Part shown: piece after piece, positions 1 to 64,000 of the stretch
Position numbering within the stretch: position 1 is the stretch's first letter
Layout of the letters: the number at the start of each line of letters is the position of its first letter
Assembly (NCBI GenBank): GCA_053919585.1
Contig: CM132801.1
DNA: 64,000 nucleotides
Direction: 5' to 3' (one strand)
Origin: Euprymna scolopes
Taxonomy: Eukaryota
Made by a program: the position numbers and the translations under genes
Notes under the pieces: generated by a model
Seen by the model: only the letters and a program-made list of their open reading frames with translations
The model's database searches: none
What the model was told of the DNA's origin: nothing

Positions 1-62
1 GCTAATGAAGCCAGGGTGGCTCCAGTCGCTGGGTTCGAATCTATCGACTAGCGTTAATCGTG

Positions 63-114
63 ACACCCTGAACTGATGATTCCCGAACGGATGAAACACT
101 AGTGTCTGTTGGTA
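63..114 (+). ncRNA. Type I hammerhead ribozyme motif (family 1, copy 1)
   Basis: CTGATGA(73-79) t TCC cgaac GGA t GAAA CACTAGTG TC. Stem III palindrome ACACTAGTGT; GUC site; stem I partly degraded. Confidence 0.7.
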
Positions 115-395
115 TTTAATAATTATTATAGTAAATCATTATGTCAGCTCCTTTAAGAAACTCGTTGAGCACTTTTAGTTGAATTAAAAAGTCGGTCAAT
201 TTAGCTCTTATGTATAGATCATCATATAATGATTAGATCACTGTGACAGGCGTTAAAAAGCATTTAAAAAATAAATGTTTAAACTTCAACAAATTTCTCG
301 CGGTTAACAATAGCCGAACGGATTGTGCCATTGCTAATGAAGCCAGAAATGGCTTCTGTCGCTGGGTTCGAATCTATCGACTAATGTTAATCATG

Positions 396-447
396 ACACC
401 TTGCACTGATGATTCCCGAAAAGATCAAACACTAGTGTCTGTAGGTA
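396..447 (+). ncRNA. Type I hammerhead ribozyme motif (family 1, copy 2; G12>C, stem II degraded)
   Basis: ccttgca CTGATGA(406-412)...CAAA CACTAGTG TC tgtagg. Stem I pairs (tgca/tgta, cc/gg). Confidence 0.6.
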
Positions 448-574
448 TTTAATAATTATTATAGTAAATAATTATATGTGTGTGTATGTGTGTGTTTGTG
501 CATGTGTGTGTATGTGTGTGAGCGAGATAGAGACACTAGAAATATCATGAGTGAGAGAAAGGGAGACATTTATA

Positions 575-1205
575 TAATAACAATATCAAAGAGACAGAAA
601 AGCGGAGCGAATACATGGAACTGGCCAGAGAGCTCAAAAGGATATGAAAGATGAAGAAAGTCAAGATAATACCAATAATAGTAGGAGTACTAGGAACAAT
701 GCCAAAAATCTTTTTGAAAAATAGGAGAGATTGGAATCGAGGGATGGCTGAGAATATACAAAGGATAACAATGATGAAAACAACTGAAATAATAACGAAA
801 ATCCTTCGAATGTGAAGAGTAACACACATGAGCTACATGCGCAAGCCGGACATATAGAAACTGCTACGGATGTAAATCTCAAAGAAATACCACATCGAAT
901 CATGAAAACTGAAATTTTATAATTGTAAGTTAACCCCTGCATCCTTGCCATTCGCGCTCTGTCTTACCTCCCAATTTTTTGTGCCACTATAACTAGTACT
1001 ACGCCAAATAAGTGAGGAGGATCAAGGAAGATGGAAAGATAAAGTACTAACCAGACCTCCACTGGATAAATGCGAAGAGGACTGGGACCTTGAAGAGGCT
1101 TAATGCCACTAAAATCCCAGTAAAGACTAATGGTCGCTACCAACGAGAAATCAATGGTAAACGGCTATTTTGCGATAACGCAAGCTATTTTGCAATTATT
1201 ATTAG
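575..1205 (+). mobile_element. R4/Dong-type (RLE) non-LTR retrotransposon 3' fragment
   Basis: Translates KETEKRSEYMELARELKRI*KMKKVKIIPIIVGVLGTMPK, the C-terminal RLE region; homologous to 9060-9280 (-). 1040-1140 resembles 6420-6590 (-). Confidence 0.7.
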
Positions 1206-1383
1206 AATAGGTGGTGAGTACTGCAAATCTGGGAAGACATGTCACTTATACTCCATCTGATATCACACAAAATACGCGTAAAATGTCAAGGATAGTAGAA
1301 TGACTGAGAGAGGAAACAATAACCGACTTTTACTGAATGAGTGTGAAGAGTTACAGGACTTTGGAGAGTTTTTTTTTTTTTTT

Positions 1384-3650
1384 ACACAGTGGTCACCACT
1401 TATCAAGGCCCGGAAGCCACTCAGGGATAAGGGTTATTGCAAGTACATTACGTTAGTGTGGAGATTTGATGAAGTGTTTAATTAAGGGGGCGGTTAATAT
1501 GTTAACGTTGGACTTGAACACATCCAAGTTGTAGTCAGGTGGAAAGCAGGCAGACGAAACAGAGTTCTACAGGCGTGCAGTTCTAAGAAAGAAGCTTTGT
1601 TCATGGAATCCACGTTTTGTTTTAGGCACAGATAAAGAGTGGGGGAAATTTTTCACAGTGGATTCGGCCAGACGAGTGTTTTTTGTGAAAGATTGGCGAG
1701 GGGGGACCAGAGATTGGAGTTCAGACGAGCACCTACCATGGAAATAACGATAAAACAAGGATAGGATCGCAACGTCTCTTCTGTGGGAGAGAGGTTGTAG
1801 GGTAGAGAAAAGAGCATACCCCACTAAGCCACGAAGTCTATTTTATACTCTGTCAAGGCAGGATAGGCTGTTTTTAGCAGCTCCTGCCCAGATATGGCAG
1901 CAGTATTCCATCCTTGGACGTACTTGGCTTTTATATAAATAGAGAATTGCATCAGTAGTGAGATATCTTCTGGCGCGGTAGAAGGATCCCACCATCTTTC
2001 CAGCGACCTTGGCAACAGACTTGATGTACGTGTTCCATTTCAGATCAGGAGTAAAGGTCAAACCAGAAGCTTGTCAAAACACGGGGCCTCACCCAGACGA
2101 GAGCACTCCATCTCAATTGATGCCAGATGGGGATCAGAGCGTTGATGATGTAAGGATAGGAGTTTGGTTTTAGATGCATTAAAGGTAACCAGCCACGTCT
2201 TCCCCCACTGAACCACGCGCTCGAGATCAGAGGAGAGAGAATCAGAGAGAACTTTGTCATTTACAGTCTTTGATGTGTTGCCATAGATGGTCGTGTCATC
2301 AGCATAGATGTCAACGAATGATTTAAGTATGTGTTTAGGGAGGTCATTGATGTAGATCAGGAAGAGAGTTGGGCCCAGGATTGACCCCTGAGGGACTCCA
2401 GCATTAATACTGCAGGCCTCTGATTTTTGTCCATCGACCACTACTCTTATGAGCCTATCGGAGAGAAATGATTTAATGATTGAGAAAACATTTCCAGTTA
2501 TACCGTAGCTGGAAATCTTGTGAAGTAGACCCTTATGCCATACCTTATCGAAGGCTTTTCATATGTCAAGAGAAATTGCCATAGAAAGGAAACCTTTGTC
2601 AGGAGATTCACTAATCCTGTGAGATATAACCGTCAGCACATCTGCGGTAGATCTTGCAGAGCGGAAACCATATTGTGTGTCACTAAGAAGGTTATTCCTG
2701 CTGAGGTGGTTGACTATTTCTCTATTTAATATGGATTCCAGCAACTTACTCATAACACACAGGAGACTTATTGGTCTGTACTGAGAGGGATATGATTTAT
2801 CACCTGAATTCTTAAATACAGGACAAACTGATGAGGTCTTCCAGGGAGTCGGACAGCACTTCTCCTTAAGGCAGCGCTTAAACAGTTTCGTAAGTATGGG
2901 AGCAAGTTCTGGTTGAAGCTTTTTTAACACTATAATTGGGATGCCATCAGGGCCAGTTGCTTTACTGGAATCAAGGTTCTTGATTAGCTTGGCGATCTCA
3001 TGCACGGATATTTGTATTTTACCTAGCGTGTTCTGTGTTATAGGAGGAAATATGGGGAGTTGATGGCCTTCGTCGCATAGGGTAGAATTAGCTGCAAAGT
3101 TCTTTGCAAATAGTTTGGCCTTGTCTGACGCTGACGAGATGACCTCTGGTCCATTGATAATGGTTGGGATAGAACGCACACTTCTGTTCAGGATCCTATT
3201 TGTTATTTGCCAAAACTGGTGGGAACCAAGCCGCTGATCAGCTACCTTGGATTTAACAGACTGGGCATATAGCTCACTTGCATTTTTTATTACTCTTTTA
3301 CAGTGGTTGCTGGCAGCCCTGAAAGCAGCCTTAGTCTCAGTGCATCTATTACGTTGGTAGCTATGAAAAAAGTGATTTCTGTGCGCGATAGCAGCAGCAT
3401 ATTCTGGGGAGAACCATGGCTGGCTGTTAGGTTTTTGTTGGAATTTTTTAGATGGTATGAATTGGTCTATGCCTACAATTAACCATTCGGTCAGATCTGA
3501 TACTATAGAGGACACTTCCTTTTTAAACATGGAGTACAGAGGTAAATCAGATATGAATGTACGGAAGCTTTGCCAGTCAGCCATAGAGTATCGGTATACA
3601 GTACGGTGGAGGGGTACGTCTGGGGTTATTGCCACGCAAATTCCAGGGCA
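1384..3650 (-). mobile_element. CR1/Jockey-group LINE, 5'-truncated, frameshifted ORF2 (RT)
   Basis: ORFs 2559-3686, 2058-2441, 1843-2061, 1567-1824 with KATGPDGIP, YRPISLL, QYGFR, GVPQGSILGP, YADD, RPRMEYCCHIW, LSHRRDVA. 3' UTR ends at an A-tail (T-run ~1369-1383). Confidence 0.95.
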
Positions 3651-4805
3651 GATCAATCGCCGTTGCGAGCTAAAAATAAATGGCAAGCTGCCGTTCTGCT
3701 AACAAATAGTTATAAAAAATGTTGGCGCTTACTGAAAATCTGGCGAAACTTTTTAGTTCCCAGATTTAAGGAAACACCCCCATTTGTTCTCAGTTAGTAA
3801 TCTCTGATGTTCGTCTGCGTGAAAATTCCTGGTATGTACCAATAATACTAAGTAAACTAAAGCGGTAGGGAAGGTGAGGAAAAAAGGAAGAAGAGAAATA
3901 CGACCGTAAAAGAAGATAACTAAGAAAGAAACAAAGCACGAAAACAAAATATACTAGTAAACGAAGGCCGACTGATAGGGTATACTATACATCACAAAAT
4001 ACAAAATAGAACCTTTAAAAACAAAACAAAGCGTAAAAGAGGTAAAAACAAAAATTAAACAACGAAGACTGAAAGAAACATCTTAACACTACTGGCGCAA
4101 TATATGGGAAAGATGATGATTTTAAATGATACTGACTGTCTTAATAATTTTAGTGTGTGTGGATGCCACACTGATGGTTGTGGTCACAATTTATTTAGTG
4201 GTAGTGGTGACAGTGATATCTACAACAGCTTCAACACACTGATATACCCGATAATACCATAGGAAAGTGTAGATCGAAATAGACGGAAAACCGAAAGAGA
4301 AACAAAAGACTAAAGAGAATTTCGCGAGAAAGAAAATGGAAATGAAACGAAACGGACTTTGTTAATCGAATTAACACAAACAACGAAATAAAAATAAAGA
4401 AACAGTAACGAACGAGAAAACAAAAACGGGTAAATCTCCGAAAATAAACGGCTTTGCTATCCAGTCAGGCTGAAGTAAATGTCTCTCTTGATTCGCTTGA
4501 TACGAAAGTTGCAGCGTCAATCTAATAAGTTGCTAGAGCACATGCCACTGACACACAGCGAACAAGAAATGGTGATATGTCCCTATGTCAGTAAGGGATG
4601 GTGTGTAACGTATGATTAGCATGAACTCATATCATTCTATCTCTTCACCATCTCTTCATTTCTTCATCTTCTATCATCAGGCTTCAGTTTTTTCTTCACA
4701 TATCTATCCATTTTTACGCATCACACTGAATATATATAGATGTGTGTATGAAAGTGTATATGTATACACACACGTGTGTATATATATACACGTGTGTGTA
4801 CATAC

Positions 4806-4853
<48 letters not shown>

Positions 4854-5104
4854 TCTCAACACATATTGAGAGAGATGCAAAGAGCGACAGCGGGAGAGAA
4901 AGATGTACAGCGAAATAAATGTAGCTATTTTGGAATAATATATATTGTGCTTAANNNNNNNNNNNNNNNNNNNNNNNNNNNNNNNNNNNNNNNNNNNNNN
5001 NNNNNNNNNNNNNNNNNNNNNNNNNNNNNNNNNNNNNNNNNNNNNNNNNNNNNNNNNNNNNNNNNNNNNNNNNNNNNNNNNNNNNNNNNNNNNNNNNNNN
5101 NNNN

Positions 5105-5753
5105 ATGGTTGACTATTTTGAAAAACCGATTACATATAATTCTAGAAGATTTATCGAGACACGGGAATGGGTATATTTGATCTGGCAGAAGGATGGTTCA
5201 TTAAAATTGTGGGGTCTGCGTTCGCGCCTGGTCCACAAAGTATGGAAATAAAAAAAAATAAAAATTAATTAAAAAAATGCTTGCAAGTGTTTTTGATATA
5301 GATGTACATAATAATACTTTGATGAGTATGTTTTCACTTAAATAAGGATGGTATAATAAAATTGTGGGGTCTGCGTTCTCGTCTGGCCCCCATAGAATGG
5401 AAATAGGCACAAACTTTAATAAAGTCTTTTTCTATCTATCTGCGTAAGTATACTTTGATAATTATGTTTCAGTTTGAAGAAATGTGGTATAATAAAATTA
5501 TGCGGTGTTCATGTACATCTATATCAAAAACACTTGTAAATGTTTTTTTTTTATTTTTAAATTTTTTATTTCTATACTTTGTAGACCAGGTGCGTACACA
5601 GACCCCACAATTTTAATGAATCATAATTATGCAAGATCAAACATACCCATTCCTGTGTCTCGATACATCTTCTATCATTATATGAGATCAGGTTTCTATA
5701 ATAGTCAACCATATAGAGCCTATTCGTGACCAGACACACACACAGACGTTCAG

Positions 5754-5760
<7 letters not shown>
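5105..5760. mobile_element. Foldback/MITE-like element with long imperfect inverted arms
   Basis: 5105-5260 (atggttgactatt...tcgagacacgggaatgggtat...attgtggggtctg) is the reverse complement of ~5560-5712; ends in acacacagac..(TA)n. Confidence 0.6.
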
Positions 5761-5799
<39 letters not shown>

Positions 5800-5809
<10 letters not shown>

Positions 5810-5855
5810 TTCATAAGTTTTTGTTTCGGCTTCGATTCAAGCTGATGCATTCAAG

Positions 5856-5920
<65 letters not shown>

Positions 5921-6290
5921 TTTTGAAATCGCAACATTATAATATATAAAAATCGATAGAACATTAACTTTATAATAATATATACGAAATCTGCAAGAAT
6001 TAAAATGCCATATTTAAGCGAACATTATGATCTGGCTAGACGTCACATCCTCCTTATATTACCTAGAATCTTCTCTACTCTTCTGATGAGAAGCATTAGG
6101 CGTCGAAATACCTTGGTATAAAGAGTCCTCTTTATCCCCCAACTAAATGTATGTATATCCTTACTAGCTTCGATAACAAAAGAGCTACAATAATATCAGA
6201 GCGTCTCCATTTATGCTGAACATCTACAGAATGCCAACATCAATATATTACATATGAATAAGTCCCCTGTGGAATTTCCACAGGTCCTGC
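5800..6290 (+). repeat. Dispersed repeat, paralog of 12340-12695, interrupted by a hammerhead-bearing segment
   Basis: Shared gtttcggcttcgattcaagctgatgca ... aaagagctacaataatat ... atttccacaggt blocks. Confidence 0.7.
6077..6126 (+). ncRNA. Type I hammerhead ribozyme, near-canonical
   Basis: Stem I ACTCTT/AAGAGT; CTGATGA; stem II GAaGC-attag-GCgTC (one mismatch); GAAA; stem III ATACC-tt-GGTAT; AUA cleavage triplet. Confidence 0.85.
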
Positions 6291-6318
6291 TAGTTATTAT
6301 TATTATTATTATTATTAT

Positions 6319-6319
<1 letters not shown>

Positions 6320-6360
<41 letters not shown>

Positions 6361-6620
6361 CTTAAAAGGTGCTTTGAAATAAAGCTATCATAAAGGATCT
6401 CTCCTTGAAAATAGCCTGTGGCGTTCTCTGGAAGCTGAGTAACAACAAGTCTCTCTAGTTTTCCAGTGCTCTTCACCTCTTCTGATAACATTTGCAAATT
6501 AATTTGCATCAGCCGACTACCATTGATCTCTCGCTAGCAGCTAGTAGTCTCCACTGTCCAGATGAGGTCTGGCCAGTGCTCTCTCCTCCATCCATCTTTT
6601 GCCCTTCTCGGCTATTTGGT
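6320..6620 (-). mobile_element. R4/Dong-like 3' end with (TAC)n/(TAA)n tail
   Basis: Similar to 1040-1140 and abuts the (TTA)n/(TAG)n microsatellite, as expected for TAA-targeting RLE elements. Confidence 0.45.
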
Positions 6621-6812
6621 AGCATTCTTTTGTAGGGAGCGGTGATTGAGTAATGGGAGAATGGGGGAGGGGATGGTGGAGGGATAGAGAACTTATGAAT
6701 ATGTATCTTCTATGTTCTTGGTTCCATATAACTCTTCTTCATATTGTTGTGTAGCCGGGTGTTCATATTGTGGTGACATATATCGAGTACTTTTTAAAGA
6801 GAGACGGGGACA

Positions 6813-7713
6813 TGTAATACACGATGAGGGAGGGATACATGAGAGAGGCATTTATACAGTTCTGTGAATGTTTCTTCTTTTAACAGAATGAGTTATCAGT
6901 TCTTTTATCGCATATATTAGAGAGAGGAGGAGACCAGGTAATAAACAGTTCTTATAACACAAAAGTGGAGACACATTTCTTAGATGAGTTATACACAATG
7001 TTCATTAATAACGATGAGTGGACACAATGTTCATATAAAGATGGGTTTCACATTACCTTTAGTTGTTGTATAATGACCAACACGAAGACGCAGTTACAAA
7101 ATTTTGATAATATCGTTTATTCATGCGACCGGTCAATGATTGATGACATTCAGAAATTCAAAGTCACTACATGATTACACTTCTAACCCTTCGCTTCCAA
7201 AGGGGCACTCCTTCTGACCAACGTCAGCTCTGTCTCCCGTCTGTCCAACCCTGACTCTGTCTGTCCGACTCTGTCTCCGTTCTTCTGTTTCTATCTCAAA
7301 CTAGCAACTATATTGAGAATTCATTTCTCAGCCATGACGTCATCGCATGACCAAAAACGTGTTCGATCGATCCCAGAGCCTGAACATGCGCGATCCTCAC
7401 ATGCATAATTCGCACATCTAACCCATTTCTTCTAACCTATTTTCGACCTGACTTATTTTCCAACATATTTAAATTTGCTATTGTTCGTTCTCTTAACTGA
7501 CCTTGTTTTAATTCAATTTTCATTTAAAGAATTGAATAATTAAATTCCTTTTCAAACCACATATCTAAACTATTTTATGTGAAAACTAAACAATGGGTAA
7601 TTCTACATTCAATTTTCCGAATCCATTTCAGAACCTATTTCTGAACCTAGATTACCAAGTTCAATTCTCGGTATATCCTATCTCATTTTTACTTATTTAA
7701 TGTTTTTCTTACA
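6813..7713 (-). mobile_element. LTR-like repeat, paralog of 33442-34110
   Basis: TGTAA...TTACA ends. Shares tgacgtcatggc..ttctcaatatag..agagtcaggg..ggaagcga..accggtcg..aataaac with 33780-34000. 7633-7700 recurs at 8919-8987 ending TGTAACA. No TSD seen. Confidence 0.45.
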
Positions 7714-9039
7714 AGAAAAGAGGACCTCCCCTCTTCATTTTCAAAAAATGTACGCATTTTTAAATTCAGTGCATTTTTCTCTATATCTACAAAACCACTC
7801 GGCTAAGAAAAATCACGCACCCCCCAAAAAAAACTCTCCTTTAATCAGCCCTTTCCAACTGACTTCACAATTTATTTATTTATTTATTTAGATCAGACTC
7901 TCTCCGATCTTCTTGGCATTTACTTTTTGGGTGTAGGTTATTTCTCCCTTGATTCACGTCAGCTGCTTCATCCAGCCACCCTTATGCTGTAAACGCGAGG
8001 TCTCATTTTACCTCTTTCAAAATCGACGACTTCTTTTCATCCAAAAGTGTCCTGACCGTTTCTTTTGCCTGGTTGTTCTATTAAGTGTGGCTTTGTTCCA
8101 TTTTGTAACTATTTTATCTTTTTCGTGACATACTCAAAGATCATTTACTTACATCTTTGTGGTTGGCTTCCAATTATTAAGATATACCTTTTAATCACAC
8201 TGATTCACTTAGATTTCCTTGCTTGAACCCTTGGAACTTGATGAAGATTTAGAAAATATCACCCTTAACCATCCCTTGTACCACAATTCCTATATGCGCA
8301 CTAAATTCTAACTATGGCCCGATTTCCGTGATTTTTCTTTTTTTTCTCATCAGAGCTTCCTAGATCCAGCAGATATATCCCGCATTCATGCATATATATA
8401 TATATCAGGTGATATCTTCCTACGTACATACGGTATATTTTACTTTTCTCTCGACTCATTATGCTATATATGATTTGCCTGTGGTACTGACTCTCATAGT
8501 CCTTATGGTACCCTAAGGATTCTCGTATCCTTCACCGTCTACATTTAATTTATTGAACCAAAACTTACTACCCTGTTGGGAGTCATTACTTGCGACCAGC
8601 TTGTAAGCGCCCAATTTTTCACAGGATCCATTATTTTTTCGAACAAGTCATTTCTAATGCTTACCCGGCAAGCTACATATCTTGCGAAAAAATGTTTATG
8701 GACTTTCAAAAAAATACTAAAAGCAAATATTAAAAAAGAAAATCTCTCTTTCGGCCTAGCACATCTCAAAAATACCCATTTACGTAATTTTCTATTTTGT
8801 CCCTCTCTAAAATTCTAAGTTATTTCTAGGCCAACCATCTGTTTTATTTTCCTATAGCTTGTTCTTTCCATTTTATTGTATATACCTAATTATGACTTTA
8901 AATTCCTGTCGTAAAAATACCTATTTCTGAACCCAGATTACCAAGTTCAATTTTCGGTCAATCCTATCTCATTTTTACTTATTTAACCTTTTCTTGTAAC
9001 AATATTTTGTCTCTGCAGCAGTTCGTCTGATCCGCGCAT

Positions 9040-10300
9040 ATGGCTCATGTGTATTTGTCCCCGCATTCAAGGGTTTTCCTTAATATTTCAGCTGTTTTCA
9101 TTATTGTTATTCGTATCTTTCCAGTCATTGCTCTGATTTCAATTTCTCCCCTGTTTTCAAAGTTTTTCGGAATTGTTCCTAGTGCTCCTACTATTATAAG
9201 TACTCTCGTGATTTTTTTATCATCTATATCCTTTCAGTTTTCTGGAGAGCTTTGTGTATTTGTTCTGTTTTCGCTTTTTCTTTGATATTTTCCTGTGGTC
9301 GGCTGGAGCAGCAAAGTCTACGATTTGGCAGGACTTTTCTTTTCTTGATAATTGTTACGACATCCGGTTTTCTTGTTTGGATAGGTTTATCCGTTTTTAT
9401 ATCTATGTCCCATTGGATTTATATTTTCAATTACTGTTGCTGGCTTATATTTGTACCATTTGCCTGTGCGTTCGAGATGCAGTTGTTTGTACAATTCTCA
9501 GTGTACTGCTCTTCCCATTTGGTCGTGCCTTTTCTTGTATTCCTTTTAGGCTAGTTTGCTACATTCACTTACTATATGGTTTATCGTTTCGTCTTTTATC
9601 CACAGAGTCTACATTTGCTGTTTTGCTGTGTTTCGTCGATCTTTGCTTTGATGTGGTTTGTTGCTATCGAATTATCTTGTGCTGCCATTATTAGGGATTC
9701 AGTTTCTTTGTTTACGTGTCCTTTTCTCATCCATGTCCAAGTGTTTTCGTAATTCTCATCATTTTTCAACGTTATGAATCTTCCATGTAGTTGTTTCTCT
9801 TCACATTTTTCTTTACTTGTCTTATCCTTTGTCTTTCTGTTTTCTGTTTTGTTGCTTTTTCTTTGTATTTCGCTGCTATGATCATCCTTTGAGTGTTTTG
9901 CGTCATATATTTTTCTCGTTCTTTTTTGTGTCATTCACACAGACTTCTGTACATACCAGTCCGTTCTCACCATCCTTCGTTTTCACGTAGAATCGTCAAC
10001 ATCGTCCTTCGGATGTAGTGCATTGTGAATAATCATGAGTTCCTGGTCTTCTGATCAAACTGTCTCAGTTCTTCTTTGGTCCACCCTATGAACGGTCCAG
10101 AGTATCTTACTAATGATACTGCCCATGTATTTATACCTGTTATTAGGTCTCTGCTATATAATTTAGTTTCCAGAAGTTTCCTTGTTTTCCTGCGGTATAC
10201 CTTTTCAATTCTCTCTTTCATTTCTGTTGCTTTGATGTTGTCTACTTCCAGAACTCTTGTGTATTTATAGGCGTCTTGTTCCCCTAGTGCCCTCATCTTG
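9040..10300 (-). mobile_element. R4/Dong-type RLE non-LTR retrotransposon, degenerate 3' half
   Basis: YKYTRVLE..INTWAVSLVRYS, ETESLIMAAQD, CCHC knuckle KCRLCG..ETINHIVSEC, PD..DF endonuclease region, IIVGALGTIPKN. (TTA)n at 10305-10365. Confidence 0.9.
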
Positions 10301-10729
10301 GTATCATTATTATTATTATCATTATTATTTTATTATTATTACTATTATTATTATTATTATTATTTGTACTAACAAGTTCTCACGTATGATATCATCTCAT
10401 ATTGCACACTGATAATAACTGGTGTTTCCTGAAGGGTGGGTGACAAACGTCTCCATATTTCCATATATGCACCTCTTTTGATAACCTCTGAAACTACTTT
10501 GCATTATCATGAAAGCTGCTTACCATTGATTTCTCCCTANNNNNNNNNNNNNNNNNNNNNNNNNNNNNNNNNNNNNNNNNNNNNNNNNNNNNNNNNNNNN
10601 NNNNNNNNNNNNNNNNNNNNNNNNNNNNNNNNNNNNNNNNNNNNNNNNNNNNNNNNNNNNNNNNNNNNNNNNNNNNNNNNNNNNNNNNNNNNNNNNNNNN
10701 NNNNNNNNNNNNNNNNNNNNNNNNNNNNN

Positions 10730-11465
10730 CCGGATTTGCTTGAGCCCTATATACTTTTCTTAACTTTATGTGCATATGTATATATATATTAAAAATATTT
10801 TTTACATCTTAAATTTGAAGCGTTTAGAACCAAATTTGGCAGAAGAGTTTGGTGGAGTCTGCAAAAGTCAAATGTTTGGCCAAAAACAGATTAAAATGCT
10901 TGCTGCATGTCTGAATCACCTTTATGTAAAATTTCAAAAGTTTAAATCAAAAATTGGCTGAATAGATTGCTAGAGACCGCACAGGTCAAATCTTTCTTTG
11001 CAGCCAATTTTTTGCTAAAACAACATTACAAAGTTTGTCTTATGTCTGAATACACTTTATATAAAATTTCAAATGTTCAGATCCAAAATTGGCTGATAAT
11101 TTGGAAGAAACCGCAGAGGTCAATTTTAAAAAAAAACTTTGAACCGAATTTTGACCCTTTAACATTTGTTGTTTTGGGCTCAAATCAAGTTAAAAAGTTT
11201 TATCCCTGCCCAAGTAACCTACATCTAAAATTTCAAGTGTTTAGACCGAAAATTGCCGGAGGAGTTTGGTAGAGTTTTCAAATCTCAAATCGATGAACTT
11301 TGACCCCTTGACAGCCAAATTTCTGACCGAAAACCGATTAAAAAAAGCTTAATATCCCTTATGTTAATCTCGGGTCTGTAGACTGAAAATTGACAGAGTA
11401 GTTTGGTAGGGAAATGTACACACACAGACACACACAGAGACCATTTCACTTTTATAGATATATAG
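10730..11465 (+). mobile_element. Helitron/Helentron-like non-autonomous repeat family A
   Basis: 5' ccggatttgcttgagccc; internal subrepeats aaatttcaaatgtttagaccaaaaattg; 3' acacacagac..ttcactttta(TA)n. Paralogs at 35230, 42961, 60265. Confidence 0.55.
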
Positions 11466-11527
<62 letters not shown>

Positions 11528-11628
11528 TGTTTTTTATGACATTTCATGTTCGCCTGTACATTATCAACTTATTATAAATTAAAAAATGTAAGATCGTTGG
11601 ATCAGCAAAGGTGTTTATTAGTGATAAA

Positions 11629-11789
11629 TAGGGCTGTGACAACAGAATATTCTTTTCATTCTTTTTACTCTCAGGTATATATCCGACACAGTTACACTCA
11701 CTTAATCAACCGTCTATAAAAACATATATTAACGGATATATATTCGAGAGTCAAAACAATGAAAAGAATATGCTGTTGTCACGGTCCTA
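11629..11789. mobile_element. MITE with ~55 bp imperfect TIRs
   Basis: tagggctgtgacaacagaatattcttttcatt / aatgaaaagaatatgctgttgtcacggtccta. Paralogs 24884-25063 and ~12990-13170. Confidence 0.8.
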
Positions 11790-12159
11790 GTGATTATTCT
11801 GATATAACTATAGCAAAAGAAACTTTACTCATTTTAAAAATTGCTTTAATATCAAATTATCTTGTCCCGTCGATTGTAACAATTCGATATTTAAAATCGA
11901 ATTGAAGTACATTTCAAAAGTAACGTTTGTTTTATTCATTTAAAGGCTATTAAGCTGAAAATCACTTTAAGGTGAGAATATTTTAGTGTTTTTCTTTTTT
12001 TTTAATAAAATTACTCAATTTAAGAATAAATAAATAAAAGACATATTCGCTTTATTTATGTAAAGAATCTACATATTAATAAGATAACGTGTGTTATTTA
12101 TTTTGTGTGTCACGCTTACATCCAAGTGACTGTCGTTTAATTGTCATGGACTTTCATTT

Positions 12160-12390
12160 CTTGTAATAAATAATTTTACTAAGAATTCTATAAGATCTGG
12201 TTTCGGTTTCGATTATAGCTGATGGCACTCCAGTAATCTATTTTTTGAATAAATAATTTTACCAAGAATTCTTCATAAGTTTTGATTTCGGTTTCGATAA
12301 TAGCTGAAGGAACTCAAGTTATATATACATATTTTTTTTCTTCATATGTTTTGGTTTCGGTTTCGATTCAAGCTGATGCACTCAAGTCAT
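12160..12390 (+). repeat. Three tandem ~80 bp units
   Basis: Repeated tttcggtttcgat-a-agctgatg-cactc. Confidence 0.7.
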
Positions 12391-12790
12391 ATGGATATAT
12401 ATTATTTTTTTTTTATTTTTGAAATCACAGCTATATAATATATAAAAATCGATAGAACATTGACTCTATAATAATATATACGAAATCTGCATAAATTAAA
12501 ATATATTTAAGCGTATTTTTACAACCAGCTACGCCGTGCGTCCCTAACAGCTTAGATAAATACTTTTGCAGTTTTAATAAAAGAGCTACAATAATATTAG
12601 GACGTCTCCATTTACGCTGAACATCCACAGAATGCCAACATCAATAGATTACGTATGAAAGAGTCCGCTGTGAAATTTCCACAGGTATCGCTAGTATTGC
12701 AATTATTCGTACGGAAAAAGAAAGCGCCATCTTTTTTTCTGAATAGTATTGATCCTGCCAGATATTATTATTATAAGCAATGCAATTTGA

Positions 12791-12846
<56 letters not shown>

Positions 12847-13962
12847 AAAAGGGTATGAAAAATAGGAGGCATTACTTTTAGAACGCTTTTCGTACTATTA
12901 TTATTGATACGAACTTATGCAGATTAATGTTGTAAATAACGTGAAAATCCACAGGTTCCGCTTGTTGCTGTTGTTGCCTTTGTTTTTCTCCACCAGACCC
13001 AAGCGTAATATTATTTCAGGCGTTTCCTTGTTTCGACTCTCAAGTGTGTATCCGTTTATATCTTATATGCTTTTATATACACTGATGTGGTTCTCGATTA
13101 ATTTTGTCTGTGTCGGATATATACTCGAGAGTCAAAACAATGATAAGAATATTCTCTTGTCATGGCCGTAACCATAACACACACACACGATCCTAACTTA
13201 TCTACCTTGTTGGAAACTTTCATTTTCAATTGTCTCTGCTTTATCACCCATTCAATATGTCCTGTTTATTTGTTCTTTACAAATTATTACCTTCTTCTGT
13301 TGGAATTTGCTTTTCTTTTCCATTTTCTTACAAAACAAAGCCCAAAAGTCTTAACATTTATATTTTAAGTTATCTTTCCTTAGTCTTCGGTTTTCTATTT
13401 TTTGCCATATTTATTGATCGTTTTTTCTTGTTTGTTTCTACATTTCTACTTGACCTTTCTTCTCTGGAAAAGCATTTGAGCTCTTCAACAGAAATAGCTG
13501 GCAACATTAAAGAAAAAAACATGCATCCATATATAAAAGAAGGACATAACTGCAAACACAACTATATTTCCGGAACCCGTCGTCCATGATGTGATAAGCA
13601 CAAATGACGTCATTCAACAAATCATGCGTGATGTCGTATGCAAATCGAGAAATGGCGAACGAGAACAAATAAAAATAATTTATCGACAAATGTTTAGATT
13701 GTTCAAAAATGCACTTTTGTGCTTTGGGACAATAAGTAAATGTTTTGTTGTTTTTTTTATTTATTGTCCTATTTTTTTTTTTTTTTTGCCTTTTGTTTGT
13801 TTGTGTTTTATTTATTGCCCTGTTTTTTGTCTTTTTTTTCGTTTTTATAGTCCACACGTTTTTGTTTTTTTTAGCTTTTATGTCGATATCTCGTGTTTTT
13901 TTTTCGTCTAACGCATATTGTATATTCTATTTTCTTATTTTTTGCTATTTCTGTTATTCTTC

Positions 13963-14024
<62 letters not shown>

Positions 14025-15064
14025 TTATTTCTGTTTTTATTTTTCTTTAATTCTTAGTCGTTTTCTATTTTCATTCCACTTTTGTTCTTTATTTATTTCT
14101 TAGTTTTCTTTTTTATTGTTTTTTTTGTTTCATTTATGTATTTTCCTCTACTTCCTTTTTCATTATTGTTTTTTATTTTTTTATTTTGCATGCTTCATTT
14201 TTCTTTTCGTTCTTCTTTATCGGTTTTATACTTTTGTTATTGTTTTTATACTTTTTTGTTATTTTTATGCTTTTTTATTATGTTTGTGCTTTTTTATTGT
14301 TTTATTTCTCGTCTATGTTTTTTTTCTTTTTCCATTTTCATCAGTTTTGTCAATTTTCTTTGTTCATTCTTTGCTAATTTCTTTTTGTTTAATTGGTTTT
14401 CATTTTAATTATTTGTCTTTAAATGTGTGTTTTATAATCATTTGTTTCAATTCTTTATCTTTTAAAAAAAATTGTTTCCGTTTAATTATATTCCTTTCGT
14501 TTGTTCATAAATTGTTCTCCCAGTTTTACCAGAACCTTAATTCGTCGTCTTTTCCTTTTTAATCATCGTATTTTTATATTTTGATTCATTTTTTTTCTAT
14601 CATTGTTTTTTTTTCTTCATTTTTATTGATATTTTGTTATTTATAGTTTAAATTTGTTTGCATTTTTATTCTCTCTCGTTTTTCTTTATTTCATTTTATC
14701 AATTTTTACTTTCTTTTGTCATTTCCCTCTTTTTGGAAGTCGTTTTTAATTCGTTTTTATTTTTTAATTCCTTGTCTTTTTTGTAACCGTTTAACATTTT
14801 GTCTTTTTCCTTTTTTCATGTATTTCCTTCTTCTATTTATATTCCTTGTCTTATTCATTTTTGTCTTCTGGTCATGTTCATTGCTTCTTTGTGTGATGTA
14901 TTAATTAATCAGCTGTAATCGAAGTAATTAAAAATATATAATTAGAAAATCACATATTTATATAAATATTATTAATCTGTTATCCTGGCTATTTCCGTGC
15001 GTATGTGTGCGTTTATGGTACTAATCCCAGTGATTTACTCATCTATATACATCCCTGCTATACT

Positions 15065-16330
15065 AATTAAGAAATGCTCAGCTGAGCTAGTCCCCATAAT
15101 TTTCAAACTCTAAAACAAATGTTTTGCTGAATCTTGCTTCCCTAGTGATTGGAAGATGGCTGTTGTGGGATGAGTGTAAAAGAATTCTGGCGAAAGGATC
15201 GACCCTTTCAATTATTGCCCTATCAGTCTCATCCTTCTCTTCGCTAAAAAGCTTTGAGGCGCTAATCAATCAAGCACTGGTCCACCACCTCGAAAAAGCT
15301 AATCTTTTTTTTCTGACAAACAGTACGGATTTAAGCAATGTCGTTTTACTGCAGATGTTTTAACGGTCATTTCTGAACGCATGTGCCATACACTGGTTAA
15401 GGCGGGTAAAGCCAGGACTGTAGCACTCGATATATCAAACGCCTTTAACAAAGTCTGGCATGAAGTGCTACTAATGAAAATTAAATCATACTGGACGAAT
15501 ACTAAATATAATTAGATCTTTCTTAGACAATAAGACCATCCAGGTTATCATTGATAGACGTCCATTCAAACAACATAACATTAATGCGGGAGTACCTCGG
15601 GGGTCGATTCTTGGACCACTATTATTCCTGATATTCAACAATGACCTCCCCGATAATATTGTGTCCAAGATGAGTGTATTTGCTGATGGTAGAACTATAA
15701 CATGCACGAGGGAAGAACGAATGTACACAAATCAAAGACAATGGCGGAATCTTAAAAAAATTACCTCCAGACCATAGTGAAATAGGGTCCGCAAATGGAT
15801 GGTAACATTTAATGCTAGTAAGACTAAGCTGTTCTCCTTTAACAATTACAAGAAGCCTCTCCAACGACCGATATTTATGACAAATAACTCCCTACCTCAG
15901 AATTTTTCCTTCAAACACTTCGGCTTAACATTCAAAAGAAAAATGTACTGGAACAAATATATTGAGGACATTGCGAAGGCTGCTGCAAAGAAGGTAGGCC
16001 CCTCTCTATCGCGCTAGAAAACCACTCACATCTGAGAGTGTCCTGTACCTTTACAAGGCCACCATTCGGCCATGCATGGAGTATTGTTGCCACATCTGGG
16101 CTAGTGCATCTACTACTAGTCTCTCCCTTTTGGATAAGTTCCAAAAAATCTAATATATCCAACTTTGTCAACTAGGCTTTAACCCCTGTCCCATCGCTCC
16201 AAAGTTACAGCCCTGTGCCTGTTTTACAAATATTTTAATGAAATGTGCTCCGATGAACTTATTGCATTTTTGCACTCTCGACATACATCTCCCCGACAAA
16301 TCTGCTAAGCATAAATATCACACCCCTTCA
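15065..16330 (+). mobile_element. CR1/Jockey-group LINE RT fragment (degenerate)
   Basis: ALDISNAFNKVWH, INAGVPRGSILGPLLFLIFNNDLP, FADG, VTFNASKTK, TIRPCMEYCCHIW; stops and frameshifts. Confidence 0.9.
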
Positions 16331-17439
16331 TCGATCTTAATGATGGCAGTCAGACTAACCTTTGAAGAAAAAAATTCTAAAATGCCAGGTTGGAAAACTG
16401 GCGCGGTCTATCATTCTCTCTCTTAAGCCATGGTAGGCAACCCATCTAGTGATGGCATCACGATAAAAAAGAACGTCCTTGATAGCTCCAGCGAAGCATC
16501 AAGTATTCAGCTACGGACAAGATTTGAATTAAACTAAAAACTCGTTTAGTGAGTTCATTCTTGGCTGCGGCTGCATGCTACGTTACGTTATTATGTTTAC
16601 AGACTTATCGAAAAGAAAATTTGCTCATAGGATTTTCTTTTAGTTCTAAGCACAGCTAGCCAGTAAGAGAAATCTAATAGAGCGCGGACGGACGTATAGC
16701 GACAGCAGCAGTTTATGCAAATGACCGAGCCGTATACGACGTGACGTCACAACAAGAAATAAGGAAAGAAAAAGATTATAAAAAAAGAAAAACGTGGTCA
16801 GAGAGAGGACGTAAGTAGACGTGTTACACACGTGTTCCGAAAGCTTCAGGGAAAAACGTGTCCTTAACATGGCTAGATAAAGATAGATTATCACGTGTTC
16901 GACATGACAGACTCTTGTTAAACACATTACAGTACCAGAAGACTTTTGATCCAAATACAAGATGTTATTCTAAAAGTACCTGTAAATAAATGTATGTTGA
17001 AAAAGTGAATTGAATTCTGTTCTTGTCTTTATTTTATTGCGACTGTCTGCATACAACGTGTGGGTCCCGAGTGTTGACATCTAACGAATAAGTTACAGAA
17101 ATTGTTGAGAGCTATTGTAGTTAGACGACGGTTTGTTGTAAATGTTTTACGGAGAGAGGGCATAGATATAAAACTCAGGTAAGCACCCGCCATGAAAATA
17201 ACGATAAACTGGAGATGGATTCGCAGAATCCCTTTTGTTGGAAAGTAAGGAAAAAAAGATATAATTTGAAGGAAACGAGAAATTTTATTTATTCCGAAGA
17301 TTCTACAACCTTAAGCTTTAACTTTTAGACATTATCTAGAATTTCATGGATTTTATTCAAAATTGAAATAAGGATGCTAGACATACGGTTTAGTAGCATT
17401 ATATCCTGATTTTAATATTTCGCTAAAATTTACTCTTTA

Positions 17440-18030
17440 TAATATAAATCTCACTTGTCTCGTCTGTTTAAATGTATGTATGTATGTATGTATGTATGTA
17501 TGTATGTATGTATGTATGTATGTATGTATAAAACTTTCGACAGAGGCGACGGATTTTCACAAAATCAGTATTGTTTTGAAGCTCGTCGGTTCGGACGACA
17601 AATATCGAAAAAATGGCTAAAACATTAATTATTTCACTCTCAATTGGGCGTTTTTCTACAAGGACGGGTCGTTTTATTCGCCGATATTTTCGAAAGACAT
17701 TCCCTCTTTTCGATTGACTAGCCTTAATTTAAACCTTCGTCACTTCAGTTGGCATTGGACGCAATGGCAAAGACATCACGATTTTCTTTGTGTTTTTTTT
17801 ACTTTCTTTGTCTCCTTCCCGGTACGAGTTAAAGCCTACTTGCCTACTACCGCTTTTTTTGTTTGTTTGTTTGTTTTTTTTTTGTTTTGTTTTTTGTTTG
17901 TTTTTTTTTCTTTCTTTTCCTCCTTCCCGGTACGGGCTCAAGCCTACTTGCCTGCTATCACATTTTTTTTTTTTTTTTTTGCTCAATACATACCTCCAAA
18001 TACCCAAACAACGCCGGGCACCTAGGCAAG
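17440..18030 (-). mobile_element. Helitron-like non-autonomous repeat family B with (CATA)n
   Basis: ctag..tgcccggcgtt head and (TATG)n. Paralogs 34806-35225, 47300-47781, 51420-51855. Confidence 0.6.
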
Positions 18031-18672
18031 CTCCAAATAAATAAATAAACATCGAATAAAACCTAACCTCGATAATGGCGGTAATAAAGAAATCGACAAA
18101 ATGCGCATACATGATAAAGAAAGTTGGACACTTTTAAACCGTTCTTATTGTTTAAAGTGAACTTATACATAAAATCATGGTTGTTGTTTTCGTTCTGATT
18201 TTTGCAATTCATCACGGTTTTTTTTATTTTATTTTATTTATTCTAAGTTAACATTTCTTTAAGATAATTTACGTTGAACACATTTAAAACTTGTGTTTCG
18301 TTGTCGCCATTTCTTGTGTGAATATTTGGTCTGTTTTCATGCGTTTACCAACTGTGTTTATCACTTCCGGTCTAATGGCGATAAAATTTCATGCATCTGT
18401 TGAGATAAATGGACGAAAAAGGATGAGAAAAAAAAAGAGTAGCAAAACTACGTGTAAACATGGGGTTGTATTGTTGGTTTGCAATGTGTATGTGGGAGGG
18501 GTGATGATGAGATGAGGTAAATAAAACCTTTCGGTTGTTTCGCTAAAATACTCTCTCACCAGTTGGCGGGAATTATTGCTATAGGGCTTCGATCTCAGTG
18601 GGAGTTTGAAAATAGTAACGACAACATTTCATTCATGCAAGAAAACTAAACTGAATTTGTGTGTGTGTATGC

Positions 18673-18714
<42 letters not shown>

Positions 18715-19017
18715 AAGCAAAGTAACGGAAATACTTTGCTTTATGATTCTCTTTTTTATTTTTTCGATTTTCCATTTAATATTTTTATATCAAAATCGAA
18801 AATATTACTGAAGGTTCTATAATGTCGTGAACGCTTTCGATTCGTCCACGAATTATCTTCAAGTGTTGAGGAAGTAAAAGTGAGAAGGAGCGAAAATGGA
18901 TATTAAAAAGTGAAATTTAAATGCATATAATACTGCGTTAGGTGATGGTAAGTTAAAATATATAAAGTCGATGAGAAGTCCATTAAAATATGGGTCGATT
19001 AAAAATGAAAATATTAA
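18715..19017 (-). mobile_element. Penelope-like pseudo-LTR with degenerate hammerhead (18826-18866)
   Basis: Homologous to 28840-29100. Minus strand TTGAAGA ta ATTCGT gg ACGAAT c GAAA gcgt TC; stem I lost. Confidence 0.65.
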
Positions 19018-19444
19018 NNNNNNNNNNNNNNNNNNNNNNNNNNNNNNNNNNNNNNNNNNNNNNNNNNNNNNNNNNNNNNNNNNNNNNNNNNNNNNNNNNN
19101 NNNNNNNNNNNNNNNNNNNNNNNNNNNNNNNNNNNNNNNNNNNNNNNNNNNNATTAAATACCTTTCATCCTTTCGGAAATCATCATTTTTTTTTCAGATT
19201 AAGCGACCCACTNNNNNNNNNNNNNNNNNNNNNNNNNNNNNNNNNNNNNNNNNNNNNNNNNNNNNNNNNNNNNNNNNNNNNNNNNNNNNNNNNNNNNNNN
19301 NNNNNNNNNNNNNNNNNNNNNNNNNNNNNNNNNNNNNNNNNNNNNNNNNNNNNNNNNNNNNNNNNNNNNNNNNNNNNNNNNNNNNNNNTAAGCGACCCAC
19401 TAAAAGTAGTCGACCTTTCTTTCTCTCTCTTTCTCTCTCTCCCC

Positions 19445-19495
<51 letters not shown>

Positions 19496-19679
19496 CAAAA
19501 AATTTTTTCAGATTAAGCGACACACTTAAAAGTAGGCCGATCGCTCTAATCTTTCTCTAATTATTATTATTTTTTTTTCAAATTGAGCGACTCACTTAAA
19601 GGTAGCCCGATATCTCTAATCTTTCTCTTAACAACTAAATGACACCACCTGATAAAACGCAATTGTTTCTCCAACCAGA

Positions 19680-20080
19680 TGGCGCTACATACCCCACGTC
19701 GCATAGATCAGTGCCACGACTTCATGGCTTGTTTACGGAAGAAAGAACAATAAGCAAAGGATTATGACCACCACGTTTACTGGACTTTTCATCATGTGAG
19801 TTTTATCTTTGGGGGACTTAAAACAAAACGTTTATTCAAATAATCCCCACAATCTGGACAAAAAAAGGGTAATATTACCAACGTTATCAGGAGAATCACC
19901 AGTATCTGCAAACGTTGTTAAATGTGCTTAAGAAATGCATAGATGACAACGGGGAGCACTTTCAGCGCCTTTTATAACACTACAGGTCATTTAAAAAATG
20001 CTACAAGTAATTGAAATAATAACAGAATGTTCTTCCTCTCTTCTATATTTTCTGTGTGTCTTAAGTGGACCACCCTGTAT
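19680..20080 (+). mobile_element. Tc1/mariner-superfamily transposon 3' fragment
   Basis: Degenerate PRSPD..CEFYLWG-LKQNVYSNNPHNL, KCID..GEHF. Ends cttaagtggaccaccctg-TA. Confidence 0.7.
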
Positions 20081-21211
20081 AAGTGAATACAAGAATCAAT
20101 TGAACAGGAGGAGAAGAAGAAAATTAGAAGAAGAAGAAGAAGAAGAAGAAGAAGAAGAAGAAGAAGAAGAAGAAGAAGCACAACAACAATGACAACAAAG
20201 CCATCAAATGAATGGACGAAGAAGAAAAAAATAATCTCTCGTGAGCAAACAATCCAATATGGCAAGTGAGACATTTAATCACTTAAAACAATAAACTTTC
20301 AATAAGTCAATCCACTTCATTGCACATAAGAATTTTTGCAACAAATCAAATTAAACAATATTTGCAAATTTAATTGAAAATTGCAAATCGTGTGTTTTTG
20401 TTTGTCATTCTTTTGACGTTGACTTCAATGTGAATAATTACAAAACTTGCTCCTCGATATTTTGAAAGCTAAGAACTTTGTTACGCTTCATTAGTGCGTT
20501 ATTTCATTTTTCCGTTACAACAATAACTTTCGGATTTTCTCAAAACTGTTTTATTTAAATAATGAGTTTCAAAAAATGTTCAATAAGTTCTGACGTCTGT
20601 TGAGTAGTTGGCGGAGAACGCCGGAAAATATCAGATGTACGTGTACATATGCAACGTTATAGATCGGCCGATTGCGAAGCGATGACGTCAACCTCCATTT
20701 CGATCCAGAGTTGGGGTTCTGGAAAATGGCTTAAAAATGGAAAGAATATGACGTTCTATATTCTTGGTCGAGATTGGAATTGCGTAAAACGCCAAACAAA
20801 AGGCAATCAATATTATAAATTAAAAAAAAAAAACTCAACATAAGAGTAACACAAAGATCAACAGTGAAAGAGTAGACAGCATTGTAAAACATTTCTGAGT
20901 CACACGGAACGGCACACCGCAATACCGATTAATTCGTTATTTCACTGCTATCCAGTCAATCATGGTAAATAAAATTGTTTGTTTATGTTATTCGGTAGCT
21001 TGTCATATTGAAACAGGTGATACCAAAAAGTATATAGACGTTACAAACACATTAGAAGTGTTGGGTAAGTGATGGAAAACGCCGGAAAATATGCAACAAA
21101 TAGAAAACGACATTGGGTCGAATAGACAGATTTCTAACCCACGATTTCATTGGTTCTCAGTTCAGTTAACTGTGATGCCACAATAGACATGCGCATATAC
21201 ATACAACCTAG

Positions 21212-21286
<75 letters not shown>

Positions 21287-21345
21287 TGTTGAGCTGGATT
21301 AAATCCGACGATATGAAATAAAATGGAGGTGGAAGGACCTGGATA

Positions 21346-21384
21346 CTCAACGTTTCGCCCGATTTATGCGGGCTTCTTCAAGAG
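21346..21384 (-). ncRNA. Minimal type I hammerhead (Penelope-type)
   Basis: CTC TTGAAGA a GCCC gcataaatc GGGC GAAA CG TT GAG; palindrome AACGTT. Confidence 0.75.
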
Positions 21385-21482
21385 GGATGGTCATTGACGA
21401 GAGAGTCGGAGGATTGGGACGTTGCTCTCCCCCATCATTATATATAGCCCCAATCCTCCGACTCTCTCGTCAATGACCATCC

Positions 21483-21521
21483 CTCTTGAAGAAGCCCACA
21501 TAAATCGGGCGAAACGTTGAG
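21483..21521 (+). ncRNA. Minimal type I hammerhead (Penelope-type)
   Basis: CTC TTGAAGA a GCCC acataaatc GGGC GAAA CG TT GAG. Confidence 0.75.
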
Positions 21522-21546
21522 TATCCAGGTCCTTCCACCTCTATTT

Positions 21547-21604
<58 letters not shown>

Positions 21605-21745
21605 TTTGTTGTTGATTTTTTTAACGATATTAAGGTTAACGTCTCAGCCTCGGAGATCCGGTGTTTTTTTTTATTAGAAAGTCGCCCATTTTTTATTTGG
21701 ACATATTTTTTATTTGTTTATTTATTATTTTTAAAAACAGTAATA

Positions 21746-21787
21746 TACGGGCACGCGTGTTTCAGAGCCCTACTCCCCTTCAGCGTA
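21746..21787 (-). ncRNA. Type I hammerhead motif (family 2, copy A; A9>G, U16.1>C)
   Basis: TACG CTGAAGG GGAG taggg CTCT GAAA CACGCGTG CC CGTA. Confidence 0.7.
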
Positions 21788-22055
21788 GTTTAAATCTTGT
21801 TGGGATTCGAACCCCGGACCTTATGTATTTCAGTCCAGCGCCCTAACCCATTACGCTATGATGACATAGACAATTTACTGTTTTAGTTTTTTTTTTATCG
21901 TTTATCTGTTTACATAGTTTTGTTGTTGATTTTTTAAACGATATTAAGGTTAACGTCTCCGCCTCGGAGATCCGGTGTTTTTCTTAGAAAGTCGCCCATT
22001 TTTTATTTGGACGTATTTTTTATTTATTTATTTATTATTTTTTAAAACAGTAATT

Positions 22056-22097
22056 TATGGACACGCGTGTTTCAGAGCCCTACTACTCTTCAGCGTA
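22056..22097 (-). ncRNA. Type I hammerhead motif (family 2, copy B; intact core)
   Basis: TACG CTGAAGA GtAG taggg CTCT GAAA CACGCGTG TC CaTA; palindrome ACACGCGTGT. Confidence 0.75.
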
Positions 22098-22635
22098 GCT
22101 GGACTGTTGTTGGTATTTGAACCCCGGACCTTATGTATTTCAGTCCAGCGCCCTAACCCATTACGCTATAATGACATAGACAATTTACTGTTTAGTTGTT
22201 ATCGTTTATCTGTTTACGTAGTTTGTTGTTGANNNNNNNNNNNNNNNNNNNNNNNNNNNNNNNNNNNNNNNNNNNNNNNNNNNNNNNNNNNNNNNNNNNN
22301 NNNNNNNNNNNNNNNNNNNNNNNNNNNNNNNNNNNNNNNNNNNNNNNNNNNNNNNNNNNNNGTATGAGGTTCCGCCAAAACAACCAAGTTGTTCGGAAAT
22401 CCAGAGAAGATTTGTTTATAGTGGTGAAGACCTTGTGTAGAACCATCCACACTTTTTGGTATTACTGCTGACCTTTGTCGGTGCAGACAACTGCCACAGG
22501 ACAGAGTATACAGTAAACCGCAGGTTTTTACATCAGAATAGATGTCTTAACGAAGACTGGGGGTGAGTCTCTCCCAGTGAATTAATGCGCCCTCAGATAC
22601 CAACCTGGAAATTTCTACGACTCGACGTGGGGTAC

Positions 22636-22745
22636 ACACAGCACCTAGACTGCCCAAATGGTCACCCATCTTGTACTGGCCAGGCTCAACGTGCCTTAAC
22701 TTCTGTGATCTGGCGAGAATCGGTGTGTCAACGAGATTGTGTCGT

Positions 22746-22747
<2 letters not shown>
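22636..22747 (-). pseudogene. 5S rRNA-derived sequence (SINE3-like head or pseudogene)
   Basis: acgac..cgttgacacaccgattctcgccagatcacagaagttaag..gagcctggccagtac..gatgggtgacc..ggtgctgt matches the metazoan 5S layout. Confidence 0.85.
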
Positions 22748-22808
<61 letters not shown>

Positions 22809-22949
22809 CGTATGTGTGTGTGCGCGCGCGCTCGTGCATGTTTTATTGAAGAGATAATTTCTGTTTGTTTCTCTTGCAATCCATTTTTTCTCTTTTGGCG
22901 GGAGAATGTTCGAACGTTCTGTTCGAATATAAAAAGAAATTTGCCATAG

Positions 22950-22989
22950 TCGCGAACGTTTTCGACTATCATAAGTCGTCCTCAGGTGA
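22950..22989 (-). ncRNA. Minimal type I hammerhead in a Penelope pLTR-like segment
   Basis: TCAC CTGAGGA c GACT tatgat AGTC GAAA ACGT TC GcGA; palindrome AACGTT. Confidence 0.8.
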
Positions 22990-23297
22990 GTGATGGATTA
23001 AAAATTGCGTTGGTGAATTTGTTGAAAAAACGGTTAAAATCGTTTAAAATCGTTAAAAGCACTTAAGCTTGACTTCCTTTTCATATTGAACTTAATTGAT
23101 TGTTGGGTTTTTTTCTGCTGATTAGTAGGGCTACAATGATTAAAAGGCGCAGATCGGAGTTAGACGGCTAAAATGGCGGTGGTTTTAATTAGTATATTTC
23201 TAAATTCAGTTTGGCGGGTGTCATGTGCTGTAAGGTGTTGGTAAATTGAGCTATTCGGGGGAAGATAGGTGGTATGTTAGTAGGCGATAAATACTGG

Positions 23298-23385
23298 TTC
23301 TAATCATGCCGATGTACGTGTTAGTTTTTCTAATCATGCCGATGTACGTGTTAGGTTTCTAATCATGCCGATGTACGTGTTAGTT
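23298..23385 (+). repeat. Three tandem 28-30 bp units
   Basis: tctaatcatgccgatgtacgtgttag x3. Confidence 0.9.
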
Positions 23386-23585
23386 TTAAAGGGCATTAAA
23401 AACGTACACGGTATTTCTAGTTTGGAGTAAACTGTCGTCGGATGTAGAGTTGTTGTTTATTAGTAATTGACTTGCTTTTAGTTTACGTAATAAATAATGA
23501 ATCTAATTTTAGAGAAAAACAAAGAGAAATTGTCCCTGCTTTTCAACGAAACATGCATTAGAGCAAAAAATGCTATTAAAATATA

Positions 23586-23672
<87 letters not shown>

Positions 23673-24238
23673 AACAGATTTGCAACGTAACTACTATTTT
23701 TATTTCTTCGGGACTCGATAATAATCTATCCTATTAGAATTTTAAAACTGCCGACGAAACTTACAGATTTTCCGCGTACTATACGCGTACATAAAAATTG
23801 TAAAAGTGAATAAAAGTTTTAGCATTTGTTCACAATTTCTTGATGATAAAATATGGCTGAAAGTATACGTTATTTTCCAGGTATAGTGGGTTAATAACTA
23901 TAATATTTCAGCCAGACCATGCCGTATATAATTGTTAGATAAGGAAAGCTTTTCGTTGGATGAAGGAGTGATTAACGAATAAGAAGTCAGAATTTACGAT
24001 TAATTTACGGAATTGTGCAAAAGCACATAACTTCCAAAACCACGTGATTTTTCAGCTGAGAAATCAAGCGCAGCGGAAGCAAAACATGCCCCCTTCCCGT
24101 AAGAGTCTAAGTGAGACGCTGCGCACAAGGTAGTTAGATGTAACGTGACAAGCTCCCTGTCTATTTCTCTCTTTCGCTGAAAGAAACCCATATGTGTTAA
24201 AGTCTAGGCATCTGTCACTTTGTAATTGTTCTAATTTG

Positions 24239-24323
<85 letters not shown>

Positions 24324-24883
24324 TAAACCTCGGCGTCTGAGTGATTGTGTTTAAGAGCTTGGGTTCCTAACTACGTCACGAGTGTATAAATTTATACACG
24401 CCTTGCTAAGCAAACATTTCACATAATGATATAGCTGGACTATGACTTTTATACTGTGAAATAGAAAAGATCTGAAGTTGGATTTCAGTTGCTGACAATA
24501 TTTTAGCATAGCTAATCGCCGTGTAAGGTTGTCGACATATTTGTTCACTTAACAAACAAGTGCCACGTTTGAATGTTGTTCCGATATCAACTTTTAATTA
24601 ATGAAATAGATATCCAGTAGTTCATATATTTAATAATAGGTTGGTTAAAAAATAATGTCGTTTTTTATATATTATATAAGTTGAACGTCAAAAACATTAT
24701 TTTTTCACTAACCTAATAGCTAAACATTCAAATTGTCGTCATCTCCTTTTACACCTGAGACGGAAATCAAAAGAACATATTTGAATAAGACTAAAAAAAG
24801 AAGGACTTATACAGAATCCGTATTAAGAATACAGAACTTATTTCGTAAAAGTGTTCCGCCACTCATAAAAAATGTGTTATTAA

Positions 24884-25063
24884 TAGGGACGTGACAACAG
24901 CATATTCTTTTCATTGTTTTGACTCTTGAGTATATAGCCGTTAATATCTTATACGTTTTTATATAGATCGATGTGGTACTCGGTTGGTTAAGTGTATCTA
25001 ACTGTGTCGGGTATATACTTGAGAGTCAAAAGATGAAAAGAATATTCTGTTGTAACAGACCTA
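24884..25063. mobile_element. MITE (paralog of 11629-11789)
   Basis: tagggacgtgacaacagcatattcttttc / gaaaagaatattctgttgtaacagaccta. Confidence 0.8.
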
Positions 25064-26010
25064 TTTATTAATAAAATAGCATTACTAGTCATACACAGTG
25101 TATTCACACGCCTTTGAACTATTTTGTGAATCTTTATTAGCTATGATCCAGATTGCGTCTGGGGTTGGATCTGGATTAGGGTTAGGATTTAGTTGTATAA
25201 ATGCAGAATAAACGCCAATGTGCAACGTATCTCGGACTGGTGAACAGCTATGAGTTTGAATATATGTGGAGATAGAAATATAAGGGAAAGCAGGTTTATT
25301 TATGCAAATACCCAATCACGTAAATACATTCGATTTCTTGACTAAGTACTAAAACATGTTTACAACAACCCGAATGTTTGCTTGTTTGTGATAGGGGAGT
25401 ATTTTCTTTAGCATGCTATTCTGCAAAAAAAAAAAAAAACAACAACAATATATTTTCATTGTCATTTTATTGTCTTGCAGGGTGCTAGACGTAAGAAGCG
25501 GAAGTTTGCCACCTGAGCAGTGTTAAGGTAGTATTATTAAACGATATGACACCACTAGGCATTCTGGGAAGGCGGAAATGTTGCTAACGACAAGACAACT
25601 CGCGAGGAAGGCGGTCCAATCAGGTAAAATAGTTTGCGTGTTTGGATTAAGTAGGATGATTGATCGATTAAGACGATTATTTATTTTTATTGGTTTTGTT
25701 TGTTTTTGTCGCTCTGTTTTGTTTTGTTTTGTTTTGTTTTGTTTTGTTAGGAAATCCGGTAAAACATACGTCATAAAAATGACACGTCGTGATATTCTGC
25801 GCATGTCCGCTGACTGGTAATAATGGCCTTGGCGACTTCCGGTTTAAATCTTCCCTTCTACTTTCAGAGATCGTCAGAAAATTTCGATTTCTGTAATTGT
25901 ATCATACTAGCTCAAGGACTCAACTACGACAGGTTTCCAACCCTAACCTTCGTTAACCCAATTTAAATGATAAAAAAAATTAAAATGATTCTTTTTTATT
26001 ACACTATATT

Positions 26011-26071
<61 letters not shown>

Positions 26072-26830
26072 CATTTATACGAATGTTTATATATATTTTT
26101 TAAAACTTACACTCTAACCTATCATGGTTTTAACATTATAAAATAAGTTAATATTAAGTAAACTACTGTTGCTTATTCTTAAAAAATATTTTATTTATTA
26201 TTTCTCCCAACGTTTTTGAAGTATAACTTTAATTTGTATGTTTAATAGTATTTTTAATTACTTATTGAATATATTTACCGTTTATATTTTCTTATTTTTA
26301 TGAAAAGTCTTATAATTTTTTTTTATATCATTGCTCGCTCTTTATTATTGCTATCATGATTTTAAACGATAATGACTATCAGTATTATTAGATTACATTA
26401 TTATATATAAGTCTCTATTTCATGTCCATACCTTATATCTTTTCTTTATTTTCTTATTGCTATTTATGTTATAATTAACTCACTAGAAGTATTCACACAA
26501 GCCATCATCAAAGGTTGTTCTTTGAGAATAACTTGTGGTGTTTCCTGGAGTCTGAGTGACAACAAGTTTCCCCAGATTTCCAGTACTCTCCGCCTCCAAA
26601 TGTCGTTGTTAGAGAAAAAAGGAGTCGAATCATTACTTGTCTTATGTTCATTGCGACATAATCTGCTACAACGTGTTGTATCTACGTGTGTAAACATGTG
26701 TAACGATACAATAGTAGTCCATTTATAAAAAAGTCTTTCTGTTATTTTAAAAGACTAGGGGAATGGAAAATGAAAAAAAAGAACGAGGTATTAGGAAAAA
26801 AACAAAAAGGTTGTAGCAAGATGTACACCC

Positions 26831-26889
<59 letters not shown>

Positions 26890-26893
<4 letters not shown>

Positions 26894-26944
26894 TACACAT
26901 ACAGTACTGTTTCGCTGTTTCACAGCTCATCAGTGGGGCTAGAC
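26890..26944 (-). ncRNA. Type I hammerhead (family 3, intact core)
   Basis: CA CTGATGA GCTGT gaa ACAGC GAAA CAGTACTG TA TG; palindrome ACAGTACTGT. Confidence 0.8.
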
Positions 26945-27171
26945 AAGCAATTACCTCGAGCCAGGATCGAGACCCGACTGCCCAAAAAACAGTCGGGGCT
27001 CTTAACCATTGCGCTATTCGACTGTTGCTATGCTGACAGCAAATTAACAATGTTTTGACATTGTCCAAATACCTAAGCTCAATTTGTTTACACAAAGAGC
27101 ATCGCTTAATACGCTAATGGGGACTTGTATATCTCTTCCCAATATTCTCAACCCAAGATAGGGAGCATTAT

Positions 27172-27227
27172 AGTCATCCACAGACAGTACTGGTTCGCTG
27201 TTTCACAGCTCATTAGTGCGGCTAGAC
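27172..27227 (-). ncRNA. Type I hammerhead (family 3, core mutated, stems intact)
   Basis: gtctag CCGCA CTaATGA GCTGT gaa ACAGC GAAc CAGTACTG TC TGTGG atgac; extended bulged stem I. Confidence 0.7.
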
Positions 27228-28434
27228 AAGCAACTACCTCAAGCCAGGATTGAAACCCGACTATATATTTGTGCGTGTGCTATCAAAGAGTAAATCTTTA
27301 ACAAAGTAGAGCTTATCCAGATAAAAAAAAACCAACACTATTAAGAGGAAGAAGCAGTAATATTAAATTAAAAATGAGGAATATGTAAGTTTGTATCATC
27401 AAAACAATAAGAGGAAAATTAAGAAAAAAAAGACATCTTTAGGTAAATGCTTCTCATCAGAAGAGGAAAGTGACCAAACTATACAAAACGCAAATATAGA
27501 AAATACTGGCTTAACGACATTTAGATATGAAATAGGGATATTATCTGACAAAAAAATAATTAAAAGTAGGTACAACAGATAAGAGTAAATCGGAAGGGTA
27601 GTATATAAGTAGGTAATAGCAAAAAGAAAAATATGGTTCACTATGAAATAATGGAGATTATTAAAGAGAAATTGAAAAGCTAGGGAAGAGAGATGAAAAA
27701 GTATAGAAAGAATGAAGGAGGATAAAAAAACAGTAATTATACAGAAATGAATAAATGGATAAAAATAAAAAATATGAAACAATCTGATAGTGGAAAAATA
27801 GGATTAGAAAAATGTTCAAAAAGTTTGAAAAAATCAAATAAAAATGTATATATGCAAGTTTCAGTTCGAAATGCCATGGTCTTAAGGGCTGTTTTATTTT
27901 TACTTTTCCCTGTTACTTTTTCTTCTTGTACAAAACAAATATATATCTTGACAAGGACGAGTTTTTTAGTTGAAATATATCTTTCAATACGATGTTTTTA
28001 TTATTTTTTTTTTGCGTTGGATGGCTTCAAAACGTATTAAAAATTATATATGTATACAAGTTCCAGTTCAAAATGTCATGATCTAAAAAGTTTTTCACAC
28101 TTTTCCTTGTTACTTTCCTTGTTGTTCTGATGATATANNNNNNNNNNNNNNNNNNNNNNNNNNNNNNNNNNNNNNNNNNNNNNNNNNNNNNNNNNNNNNN
28201 NNNNNNNNNNNNNNNNNNNNNNNNNNNNNNNNNNNNNNNNNNNNNNNNNNNNNNNNNNNNNNNNNNNNNNNNNNNNNNAAGGGATACAATTTTAAAACCT
28301 AATATTTATTAGAAATAACAACTGTGAAAAGCTGAAATTTTGACAACTGGTAGTCGTTATCATCCATAATAACATACTAAAATTTGAATCATTTGCAAAA
28401 GATAGAAAAGAATTATAACAATTTTATATATATT

Positions 28435-28516
<82 letters not shown>

Positions 28517-28752
28517 ACGTCACTCAAAACGTTGTTTCGATTGTATGCCCGATCGTAAAATACCTTTGTCGAACTATACCTGCCAAACTCAATTTTTACC
28601 TCTCAGCAGCTCATTTTCCCGGCTAAAAACTAAATTGATGTTGTTCTACAGGTTGGAATATCCAATATACAACGTTTCAAATCTGTAGATTAAAAATTGT
28701 CAGAATATTTTGGTATAGATCGTTCCTCTCACACACAAACAAGATCACCTTA

Positions 28753-28814
<62 letters not shown>

Positions 28815-28820
<6 letters not shown>

Positions 28821-29300
28821 GGCAAACATTATTAAAAACAGCAGAGATACCTTGTTTAATGATTCTTTTTTTCATTTTTTCGATCTTTCATAAAAACTTT
28901 TTAACTTCAAGATGGAAGGTATTTACAAATGTTCCATGGTTTACACGAGCGCTTTCGATTCTTTCTTGAATCATCATCAGGTGGAGACAAAATATTAAAA
29001 ATAGAAGTTAAATATATAGTTACGAATGATAAAAAGAGTCAACGAAAAGTCGCTTAAAATATACATTTACTAGTGATAAAAAACTCGATTAAAAATTAGG
29101 ATGATAAAAGGCAATGTTACTAAAACCAGTCGTATACTGGTTATGCTAAACATTTCAGCACATTATTGCTACTTTCAAAAGTAATGCTATTTATAGATGG
29201 GTGCTGGGTTTTTATATATAGTGCTTCAAGTATTTTTAATTTTTTACAGTTACTTTCTCGTTGCAAAATCATGTGTTGTCCACGAGGACCTTTCCCCCCT
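28815..29300 (-). mobile_element. Penelope-like element 3' end: GIY-YIG C-terminal relic plus pseudo-LTR
   Basis: ORF 29141-29347 contains ILQRESNCKKLKILEALYIKTQHPSIN, typical of the PLE GIY-YIG C-terminus; hammerhead ~160 nt downstream. Confidence 0.85.
28944..28983 (-). ncRNA. Minimal type I hammerhead in Penelope pLTR
   Basis: CAC CTGATGA t GATTC aagaaa GAATC GAAA GCGC TC GTG; palindrome AGCGCT. Confidence 0.9.
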
Positions 29301-32300
29301 CTAATCTTAGAAAGGTCCTTTTTTTTCACGACACAATGTTCTATCATTATTGCTAAGCGATGACATGGAAAAAATGGCTTTAACGATGATAGATAAATTA
29401 AAATAACGGTTTCAATTATCGATCATCGGTAATTATCGGGGGTATTCTGAAACAAAACTTAAAATCACCTCCAGACTTATATATTAAAGTTCTGGTAATT
29501 TTAAAGAAAACCTGTTCAGCCGTTTTTGTGTCTATAAGGAACGAACTCACACACACACACACACACACACAAAGTTGCATTTATATAATTGTAGAGATAG
29601 AGATACAGATAATCAGTGCGCAGTTCTATCCTACAGGTTTCAGGTGATGTTCGACGGCGAAGCAAACAGCCTGGCTAGCGTGCGCCAGACACATTAGAAA
29701 AGACTTTAGCAGGCGAGAGATGAGAGAAAAAAGGGTTAGACTAGAGCGTTAGGACACTTTGCCGTGCACGCTTGACACCAGGCATCGTTGCAAGACCGAC
29801 AATAGGACAATCTCTTTCAGCAAACCTCTCAATCGTCGGTTAGCGTGCGTAGCCTCGCTTTCAGTTTCCTCCTTTCTCCGCTCCTCCTGCTATTCCTTTT
29901 TATTATATCACTACTCTTCAAAGATGTGTTTCCTTACCCACGCCATTTTTGTTTGTAGTTGCTACGAATTGATAATATTAGCTGTGTTATTGTTAACGCC
30001 GTTGTTTCCTCTGCCGGTTGTTTTAATACTTGCGCTAGGCATTTATTAGTTTGGTTTATAGCTTGTTTGTTTTCTTCTTTTGCTTTCGTTCTATTTTGTT
30101 TCTTTAAAGCGTATTTCTTGATGCCTATGCTAATGGCGCGGTCGTGATTCTCGCCTACGTTTATATATTTGGACGAAAACTCTGTTAACAAAAAGACCGT
30201 TACTATAACTTTATATTCTACTCTTTTGTTTTGTTTTTGTACTATTTGGTTACCGCTTATCAAGATCAGGAGCCACTCAAGGACAAGAGCTAATGATACA
30301 TAAATAATTACCAACTGAAAAATGAGGAACACTATTGGAGTATCAACATTGATCCATTTTTATTTGTGGGGTAGTTTTTTACAAGAATTTGTAGACATTG
30401 GATTTGAAGAATATCAAGTTGTGATTAGCAAAGAAGCAGTCACAGTGGAATGTGTTCCTAAAACGGGAACTTCTTACAAATAATGTTTGTCCGTGAAATT
30501 TTCCTCTGATGCTAGTCATATAAAGAGAGAAAGGAAAGTTTTTTTTCTCTTGTGTTAGTAAAACGAGTTCTTGCTGCGAATGTCTTGCAAAAAAGGAATC
30601 AAAAATTGAAGTTCATTTAACATATCAACTGAGTTTTACTGTGGCATCATTGCGGCAACCTATGACCTGTCCTGACCCTTCTTCGTTGAGATGAGGTATG
30701 GTCTTGCTTCGTCCCGTGAGGTGCATCAATCCAGGCATTACCTACTTCTTCTAATTGGATGAAGTAATTAGTTTATTGTAAACCCCCTGACATGCCCCTG
30801 CCAGGAATACTGATACCCGCCCTTTGCTATTTTTGTGCTTGGCTAGAGCGATAGGAAGCGAGCAAATACAACAACAAAGTTAGACTTGGAAATTTTGCCT
30901 TAACGTTGTTTTTTTTGTTTTTTAATATTATAAATCATCTATAATAATTTGCATATTATGAACAGAATATCCTATTCAGTTTTTTTCTCAGCGAGGGTAA
31001 AGTTAGGCAAATGTTTACTTTTTTATGTGAAGACTAGCGGGGCGGGGGGGCTTTGTCCAGGCGTAAAATACGCTTGAATATGATATTTTAATTTGTCCCA
31101 GATTTCGTATATATTATTATAGAGTTGTGATTTCAAAAGTAAAAAAGAAGTATTTAAATGCCATCAGCTAGAATTGAAAGTAGCATCCAAAGCTGGTGAT
31201 GTTACCACTGTACTAATAAGAGATACGCATATAAACCGATTAAAAATTAAAAATAAACTAAGATGAGTGTAGAAAATCTTTAATGATGTTTTCAATTTTG
31301 ACCAATTTTTGACCCTTTAAAAAAAATATAAACGGCTCAAGACCCATAAAAAGAACGGTTCATTAAAATTTAAATCATTTGATGCCCCTAACGCCGCTAT
31401 GCGACTTTTAGTTTCGGAGGAGATAGAGTTTGAAAATATCAAGACAGACAGGCCAACAGATAGACAGATATTTATTTTATATATAACATTTATAACGTTT
31501 ATTTATATATAACAAAGATTCCAAAATTTGAAATACTGCGCGTGAAGGTCGGAAAGTACATCGGTCGAAACGTAGTAAAACTAGCAACGAACGTAGGAAT
31601 CGTAGTCCAAATAATCCAAATAATTGTAGGATTATGTAGAAGAAAAATTTAAAAATGTGATTATTAAGATTACAGCCATAGCTCACCCCCTTCCACCACC
31701 ACCACCACCATTCATTTATATATTAAGAGTAGTTGGAGGTTGTGTCTGTCTCTTTCTCACTACGGGAGGATGTAACACCAGGTAAGAAGGTGAGAATTGA
31801 AAAAAACAAGAAGTGTGTTTACTCTGAACCATAAAAATGCCTGAGCAACAACGTCAGCATTTCATGGTGGGGACGCTTCAGGCGATTACTAATACACTAA
31901 CCACTTTTCAAAGAGAAAAGGTAATGCGTGAAATGACGGACCTTCTAGAATTACACTTTATCATACCTCATACCTCATTCAACAGATGCAAGGTAACCAC
32001 ATACTATCTGCATTCAGTTGGTGTTCATCTGGCAGAATCTGGTCCATTGAAGATTGGTTAGAGATTATTTTTGTACCGCTTTTCAATAAAACATTTGTGT
32101 CTTGATATACTATGTATCGATTGGTAGGTCGGTCAGTCGGTCACGCTTAACATGTAAACAGCATTTATAGATTCATCCACGCATTACAATAAGAGGTCCT
32201 GTATGTCCAAGCCGCGTAAAATAGAATGATCATCTATTAAGAATGCCCGTTCCTTTTTGTTTTCTTTTCTTTTTATCATTTTAAAACCATATAATAATGT

Positions 32301-33372
32301 TTTTCCAAGTCTTCCTTACCTCCCTCCACCGAAGCCCCTATCATTCTTTTTTCCTCCCCTTTGAATCCGCCCTCCACCACGCCATTCTCATTGGTGGACA
32401 GCGTCCTTTGAAAAGGGCAAGATTTCCCGCGCCTTTATTGTTCTGCGTCCGCTCGTTTATTAAGCGAAGTTTATTGTGATGACGTAGTTGAGCTAATTGA
32501 TTCTTTACATTCATTCCGTGAGTGTCTTTTCGAAATTGACAACATACATTGGCAGTCATGCGTCTTAATAGACCTTATATTGCTGGATAGGACACAATCT
32601 GTATCACCGTTCCCAACGTAGTTTCTGTGTTCCACAAGACGCACTTTAAAAACACACATACGCACGTGTATGCATAGTATAAGTTTATATTTATAAAAAC
32701 ATTGTTGCTATATATGTGCATACGTGAGTCAACTACGATCTTATTCAAAGTGTAGTTTCTTCGGGCGACTAATAGGAATCTTTTCTGTCAGTGGAATGAA
32801 AAATAAAAAGAATACGTCGGAGCTGAGACGTGTATGTTTATATCGATACACATTTATACTAAATCTAGTAAGCCGTTCGGCATTGCCCGGTCTTGAAATA
32901 CACATAAATATTTTTGAATTTATACAGATTTAATAGTATTATAATTATAGAGCCAATTCTCTACTGATTGTTTTGTATTAGTGATTTGAAAATGTTTAAA
33001 AAAATAATGATTTCGGTGACATCAGCTAAAATCGAAACTAAAACCTATAACTTTCCAACATAATTCGTTATCATTTGAGCTTAGTCCATACGCATATAAA
33101 ACTTTAAAAAATAATGTTATTAAATGTATACATATATATTTCCGCATGCGTAAAAATAACACGGTTAGTCGACTTACGCCAGTCAGGTTCCATTTTTTTT
33201 TTTTAATTTTAACCTCTAAGCAGCATTTTTTTTTTATCCAAATAAAACTTGTTCTATAAGTCCAAATCTCTTATTTATAAAGTCTGTAGACCAAAAATTG
33301 ACAGAGTAGTTTGGTAGAGACCGTTTCACACACAGACAGAAAAACAAGGTCACATCCATATATATATGTATG

Positions 33373-33409
<37 letters not shown>

Positions 33410-33441
33410 AGAAAGATAAATAGAAAGATAGATAGATAGAT

Positions 33442-34110
33442 ATGTTACATGATAAGGGCTATTCCCTTTTCATGTAAGTAAAAATAAAGAGAATTAGTTA
33501 AATGAAAATGATATCAGATAAAACGAGGATTGAACCATGTAGATAGGTTTTAAAGAACAATAGGTTTAAATAGAATGACCAGTTAAATTATTGATTCTGT
33601 TAAAATATTTCATGAATACAATTTGGATGGAAAAAACTATTCACATTCTTAGAAAGAATGCATAATAAAAATATCGGTTACAGAATTAACAAGTAGGTTA
33701 AAATTCATGGTCGTCAGAAATGGTTTCAAAAACGTGCAAATCGCGCATGCTTGATACACGTGAATTGTGGTCACGTTGCTGTGACGTCATGGCAGGAATG
33801 ATTTCTCAATATAGGGAAGGGTTCAAATTTAGTTAGAGAAGAAGAGAATCAGATCAGTCAGACCAGAGAAACAGAGAGGTTCAGACCGATTCTCGGTTAG
33901 AGTCAGGGCACCCTCTGGGAAGCGAGAGGTTTAGAGGTAACCATGTAAACAAGTTTGAATCCCTGAAATGAAGCAATCATTTCCGACCGGTCGAAAAATA
34001 AACAACTTCATCTTTTTATATCTGCGTCTTCTTGTTATGTTTTCAACAGAAAAGGTATTGTCCATTATGTTATAAGAACTTGTGAAAATCATCATCTCAA
34101 AAATAGGTAA
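33442..34110 (+). mobile_element. LTR-like repeat (paralog of 6813-7713)
   Basis: Starts TGTTACA; shared internal blocks and AATAAA; right boundary uncertain. Confidence 0.4.
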
Positions 34111-34257
34111 GAAATATTATATGTACAACTGTGAAACGTAAATGCCAAACGCACTATCTCTCAGTCTATCTATCAATATATCATAAATCTCATCTCATTA
34201 AATTACATACTCGGCTCACTTGTATTAACATGAACACTGTCTATTATATATACAGAA

Positions 34258-34293
<36 letters not shown>

Positions 34294-34482
34294 TGATATA
34301 TGCGCGATATATTTGCACACAACATGAACACACTAAGACTCTTACTAACATGAACAACAACAATACACACATCTAAAATATAATCCCATGCAGATAAAGC
34401 TCTCTCTCTGTTATTGTGCACTATCTTATAAAGCTGTTACTCAGAGGGATCAACACCTATTAACTAAATACCCTGCAAACGT

Positions 34483-34554
<72 letters not shown>

Positions 34555-34611
34555 TATGTTTTTAACTCTTTTTCAAGATGTCTTTTAACATGTTTTATTA
34601 ATCATTTGTTC

Positions 34612-34645
<34 letters not shown>

Positions 34646-34770
34646 ATAATTATAAAGAAACGTGTAGTGCTAATGCATATTTCAATATAATTTATTTTCA
34701 AAATGCCACAATTAATCAAACTTAATTATGAATTTACACTTTCAGAGCATATATATATATATATATATAT

Positions 34771-34805
<35 letters not shown>

Positions 34806-35225
34806 TTAGCATAGGCGTCCGGCGTTGCCCGGGTGTTTGGATGTGTATGTTGAGCAAAAGAAAAAAAGTGGTAGTAGGAAGACAGGCTCGAACCCGTACC
34901 GCAAAGGAGGAAAAGAACGGGGTAAAACCTGACGTTTATGCTGTTTCGACCACCGCCAAACCGGAAGCGACATTTTTTTTTTAAATTAAGGCTAGACAAT
35001 CTAAAGGAGAAAATAACTTTTAAAAATATCGGCTAAAAAAAGTGACACCCCGTGTAGAAAAGTGCATAGTTGAAGGCGAAGATATTCATGTTTTTAGCCA
35101 ATGTTTCGATATTTGTCGTATGAAAGATCGAACTTTAAAACGATACTGATCTTCGTAAAATCCGTCGCATCTATTGAAAGTTTAATGAAGACATGCAAAC
35201 AGACATACATACATACATTCATATA
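34806..35225 (+). mobile_element. Helitron-like repeat family B
   Basis: ttagcataggcgtccggcgttgcccgggtgtttgg head, (CATA)n tail. Confidence 0.6.
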
Positions 35226-35229
35226 TTAG

Positions 35230-35677
35230 TAACTAAAATTTTTCGACCCAAACTGATGAAAAAGCTTGCCCTACCTCTGAATATCCTTTATGTAAAATTT
35301 CAAATATTTAGACCAGAAATTGTCTGAGTAATTTGGAAGAAACCGCAGAGGTCAATTTATTTTAACTTTGGACCCTATTATGACCTCTTAAAATTTATTG
35401 TTTTGGACTCAAATCAAGTTATTAAGTTAGATCCATGTCCAAGGAACCTATATCTAAAATTTCTAGTGCGTAGACCAAAAATTGTCGGAGGAGTGTGGTA
35501 GAGTTCTCAAAGGTAAAAAGGTTGAACTTTGACCTCTTAATCACTAAATTTCTGGCATTTTCCCAAATCTCAGTACCCTGTATATCAAATTTCGAGTCTG
35601 TAGACTAAAAATTGACAGAGTTATTGCGTAGGGAAATGTACACAGACACACAGACACACAGATACACGATATGTTCA

Positions 35678-35685
<8 letters not shown>
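35230..35685 (+). mobile_element. Helitron-like repeat family A (partial)
   Basis: Same subrepeats and acacagac..ttcactttta tail as 10730-11465. Confidence 0.55.
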
Positions 35686-35724
<39 letters not shown>

Positions 35725-35790
35725 AGTAAACATACCAAACTAAAGATGCATTACATCACACTTATTTTATTTTATTAGGAGTATAGTTCG

Positions 35791-35843
35791 TCTTACATGT
35801 GTTTCGTTAAATGTTGAAAATTCACCAAACAACTCATCAGAGA
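35791..35843 (-). ncRNA. Type I hammerhead motif with long loop II (pLTR-like family 5)
   Basis: TCT CTGATGA GTT...AAC GAAA CACaTG TA AGA. Confidence 0.7.
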
Positions 35844-36040
35844 TAGATTTATGTTTTTGAAAAAAAGACATAGATATTTTTTAATCTGATTGAATTTAGG
35901 GTTGTTATTATAATTAATATTTACAAATAACCTCTCCTAGATTTATAAATGATTTACTGCCTTCAGTCATTTTCTTAGCCTAAATATAAAACTCATGAAT
36001 GTGGCTTAGATTGTACTGAATTCAAATATGGCGATATATA

Positions 36041-37599
36041 CACTGCATGTCAAATTGTTAATGAGATAACGTTTTTTTACCAATTTTAGAAACTTATCGG
36101 TAGTTTCGTATCAAAAGCTTCGGAAACGTTGGCAATGCTGAGCTGCGTGTACTGTAAAATTTTCGTACTGTTCCGAGCAATGAAAACAACTTGCCATCGT
36201 AATTGCTGAATCCACGGAATTTGAAGTGTGTCAAATTATTAACAAGGCAGTTTGTTTCGTCAATAAAATGGGTCGTAAAGACAGTTTGAGTAGTTCTGAA
36301 AAGAGTACTATTACAGAACAGCTAGCAAAAGGTAAAAATACCCTCGAAATATCGAAAATGATAGGAAGGTACCATCAAACTGTGAAGAACTTTGTCAAGA
36401 ACCCTACAAAGGTACTAAAGAGAGTTGATAAAGGTTAATCTAGAGTTCTCTACTCCAAATTAAACGTGAATTTGTTAAGAACCTTGGGCAGACAAGTCGG
36501 GAAGTCTTTGACCAAGCCGGATTGAAGAATGTCTAAAAAAGTACTCGATGTCGCCTTCTGAAAAGAAGTGGCAAAGTCGGTTAAGCCCGTGACAAAGCCT
36601 TCATTAAAGCAATATCATATACAAAACCGATTGAAATTGGCAGATGACAACATTAAAACGGAGTTTTCCAAAGTTTAGTTCACGGATGAAGTGCGTATGT
36701 GTCTTGATGGCCCAGACGGCTGGAGCAAAAGATGGATCCTAGATGGACGACATCTTCATCAGCGTTTAAGGCGCCAACAAGGTGGCGGTGGGATAATAAT
36801 TTGGGCTGTGATTATCGGAGATATTTAGTTGGCCCATAGAGAGTCCCAGAAGGCGTAAAAATGACATCAAATGCTTACATAGCTTTTCTGAAGGAGCACT
36901 TTGAACCATGGCTGAATAAGCAAAGGTTGACGTTCAGAAGAACTATTGTTTTTATGCGTGATAATGCTCCCTCGCATGCAGCAAACAAAAGCAAAGAGTA
37001 TTTGCAACAACTGGGGTTCTCTGGGCTACGGAAGATGGAGTGGTCTGCGAATTCACCAGATTTGAACCCAATTGAAAACCTTTGGAGTATCATGAAGTGA
37101 CACTTCTATACAAGAGGACGCCACTTTAAGAGCAAAGATGAGTTGTGAGATGCTCTCCAAGAGGTATCGCGAGGAATAACTGTTGCCGAATTCACAAATG
37201 TGACTAATTCTGTGGACAAACGTCTTTTACAAGTCATTCATAAAAAAGGACCGCATATTCCCGACTAATTATGTCAACATAGAAATTGCTTTGTAGTTAT
37301 TGTGTTCTAAGCATTTTTCCTAGTTCATTTAATGTTTGAAAATTATTTCAATAAAAAAGTTATGACTATATTGTGTTTTTTCTCAACCTCATTCATAACT
37401 TGACACATCGAAATCAGCAGCTATTCCTATCTATATATACCTATATAGTTTTGCTAATACTCATTGAAATACTTTTATTTTCTGACTGGAGTAGCTGAAT
37501 AGTATTGTAAGCACTTCCTCAAAGTTTCATAAATTTTTATTCACTGGTTCCTTAAATATTAAAAAAAATGTATACTCGTTAATAATTTGATACGCAGTT
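36041..37599 (+). mobile_element. Tc1-like (DD34E) transposon, full length, transposase pseudogene ~36268-37268
   Basis: Imperfect TIRs cactgcatgtcaaattgttaatgag / ctcgttaataatttgatacgcagtt flanked by TA. Motifs FTDE, DNAPSH, SPDLNPIENLW; several stops. Confidence 0.93.
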
Positions 37600-37806
37600 T
37601 AAATAATGAGTCTTCTCGTGTGCACTGGATTCCAAAGCGTGATTTTTTTTTTTTACTCAAGAAGGGTTCAAACAAATTATATAACAACTAAGATTTTTAT
37701 CCTTATGACTTTAAAGGGTTACTGTTTCCTCCCATCATTTTTTTTTTCTTTTTAAACTAAGGAAAACATCTCTAACTGTATCTTTTTACAGAGGAACATA
37801 GATCAG

Positions 37807-37859
37807 TTTCTGGTGAGCTTTTCGGTGAATTTCCACGATTTAACGAAACACGTGTCAGG
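37807..37859 (+). ncRNA. Type I hammerhead motif, family 5 (A6>G)
   Basis: ttt CTGgTGA GcT...AAC GAAA CACGTG TC agg; palindrome ACACGTGT. Confidence 0.6.
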
Positions 37860-38359
37860 CGAAGTATACTACTAAAATAAAATGAGCGCGATGTAAATGC
37901 AATTTTGGTTTGGTATTTTTACTTCCGATATCTGTACTATTATATAAAAGAAACTATATCTGTGTGTGTGAAAATGCCCACATTTTCTTTGGTTCCATAT
38001 GGACTCCATAATGGCTGGGCCAATTTTTTCACATAATTAAGCGATTGTGATTAAACTTAGCATCTTATACAACATAATACAAAAAAATGAAAAATCAACC
38101 TATAAACAAAAAGCGAAAAGTTGCTAAATGTATCGTATNNNNNNNNNNNNNNNNNNNNNNNNNNNNNNNNNNNNNNNNNNNNNNNNNNNNNNNNNNNNNN
38201 NNNNNNNNNNNNNNNNNNNNNNNNNNNNNNNNNNNNNNNNNNNNNNNNNNNNNNNNNNNNNNNNNNNNNNNNNNNNTCTTTTTCGATGAATACTACGAAA
38301 CATCTTTGATGATGCTGTGACTTGAGCATAAAATTATTTAGACAAGAGTTTCGCAATCT

Positions 38360-38560
38360 ACAACCACACTTCTCGTGAGTCGGCACCATTAACTACCAAT
38401 AGCAGGTACAAATTTCAGGATGACTGGAAACAATATAGAGATAAGCGGAGCGCACATACAGTGCCTGCTATTTTTAAACAGTCACCATCTGGTACTGGCC
38501 AGGCTCATCCTTGCTTAACTTCGGTGATCTAATGATAATCGATATGTTAACGTAATTATG

Positions 38561-38565
<5 letters not shown>
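38360..38565 (-). mobile_element. 5S-derived SINE (SINE3-like)
   Basis: Degenerate 5S head 38457-38565 plus a ~100 bp body shared with 43780-43874. Confidence 0.75.
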
Positions 38566-38631
<66 letters not shown>

Positions 38632-39228
38632 AGAGAGAAGATGAGGTAGATGGCGACAATAAGTAGTTTTCGACTAACAAGTACCTTAATATTTGATAAA
38701 AATCACCCTAGTCTCAAATATCCTAACATTTAACCAAACAAAACATATATTCGATAACTTTATATAAATAGCACCAAAGTTTTTATCTCATAAACAAAAG
38801 GAATCTAAATGGATTTTAAAACTGAACACAGAAACCAGGTCGGAAGTTCGATGAATGTGTGTTTTTTAACAATTTTACAGTTAGAAATATCTAGTTTTGA
38901 CAACACATACTTTTTGATGTGATCTAATATGGCTGGAAGATATAACACAAACAAAAAGTACAGAAGTAATCGCTGACAGTGGTTGCTTTTGCACGTCGTT
39001 TCTTTTCTCGCTTTGACTTATTGGCGATAAGAACTCTATTCATAGAGCCAGTAAGAGTCCACAAAAGTATGATAAATTATTATAACACACCCTGTTTATA
39101 TTTTTGTACATTTATTTATTTGAGGACTGTTATTCTCATCTTCATAGTTATGATTGCTTAATCAATAGTTATTATAATTACTGGGAGAACATTTTACAAA
39201 CTTCAATATTCTTTTTCCGTCGCGTTAA

Positions 39229-39274
39229 TCACCTGAAAAAACGGCCAGAGAATGAGCTGCCCGAAAAGTAGCGA
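39229..39274 (+). ncRNA. Degenerate type I hammerhead (family 4, copy 1)
   Basis: TCAC CTGAAaA..GGcCAG agaatgag CTGcCC GAAA agTA GcGA. Confidence 0.5.
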
Positions 39275-39661
39275 AGCAACAACAACTATGACGATGAAGG
39301 TAACATTCCACAAATAAATAAATAAATTACTCATCTCAAATGATTCCAATAGAGCATAATATATTATACCATTCGCTACAGACTTGACAATGGAAGATTA
39401 GATAAGAATAATATATCTGGATTTGTAAGACCAAAACATACAACCTTGATCGCCCTTCGGAGCCCGTGGCGTAGTGAATAAAGTCGTTAAATCTCTACAG
39501 TTTCAGGTGAGTATTGTCTGAAGGTAGCAGTTTCAATCCTACCCAAAGCAGGCCAGAGGTTTAGTTGGTCAAAAGGTGGTGAAACAACAACAATTATGGA
39601 AAGCAGTAATTACTGGGGGATACAGTTATGAGACTCAGCATTCCTATCTTGTCGCGATTAA

Positions 39662-39705
39662 TCACCTGAAGAAGGGCAGAGGATGAGTTGGCCAAAACGT
39701 TGTGA
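39662..39705 (+). ncRNA. Degenerate type I hammerhead (family 4, copy 2; G12>A)
   Basis: TCAC CTGAAGA a GGgCAG aggatgag TTGGCC aAAA CG TT GTGA; palindrome AACGTT. Confidence 0.6.
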
Positions 39706-39799
39706 AGCAACACCAATTATGAAGATGAGCATAACAATCCGCAAATAGATTAAAACACACATTTTCAGTATTTCTCCACATTAATCGTTATTAAGTTCT

Positions 39800-40370
39800 T
39801 GACATTTCATTTTCTTTTGGATTTTCCATATTTTGAAGCTGTTTGTAATTTCGGAACCTAAAGGATGGCACCCAGTATGACTTTCTCTGAGGGGTTGTTA
39901 CTAACTTCATTTGAATACTGTTTCTTTCTTCTGGTGTTTTTTTTTTATTATGTATATATTATATGCCTGATCTGTTTAGCAACTGTACTTGTTTCTCTGT
40001 AGGAGCTGTTAGTTAGAAATACGCAAAAAAAAGTTCCGTCAATTTAACATGATTTTTCTTTTATTATTTATTTGATCGTCCAGGTTTTTAATGCTTTGAT
40101 AACACTCTATCAAATACTGTCTTTTTCTTTCTTACAAACATTACTTCTGTCGACATAATGAAAGATGGGGCATTCTTATTATGAGTGATGTTGTCTATGA
40201 TGTCTATCTTTACGTAAGTCTCTTAAAGTTTTCTACGAAACGTTCCGTCTGTCCATGATTCCCTGCATGATACGGAGCGCTTGTGATATGCTCCTCAAAA
40301 AATGCTTGACAAAATTCTTTGAATTCATAGACGTGAATTGCATCTCATTTTTTGACACAATGAATTCAAT
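39800..40370 (-). mobile_element. Gypsy-type LTR retrotransposon integrase relic
   Basis: Minus-strand reading VSKNEMQFTS...HITSAPYHAGNHGQTERFVENFKR matches the DNG.QFTS / PYHP.SNG..ER integrase core. Confidence 0.75.
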
Positions 40371-40569
40371 AACCACGAATTCTTTTTTTTTTTTTTGCCG
40401 TCCAGCTTTTAAACCTATTAATAATAAACATTACCTTTATTATATACTTCAAATATTTCTGAACTGAAACAGATCTTTTAAATACAACATTCCCACCACT
40501 TTTTATCAGACATGATTCATGTTTTGTACGAATTATATTGCAGTAATAAATTGCAAGCATTTAATAATA

Positions 40570-41322
40570 AAGTTTTTGAAAACTTCACATATCTTGGAAG
40601 CACTCTAAGCACTGACAAATAAATAAGCTGCCGAATCCAAAGCGCTGACAAAGAAATAAGCTGCCGAATCCAAAGCGCATGTGCCTCCTTTGGTAAGCTA
40701 GAAATGCGGCTCTGTAAAAGGACCAGTATCCGGCTGGACACAAAGTGCAGAGTCTACAAAGCCGTCGACCTGCCAACCTTGTTGCACTCAGCAGAGACCT
40801 CAACTCTGTAAAGAGAACACATAATGAGACCGGAAGCCGCCCAGCAGAGACACCTGAGAAGGATCATAAAGATAAAATGGAGTGACTAGTTATTAAGGAT
40901 CTCAGGAGAGCAAACCTAGACAGCGTGGAAGCTACCCTTGTTACTATGCAACTACGATGGACCGGGCACATTACCAGAATGGAAGACAATCGAATTCCAA
41001 AGATGATCTACGGAGAACTGGAAAATGGAACCCGTAAGCTTTACTACAAAGATGTAATAAAGTGGCACCTGAAGGCGATGAACATTGGGAGGAACAAGCC
41101 AAAGAAAAAAGTAGATGGCGGAACAGTCTCTACAAAGAGAAAGAAGAAATAGAGAGAAAGACTGGAGAAGCCTTAGAGCTGAGACACTATCGACGACACA
41201 TCCCCGGCACCCACATATGCGGTGCCTGTGACCGGACGTTTCACAAAGGAAGAAGACTACGCCAACACTGAGAGATAAAGCACTGAGGTTCCGACTAGTC
41301 ATCGTCAAGACTGACAGACTGC

Positions 41323-41366
<44 letters not shown>
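40570..41366 (+). mobile_element. RTE-clade LINE 3' fragment with (GAT)n tail
   Basis: FTYLGSTLS, TKCRVYKAV, QLRWTGHITRMEDNRIPK..YGEL, C-terminal CGACDRTF. Confidence 0.9.
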
Positions 41367-41369
<3 letters not shown>

Positions 41370-42026
41370 CGAAAAATATAATATTTCTCCATAAACGAAC
41401 AAATATTATATTAAAATCTACATAGATACATAGACGTCAAAGTTAGGCAACAAATGTTAGATTCTTTTCGTATGACGTAACATCCGGTGTTACAACGTCA
41501 CATTCATCTATACGCGAATTAAAGACTTTAAGAAACATTAGGTATTACAATAAGCGGATGCTCTTTGCGCATACGTATTTGTTTAATACCAAAACTCTTT
41601 TAATGAATTATTTATATAAAGGTAGATGTTTACTTTGTGCTCACGTGCTTAGTAAATAGATGTTAACTAATAGATTGTCATTCTGCCCTCCGTTCGCTAT
41701 AAATTATTCATTATGAGGAAACGGTTTCGTGAATAATTATCTCATCCTCAATTATATATAAATGTATATCAGAAAGACTAGGCTGATCTCAAAGTTTAGC
41801 ATCTGTTTTGGTATTACGCTTCAACTTTTCTGTCCTTTGACAGTAAAGGAGAAATCTATCTAGATTGGGGCAAATTTTATTTTTGCCCCAATCGGGAGCG
41901 ATCCTTTTTGATGGAAGGTTAATTTTCCTCCCATTATAACACAATTCTCATGAGGATGAAAGTAAATAGGGACATAGCGCACACAGGCTTCTAGAATTTA
42001 AGCAAATTCAATCTAAATTATAAAGC

Positions 42027-42090
<64 letters not shown>

Positions 42091-42455
42091 CCAAAATTTA
42101 GGTATTAATATTTTATGATTTGAAAAGGTTAATATTTTTATTGTTTGACAGCAAAGACTACAATTTAATAAATCTATTTCCTTTCGATGCTTATTCATCT
42201 CCTTAGAGGAAAAATATTACCGAATATTTTTATTGCTTTGTACTTATTTGCTAAAATCAATAAACATAGGAAATTAAAGTTTTTAAATTTATTAATTACT
42301 GGATTTGCATACCAGTAGATATATTTAATTTCACTATTCTGAAGTATATATATATTATGGCAGTAGTAGTTTCCTAGAAGTACACCAATTGAAACAACAT
42401 GTGTCTACAAAAAAGGTGGTCACTGATTTAACAGAGCAGGTATATTTTATTTATT

Positions 42456-42619
42456 ATACAAACACTGATGACTACATATGTGCATACATGTTTCTGTAAT
42501 CACCCGTTATTGGGGAGATTACGTCTTCAGGAGTGAAATTCGTGGCCTGAAGACGTAATCTCCCCTAACGGGTGATCACAGAAACATGTATGCACATATG
42601 TAGCCATCAATGTTTGTAT
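42456..42619. repeat. ~75 bp inverted repeat with hammerhead-like motif in each arm
   Basis: Arms 42456-42531 and 42546-42619. CTGAAGA c GTAATC tCCC..GGGt GATTAC a GAAA CATG TA; stem I poorly paired. Confidence 0.75.
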
Positions 42620-42620
42620 G

Positions 42621-42651
<31 letters not shown>

Positions 42652-42793
42652 CTTTGATGGTACAAGATATATACTTATAATGTATATATTCAATAAAATG
42701 ATTTCAAAAGTGCCTTATGTAAGTAAGGTCAATAAAAATGAATTTGCACATTAAGAGCACAAACTAATGTATTTTTCTTATGGATTTCTATGG

Positions 42794-42848
42794 GTCTCTG
42801 ATGAGTTGCTAGTTTAATCTATACCATTCAAAGAAACGCGTGTAAGAC
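42794..42848 (+). ncRNA. Type I hammerhead motif, family 5
   Basis: GTCT CTGATGA gTTG...CAAa GAAA CGCGTG TA AGAC; flanks homologous to 35720-35850 and 37800-37930. Confidence 0.65.
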
Positions 42849-42918
42849 GTACTATACCAACAATGAAATAATATGAATATTATATAAATATATTTGTGAT
42901 TTTATAAAGTTTACTAAC

Positions 42919-42960
<42 letters not shown>

Positions 42961-42964
<4 letters not shown>

Positions 42965-43755
42965 AGCAGTTCAAACCGGCTTTGCTTTGGCCCTATGTGC
43001 TCTTCATATCTTTATGTGCATATGCATATATAGATATTAAAATGTCTGACTCATGTGCAGGTAACCTAAAATTTCAAGTGGTTAAACCCGAAATTGTCGG
43101 AGTGTGGTAGAGTCTGCAAAGGTCAACAACGTCTTCGCAACAAATCACAACATCTTGGCAGTCAAATTCTCGCCCAAAAATTGATTAAAAAGTTTGCTGC
43201 ATATCTGAATACGCTTTATGTAAAATTTCAAATGGTTAGACCTCAAAATGACTGAATGGTCAAATCTTTTGAACTTTGACATTTTGGCAGCCAAATTTTC
43301 GCAAAAAAAAACAACGATTAAAAAGCTAGCCCTATGTCTGAAAACACTTTATGTAAAATTTCAAATGTTTAGACCAAAAATTGCTTGAGTAATTTGGTAG
43401 AGACCGCAAAGGTCATTTTTTTTAACCCTAATTTTGACCCCGTTAACGTTTATTGTTTTGGACTCAAATAAAATTAAAAAGTTTGATCCATGTCCAAGTA
43501 CCCTGCATGTAAACTTTCGAGTGTTTAAACCCAAAATTGGCGGAGGATTTTTATAGAGTTTTTAAAGTTTAAATCTTTGAACTTAGATCCCTTGACAACC
43601 AAATTGCTGACTGAAAACCAATCAAAAAGATGTTTCCAAATCTCAATAACCTTTATGTCAAATTTCGAGTCTGTAGACTGAAAATTGACAGAGTAGTGTG
43701 GTATGAAAATGTACACACATAGACACACAGAAACCTACAATTTCACTTTTATATA
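42961..43755 (+). mobile_element. Helitron-like repeat family A, near complete
   Basis: taccagcagttcaaaccggctttgctttggccc head, subrepeats, acacacag..ttcactttta tail. Confidence 0.6.
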
Positions 43756-43774
43756 TATGTGGCAAGAGTTGCTC

Positions 43775-43985
43775 AATCTCAACCACACCTCTCCTGAGTC
43801 GATATTGCTAAATACCAGTGGCAAGTGGAGGTTCAGGACGACTGGAAACAATGCCGAGATAAGCGGAAAGCATATACAGCGCCTAGAATTCCCAAATGGT
43901 CACCCATTTGGTACTAGCAAGACTCAACGTTGAATAAATTCGGTGATATGATGAGAACCGGTGTGTCAACGCGATTATGTCGCAG
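43775..43985 (-). mobile_element. 5S-derived SINE (SINE3-like)
   Basis: 5S head 43875-43985 (caccggttctcatcatatcaccgaa..agtaccaaatgggtgacc..gggaattctaggcgctgta) plus the shared body. Confidence 0.8.
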
Positions 43986-45403
43986 AATACATACATACAT
44001 ACATGATGATTGCAACGTCTTGTAAGACGAGTGCCACTCCCTCAGATACTTAAAGTCCATGAGCCCAAAAATGACTTCCATCGCCACAGGCCCATTTTTA
44101 TAGACAAAAACCTGAGAGAGTATCTATACACAGATGATGTTACAGAGTCTTAGCTTTGTACGACAGCTAAATCTCTCTCTCGGTTCAAAATGTTGAGATC
44201 CAGTAACAAGCAAGAGCAAGGTAGCCAGCAACAAATTAAACTGCAGACCAGCTTAATGCGGATACTGTTCTCCTGCTTTATGTTTTTTTTTTATATCAGA
44301 GATTTGCTTCTCCTAGAAAGGTTGCCTTCACCACGGCTTACGGGAGTCCTCTCCACCCCAATACACATATACACACACACAAATATACACGGTACTAGTT
44401 GGCCGTTAACCCAGAAAAAGAGTTCATTCGCCCATACATACATACATACATACATACATACATACATACAAACGTTCATACATACATGCATACAAACGTT
44501 CATTCGCCCATACATACATACGTGCATACAAACGTATATGTATATAAGCACGATTTCATCGGTATCCTTCAGTTTCAACAAATTATTATCTTGAGCTCAC
44601 ATAGGCAAGTAAGTATGGAGGTAAGTTGTTAACTATACAGCAGAATGCTGCTCTGTACAGTTTTGGACTCACTTAAGGACTCCGACACCTAATATCCCCT
44701 CAAAGTTAACATCGACGCCTTTCTGTGAAGACTGCAGTCGTTCGCCTTAGGTTACATGCTCAAAACAATAGGAACTTGTCCGCATCGCCAAACCTCGACT
44801 CTGACAACGTCGAAACCAATCATACATACGATTGTCGAGGAGAGAAAAAGTGAATGAACTGCAAAAGAATGTTGCAGACCTCCATCATTAATAAAATAAA
44901 ATGTAAATCATAATAAAGTGATATAGATGCTTGAAGCATTGCATGTAATATATAGATAGAATATAGAAGGTTACCACAATGCAAGTTGAATATTAATAAA
45001 TACTTCATTTAGTCTTCCTTTCCACCCAGTGGTCTAATGTGTGTAACCGTATCCAATAATATATTTTTGAGGTAAAACCTCTTGATCAAAAAGTAAGCAT
45101 TTTTAAATCCCACTACTTATTTTACTATGCATTAAATATCACAGTGACATAATAGCAAATAGATGTAAATTTAAAATGATTAAATAATCGCCGTTTAATT
45201 TAGTTGTTATTATCATATTTATATATGTATTTTGAATTTATTTATTACTGTTATATTTATGTATTTTATACTTATTCATATATTTCAAATTATTTGATGT
45301 GTTAGATTAATTTTAATAAGTTGTTAACATATTAATATAATACAAAGTTAGAATTTATGAATTTATCCCGTTAACGATTATGATTAAACATTTCGTCGAA
45401 GGA

Positions 45404-45945
45404 TTGAGTACTGTTGCCACATCTGGACAGGAGCTGCTAGAAAGGATTTATCCTGCCTTGATAGACTTCGTAGCCTCATAGGAGATGTCCTTTTTTCTTC
45501 CATGCAACCTCTTTCTCACAGAAGAGATGTTGCGAGTTTGTCTTTTCGTTATCGTTATTTTCATGGCAAGTACTCGACTGAGCTTCAATCTATGGTCTCC
45601 CCTCGCCAAACTTTCACAAGAAACACTCGTCTAGCTGAAAACACTATCAATAATTCACCCACTCTTTATCTACGCCTAAACCTAAACGTAGATTCCATGA
45701 ACAGAGTTTCTTTCTTAGAAGTGCACGCCTGTGGAACTGTCTTCCGTTTTCCTGCTTTCCAGCTGATTACAATATGGTTGTCTTCAAGTCCAATGTAAAC
45801 AAGTTCTTGATAAGCCGTTGCCCTTAAGTTAACAAATTTACTGAATTTCCATTACTGACAAATACTATATTTTCCAATTGACTACTGTACACTCTTTAAC
45901 CTTTATCCTCGAGTAACCCCTGGGCCTTAACAAGTGGTGAATAAA
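45404..45945 (+). mobile_element. CR1/Jockey LINE 3' fragment (same family as 1384-3650)
   Basis: EYCCHIW, QPLSHRRDVASL; 3' end ggccttaacaagtggtga. Confidence 0.9.
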
Positions 45946-47299
45946 GTTAGTTGCTAATGTCTGATTTTGATATTCTAATTTTACTTGTAAAAGCGGAATG
46001 TTTTGAAATATATAAGCAGATAAGTTAAATTTATGTCTGCGAACTGACAATAATTCTTTAAATCTTCTCATTTATTTCCCCCCCCCCGTTTTCATATTCC
46101 TGTTAGAATTAATCGTGGCAAATCTATGTATTAATTATATTAAGATTTTTTTATTTTTATATATTTTTACATCGTAATGCAAATGATTGAATACGTATGA
46201 GTTACTGTAAAACCGAAACGTGAAAGATGAATTGTAATACTGTGACGGCCATTGTAAACATGGTAGCAATTATGTAAAGGTTTTCAAAGATGCAGCGAAG
46301 CAAACGTTGGTCGTGAAATGTTTACAACAGAACCGCGGAAGGCCGGGCCAAGAAGTCATAAAACGAAAAAGAATCGTTTGGAACAAAAGCGGAAATTTGA
46401 CGGCATAAAATGAATTGAAGACAATAAATAATCGGTAAAAGCGACAAGGATGAAGATGAGAACGAAAATGCAAAATCAATTAAATGTGGGCAGCAGGTCT
46501 TTCTGTTTTGTTGTTTTTTTTATATTTTGTTTTTGTTTGTTGTTTTTTTGTGTTTTTGGGGGGTGGGTCGATTTGTGTTTTTCTTTTTTTTTTTTTGGTG
46601 GATGACTTTTGTTTTAAATGCTTCGAACATCTTGAATTTCTCAAGTTCAATAAAAATGAATTGAGAAGAAAAGATGGCGGCTGGGAGAGAGTGCGAAATT
46701 AGATGAAAGAACAGAACAATAATATATATATATGGTTCGAGAAGACGGCCAGAAGGAAAGAAATAAAGATCGGCGAGAAAAAGAAAGAATGGTAGAAAAA
46801 GCAAAAAAAAAAAAAGATTGTAGAAACAAATAAAGATTGTTAGGCGAAAACAATCAACGGTAAGCATAATAGGGAAATAAAAAAAAAATGGAAAGAAAAT
46901 ATTGACGGTGAGAATGGAAAGCGAAAATAAAGACAACTAATAAAGGAATAATGAAGAATGCTTGAGAAAAGAGAATAATCATATGTTTATAAAGAAAGAA
47001 TGTTAAAAAGAAATAACGAAAAAAAAATGGTAAGCAAAAAAGGAAGAGATCAGGAAACAAAAAAATAATAGAAAAAAAGAAATAAAAGAAATGAATAGAA
47101 AGAAATAATGAGAGGAAATAGATGATAAGAATGGATAAAAACAAAAAAAATGACAACAAGAAATAGAACAAATCAAAAGAAAAATAACTACTAGAAAAAT
47201 ATAAAATAAGAACGAATGGTAAAAAATGAAGAAATATGAAAGAATAAAAAAAAAGAAATAATAGTAAAAAAGGAAAGAATAATATAAAAGAAAGGAAAT

Positions 47300-47781
47300 C
47301 TATAATATAAATCTCACCTGTCTGTTTAAACGTGTGTATGTATGTATGTATGTGTATGTATGTATGTATGTATGTATGTATGTATGTATGTATGTCTAAA
47401 ACTTTCGATAGAAGCGATGGGTTTTCACGATGTCGTTATCATTTTGAAGCTCGACCCTTCGGAAAAGAAATGTCGAAAAATTGGCCAAAAACATTCATTA
47501 ATTTTTCACCGCCAACTGGGCACTTTTCTACGGGGAGAGATTGTTTTTCCGACGATATTTTCGAAAGTCATCCCCTCTTTTCGATTGTCTAGCCTTAATT
47601 TTAATGTACGTCACTTCCGGTTTGGCGATGGACGCAACAGAAAAGACGTCACGTTTTTTTTTCATGTTCTTTTCCTTATTCGCGGTACGGGTTCGAGCCT
47701 GCTTGCCGGCCTGCCTACTACGAATGTTTTTCTTATCACACACATCCAAACACCCGGGCCACGCCGGGCAGCCAGGCTAGT
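47300..47781 (-). mobile_element. Helitron-like repeat family B
   Basis: actagcctggctgcccggcgtggcccgggtgtttgg head; (TATG)n. Confidence 0.6.
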
Positions 47782-48955
47782 ACATAAAGAAATATAGATT
47801 GTTAGGAACACAAAGAAAGGAAAAAAGGAAATAATCTATTTAAGCGTAACAGCTCGGCAATTATGTGATTCGAAACTTAAGCCTGACTGACGAAAAAAAA
47901 ATGCTATTCTAAACATAAACTACCTAGACTCACAGACGGACAGAGCATTTTATATGGAATGCATCTAAAAAAGATTGAACCCTTTCAGTATGTGAGATTA
48001 AGCATGACCTAAAGATATAAGACTGACATACATCTTAATCCTTTACATATACTGACAAGGTTAACGGCAATGTGGACAAAAAACACAAGCCATGTCCCAA
48101 ACTTAAGAAATTATGTTTCTCGTACAAAATTTGCTTCTACACTAATAACGAAACAAATAGCGATGTGATCTGTTCTCAATTACGTCCGCATACGATTTGT
48201 ATATCTTTTCGCGTCCAAAGTACAAAATCAATTTTTAAGATGATGACTCAACATTTAACGACCAAAATTTCAACAGTCAACCAGCTGAGTCCCAAAAACC
48301 AAGACAGTCGGCTAATTCGATATTATGCTCGGACTTTTCTGCACTAAGAGATTAAAAGAGTGTAATATTCCCAACTCAGTAACAAACCATCATCATGCAT
48401 ATGTATACAGATAAAAGCAGCACACGCAATGCCCAAGTTTCTCCCACAGACAAGAGACAAGCATATACACATATTCACTTCTCATTCTGAATATTCTACA
48501 ACCTTGCTAAACAGTTTTTATCTCTTTTATTCAATGTTTTCATCCATTTTCCAATATTTTTGCACTTATCTGGTTTACGACCCAATTTACGGCAAACTTC
48601 ACGTCAGCATCTTCCGGTATATTACGTACGCATATGGGAGTTACCGAACTGGGAACTGCCAGAGGATTAATTAAAATTGCAGCGTTCCCCATTTCTCAGT
48701 GTAATAAGGTGTTTCTATTTAGAAAGCCATTTTTAATATGTAGAAGAAGGGTTCACGTTGACATAACGTACTGAAACTCATTTACTGTTTGTAAATTTTT
48801 TTTTCTTCATCTAATGAAATTCATGTGTCTTCTGACATCTAATTGAATAATTGCTTCAGCATCTTGCAGCTGATTACATAATTTGCCGGAAGATGCGTTT
48901 GTAAACTGTAGAAGTACGAACATTTGCTAAAACTTGCGGGGAATGCTCTGTTTTA

Positions 48956-49500
48956 CGGTTGTTGTAAAAATGGAACGGAAATTTATTTTCGTTCCGTTTT
49001 AAATTCGGTACATTTTTTCATTACGTCCGATTATCATTCACATTCGACATGCCAACTTTTGTACCTTTTCGGGTATGCTGACAAGGTTAAGGTTGTCTAT
49101 TTTGAAAGCCGTTCTTATCATGGGAAGGTGGGAAGTGTCTATTCTGGAAGCCATTCTTAACATGCGGAGGTTGGGGTGTTTATTAGTTGTAAGCATAATC
49201 GAAAATCTATGAAAGTCGACATTTCCAATGCGTTGAACAATGAGTTGGACATATGTAAAAAAAAAAAAAAAAAAAACCCAAAAAAGTATACCAATTTGAC
49301 ATTTTCGTTTAAAAATAAAATAATTTCGGTTTTGTTAATGAAATTTTATTTTTATAAAAAGAATCTTTCATTTTTATATATATAAATGTCATTCTTTCGG
49401 GTACTTTCGTTTTTTTTTTGTTTGCTTGTTTTTTTTGTTAAAATAAAAAAGATTAAAATGGAACAAAATTTAAATTTCCGTTCCATTTTTACAACAACCG
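48956..49500. mobile_element. Non-autonomous Tc1/mariner-type element (MITE) with perfect 30 bp TIRs and TA TSD
   Basis: TA-cggttgttgtaaaaatggaacggaaattta ... taaatttccgttccatttttacaacaaccg-TA. Confidence 0.9.
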
Positions 49501-49521
49501 TAAAACAAATGTATTGAAAAT

Positions 49522-50015
49522 AGACTTCGTAGCCTCGTAGGGGGTGTTCTTTTCTCTTCCCTGTACCCTCTTTCTCACAGAAGAGATGTTGCGAGTTTGT
49601 CTCTGCTTTATCATTTTCATGGCAAGTGGTCGGCTGAGCTCCAATCTTTGGTCCTCCCCTCGCCAAAATTTCACAAGAAACACCCATCTAGCAGAAAACA
49701 CTATCACTAATTTCACCCACTCTTTATCTCTGCCTAAACCTAAACGTAGATTCCATGAGCTAAGATTCTTTATTAGAACTGCACGCCTATGGAATTGTCT
49801 CCCGTTTGGCTGTTTCCCACCTGACTACAATATGGTTGTCTTCAAGTCTAACGTAAACAAGTTTTTGATGAGTCGTTCCATATAAGTTAACAAATTTACC
49901 GAATTTCCATTACTAACGATTACTATATTGTCCAATTTCTAATGTACACTCTTTAACCCTTATCCTCGAGTGGCCTCTTGGCCTTGATAAGTAGTGATGC
50001 CAAAGTAAAAAAAAA
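49522..50015 (+). mobile_element. CR1/Jockey LINE 3' fragment
   Basis: RTARLWNCLP..FPPDYNMVVFKSNVN; ends ggccttgataagtagtga plus A-tail. Confidence 0.9.
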
Positions 50016-51419
50016 ACAGAGCATTCCCCGCAGGTTTAACCAAACATTTTAATACTTTTTACTCGACAGCGTACGTAGTTCATAGCACACTCTAAAGACG
50101 CGATAACTGTTTACACTTTATAGTATTCACGGCTCACATTACTATATACCAAAATGTCGGACCGAGCCCCATCTAGAGATGCTGGGAAGTTGCTAGTAAA
50201 TTGAAAGGCTAATGATGAAGTTACGAAAGAAGTAAATTAAGAATACATAAAAATAATAATCCGAAAGTGAATTGTTTTGTGTGCCGAGTTTGGAAAAAGA
50301 CGAAGGAGAAAACGAAACAAAATCAATTTTGATTATGGGTTCGAGAAGAGAGAAATACGCGCACCGGGTTTGTAGTTTTTGTTTGTCTTGATTTTGTTTT
50401 GTGGTCATTACGCGGATTGGGCGCGTGTGGTAAAGACGTGGGGGTGCGGAAATGAAGAGGATAAGACCAATTCGCATCAGGAAGGGGGTGAAATTATTGT
50501 ACAGTTTTGTCGACTTGATAGATGGAATATGTCAACGCAATAACACCGTTCGTTCGGAAAGAAAGAGATGCCACAAATGAGAAAACAAAGGAGCAAACGA
50601 ACTGCAAAAAAAGAAAAATAAATAAATAAATAAAAATGAAAACGCGAAAAACAAACTAATCGAATAAAAGGTAAATTCAGAGAAAGCAATAGAATGAAAC
50701 AAACGTATGTTTTTGTGGGGAAAAGAGAAAAAGAAAGATAAAATAAAAAGCAAATGAGTTATATTAAGATGGAAAAAAAGAAAGAGTAAACAAAGGACAA
50801 TGCAAACAGAAAAGGGCAGGAATTGATGTAGAAAAAAGAGAAGGATAACATGAATAAAGGGAGACAAAAAATAACATGAAAAATAGAAGCAAAAAATTCA
50901 ATTACAAAAAGGAAAGAAAAAGAAGAGAAAGGAAATAAGAAATATCGACAGAAAAAAAGAATGAATGCCAGAAAAGAAACAAAGAAATTTAATTTTAAAT
51001 ACTGAAAAAATACAATAATTTTCATAAAAAAATAGATTAAAAAGGACAGAAAAATTTAAAGAAAGAAAAACAGAAATAATGAGAGAAAAAAAATCAGAAA
51101 ATAACGACATGAAAAGTAAAAATAAGTAATAATAAAGTTTTTAAACATAATCAAAGCAAGGGAAAAAGGTAAAATAGTATGAGAATAGGGTTGGTTGGTT
51201 GTTTTTGTTTTACGGCATATCAACCCTTTTCAGTTATTTAATGCCGAATCCAAAAATTTTCAAGAAAGATTTTTTAATAGAATATATTTGTTGTTTTCAA
51301 GTCGGTTTCTATTTAACAATTAGTTAACAGGTACTACCACTCCGGGTCAGAGCGGACCTAGGAGCTATGGCAAGTAAAGGGTGGCTCTACACTCTCCAAA
51401 GCCAGCAAGAAAGTGGAGG

Positions 51420-51855
51420 TGCGTGTAAGGGTGTTGGTTGAGCAAAAAAAGGGGGTAGTAGGCAGACAAGTTTGAATCCGTACTGCGAAGGAGAAAAACA
51501 AAGTGAAAAAAAAAATGTGACGCGACATGTTAGCTGTTGCGCCTACTCCCAAACCAGAGGTGACGTAGGTTTAAATCAAAGCTAGACAATCGAAAATAGG
51601 CGATGACTTTCGAAAATATCAGCGAAAATAGCGCCCCCTCCCTGAAGAAAAGTGCCCAGTTGAGGGTGAAGGAATTAATGTTCTGGGCCAATTTTTCGAT
51701 ATTTTTCGTCCGAAGGATCAAACTTCAAGATGATATAGATCTCGTGAAACTTCGATTCTGTCAAAAGGTTTTGCGAGGCATACATACATACATACATACA
51801 TACATACATACATACATACATACATTTAAACAGACAGGTGAGATTTATATTATAG
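51420..51855 (+). mobile_element. Helitron-like repeat family B
   Basis: Homologous to 47300-47781; (CATA)n then aaacagacaggtgagatttatattatag. Confidence 0.6.
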
Positions 51856-52199
51856 ATGATATCGTCACCACTACCATCGTCGTCGTTATCGTTCTCAGCT
51901 TCCTTTCTGTTTTTGTCACCATCATTATCATTATCATCATTATTATCGTCGTCGTTCTCAGCGTCGTCGTCATCATCCTCATCATCATTATCATCATCGT
52001 TGTTGTCGTCACCGTCGTCGTCGTCGTCGTCATCAGCGTCCCCCCTTTCTCGGTGTAAGGATGTGTTTCCATTTAGAAAGCCGTTTTTAACACGTAGAAA
52101 AGGTTTCACGTTGACATAACGTACTGAAACTCATTTACTGTTTGAAAATGTTTTTTTTTTCTTGATCTAATGAAATTCACGTGTCTCCTGATATCTGAT

Positions 52200-52248
<49 letters not shown>

Positions 52249-54089
52249 CCACCTTATTGGGGGGGGGTATTTTCCTCTACTCCAACATCCTCACTTGTAT
52301 TTTTTATCATTTTTCTCTGCTGTTTCTTAAAGGTTTCAAAATATTTCTTGTTATTAAAACACAAACAAACAAATAAATCAATCAAGCATATGTTTTCTTT
52401 TTATTGCAAAAATCCGCGGCCGATTGAGAGATTGAAGTCATTTTTCATGTCTCGCTCCGCCGACCAGAGATGACAATATCCTTCCACATTTAAGGCTCCT
52501 TTGAGTAAAATAAACTTTCGACCAGGGGGGGTGAAGACACTCGGTCACCAAGAAAACAGATAAATCATTTTTATTCCGCATATCAATAAGACTTAACACA
52601 TTAACCATCATCTTAAGAACGCGCGAAATTCTAATGTGAACGTAAAATAAAAGTCTTCAAGGACCTTAATGTATAATTTATTAAGTTTTAAATGAAGTCA
52701 CGCATTTCTATATAAAAAAGGAGATTAAATGACTATTCGATAACATCCTCTAGTGTCTTCAGTTTCTCTGTACAGTGGGGTTTTTTCACGCCAATGTGAG
52801 GAATTGCGCTAACTAAATATTCAAAATAGTGCAGTATTCAAGCGAAAAATAGGATCCCCTCGATGTGCCTACACACATGCAGAGAATGGTGTACCTTCTC
52901 CTATTGTTGTTATCTCAAGTAACAGCATTTAGCAGGATACTCCACTAAACCAAGTGAATAATTGTCCTGGACTCCGGCAAGACCAAGAAAAACTACAATA
53001 TATATAAACTATAACATAAGTAAATAGTGAATTTGGAAGAGAAGAATTGGTATATTAACGCAACGTTTTAGACGTTTTTAGCCTTTGGAAAAACAAAACA
53101 TATCACACACACACACACACAAACAAAAATCACAAATGTATATATTTTTAATAAAACGCTGAGAAATGATTAAGTAGGTTTAACCCCATAGAGAGAATGT
53201 GGTACTGTGGTCAAGAGTAATATTCCAAAGTTCCAAATTACCATAGTTACAAAGACCCTGCACCCTCACCTCCCCAAACTTCTTGCAGGGCCTTGTGCCT
53301 AAGTTGGCTTTTGTTTGTGAAATTTTACTTTTAATTATAAAGAATTGATTGTAACATTTGTAAAACCAGAATAAACTATATAAACAAGATCAAAGTGTAG
53401 TGTCTGTTCTGATGCTTCACTTAATCAATTGGTCCTTGGTCAATGTATGGGGAAACCCTTCATACCGAGACAATTACTATTTATTTGGACACTGCCAGAG
53501 TGCCCCCTTTTTGGGGGAGTTGGTTTTCCCCCACATTAAAAAACGACCTTTTGTCCAATTTGCTTTTGTGGGGAAACAAATAAATACCATCTGTTTTTCA
53601 GATGCTACACTTCAGTTTTTTGTTCTCTGTCGATGGAGGATAGATCCTTCACGACTGAGACCATTTTTATTTTTGTTCCTTTTCTCCATGTTACAAACGA
53701 CCCTGGTGTCTAACTCTGTCCCGTGGGGAGACATTGTAAATAGGAACTCCCCGTTTTAGAGATAGAGACATATTAATTGAACACTCAGATATGTATGTAT
53801 CTCATATAAAAATCAAGTGTTAGTTACATCTATGGGTGTTACGAGTTGTTTATCCGTAACGTTGTTGTTACATTTTAACACGTACCGACGTTGTGCATGA
53901 AATTCTCGCAAATAAACAACGGAAACAAATTCAACACGAGTTTGTTTTTTCGGTTGAAAGAGAATACATTTATTACCGGTTGTCTCCACATCAAGCCGCC
54001 TGACACGTATTTTCCAAGCTAGCGACAATTAAGTCGCATTCCTTTTTTCCCCCCTCGGAGCTAATTCACAGTTTCTTATTCTGCAGTTA

Positions 54090-55390
54090 CGATGGGTGTG
54101 CAATAAGTAATGTCCCTGGCCCACTTCCATTTGTCTGATCTAGCTGAAATTTTGCATGTGCAATGATTTATATCTCTACGAGTTATGTGGCAAATTACAG
54201 CTCTGAACTTATTGTGGTTTCTGTTTTACAGGTGTTTGAACTGAGTCAGGTGTGAAATGGAGCCTGTTGAATGCTGAGCAGTGATCCGGGTTTTGTATTT
54301 GAAAGGATGCACACCACAGGAGACGTTTGATGAAATGAAAGAAGCTTATGGTGATAATGCCCCATCATATGACCTTGTAAAACGCTGGCATCGTGAATTC
54401 AAACATGGCCGGAAGTCTGTGGAAACAGCTCCCATACCTGGTTGCCCCCCTTCTGCCATTGATGAGGTATGTCCGTCAAGTTTAGGCTGCCATTTTGGAA
54501 GATCAGCGCATTACTATTCGCCGAATAGCCCAAGATGTCAAGATTAATACAGGGTATGTGGAAACTATCATTCATGACCATTTGCATATGCATAAGGTGT
54601 CTGCCAGATGGATTCCCAGGTTACTCACACTATTCCAGAAGCGAGAACGCGTCGAGTGCTCGAGGATGAATTTGGAGATGTGCCAAGAAGATGAGTCAAA
54701 GTTTTTCAAAAGACTGATTACACAGAGTGAAACCTGGATCCATCACTATAATCCAGAGACCAAAGCCCAGTCAATGCAGTGGAAGCACTTGGACTCACTG
54801 CCTCCAAAGAAGGCAAGGGTGCAGCCCTCCGCTGACAAGGTCATGCTCACAGTTTTTTGGGGATAAGGACGGAGTAGTGATGACAGATTTCCTGGCAAAG
54901 ACTACCACAATTACAGGAGCCTATTAAGAAAATTAAGGGAAACTATCAAAATCAAGAGACGGGGCAAGATCAGCAAAAGTACTCTCCTCCTGCAGGACAA
55001 CGCTCCGGTCCACAACTCGCACGTCGCCAGATCAGAAGCACAGGCGTGTGGTTATGAAATCCTCCCCCATCCTCCCCCATCCTCCCCCATCCTCCCCATC
55101 CTCCCTACCATCCTGACATTGCACCCTCTGACTTTCACCACTTCTCAGCCATGAAGTCGTTTTTGAAAGGAAAGCGTTTCCCAGATGATGCAGCCTTGGT
55201 TTCTGAAGTCACATCGTGGTTGGAGGACTAACCTGTGGTGTTCTTCAAAAACGGTCTCCAGAGCTGCATCAAACGATGGGAGAAATGCATAACTTTGAGT
55301 GTTTCCAATGTCGAGAAAGACTAATAACTGTACCAAGTTTCGTTGCTCTACTACTATGGGAAGTGGGCATTACTTATTGCACGCCCCTCG
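54090..55390 (+). mobile_element. mariner (DD34D) transposon, full length, transposase pseudogene ~54257-55324
   Basis: TA-cgatgggtgtgcaataagtaatg / cattacttattgcacgcccctcg-TA. Motifs WIPRLL, ETWIHHY, QDNAPVH, HPPYHPDIAPSDFH. 10-bp cctcccccat expansion at 55061-55100. Confidence 0.95.
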
Positions 55391-55781
55391 TATAACCAAC
55401 TATTATGCCTGCAATTTGCCTTACGGTATATGGTCGTCCGAAAATCTTGTTATAAAAGTTCGGAGGATAAAAATGAGTGTTGCATCTTGTTTAAAAGTTG
55501 TTGTCGTGCCGCAACGTAGTTACAAAAAAAAACTGCGTTTATTCCTTCCTCTTCCTCCGTTATCGCTGTGACCTGACATTGACGTCACGGCTTGGTCATT
55601 TGCATACTTGTCAATGGCTTCGTTAAATCTATTTGAAGTAGCATTTCAATCGCTAAAAGCGTCGATAGAACATATTCTTTTCTAGAAGTGCCCAAACATT
55701 TAATAGTTGTTGTCGGGCTTAATTTCGAAATCACCATCAAGTGGTGTCCTGCTGTGTTATTGACGGCTATGGCTCTACATA

Positions 55782-55838
<57 letters not shown>

Positions 55839-55849
55839 TCATTATGTTG

Positions 55850-56350
55850 CCATGTATTCAGACTGTCAATGTATATTTCTCGTTATCGTCCTCTGTTTCT
55901 TCTACCCATGATCTTTCCTGTCAAACTAATCTGTTCTATTCCGCTTTTTCTGTAGACATGACCCATGAATCTCATTTGTCTTTTTCGTACTGTTCTTATA
56001 AGAGACCTTTCTGTGTTTGTCATTTCAAATATCTCCTGGTTTGTTTTCTTTTCTGTCCAGGATTTCTTCAAAATTTTCCTCAGAAACCAAGTTTCAGTTA
56101 CCTCTAGTCTTTTCCTCGTACTGTTGGTGAGTGTCTGGACACACTCAAAACCATATAATAGAACAGACCGTACATACGTTCAGAGTATTCTGAATTTGGT
56201 GCCTAATGTTTCTGTTGGTCGTGATTGATAACAATCTTGAAAGTGACTTTGGCTACGACTATGCAACTTTGTATTTCAGTCGTGCCCTTCCATCAAATGT
56301 GATCCAGTATCCCAGATATTTGAATTTGTTCAAGTCACAACCTGCCTTCA
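55850..56350 (-). mobile_element. RTE/RTE-X LINE fragment
   Basis: FKYLG, VLLYGFECV, FLRKILKKSWTEKKTNQEI..RKRQMRFMGHVYR..GKIMGRRNRGR. Confidence 0.85.
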
Positions 56351-57205
56351 ACTGTGTCAAAACTGTCCCAAACTCTTGCAAACTGTTGCAAACTGTCGTA
56401 AACTATCGCAAAACTAACTCTAAAATGCATTGACGTATCTTTTGTATGCCATACCTTAATTAACAATCTTACTTGTTGCTTCTGGTGAAAACATTATTTC
56501 TTCTTATTTTTTTTATATTTTTCTTCTTCTTTACTTCCTAACGCATAGGAGATGTCGACAGTATCACACCCGAATCTATGCGATGAAAACGTCGATAATT
56601 GAAAAAAATACTATTGATCTGTCAAGGCTGAAATTTTACATGGTGTTTTTTTTTTGTTGTTATCAGAGAGTTTTTGCAACAATATCAGAAATTGAAATTC
56701 TGTAACAAAATCAAATTTGACCGTACTTTTCATGGTCAAAGTAAACGCTGGATTTCGTTGGCTAAAATACGAACTATGACGCACAGAACTAAAACTACCG
56801 TCAAAAGTATTGCTTTAACTCTTTTGGACCTTGAACTTTTACATTTGACCTAGATATCTAAAAATTAAATTGGTTCTAAGTAAGATAATAACCGATATTT
56901 TGACCTTGACCTTAATATTTGACCTAGATATTTGAAAATTAAATCGGTTCTAAGTTAGGCAAGAACCAATATTTTGACCAAGTTTAGTAACAATTGATCA
57001 TGCGGACACCAGACTGTCCAGGTTATCCATAAGCAAACAACAAACGTGTATAGTGTTGACACTATACATGTTTGTTGTTCAACGTCCGACGGAAAAACTA
57101 AATACATTGACGGAAGTTTTTAAGTTTTTTAATTAAAAATTAAAAGTGTTTTCGATATTATATATTACAATGCTTTCTATACTTTACTTTGTGCTTTGAA
57201 CTAAT

Positions 57206-57500
57206 ACGTCACTACTTATCAAGGCCGAAGGCCATCAGAGGACGAATTTTTATGAGAAGTAATGATTACAATTTGAAAGATAATAAAGCTTATAAGAGGA
57301 TTAAGTGTAATTGATAGAATGTATTAAGTTTAAGTACATGTGGAGACAGTTTGTGACAGGAATATGTCGACATTGGATTTTAAAACGACCATATCATAAT
57401 TTGTAGCGAAGCAGTCCCGCGGTAATGTGTTTCACAGACGTGAAGACTTTGTGAAAGAATATCTGTATGTGGAAATCTCGCTTGACTAAAATCAAGAAAT
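57206..57500 (-). mobile_element. CR1/Jockey LINE 3' end (diverged)
   Basis: tcactacttatcaaggcc 3' motif shared with the other copies; YSFTKSSRL.N.LPRDCF..NYDMVVLKSNV. Confidence 0.7.
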
Positions 57501-57939
57501 CAGTCAATTTACATAATAAAAAGAAATCTTATAATATTGCTTGCTTTTTTGCACAATGGATGTTTTAGCGATTTAGCTGCATGATACGAAAAATAGCAGT
57601 AGAAGAATAAGTTGTGAGTACAAAACAAAAAATAGTCATAGCTGAAGAAGCAGCGTAAAAAAGAGAGAAAGGGCACGAAGTAAATAAATAAATGATGTAA
57701 ATAAAGAGGACAACACAACAGTAGTAGTAGTAGTTGTAATAGCAGTCGGATAAATTAGATAAACAAATAGCATAAGTCATAAAGTAGAGGAACAACAAAA
57801 TAACATCTTTTCTCTTGTTATTGCGACATGGTTTCTAATAGAGAGGAACCTTCATTGAAGTGTACGTACGTAATACTGTTTGTATGATTATATGGGTTTT
57901 GTTAAGTTTCTAATGAATATTTTTACTATAAATAAAAAT

Positions 57940-59100
57940 CCATTTATATTAACATAAATTATTCAAGTGTAAATAAAAATCAATTAATAGTAATTGAATA
58001 TTGTTTAATAGTAAATACAAATAGGTTATTATTAGTAAATATCGATAATTAGTAAATAAAAATATATTACTAGTGAAAAATCAATTATTAGTAATTAAAA
58101 ATTAAATAATTGTAATGACAAATTAAATATAAATAATTATAAATTAAAAAATGGTAATTAACATTGAATAATGGTAAATAAAACAGCTAAATTATTAAAT
58201 CAACATAGACTAATACTATTTAAAAAATCAATTAATAATATTAACCAATGATAAACATTTAATTTTTAGTTTTGATTTTAATACATTCTAGCACTGTGTT
58301 TATTATTTCAATAAATAATCGTTCATTATAAAATAAAATAAAAGTAATTAATAGTAAATAAAAATAGATTAGTACTGATTAAAATAGATTTGATAGTTCA
58401 TTGAAAAGTTATAATAACGTTATAAAAGGTGATTAAGTAAAATTGATTAATAATTAGTAAATATAAAAAAAACTATTAGTACTAAAAATCGATTAATAGT
58501 AAATAGAAGTCACTTAATAGTTAATAAAAGTATATTTAAAAAATTTAAAAATTTAAAAAATCGACTGAAATAATTAAAAATTTATTATTAGTTAATAAAA
58601 TCGATTGATATTAAAACATTTTAAAAATCGACTGAACTAACGAAAAATTAATTAATAGTTAATAAAATCGATTTATAGTAAATAAATAAAGTTTTTAAAA
58701 TCGGTTTAAAGTTTAAAATATTTCGGTTAACTGTAAAGAAAAGATCAATTAAAAATAACTAAACATCGATTAGTAGTTAGTCAAAATCGTTTAATAGTTA
58801 ATAAAAATCGATTCATAGAAAATAAACATTTGATTAATAGTAAATTAAAGTCGATCAATCAAATCGATTCATAGTAAATTTAAATTTATTAAATTGTTTC
58901 ATAATAAATAAAGAATTAACTATGTGTAAATAGAAAAGGGCAATAAAATATATAAAGAATTCGATTAATAGCAAAGAAAAATTAATTAATACTAGATATA
59001 ACTATTTTTGATAAAATAAAATGCATTAATAGTAAATATAAGATCGATCATTAGTAAATAAAATAGTTAACTATAAAATAAAAAATACAAAATAGACTAA
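57940..59100. repeat. Very AT-rich degenerate minisatellite (~20 bp)
   Basis: Recurrent aaaatcgattaatagtaaat units. Confidence 0.7.
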
Positions 59101-59107
59101 TATATAT

Positions 59108-59155
<48 letters not shown>

Positions 59156-59815
59156 TTAAAGGAGATTAGAACAATAGTCTAAAGAGCAGTGTGTATTTTA
59201 ATGTAAAAGAAAAAGTGCTCGTTGTAATTTAGATATATAATAAGCTCGATAGGTAAATATTCTAGAGCTAATTTAATATTCAGTACTGTGATGGATAATT
59301 TAAAAATACTATATGTAAAAATTATTCTCCGTGGCTTAATGTCTACCACAATAAAAACATTGTTTTCCGAAACGATCGTACAAATTATTGACTTTGTTGT
59401 TGTTCCTTCTTGTGAAACGGATTTTTAATTTAATTCTAATTTGAATTTTAAATTATCAATCACATTAGTGTATATATATATCTATAAACCTATCAACATT
59501 AAATACAAATCGATTAATAAAGACTAAATCGATGAATAGTAAACACTAATACGATTAATATTTAATAACAGCAATGTGTAAACAGTGTAGTTACACAGAT
59601 AAACGAGAAATGTTTGCACAATTTTATCATTCAAGTACCATTATTAGTTTTGTATTTTTTTTTATAAAGCCATCTTTAAATGTCACCAGACGTCTACTTG
59701 AACTATTTTTAATTTTCATCTTGTGTGAAATGAAAAATTGGAATGTTGATGTTGTCTTGGCAACCAATCCGAAAGGAAGATTTGTTTTAACACATAAATA
59801 TGAAATATAAATAAC

Positions 59816-59888
<73 letters not shown>

Positions 59889-60264
59889 TATTTATATTTA
59901 TAAGCTCTAGGAAAATGTTACGGGTCAGTAAATATGGCAGCATAAGACTCATTAATATTTGTCTTTTGCAACTCTTTGTGCGTGTGTGATGCTCTTTGTC
60001 AATGTGCGCGTGTGTTTTTCTTCTTTGTGAAGTATCTAAAACACATAGATGCAATTCCTTCTCTCTATTCGTATGATTGAATTATCTAAAATATTTACAG
60101 GCTGTTTTCCTCATCTTAGTTGCTATAACGTTTCCATTGTTTGACAAATGGCCTCCTGCATGTAGGTGTTGTTTAAGAGTTGCACTACAGCGAATTCTAC
60201 TTAGAGGTTTTGAGTTCGATTCTAATACATATTTTGTAGTATCTATTAAATGTTGTTTATACGT

Positions 60265-60319
60265 TACTAACAGTTCAACCCGGCTTTCCTCGGGCCCTAT
60301 GTACTGCTCATAATTTATG

Positions 60320-60376
<57 letters not shown>

Positions 60377-61600
60377 GTATATATATATAAGGTTGGACCC
60401 GGTAACCTACATCTAAAATTTCAAGTGTTTAGACTCAAAATTGGCGGAGGATTTTGGTAGAGTCTACAAAGGGCATCTCTTTCAATTTGACCTCTTATCA
60501 GCCAAATTTTCGCCCAAAAACTGATTAAAAAGCTTACTGCATATATGAATACCCTTTATGTAAAGTTTCAAATGTTTAGACCAAAAATTGACTGAATAGT
60601 TTGCTAGAAACCGTAAATGTCCGATCTTTTGAACTTTGACCCCTTGGCATCCAAATTTTCGGCTAAAAACAAATTTAAAATGTTGCCCTATGTCTGAATA
60701 CACTATATGTACAATTTCAAATGTTTAGACCCAAAATTGGTTGAGTAATTTGATAGAGACCGCAGAGGTAAATTTCTTTTAACCTTGACCCCAATTTTTA
60801 CCCCTTAACATTTATTGTTTTGAGCTCAAATCAAATTAAAATGTTTGATCCATGCCCAATGTCTAAAATTTCAAATGTTTAGACCCAAAATTGGCGGAGG
60901 AGTTTGGTAGAGTTTTCAACAGTCAAATATGTGAAGTTTGACTCTTTGATAGTCAAATTTCTGGCTGAAAACCGATTGAAAAGATTTTCCCAAATCTCCA
61001 TACCTCTTATGTCAAATCTCGAGTCTCTAGACTGAAAATTGACAGAGTTATTTGGTAGGGAAATGTATACACAAACAGACAGGCAATTTCACTTTTATAC
61101 TTGCAGTTCAGCCCTATGTTCTCTTCATAACTTGCCCTACGTGTGAATACACTTTATGTAAGATTTTAAATGTTTAGACCAAAAATTGTCTGAGTAATTT
61201 CGTAGAGACCGCAGAGGTATTTTATTTTTTATTACTTGGACCCCAATTTTTACCCCTTAACATTTTTTGATCTCAAATCAAATTAAAATGTTTTACACAT
61301 GTTCAAGTAATCTACATCTAAAATCTCAAGTGTTTAGACCCAAAATTGGTGGAAGAATTTGATAGAGTTTCCAAAGGTCAAATCGTTGAAATTTGAACCC
61401 TTGACAGCCAAATTTCTGGCCGAAAACTGATTAAGAAGATTTTCCCAAATATCAATATCCCTTATGACAAATCTCGAGTCTGTAGACTGAAAATTGACAG
61501 AGTAATTTGGTAGGGAAATGTACACACACACACATAAACACACACACACACACATACATACACACACACAGCCAGACATTTTCACTTTTATAGTTATATA
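60265..61600 (+). mobile_element. Helitron-like repeat family A, tandem dimer
   Basis: actaacagttcaacccggctttcctcgggccc head; second unit begins ~61100; both end acac..ttcactttta. Confidence 0.6.
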
Positions 61601-62149
61601 GATAAATAGTATATAAACAAAATTAAACAAAATTAAATAAATATTTAGAAAGTAAAGATAGGTATTTTATGAGGTCATTTTCAAACCCTGAAATAAGAAC
61701 ATAAGACATAGTCAATAGGGTTTGTTTTATTTTGTTTTGTTTTACGGCATTTTCGGATTATTTTTATGTCAAATCTGATAATTTTTTTTAATAAGTTTTT
61801 ATGCTTCAAGTTCTTTCTCTCTTCAAATATTTTTTCATGGTGGTTTTTTTTATTGTTTTGTTTTTTTGTAGAGGGAAGTTGTTTACTCTTTTTACTTTGC
61901 AGAACATAATTGAGATCTGAAAAGAAAAAAAAGTAATATCATGTCTGGTGCATTTTAGATCAGGAAGACAGTATCTTCAGACAACCTGCAATGTTACCAT
62001 CATGTAATTAATAGAATTGTAACGCTTTGTTTAAGATAATTTAAACATTTTTCTCGGAAAAAATATTATGTTGATAATCGAACCAAATAATAACGATGTA
62101 AACATAGAATATGCAATATGAGTCAGGGTAAAAATCATCATGGTAAATA

Positions 62150-62996
62150 CAGGATGGAACAATAAATTTGTCACCCTAAAAAAAAACAACACTGCAGCTT
62201 TATTTTTTAAATTTTATTGAAAAAGTCAATTTAGGTGACTTTATGATGTAACAGAGCTGACTAATCAATGTAGTCGCCGTCAACCTCAATCACCGCCTCG
62301 ATACGGGCCCGGAACTGAGAACATGCCTTCTCGACAAGCTCCGGCAGGCGTATACTCGGCGAATAGCAGTGATCAGGTTGGCTTTGGTATTGTGGGAGGT
62401 CATGTTGGTGATGTTCACGACGGTTCACATCGGGGGAGGAGGGGGACAGTAAGAGAAGGGTACAAAGTCATAACACTTTCTGAAGCCAAGCCTGGGTTTC
62501 TTTAGATTTGTGGGCCAGCGCCGAATCCTGCTGCCACACCCAGGGTCTGCCAGCGACCGCTTGATTGCACCAGGAGATCACCACACTCTTTAGCACATCC
62601 AGTTACACTTTGGTGTTGACTTTCAAGCCGACTTCGAAGATGTGAGATAGAATTTGAAACCACACCAAAGACCATAACCGTGGCTGAAAACTTTTTTCAT
62701 CACTCTGGCCACGTCCCTGTTATTCGTGGTACTCCACCGATGCATCTTGAGGGAGCTAGCAATGGTCCTATTGTCATAACTAGGATTGGTATAGCGCATA
62801 AGTTGTACAAAGAAGCATCTCCGATCTCGCTCATTGAATACTGTGTTACTTTCAGACATGATAGAAGGCTCTTATCGCCTTTCGGATTTGTACAACTAGT
62901 GGATGGTCTTCATCAAATAAAGAAAAACGGATTTCATCAAACGGGAATGGAATCATGTCGTCTTTTCTAAGGCCACAATTTTATCGTTCCACCATG
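62150..62996 (-). mobile_element. maT/DD37D-like transposon, internally deleted
   Basis: TA-flanked imperfect TIRs caggatggaacaataaatttgt / acaattttatcgttccaccatg. Minus strand VMVFGVVS, KVNTKV, QQDSA, ACSQFRARIEAVIEVDGDYID*. Confidence 0.85.
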
Positions 62997-63242
62997 TATT
63001 AGATATATAAATCACTAGCAAGATCGTCCGGGATTCTAATTTCTGTAAATTATTTGTATTACAGAAACAAAAGGAGAAAGACCTCTAAACGATAATTTGT
63101 TTTTAAACTATACATGTGTCTCTGAGAGATCAGTCTGAGTTTGATTTGAGTGTAGTGTTAACAAAACGGTAGCTCGACACTCTCCCATACCCACAAGTGG
63201 GGACCTCAGTGTAGTTTAGTGTAATACATAGTACTAGTGATA

Positions 63243-63335
63243 TATACGACATAATCACGTTAGATCACCAAAATGAATCGATGTTGAGCCTGGATAGTGC
63301 CAAATTGTTGTCCGCTTGCAGTTACAGGTCATCTA
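63243..63335 (+). pseudogene. Degenerate 5S-derived fragment
   Basis: tacgacataatcacgtt..gatcacc..gttgagcctggatagtgc, same start as the other 5S-derived copies. Confidence 0.55.
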
Positions 63336-63472
63336 CGAAGCTACGAAGCCTCGACTGTGTTCACGTGCTATTTTATCGATGTAGATTTATATCGTTTTTA
63401 TTGTTATTTTTCTAACGATAACTTTAATCTATATTAGTTATGCCCTCAGTGAGGTTAACAATACTGGATATA

Positions 63473-64000
63473 CAGTCATGGACAAAATTATGGGGCACCA
63501 ATAATAAAAAGCGAAATTATGATTCAAACTTATATATTAAAAGGTTAAGAATCTATTTTAACAATAATTAATATTTGGCAATTTCTCTTTTTACCTTTGT
63601 AACAGCTTTTATTTGTTTTTTTTTTCATATTATTGACCAAATTGTTGCAGGTGGTTCGATCTATTTTCTGCCACTCTTCGTGAAGTTTGATTTCTAATTG
63701 TTTTTTTTATGAACATTTGTGCATTCTCACTCTTTTCCTTAGATGGGACCACGAAGATTCAAAAGGATTTAGGTTTGGAGATTGAGGGGGCCACTTCATC
63801 ACTGGAGTCCCATTTTTCTCAAGCCAACCCATTGAAACATTTGCATTTTGAAACTTGTTTGAAGATTACATCACTTGGAATGTTATTAAATATTTTAGTG
63901 AAAAAGGTTTAGTAAACCTGGTCCAGCATGTTAGTATAAATTGTGTAGTCCATTCTGCCTTCACATGTGTACAATGTCTGAAGAAACCATAACGCTTCTT
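63473..64000 (-). mobile_element. Tc1-like transposon 3' end (runs off window)
   Basis: TA-cagtcatggacaaaattatggggcacc TIR; minus strand KWPPQSPNLNP. Confidence 0.85.

Follow-up and report, generated by a model that had tools for sequence, protein, structure and literature searches.

The window, a 64,000-nt stretch of the Euprymna scolopes genome, contains four direct repeats (F1–F4) with spacings or periods of 333, 310, 283 and 431 nt, respectively. The original prediction described them as tandem repeats of dissimilar sequence and common architecture, and they sit at the predicted positions. The direct repeats are partial tandems of 1.3–2.1 units each, and long arrays are absent. Sequence matches among F1–F4 are only motif-sized (9–19 nt, in the B box and hammerhead core), and in all four repeats Pol III-type A and B boxes lie 5' of a hammerhead. 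The shared modular plan consists of a tRNA-related segment with these boxes, a type I hammerhead with a short palindromic helix III, a short tail that forms the end of the insertions, and an AT-rich spacer. Each unit of 283–431 nt has one type I hammerhead, as in retrozyme units, and base counts give a GC content of 37–44% for F1–F3. The ORFs overlapping the arrays have no Pfam match, in agreement with the claim that the repeats are non-coding. The F2 and F3 arrays lie on the minus strand, and F2 is the only array touched by an N gap.

Anatomy of the four insertions

The F1 insertion (1–475, plus strand) covers about 1.5 units of a 333–344-nt unit and starts ~41–63 nt upstream of window position 1. 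Its direct repeat copies (17–142 and 350–475) are spaced by 333 nt. A (TG)n tract follows at 477–520, and the upstream flank of locus L001 (F1) has (AT)n. In the tRNA-related head (311–375), the A box (311–321, TAGCCGAACGG) and B box (365–375, GGTTCGAATCT) match strict motifs and are 54 nt apart; a second B box at 32–42 (plus strand) comes from the upstream copy. Hammerhead copy 1 (73–106) has an intact core, with CUGAUGA at 73–79, helix II at 80–92, GAAAC at 93–97, the palindrome ACACUAGUGU at 96–105 and a predicted cut after C106. Its helix II contains a U10.1•U11.1 mismatch, kept in the family, which may weaken catalysis. Copy 2 (406–439) is dead, with G12 changed to C and a change in helix II.

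The F2 insertion (21604–22232, minus strand) comprises at least 2.1 units of 300–310 nt, and its 5' side meets the N gap at 22233. The repeat at 21604–22224 has a period of 310 nt and 2.1 copies, also by TRF, and the 3' end at 21604 adjoins (AT)n at 21553–21601. The head (21803–21858) carries a strict A box (21858–21848, TAGCGTAATGG) and a strict B box (21813–21803, GGTTCGAATCC), 45 nt apart. The upstream hammerhead copy (22060–22093) retains the core CUGAAGA ... GAAAC ACGCGU GUC, and two changes weaken its helix II. The downstream copy (21750–21783) is dead (A9 to G, C11.1 to U and U16.1 to C).

The F3 insertion (26886–27262, minus strand) has 1.33 units of 283 nt, with direct repeat copies at 26886–26979 and 27169–27262 spaced by 283 nt. 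Its 3' end at 26886 adjoins (AT)n at 26833–26889. The 3'-terminal hammerhead (26900–26933) is fully canonical: it is built from CUGAUGA, helix II GCUGU/ACAGC, GAAAC and the palindrome ACAGUACUGU, with a predicted cut after A at 26900 that leaves a 14-nt tail (26899–26886). The upstream partial copy (27183–27216) is dead (CUAAUGA, GAACC). In the head (26964–27016) the A box is perfect (27016–27006, TAGCGCAATGG) and the B box imperfect, with one extra base (26975–26964).

The F4 insertion (39170–39753, plus strand) has about 1.3 units of 431 nt, with direct repeat copies at 39238–39322 and 39669–39753 spaced by 431 nt. An inverted, 5'-truncated partial copy consisting of the tail only (39110–39159, minus strand) lies head-to-head with this direct array. 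The head has an A box at 39467–39477 (10/11 positions matched) and a B-box-like element at 39529–39539 (9/11), and a duplicate helix II module without core is found at 39551–39598 on the plus strand. Both hammerheads are dead: copy a (39233–39270) by G8 to A and C15.2 to A, and copy b (39666–39701) by G12 to A. The family form, CUGAYGA-A-GGCCA..UGGCC-GAAAC-GUH, is a minimal hammerhead (ACGU, no stem-loop III) derived from another copy and the genome-wide pattern. The self-complementary stem III predicted for all four repeats is present in F1–F3 as a palindromic helix III; F4 lacks stem-loop III. A hairpin element with a minimal-type hammerhead also occurs in the window at 42456–42619.

The copies in the window are decayed. 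Only two of the eight array hammerheads, one F1 (73–106, plus) and one F3 (26933–26900, minus), are intact; five carry core mutations, and the upstream F2 copy keeps its core with a weakened helix II.

Hammerhead conservation and tRNA-related heads

The type I core tested was C3-U4-G5-A6-N7-G8-A9, G12-A13-A14 and A15.1-U16.1 followed by H17. A descriptor search of the window gave 11 overlapping matches at five separate places, compared with 0.55 in shuffles. The family majority sequences of F1–F3 have the full conserved core, and that of F4 is found in the genome-wide pattern. In an ungapped alignment of 42 copies from F1–F3, which represent only three independent lineages, 87% of cells in the hammerhead structure are paired, compared with 20–48% when partners are slid. 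Both sides change in 7 of the 13 hammerhead pairs; helices I and II co-vary across F1–F3, and helix II pairs occur as three different Watson–Crick types. The covariation score is 0.456 versus 0.193 in shuffles, and none of 500 shuffles scored as high. Cofolding models a double hammerhead for F1–F3 with a 10-bp intermolecular helix III formed by the 10-nt palindrome, predicted to exceed two monomers in stability by 6.6 (F1), 9.2 (F3) and 15.3 kcal/mol (F2). The Rfam hammerhead models, proposed as a check, did not accept these ribozymes: the best scores are 22–24.5 bits against thresholds of 34–52 (Hammerhead_1, HH9 and Hammerhead_3). A score below the gathering threshold is expected for variants with a short palindromic helix III.

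In polyA RNA-seq, reads cover F3 and leave F2 almost unread; no pile of read ends is seen at F3 26899/26900 or at the F2 sites, where depth is low. Because the DNA is tandem, circle junctions are invisible to read mapping.

The tRNA-like character claimed for the heads holds for the arrangement of the boxes, but no head is accepted as a tRNA. A strict A+B box scan of the window gave two matches (F1 and F2), compared with 0.02 in shuffles. In F3 and F4 the A box is good, but the B box is imperfect and deviates at positions important for TFIIIC. Box spacing is 42–62 nt in all four families, always 5' of the ribozyme. ARAGORN calls no tRNA, neither in the window nor in the family majority sequences, and F1 appears only at the relaxed setting -ps80; with E values of up to 1 allowed, the Rfam tRNA model matches none of the heads. 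T4 terminator runs are not significantly avoided on the sense strand (P = 0.06, 0.2 and 0.9).

Dispersal and insertion anatomy

Every array represents a single insertion from a family that is dispersed in thousands of copies. First-look candidates number 6,173 (F1), 3,358 (F2), 3,567 (F3) and 8,392 (F4), occur on all large contigs and are 76–90% identical to the window copies. The F1 ribozyme pattern has 2,638 matches genome-wide, there are 8,364 exact copies of the 34-nt F3 ribozyme, and the F4 pattern has 7,851 matches; reversed-pattern controls gave 0 in each case. The high copy numbers and thousands of intact ribozymes bear out the prediction of several independent SINE-like, retrozyme-type hammerhead families.

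At their 3' end the insertions are fixed, at their 5' end they are truncated to varying degrees, and they occur as partial tandems, with head-to-head inverted copies and (TA)n in the flanks. Since the sampled loci were the best full-unit matches, their length distributions are biased. The window F1 copy ends 36 nt past the cut site, as do 18 of 29 sampled F1 loci, and F3 ends 14 nt past the cut in 29 of 30 loci, with (TA)n downstream of about 23 of the 30. Adjacent inverted copies are present at F2 loci, and many divergent F4 ribozyme pairs lie 80–590 bp apart. The published description of Penelope-like elements (PMC8557442) includes 5'-truncated copies with a fixed 3' end, partial tandems (pseudo-LTR), inverted 5'-truncated neighbors and microsatellite targets, and the anatomy of F1–F4 matches this pattern (PMC8557442, PMC4209133). 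The F4 ribozyme is a minimal hammerhead of the Penelope type (PMC4209133), down to the unpaired base on the 5' side of stem II.

Mobilization by a Penelope-like reverse transcriptase (RT), as originally proposed, is consistent with this anatomy and with GIY-YIG ORFs in the genome, but the Penelope relics claimed for the window find no support in the ORFs of ≥110 aa scanned. The genome has 15,396 GIY-YIG candidates; the 150 of these that were scored all lie above the Pfam cut-off, in open frames of up to 870 aa and often as inverted pairs. The only RT relic found in the window (2058–3686, minus strand) is ruled out as Penelope; its homologs carry APE-type endonuclease domains (PF14529, PF03372), so it belongs to a LINE. 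None of the 25 window ORFs of ≥110 aa scanned shows Penelope features, and the window and ~300 kb of sampled flanks yielded no Penelope relic.

This LINE relic would suit ordinary tRNA-derived SINEs moved by APE-type LINEs (e.g. RTE or CR1), comparable to Ceph-SINEs, in which the hammerhead-like stretch would be a conserved body domain. Squid and cuttlefish SINEs are known to be tRNA-headed and RTE-related (PMC5786205), and LINE-type target-primed reverse transcription also fits fixed 3' ends with 5' truncation. However, Penelope-like elements are marked by partial tandems, head-to-head inverted copies and a preference for (TA)n (PMC8557442), features atypical of LINE-borne SINEs. The F4 ribozyme is of the Penelope minimal type (PMC4209133), the unrelated families retain ribozyme cores with covarying helices, and by inspection the Ceph-domain motif CCTTGGGAAAG is absent from the F1–F3 majority sequences. 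We regard LINE-borne SINEs as improbable. Local amplification of satellite DNA by replication slippage or unequal crossing-over, without retrotransposition, would account for arrays that adjoin microsatellites and for longer arrays elsewhere in the genome, with five or more units at 284-bp spacing. Against it stand thousands of short arrays dispersed on all chromosomes that share the same fixed 3' terminus and variable 5' truncation, and its probability is slight.

We favor, with a probability of about 0.8, the reading that each repeat dates from a single old insertion and belongs to a separate family of non-coding, non-autonomous retroelements with this modular plan and the following proposed life cycle. 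A genomic copy would be transcribed, by Pol III from its own A/B boxes or by read-through. Hammerheads one unit apart would pair through the palindromic helix III and cut as a double hammerhead, as suggested by the folding modeled here and by published work on mussel, coral and axolotl elements. The unit-length RNA could be circularized by the host tRNA ligase. A Penelope-like RT/GIY-YIG enzyme, suggested by the observed insertion anatomy, would then use target-primed reverse transcription to copy the RNA, linear or circular, into nicked (TA)n. Such a cycle would leave a fixed 3' end, variable 5' truncation, occasional head-to-head inverted copies and partial tandem insertions of 1.0–1.5 units, sometimes up to five or more.

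Known relatives and the question of transcription

F1–F4 are new families of an already known design, and no description of the tRNA head plus hammerhead design in cephalopods was found in the literature. In the account given in PMC2770079 (Ferbeyre et al. 1998, Laha et al. 2000), Sm-alpha/Sj-alpha of Schistosoma likewise have a non-coding unit of ~330 nt, a tRNA-derived head with Pol III boxes upstream of a type I hammerhead, and very high copy number, both tandem and dispersed. They differ in belonging to flatworms rather than a mollusc and in unrelated sequence; here, at least four unrelated families with one plan occur in a single genome, and (TA)n insertion, Penelope-style partial tandems and inverted copies are documented. 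The metazoan non-LTR retrozymes (Cervera and de la Pena 2020, PMC7229834; PMC7761336) share tandem units of 170–400 bp, GC below 45%, absence of an ORF, and a type I hammerhead that has a palindromic helix III and works in dimeric form. They too have thousands of copies, mussel (a mollusc) included, and a Penelope origin has been proposed for them, as is also argued in a 2026 preprint surveying vertebrates (10.64898/2026.07.22.740005). Circular RNA has been demonstrated for published elements, whereas for the present ones it is predicted. Newt satellite 2 and plant LTR retrozymes also have hammerhead repeats that give unit-length or circular RNA, in the newt through cleavage as a dimer. However, the repeats of the newt form long satellites, and the retrozymes of plants have true LTRs together with a primer-binding site, a polypurine tract and type III hammerheads. 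F4 and the element at 42456–42619 resemble the Penelope-type minimal hammerheads of the 2017 work, as summarized in PMC7761336, in having a loop III of none or 2 nt, an unpaired base 5' of stem II, a 5–6-bp helix II, a 4-bp helix I and opposed pairs 100–700 bp apart. Compared with the elements in that summary, the present ones have no RT/GIY-YIG ORF between copies and have a tRNA-like head attached.

The published model of animal retrozymes has no evident promoter and no motif naming an autonomous partner (PMC7761336), whereas here A/B boxes adjoin the ribozyme. It is possible that the same elements carry a non-working promoter and are transcribed by read-through from neighboring genes, as proposed for metazoan retrozymes generally; in that case the boxes would be left over from the elements' origin or have another role, for example in RNA folding or in recruiting tRNA-processing enzymes or ligase. 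The failure of the heads in tRNA detectors and the imperfect B boxes of F3 and F4 agree with this, as do F1 and F2 insertion 5' ends that do not stop at the head. PolyA-selected RNA yields F3-like reads biased 5:1 in strand, which fits embedding in Pol II transcripts. On the other hand, at least four sequence-unrelated families keep A/B boxes with tRNA-like spacing at the same position 5' of the ribozyme. An A-box motif lies 60–85 nt upstream of 5,656 F3-type ribozymes genome-wide and persists across F3 subfamilies whose head sequences are otherwise diverged, and upstream partial F3 copies do not extend past the head start in 28 of 30 loci, and two end exactly there. We tentatively suggest, though it is rather doubtful, that a tRNA-derived Pol III promoter was acquired independently by each of at least four unrelated hammerhead elements that depend on Penelope, making them self-transcribing "Pol III retrozymes". 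If so, a partial-tandem insertion would supply a promoter and two ribozymes for excision and circularization of unit RNA. This would contradict the published view of promoterless animal retrozymes and would name the partner enzyme.

Animal hammerhead repeats yield abundant small circular RNAs. The head plus hammerhead design itself goes back to Sm-alpha, known since 1998. Here, convergence on one head and ribozyme plan is seen in several unrelated families of a single genome, with tens of thousands of young copies. The finding bears on how animal hammerhead repeats are transcribed and which enzyme mobilizes them, and the convergent families, together with clear Penelope-type insertion signatures, make Pol III dependence and Penelope tail sharing testable in one organism.

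Four repeat families with one architecture

Direct repeats of all four families (F1–F4), non-coding units with a tRNA-related head and a hammerhead, are present where the original prediction placed them. The F1 repeat occupies 17-142 and 350-475, with a spacing of 333 and 90% identity. F2 lies on the minus strand at 21604-22224 with a period of 310 and 2.1 copies, and TRF agrees. F3 is also on the minus strand (26886-26979 and 27169-27262, spacing 283, identity 89%), and F4 is found at 39238-39322 and 39669-39753 with a spacing of 431 and 76% identity. The four sequences have only motif-sized matches in common, the B box and the hammerhead core, so the description of unrelated sequences with one architecture is correct. 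The assembly gap at 22233-22361 is the only one touching a feature; it truncates the F2 array at its 5' side, and the array length is therefore a minimum. The remaining gaps fall between arrays, and since the arrays are independent insertions, continuity across the gaps is irrelevant. F1 itself begins about 41–63 nt upstream of the first window base, next to an (AT)n tract on its 5' side (locus L001).

The units belong to high-copy families. First-look candidates lie on every large contig of the 5.9-Gb assembly and number 6,173 for F1, 3,358 for F2, 3,567 for F3 and 8,392 for F4. The arrays are not satellites.

Hammerhead ribozymes

Rfam at gathering thresholds reports only 5S-like elements in the window. 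At permissive thresholds, the best hammerhead matches in the window and 20 family loci reach 22–24.5 bits, under the family cut-offs of 34–52, so the Rfam check proposed for the hammerheads gave sub-threshold matches only. Although standard detectors are negative, the motifs are real at the family level. The majority sequences of F1, F2 and F3, each built on about 30 copies, keep the conserved core and are canonical type I hammerheads: CUGAUGA / UUCC-CGAAA-GGAU / GAAAC / ACUAGU / GUC in F1, CUGAAGA / GGAG-UAGGG-CUCC / GAAAC / ACGCGU / GUC in F2 and CUGAUGA / GCUGU-GAA-ACAGC / GAAAC / AGUACU / GUA in F3. In each of the three, a 10-nt palindrome includes helix III, and helix I has 5–6 bp. The family state of F1 at 10.1/11.1 is U.U. 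The F1 ribozyme pattern occurs 2,638 times in the genome, and the exact 34-nt F3 ribozyme 8,364 times, with 0 for the reversed-pattern control. The F4 ribozyme took more work because every window copy is mutated. A better copy at another sampled locus (L059) and a genome pattern with 7,851 matches (control 0) give the form CUGAYGA-A-GGCCA...UGGCC-GAAAC-GUH. They place the core at the upstream CUGAYGA, and the 'GAUGAG' stretch was rejected as the core. F4 is of the same type as the 'minimal' hammerhead of Penelope pseudo-LTRs (PMC4209133): it lacks loop III, leaves one base unpaired 5' of stem II, has a short helix I and occurs in opposed pairs.

In an ungapped alignment of 42 F1–F3 copies, which represents three independent lineages and not 42, 87% of cells are paired under the hammerhead structure, compared with 20–48% when the partners are slid. 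Seven of the 13 pairs vary on both sides in these copies, and three Watson-Crick types are found among the helix II pairs. Cofolding of two copies with ViennaRNA predicts a classical double hammerhead through a 10-bp intermolecular helix III; the modelled stability gain over two monomers is 6.6 kcal/mol for F1, 9.2 for F3 and 15.3 for F2. Scanning the window with a hammerhead descriptor yields 11 hits in 5 separate places (0.55 in shuffles). Only the copies at 73-106 (F1) and 26933-26900 (F3) are intact, and the other six array copies have core or helix changes. Exact-word counts were dropped as a measure of selection. The low F3 values (490 for a spacer 34-mer and 22 for a head 34-mer, beside the ribozyme count) mainly reflect a majority sequence that represents an old subfamily, as the head of the young F3 subfamily differs in sequence; for this reason, the ratio is not used as evidence of selection.

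A fifth hammerhead family (CUGAUGAG...), distinct from F1–F4, has two 5'-truncated copies in the window, at 35794-35840 (minus strand) and 42798-42844 (plus strand). Its helix III is ACAUGU or ACGCGU and its cut site, the predicted cleavage point, is GUA; each copy terminates in (TA)n about 90–100 nt downstream. A 'hairpin' insertion at 42456-42619 consists of two inverted 61-nt arms that are 90% complementary and separated by 42 nt. In each arm, a minimal hammerhead with helix III ACAUGU reads outward, at 42530-42485 (minus) and 42547-42590 (plus), and the right arm terminates in (TA)n. This insertion has the Penelope-style head-to-head structure.

tRNA-related heads and RNA reads

The proposed tRNA-detector check on the units was negative with ARAGORN at default settings and with the Rfam tRNA model. 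Rfam gives no tRNA match at E up to 1 in the window and 20 family loci; ARAGORN detects none in the window or in the family majority sequences, except in F1 at a relaxed setting. A strict scan of the window for A and B boxes gives 2 hits, against 0.02 in shuffles, with A/B boxes at 311/365 in F1 and 21858/21813 in F2. In F3, the A box is perfect and the B box has one extra base, while the F4 boxes match 10/11 and 9/11. Each unit has an A/B-box segment, as claimed, with imperfect B boxes in F3 and F4. Genome-wide, an A-box motif lies 60–85 nt upstream of 5,656 F3-type ribozymes, only 309 of which have the exact A box of the window's F3 subfamily; the A box is therefore retained across F3 subfamilies that differ in surrounding sequence. 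The heads are not recognizable as tRNAs, and 'tRNA-related promoter-like segment' is the term that suits them best.

The RNA data are from polyA libraries, with reads counted at 85% likeness or more. Over F3 the reads reach a depth of up to about 485 and favour one strand 5:1, a bias that is uninterpretable without the library type, and F2 is barely covered. Read ends show no excess at predicted cut sites; the reads speak neither for nor against cleavage, circles or Pol III drive. With tandem DNA, circle junctions in reads are indistinguishable from genomic sequence. The sense strand shows no significant avoidance of T4 runs, a candidate Pol III signature. In a sample biased to full units, the upstream partial copy of F3 does not reach past the start of the head at 28 of 30 loci, which would fit a transcript beginning there. 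As a general transcription-start signal, 5' ends were rejected: F3 fits, F1 and F2 do not, and the sample carries the same bias.

Three 5S rRNA-like heads on the minus strand, at 22633-22749 (Rfam 46.9 bits), 43871-43987 (47.9 bits) and 38452-38569 (35.3 bits), adjoin (TA)n tracts and are probably 5S-derived SINEs. The 5S-like element at 22362-22880 has heavy polyA RNA-seq coverage (depth 200–350), and variant joints point to subfamilies. Very high polyA depth is also seen at 24849-25045 (250–350) and 26425-26818 (85–125, with strong strand bias). Most reads there continue into sequence that does not match, which marks both stretches as other expressed repeat families.

Insertion anatomy and relation to known elements

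About 30 loci were sampled per family, with a bias to full units. The 3' end of F3 is fixed 14 nt past the cut site in 29/30 loci, that of F1 lies 36 nt past it in 18/29, and F2 has one major and one minor terminus. The 5' ends are variable, and most insertions are 1.0–1.5 units long, a 5'-truncated copy with a full copy after it. (TA)n follows the insertion at about 23 of 30 F3 loci and at roughly half of the F1 loci, and precedes many insertions too. Inverted 5'-truncated copies stand head-to-head with a direct copy at several F2 loci and, for F4, at 39110-39159 in the window; F4 ribozymes form many inverted head-to-head pairs 80–590 bp apart. Arrays of up to five units with 284-bp spacing occur elsewhere in the genome. 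Penelope-like elements have a published insertion pattern (PMC8557442) that the anatomy seen here matches: they are often truncated at the 5' end, favour (TA)n, have inverted copies next to them and insert as partial tandems that make up pseudo-LTRs.

In a young F3 subfamily, five or more units whose heads and ribozymes are identical follow one another as true arrays with a 284-bp spacing (e.g. G000:C1:119510740-119511978). The head of this subfamily is TAGCGTAATGG...GGTTTCAATCC, and the unusual B-box variant GTTTCAATCC is common to this head and F4.

The genome contains 15,396 GIY-YIG candidates, and all 150 that were scored pass the Pfam cut-off; their open frames extend up to 870 aa, often as inverted pairs. 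The Penelope-like RT relics predicted for the window were not found. The only RT relic found there, at 2058-3686, is a broken minus-strand element with RVT_1 in two ORFs, and it is a LINE because its homologues bear APE-type endonuclease domains (PF14529 and PF03372). No Penelope feature was detected in 25 window ORFs of at least 110 aa, and inspection by eye of long open frames in about 300 kb of sampled flanks showed no obvious Penelope-type frame. An ORF at 54495-54866 (plus strand) has a partial DDE transposase match (Transposase_1, mariner-like) of 27.5 bits.

Sm-alpha and Sj-alpha of schistosomes have the same plan of a tRNA-derived head and a hammerhead (PMC2770079 and the work it cites). 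Metazoan non-LTR retrozymes, known in mussels, are alike in unit size, low GC, dimer-type ribozyme and copy numbers (PMC7229834). According to a 2020 review, metazoan retrozymes seem to be without promoters or a recognizable partner (PMC7761336), and a 2026 preprint argues that vertebrate elements are of Penelope origin (10.64898/2026.07.22.740005). Cephalopod Ceph-SINEs are tRNA-headed but RTE-related, with ribozymes not reported (PMC5786205), and the giant squid paper gives merely a count of 235 Rfam hammerhead hits (PMC6962438). No description of F1–F4 was found in the literature searched. The observation behind the original prediction is confirmed, while its interpretation as SINE-retrozyme families probably mobilized by a Penelope-like RT is supported in part only. 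The F1–F4 elements belong to an already known kind of element and are probably new members of it.

What the first reader, a model, noticed from the sequence alone, without database searches (positions are those of the whole stretch)
26885..27262. Family 3: 283-nt unit with extended, bulged stem I hammerhead
Stem II GCTGT/ACAGC is perfect in both copies and stem III is ACAGTACTGT. Stem I reads CCGCA/TGTGG plus an internal loop plus GTC/GAC, the geometry that gives loop I-II tertiary contacts in natural fast hammerheads. Lesions differ between the two copies. Caveat: a T6 run in the head (A-run 26984-26989) would terminate Pol III in this copy.
Basis: partly seen in the sequence, partly recalled or inferred. 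Interest (0 to 1): 0.78.

Follow-up and report, generated by a model that had tools for sequence, protein, structure and literature searches.

The report
Decayed hammerhead-ribozyme retroelement copy in (TA)n
This is one old, dead copy (1.33 units of 283 nt) of a small non-coding jumping element carrying a self-cutting hammerhead RNA motif behind a tRNA-like piece; it sits in a TA microsatellite and belongs to a known kind of element that this scan has already met many times in this genome.

Summary
Window 26886-27262 is 1.33 head-to-tail units of a 283-nt repeat, with a 94-nt overlap at 89% identity. Each unit end carries a type I hammerhead, read on the minus strand.

Neither hammerhead is intact.
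- The downstream copy keeps the full core and helices II and III. Its stem I keeps only 3 of 5 proximal and 2 of 3 distal pairs.
- The upstream copy has all 8 stem I pairs, including the internal loop and the GUC/GAC distal helix. Its core has two lesions (G5A, A15.1C).

The "bulged stem I" is the ordinary architecture of animal type I hammerheads, not a special one.

The element is flanked by TA repeats. Its 3' end lies 14 nt past the cleavage site and its 5' end is truncated. Coral retrozymes with the same stem III show the same pattern: fixed 3' end, variable 5' end, AT-rich microsatellite targets.

Best reading: a decayed retrotransposed copy of a non-autonomous hammerhead retroelement (animal retrozyme / Schistosoma SM-alpha type), probably moved by Penelope-like elements.

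The tRNA-like head is weak, and its T6 run blocks Pol III in this copy.

The scan has already reported this kind of element repeatedly on other DNA of this genome.

The parts
26886..27262 (-). Whole insertion: 377 nt = 1.33 tandem units of a 283-nt non-coding repeat
   Evidence: the repeat finder (spacing 283, 94-nt overlap, 89%). blastn one search finds no other copy in the window. No Pfam match for the only ORF across it.
26900..27182 (-). One full monomer, from cleavage site to cleavage site (283 nt, 43.5% GC)
   Evidence: Circular fold MFE -77.8 kcal/mol, z -1.85 against 300 dinucleotide shuffles.
26890..26944 (-). Hammerhead copy A. Core CUGAUGA/GAAA intact, helix II 4-5 bp, helix III hairpin within a 10-nt palindrome, GUA cleavage after 26900. 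Stem I is damaged: 3/5 proximal and 2/3 distal pairs.
   Evidence: Rfam scores only 22.9 bits, as a Hammerhead_3 permutation, below the gathering score of 48.5.
27173..27227 (-). Hammerhead copy B. Stem I is complete (CCGCA/UGUGG, internal loop UAG/AU, GUC/GAC). The core is dead: G5A at 27214 and A15.1C at 27193. GUC cleavage triplet ends at 27183.
26964..27016 (-). tRNA-like 'head': A-box-like TAGCGCAATGG (27016-27006) and a degenerate B-box-like GGTCTCGATCC (26974-26964), 42 nt start to start
   Evidence: The D-arm motif is shared with the Family 2 head only. No Rfam tRNA or ARAGORN hit.
26969..27001 (-). Long hairpin in place of an anticodon arm: 8 Watson-Crick pairs plus 3 G-U pairs, closed by U-rich loop. 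It contains the T6 run at 26984-26989.
   Evidence: circular fold (only T>=4 run in the unit)
27183..27262 (-). 5'-truncated upstream unit (last 80 nt of a unit); the truncation point lies inside the 3' arm of the hairpin
26886..26899 (-). First 14 nt of a further unit. The element's 3' end falls at the unit's own ACUAUA motif, which merges into (TA)n.
   Evidence: The internal unit reads ...GACTATAATG, the terminal one ...AACTATA(TA)n.
26833..26889 (.). (TA)28 microsatellite abutting the element's 3' end: the target site
   Evidence: TRF
27263..27269 (.). Short ATATAT remnant abutting the element's 5' end: the other half of the target microsatellite

Best explanation
Window 26886-27262 (minus strand) is an old, inactive genomic copy of a short non-coding retroelement of the hammerhead class, the animal non-LTR retrozyme / Schistosoma SM-alpha type.

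Shown directly:
- It is 1.33 tandem units of 283 nt.
- Each unit end carries a canonical metazoan type I hammerhead: helix I of 5 bp plus internal loop plus 3 bp, helix II of 4 bp with a 5-nt loop, and a short helix III inside a perfect 10-nt palindrome.
- A tRNA-like module sits 15-30 nt upstream of the ribozyme.
- TA repeats lie on both sides.
- The 3' end is 14 nt past the cleavage site, and the 5' end is truncated.

Inferred life cycle:
1. The source element was transcribed as a multimer.
2. The hammerheads cut it to 283-nt monomers, probably acting as dimers through the palindromic helix III.
3. The monomers were ligated to circles.
4. A Penelope-like reverse transcriptase/GIY-YIG endonuclease nicked a (TA)n tract.
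5. The nick primed on the unit's own UAUA motif about 10 nt downstream of the cleavage site.
6. The enzyme copied the circular or multimeric RNA for 1.33 turns and stopped inside the stable hairpin.

Since insertion the two overlapping parts have diverged by about 11%. Different features were lost in each: the core in the upstream copy and stem I in the downstream copy. In this copy the T6 run in the head rules out Pol III read-through, so the locus is a fossil and not a source gene.
For: - Repeat anatomy and hammerhead motifs.
- Non-coding.
- TA repeats on both flanks.
- (TA)n targeting: all 5 hammerhead-motif sites in the window have a (TA)n of at least 8 units within 160 nt downstream in RNA sense, against 5.6% of random positions.
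- Comparative set: a metagenome scan for the same core plus stem III found 120 loci and 126 ribozymes with a compensated helix II (GGCC/GGCC), and tandem spacing of 241 nt.
- That set matches the 225/245-nt stony-coral retrozymes, which self-cleave at about 0.8 per min and form circRNAs (PMC7229834).
- In those loci 57 of 67 complete blocks end at the same unit position, while 5' starts are scattered (0.2-2.8 units, 7 above one unit).
- In the same loci, 48 of 122 ribozymes are followed by (TA)n starting mostly 7-11 nt after the cleavage site.
- Helix III is a perfect palindrome; the predicted homodimer is -36.4 against 2 x -12.8 kcal/mol.
- The literature reports Penelope-like elements with hammerheads, partial tandems and (TA)n bias (PMC8557442). 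It also proposes retrozymes as non-autonomous Penelope derivatives (PMC7229834; bioRxiv 10.64898/2026.07.22.740005).
- Polarising the 10 differences gives at least 4 derived states in copy B (two CpG decays, two core hits) and at least 3 in copy A (all in stem I). That is a balanced decay, as expected for two parts born identical.
Against: - Only one insertion of this family is visible. Repetitiveness, mobility and the consensus are therefore inferred from architecture and from other families or phyla.
- Rfam does not reach its gathering score for any hammerhead model (22.9 against 48.5 bits).
- The Penelope link is indirect. The nearby endonuclease-like 68-aa ORF (29141-29347, minus) has no Pfam hit, and the one clear reverse transcriptase in the window is LINE-1-like.
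- The circular monomer is only mildly more structured than shuffles (z -1.85).
- Using hammerhead fit to polarise the differences is partly circular.
Confidence: 0.75

Rival explanations
1. It is a remnant of a local satellite-type tandem array, like newt satellite 2. On this reading it arose and decayed by DNA-level duplication and deletion at this locus and was not inserted through RNA.
For: The arrangement is tandem and head to tail. Hammerhead satellites were historically described this way (PMC7229834).
Against: - Only 1.33 units are present, bounded on both sides by TA repeats.
- The 3' end falls at a defined unit position next to the ribozyme.
- The same fixed-3'/variable-5' pattern is seen in 67 coral insertions.
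- Four other hammerhead sites in the window are also linked to (TA)n.
Confidence: 0.08
2. It is the terminal pseudo-LTR fragment of an autonomous Penelope-like element, a 5'-truncated partial tandem, and not a separate non-autonomous family.
For: Penelope-like elements carry hammerheads in their pseudo-LTRs, insert as partial tandems and favour (TA)n (PMC8557442; PMC4209133). A Penelope-like 3' end with a hammerhead motif, ending in (TA)n, lies 1.9 kb away on the same strand.
Against: - The unit is only 283 nt.
- It has no similarity to that neighbouring relic or to any ORF-bearing sequence in the window.
- It has no coding signal.
- It carries a tRNA-like module that is not a known Penelope feature.
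Confidence: 0.1
3. It is an ordinary tRNA-derived Pol III SINE mobilised by a LINE. On this reading the hammerhead-like motif is an incidental passenger with no role.
For: An A-box-like motif and a B-box-like motif sit at tRNA-like spacing. A LINE-1-like reverse transcriptase relic is in the window.
Against: - There is no A-rich or LINE-like 3' tail.
- The tandem >1-unit structure and the (TA)n target are not LINE/SINE features.
- The T6 run lies between the boxes.
- tRNA models do not match.
- The complete core plus three helices, repeated, is far beyond chance.
Confidence: 0.05

Closest known systems
Metazoan non-LTR retrozymes (Cervera & de la Pena 2020, PMC7229834), e.g. the 225/245-nt Acropora units
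   Same: - Short (150-450 nt) non-coding tandem units, each with a type I hammerhead.
- GC below 50%.
- The GAAAC-AGUACUGU-H helix III / cleavage context is identical to that of the coral-type loci L001-L120, and helix II has the same size (4 bp plus 5-nt loop).
- The 3' end lies about 10 nt past the cleavage site, next to AT-rich microsatellites, and the 5' end is variable.
   Different: - The body and helix I/II sequences are unrelated.
- A tRNA-like module lies just upstream of the ribozyme, which that paper does not describe for coral, mussel or axolotl retrozymes (its only mentions of tRNA concern tRNA ligase and tRNA processing).
- Here only 1.33 decayed units are present.
- Expression as circRNA was not tested.
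Schistosoma SM-alpha / Sj-alpha SINE-like elements (Ferbeyre et al. 1998, as cited in PMC8490949)
   Same: A short (about 335 nt against 283 nt) non-coding repeat that combines a SINE-like module with an active-type canonical type I hammerhead. It occurs both tandem and dispersed.
   Different: - No sequence similarity was tested, because no SM-alpha sequence was on hand.
- The host phylum is different.
- In this copy the promoter-like head is degenerate and interrupted by T6.
- That SM-alpha has a Pol III promoter is from my own knowledge of the 1998 paper, not read here.
Minimal/dimeric hammerheads of Penelope-like elements (PMC4209133; PMC8557442)
   Same: - Palindromic short helix III that allows a dimeric double hammerhead.
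- Ribozyme near the element's 3' end.
- Partial tandems.
- (TA)n insertion bias.
   Different: - This ribozyme has canonical helix sizes (I 5 bp plus loop, II 4 bp), not the minimal type (helix II 7-8 bp, poorly defined loop 1).
- There is no reverse transcriptase/endonuclease ORF.
- There is no similarity to the Penelope-like relic at 28750-29350.
'Family 2' 310-nt array of the same window (21599-22232, minus strand)
   Same: Same strand logic, a 3' end in (TA)n, and a tRNA-like head with the shared D-arm motif TAGCGYAATGGNTNAG upstream of a hammerhead-like motif.
   Different: - The units are otherwise unalignable.
- The Family 2 head has a near-perfect B box (GGTTCGAATCC).
- Its 3' end lies about 155 nt, not 14 nt, past the ribozyme.

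Membership tests
Hammerhead ribozyme, type I | Conserved core CUGANGA ... GAAA | tested here: met
   Copy A has CUGAUGA (26933-26927) and GAAA (26913-26910). Copy B fails, with CUAAUGA and GAAC.
Hammerhead ribozyme, type I | Three helices around the core, with II and III closed by loops and I open; NUH cleavage triplet | tested here: met
   Helix II is 4-5 bp and helix III 3-4 bp in both copies. The triplets are GUA and GUC. Helix I has 8/8 pairs in copy B but only 5/8 in copy A. No single copy has everything.
Hammerhead ribozyme, type I | Rfam covariance-model score at or above the gathering threshold | tested here: not met
   The best hit is 22.9 bits against 48.5, as a Hammerhead_3 permutation with three mispaired stem III positions. 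The type I model scored lower.
Hammerhead ribozyme, type I | Self-cleavage at the predicted site | not testable with these tools
   Needs in vitro transcription or RNA end mapping.
Metazoan non-LTR retrozyme | Tandem units of about 150-450 bp, each with a type I hammerhead, no LTR/PBS/PPT/ORF, GC below 50% | tested here: met
   283-nt spacing and 1.33 units; 43.5% GC; no coding signal.
Metazoan non-LTR retrozyme | Dispersed multi-copy family in the genome | not testable with these tools
Collection scans gave 0.
Metazoan non-LTR retrozyme | Expressed as linear and circular monomer RNA | not testable with these tools
SM-alpha-like / tRNA-derived Pol III SINE head | A box and B box at tRNA-like spacing | tested here: inconclusive
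   The A-box-like TAGCGCAATGG has 1 mismatch to TRGCNNAGTGG. The B-box-like GGTCTCGATCC has 4 mismatches, or 1 indel plus 1 mismatch, to GGTTCGANNCC. Copy B reads GGTTTCAATCC (2 mismatches). Spacing is 42 nt start to start.
SM-alpha-like / tRNA-derived Pol III SINE head | tRNA-like fold recognised by tRNA models | tested here: not met
   ARAGORN finds none. There is no Rfam tRNA hit at E<=10 in a 156-nt search. The much clearer Family 2 head also fails, so this test has low power.
SM-alpha-like / tRNA-derived Pol III SINE head | No Pol III terminator (T>=4) between the promoter and the ribozyme | tested here: not met
   A T6 run at 26989-26984 lies between the A and B boxes. Whether the family consensus has it is unknown.
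Penelope-dependent non-autonomous element | Insertion into (TA)n, fixed 3' end, 5' truncation or partial tandem | tested here: met
   Flanks. Five of five hammerhead sites lie near (TA)n. Analogous coral set. Literature: PMC8557442.
Penelope-dependent non-autonomous element | Sequence relationship to the pseudo-LTR of a Penelope-like element in the same genome | tested here: not met
   No similarity to the Penelope-like 3' relic at 28750-29350 or to anything else in the window. Other lineages in the genome could not be tested.

The most novel reading that the evidence does not exclude
The tRNA-like module may not be a Pol III promoter at all. The T6 run would then belong to the family consensus.

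Instead it could be a tRNA mimic placed next to the hammerhead cleavage/ligation site. Its role would be to recruit the tRNA-splicing ligase (RtcB type) or other tRNA-handling proteins, to circularise or stabilise the 283-nt RNA, or to be recognised by the Penelope-type reverse transcriptase.

That would explain two things: unrelated families in this genome (Family 2 and Family 3) keep the same D-arm motif just upstream of their ribozymes, and a Pol III-incompatible T-run is tolerated.
Probability: 0.1. Interest if true: 0.7.

Novelty: new member of a known kind. Interest (0 to 1): 0.3.

Why it matters
Taken alone, this locus is a fossil and adds little.

Taken with the other families in the window, and with this scan's earlier notes on the genome, it adds one more lineage to a large, apparently undescribed radiation of tRNA-headed hammerhead retroelements in a mollusc, said to be a cephalopod. 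Only four papers in the searchable library hold both 'hammerhead ribozyme' and 'cephalopod', and the two that the search listed do not describe such elements. One cuttlefish genome paper reports 'almost no SINEs'.

Two small points came out of the comparison with the coral-type loci. First, both phyla share an identical helix III / cleavage context. Second, in both, a short UAUA-type motif about 10 nt past the cleavage site is where the element joins the (TA)n target. That fits microhomology priming on an RNA that spans the cleavage site, meaning a circular or uncleaved template. This gives a testable detail for the still unproven retrozyme mobilisation model.

Tried and rejected
- **Type III reading.** Rfam's best alignment is Hammerhead_3 over 26983-26904, with cleavage at the GUC inside the hairpin. 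I rejected it: three of seven stem III pairs are non-standard, and it ignores the perfect hairpin and the 283-nt register.
- **Other Family 3 copies.** blastn within the window found none. Exact hammerhead strings gave 0 in viral contigs and 0 in metagenome contigs. The gapped pattern gave 0 in viral contigs. The search of earlier findings by sequence came back blank.
- **tRNA identity.** ARAGORN and Rfam found nothing. The control on the clearer Family 2 head also failed, so the test is weak.
- **Strict type I descriptor.** A descriptor needing at least 4 stem I pairs with at most 1 mismatch missed both copies, as expected from their lesions. It returned one probable false positive at 56083-55997.
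- **Coding potential.** The 117-aa ORF 26742-27095 (minus) runs through the (TA)n tract and has no family match.
- **Plus-strand ribozyme.** There is no CUGANGA on the plus strand.
- **Penelope helper nearby.** The 68-aa ORF at 29141-29347 looks like the end of a GIY-YIG domain by eye, but Pfam gives nothing. The reverse transcriptase at 2058-3686 is LINE-1-like.
- **Covariance model from the coral loci.** I did not build one. 109 of 126 cores are identical and they were fished with a pattern taken from this element, so the test would be circular.
- **Large protein searches.** Not used; nothing here rests on a protein.
- **N stretches.** Left untouched.

Full report
**What is there**

Read on the minus strand, window 26886-27262 is 377 nt of a 283-nt unit in head-to-tail arrangement. 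The repeat finder pairs 26886-26979 with 27169-27262 at a spacing of 283 and 89% identity over 94 nt. TRF did not list it because there are only 1.33 copies. blastn of the element against the whole window finds nothing else. In RNA sense the layout is:
- a 5'-truncated unit (27262 to 27183);
- one full unit from cleavage site to cleavage site (27182 to 26900; 283 nt, 43.5% GC against 34% for the window);
- the first 14 nt of a further unit (26899 to 26886);
- then (TA)28 (26889-26833).

The other flank begins with ATATAT (27263-27269).

**The ribozyme**

Copy A (26944 to 26890) has these parts:
- core CUGAUGA;
- helix II GCUG/CAGC with a 5-nt loop, or 5 bp with a GAA loop;
- GAAA;
- a helix III hairpin inside the perfect 10-nt palindrome ACAGUACUGU;
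- cleavage triplet GUA.

Copy B (27227 to 27173) has the same helices and GUC, but its core reads CUAAUGA and GAAC, that is G5A and A15.1C.

I wrote out the canonical pairing and counted pairs.
- In copy B, stem I is complete: 5 proximal pairs (A-U, C-G, G-U, C-G, C-G), an internal loop of 3 and 2 nt, and 3 distal pairs (GUC/GAC).
- In copy A, only 3 of 5 proximal and 2 of 3 distal pairs remain.

No genomic copy has all features together, and neither should cleave well as it stands.

The motif is far beyond chance:
- the 28-nt hammerhead string has 0 expected and 2 observed matches;
- the core pattern has 0.17 expected and 4 observed;
- a helix-aware relaxed scan gives 2 sites against 0.24 in random sequence, and this is the best one.

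Rfam does not reach its thresholds. There is nothing at gathering level. The best local score is 22.9 bits against 48.5, and it comes as a type III permutation whose stem III is poorly paired. I reject that alternative reading.

**Is the stem I special?**

No. PMC4209133 describes the canonical metazoan type I hammerhead as follows: helix I of about 6 bp and helix II of 4 bp interacting through loop nucleotides, plus a short helix III with a small palindromic loop that favours a dimeric active form in tandem transcripts. The element fits that description.

The palindrome is perfect. The predicted homodimer through a 10-bp helix III is more stable than two monomers, -36.4 against 2 x -12.8 kcal/mol.

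Whether loops I and II make the tertiary contact cannot be decided from two copies. The 5' strand GUC is in both copies. The 3' strand GAC is in one of two. No covariation is available.

**The head**

Upstream of the ribozyme lies an A-box-like D-arm motif (TAGCGCAATGG, 27016-27006). It is followed by a long hairpin (26969-27001; 8 Watson-Crick plus 3 G-U pairs) and a poor B-box-like motif (26974-26964). The spacing is tRNA-like, 42 nt start to start.

The extended motif TAGCGYAATGGNTNAG occurs only here and in the two units of the window's 'Family 2' array. That array's head aligns with this one mainly in the D-arm and T-arm regions.

ARAGORN and Rfam's tRNA model find nothing. They also miss the much clearer Family 2 head, so the negative result is weak evidence.

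The T6 run sits in the hairpin loop, between the two boxes, and is the only T run of 4 or more in the unit. In this copy a Pol III transcript would stop about 40 nt after its start. The upstream unit is truncated just 3' of that point, so the window cannot say whether T6 is ancestral.

**How it got there**

The flanks are TA repeats. The 3' end falls at the unit's own ACUAUA motif: the internal unit reads GACTATAATG and the terminal one AACTATA followed by (TA)n.

All five hammerhead-motif sites in the window have a (TA)n of 8 or more repeats within 160 nt downstream in RNA sense. Only 5.6% of random positions do. The five sites are this element, Family 2, a Penelope-like 3' end at about 28950, and two copies of another family at 35794 and 42844.

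To see how such elements behave, I scanned metagenome contigs for the same core and helix III with a free helix II.
- The scan gave 120 loci and 126 ribozymes. Of these, 109 have an identical core and a compensated helix II (GGCC/GGCC).
- Tandem spacing is 241 nt in the loci that hold two ribozymes (L017, L031).
- This matches the 225/245-nt stony-coral retrozymes, which self-cleave at about 0.8 per min and accumulate as circRNAs (PMC7229834). I infer the coral origin from that match; the contigs carry no organism label.
- In these loci 57 of 67 complete blocks end at the same unit position, while 5' starts scatter from 0.2 to 2.8 units, 7 of them above one unit.
- Also, 48 of 122 ribozymes are followed by (TA)n that starts mostly 7-11 nt after the cleavage site. 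The other 3' flanks shown were mostly AT-rich, several of them simple repeats.

A fixed 3' end, a variable 5' end and a microsatellite target are the marks of target-primed reverse transcription. A 3' end that lies beyond the cleavage site means the template spanned that site, so it was a ligated circle or an uncleaved multimer. The 1.33-unit length here fits copying around such a template.

Penelope-like elements have hammerheads in their pseudo-LTRs, insert as partial tandems and prefer (TA)n (PMC8557442). They have been proposed as the helpers of animal retrozymes (PMC7229834; bioRxiv 10.64898/2026.07.22.740005).

The helper link is inferred here. The neighbouring endonuclease-like ORF has no Pfam hit, there is no sequence similarity to that relic, and the only clear reverse transcriptase in the window is LINE-1-like.

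**Age and decay**

The two overlapping parts differ at 10 of 94 sites (K2P 0.116). If they were copied from one template they were identical at birth.
- Two differences are CpG decays in copy B, and two are its core lesions.
- Three differences are stem I losses in copy A.
- Three are undecided.

This balanced split fits a source element that had a complete ribozyme with the full stem I. Polarising by ribozyme fit is partly circular, though.

**Other properties**

The circular monomer folds to -77.8 kcal/mol. That is only mildly below shuffles: z -1.85, with 10 of 300 shuffles as low. There is no coding signal and no ribozyme core on the plus strand.

**Limits**

I have no data on expression, RNA ends, copy number or the family consensus.

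The host identity comes from earlier notes of this scan: a 5.9-Gb mollusc, probably a cephalopod. I did not verify it. Those notes also show that the scan has already followed up many tRNA-headed hammerhead families in (TA)n on other DNA of this genome, including a 286-bp one that may or may not be the same family.

**Verdict**

It is an ordinary, dead member of a known kind: the animal non-LTR retrozyme / SM-alpha-like hammerhead retroelement, probably Penelope-dependent. Interest is modest.

Noticed in passing
window 22633-22749 (-) and 43871-43987 (-): Two 5S rRNA-like sequences pass Rfam's gathering score (46.9 and 47.9 bits). Each begins right after a microsatellite, (TA)n at 22750-22805 and (TGTA)n near 44000, and each is followed by non-5S sequence. 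They look like heads of a 5S-derived SINE, not 5S genes.
   Followed up: partly
window 35794-35840 (-) and 42798-42844 (+): Two diverged copies of another hammerhead-bearing family lie in opposite orientation. Both have CTGATGAGTTG..., a long AT-rich helix II region, GAAAC and a palindromic ACATGT/GCGTGT. Each ends about 75 nt downstream in a (TA)n tract.
   Followed up: partly
window 28750-29350 (-): A 68-aa ORF (29141-29347) ends in a LEALYIK...P.IN-type motif that resembles the C-terminus of a Penelope GIY-YIG endonuclease. It is followed by a CTGATGA...GAAAG hammerhead-like motif near 28980-28950 and by (TA)n at 28759-28817. Pfam gives no hit for the ORF.
   Followed up: partly
window 2058-3686 (-): A broken reverse-transcriptase ORF pair (RVT_1, E 1e-15 and 2e-7). 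It is closest to LINE-1 ORF2p among solved structures (E 2e-11).
   Followed up: partly
L001-L120 (metagenome contigs Ga01263xx, Ga00998xx, OMLO01...): Contigs in microbial metagenome collections carry what look like host-derived (coral-type) 241-nt hammerhead retrozymes. These show a strictly fixed 3' end about 9-10 nt past the cleavage site. The 3' flanks shown were mostly AT-rich, several of them simple repeats such as (TA)n, (TTAG)n, (CATA)n and (TTA)n.
   Followed up: partly
window 21311-21556: A near-perfect inverted duplication of about 100 nt per arm lies directly downstream of the (TA)n that ends the Family 2 array.
   Followed up: no
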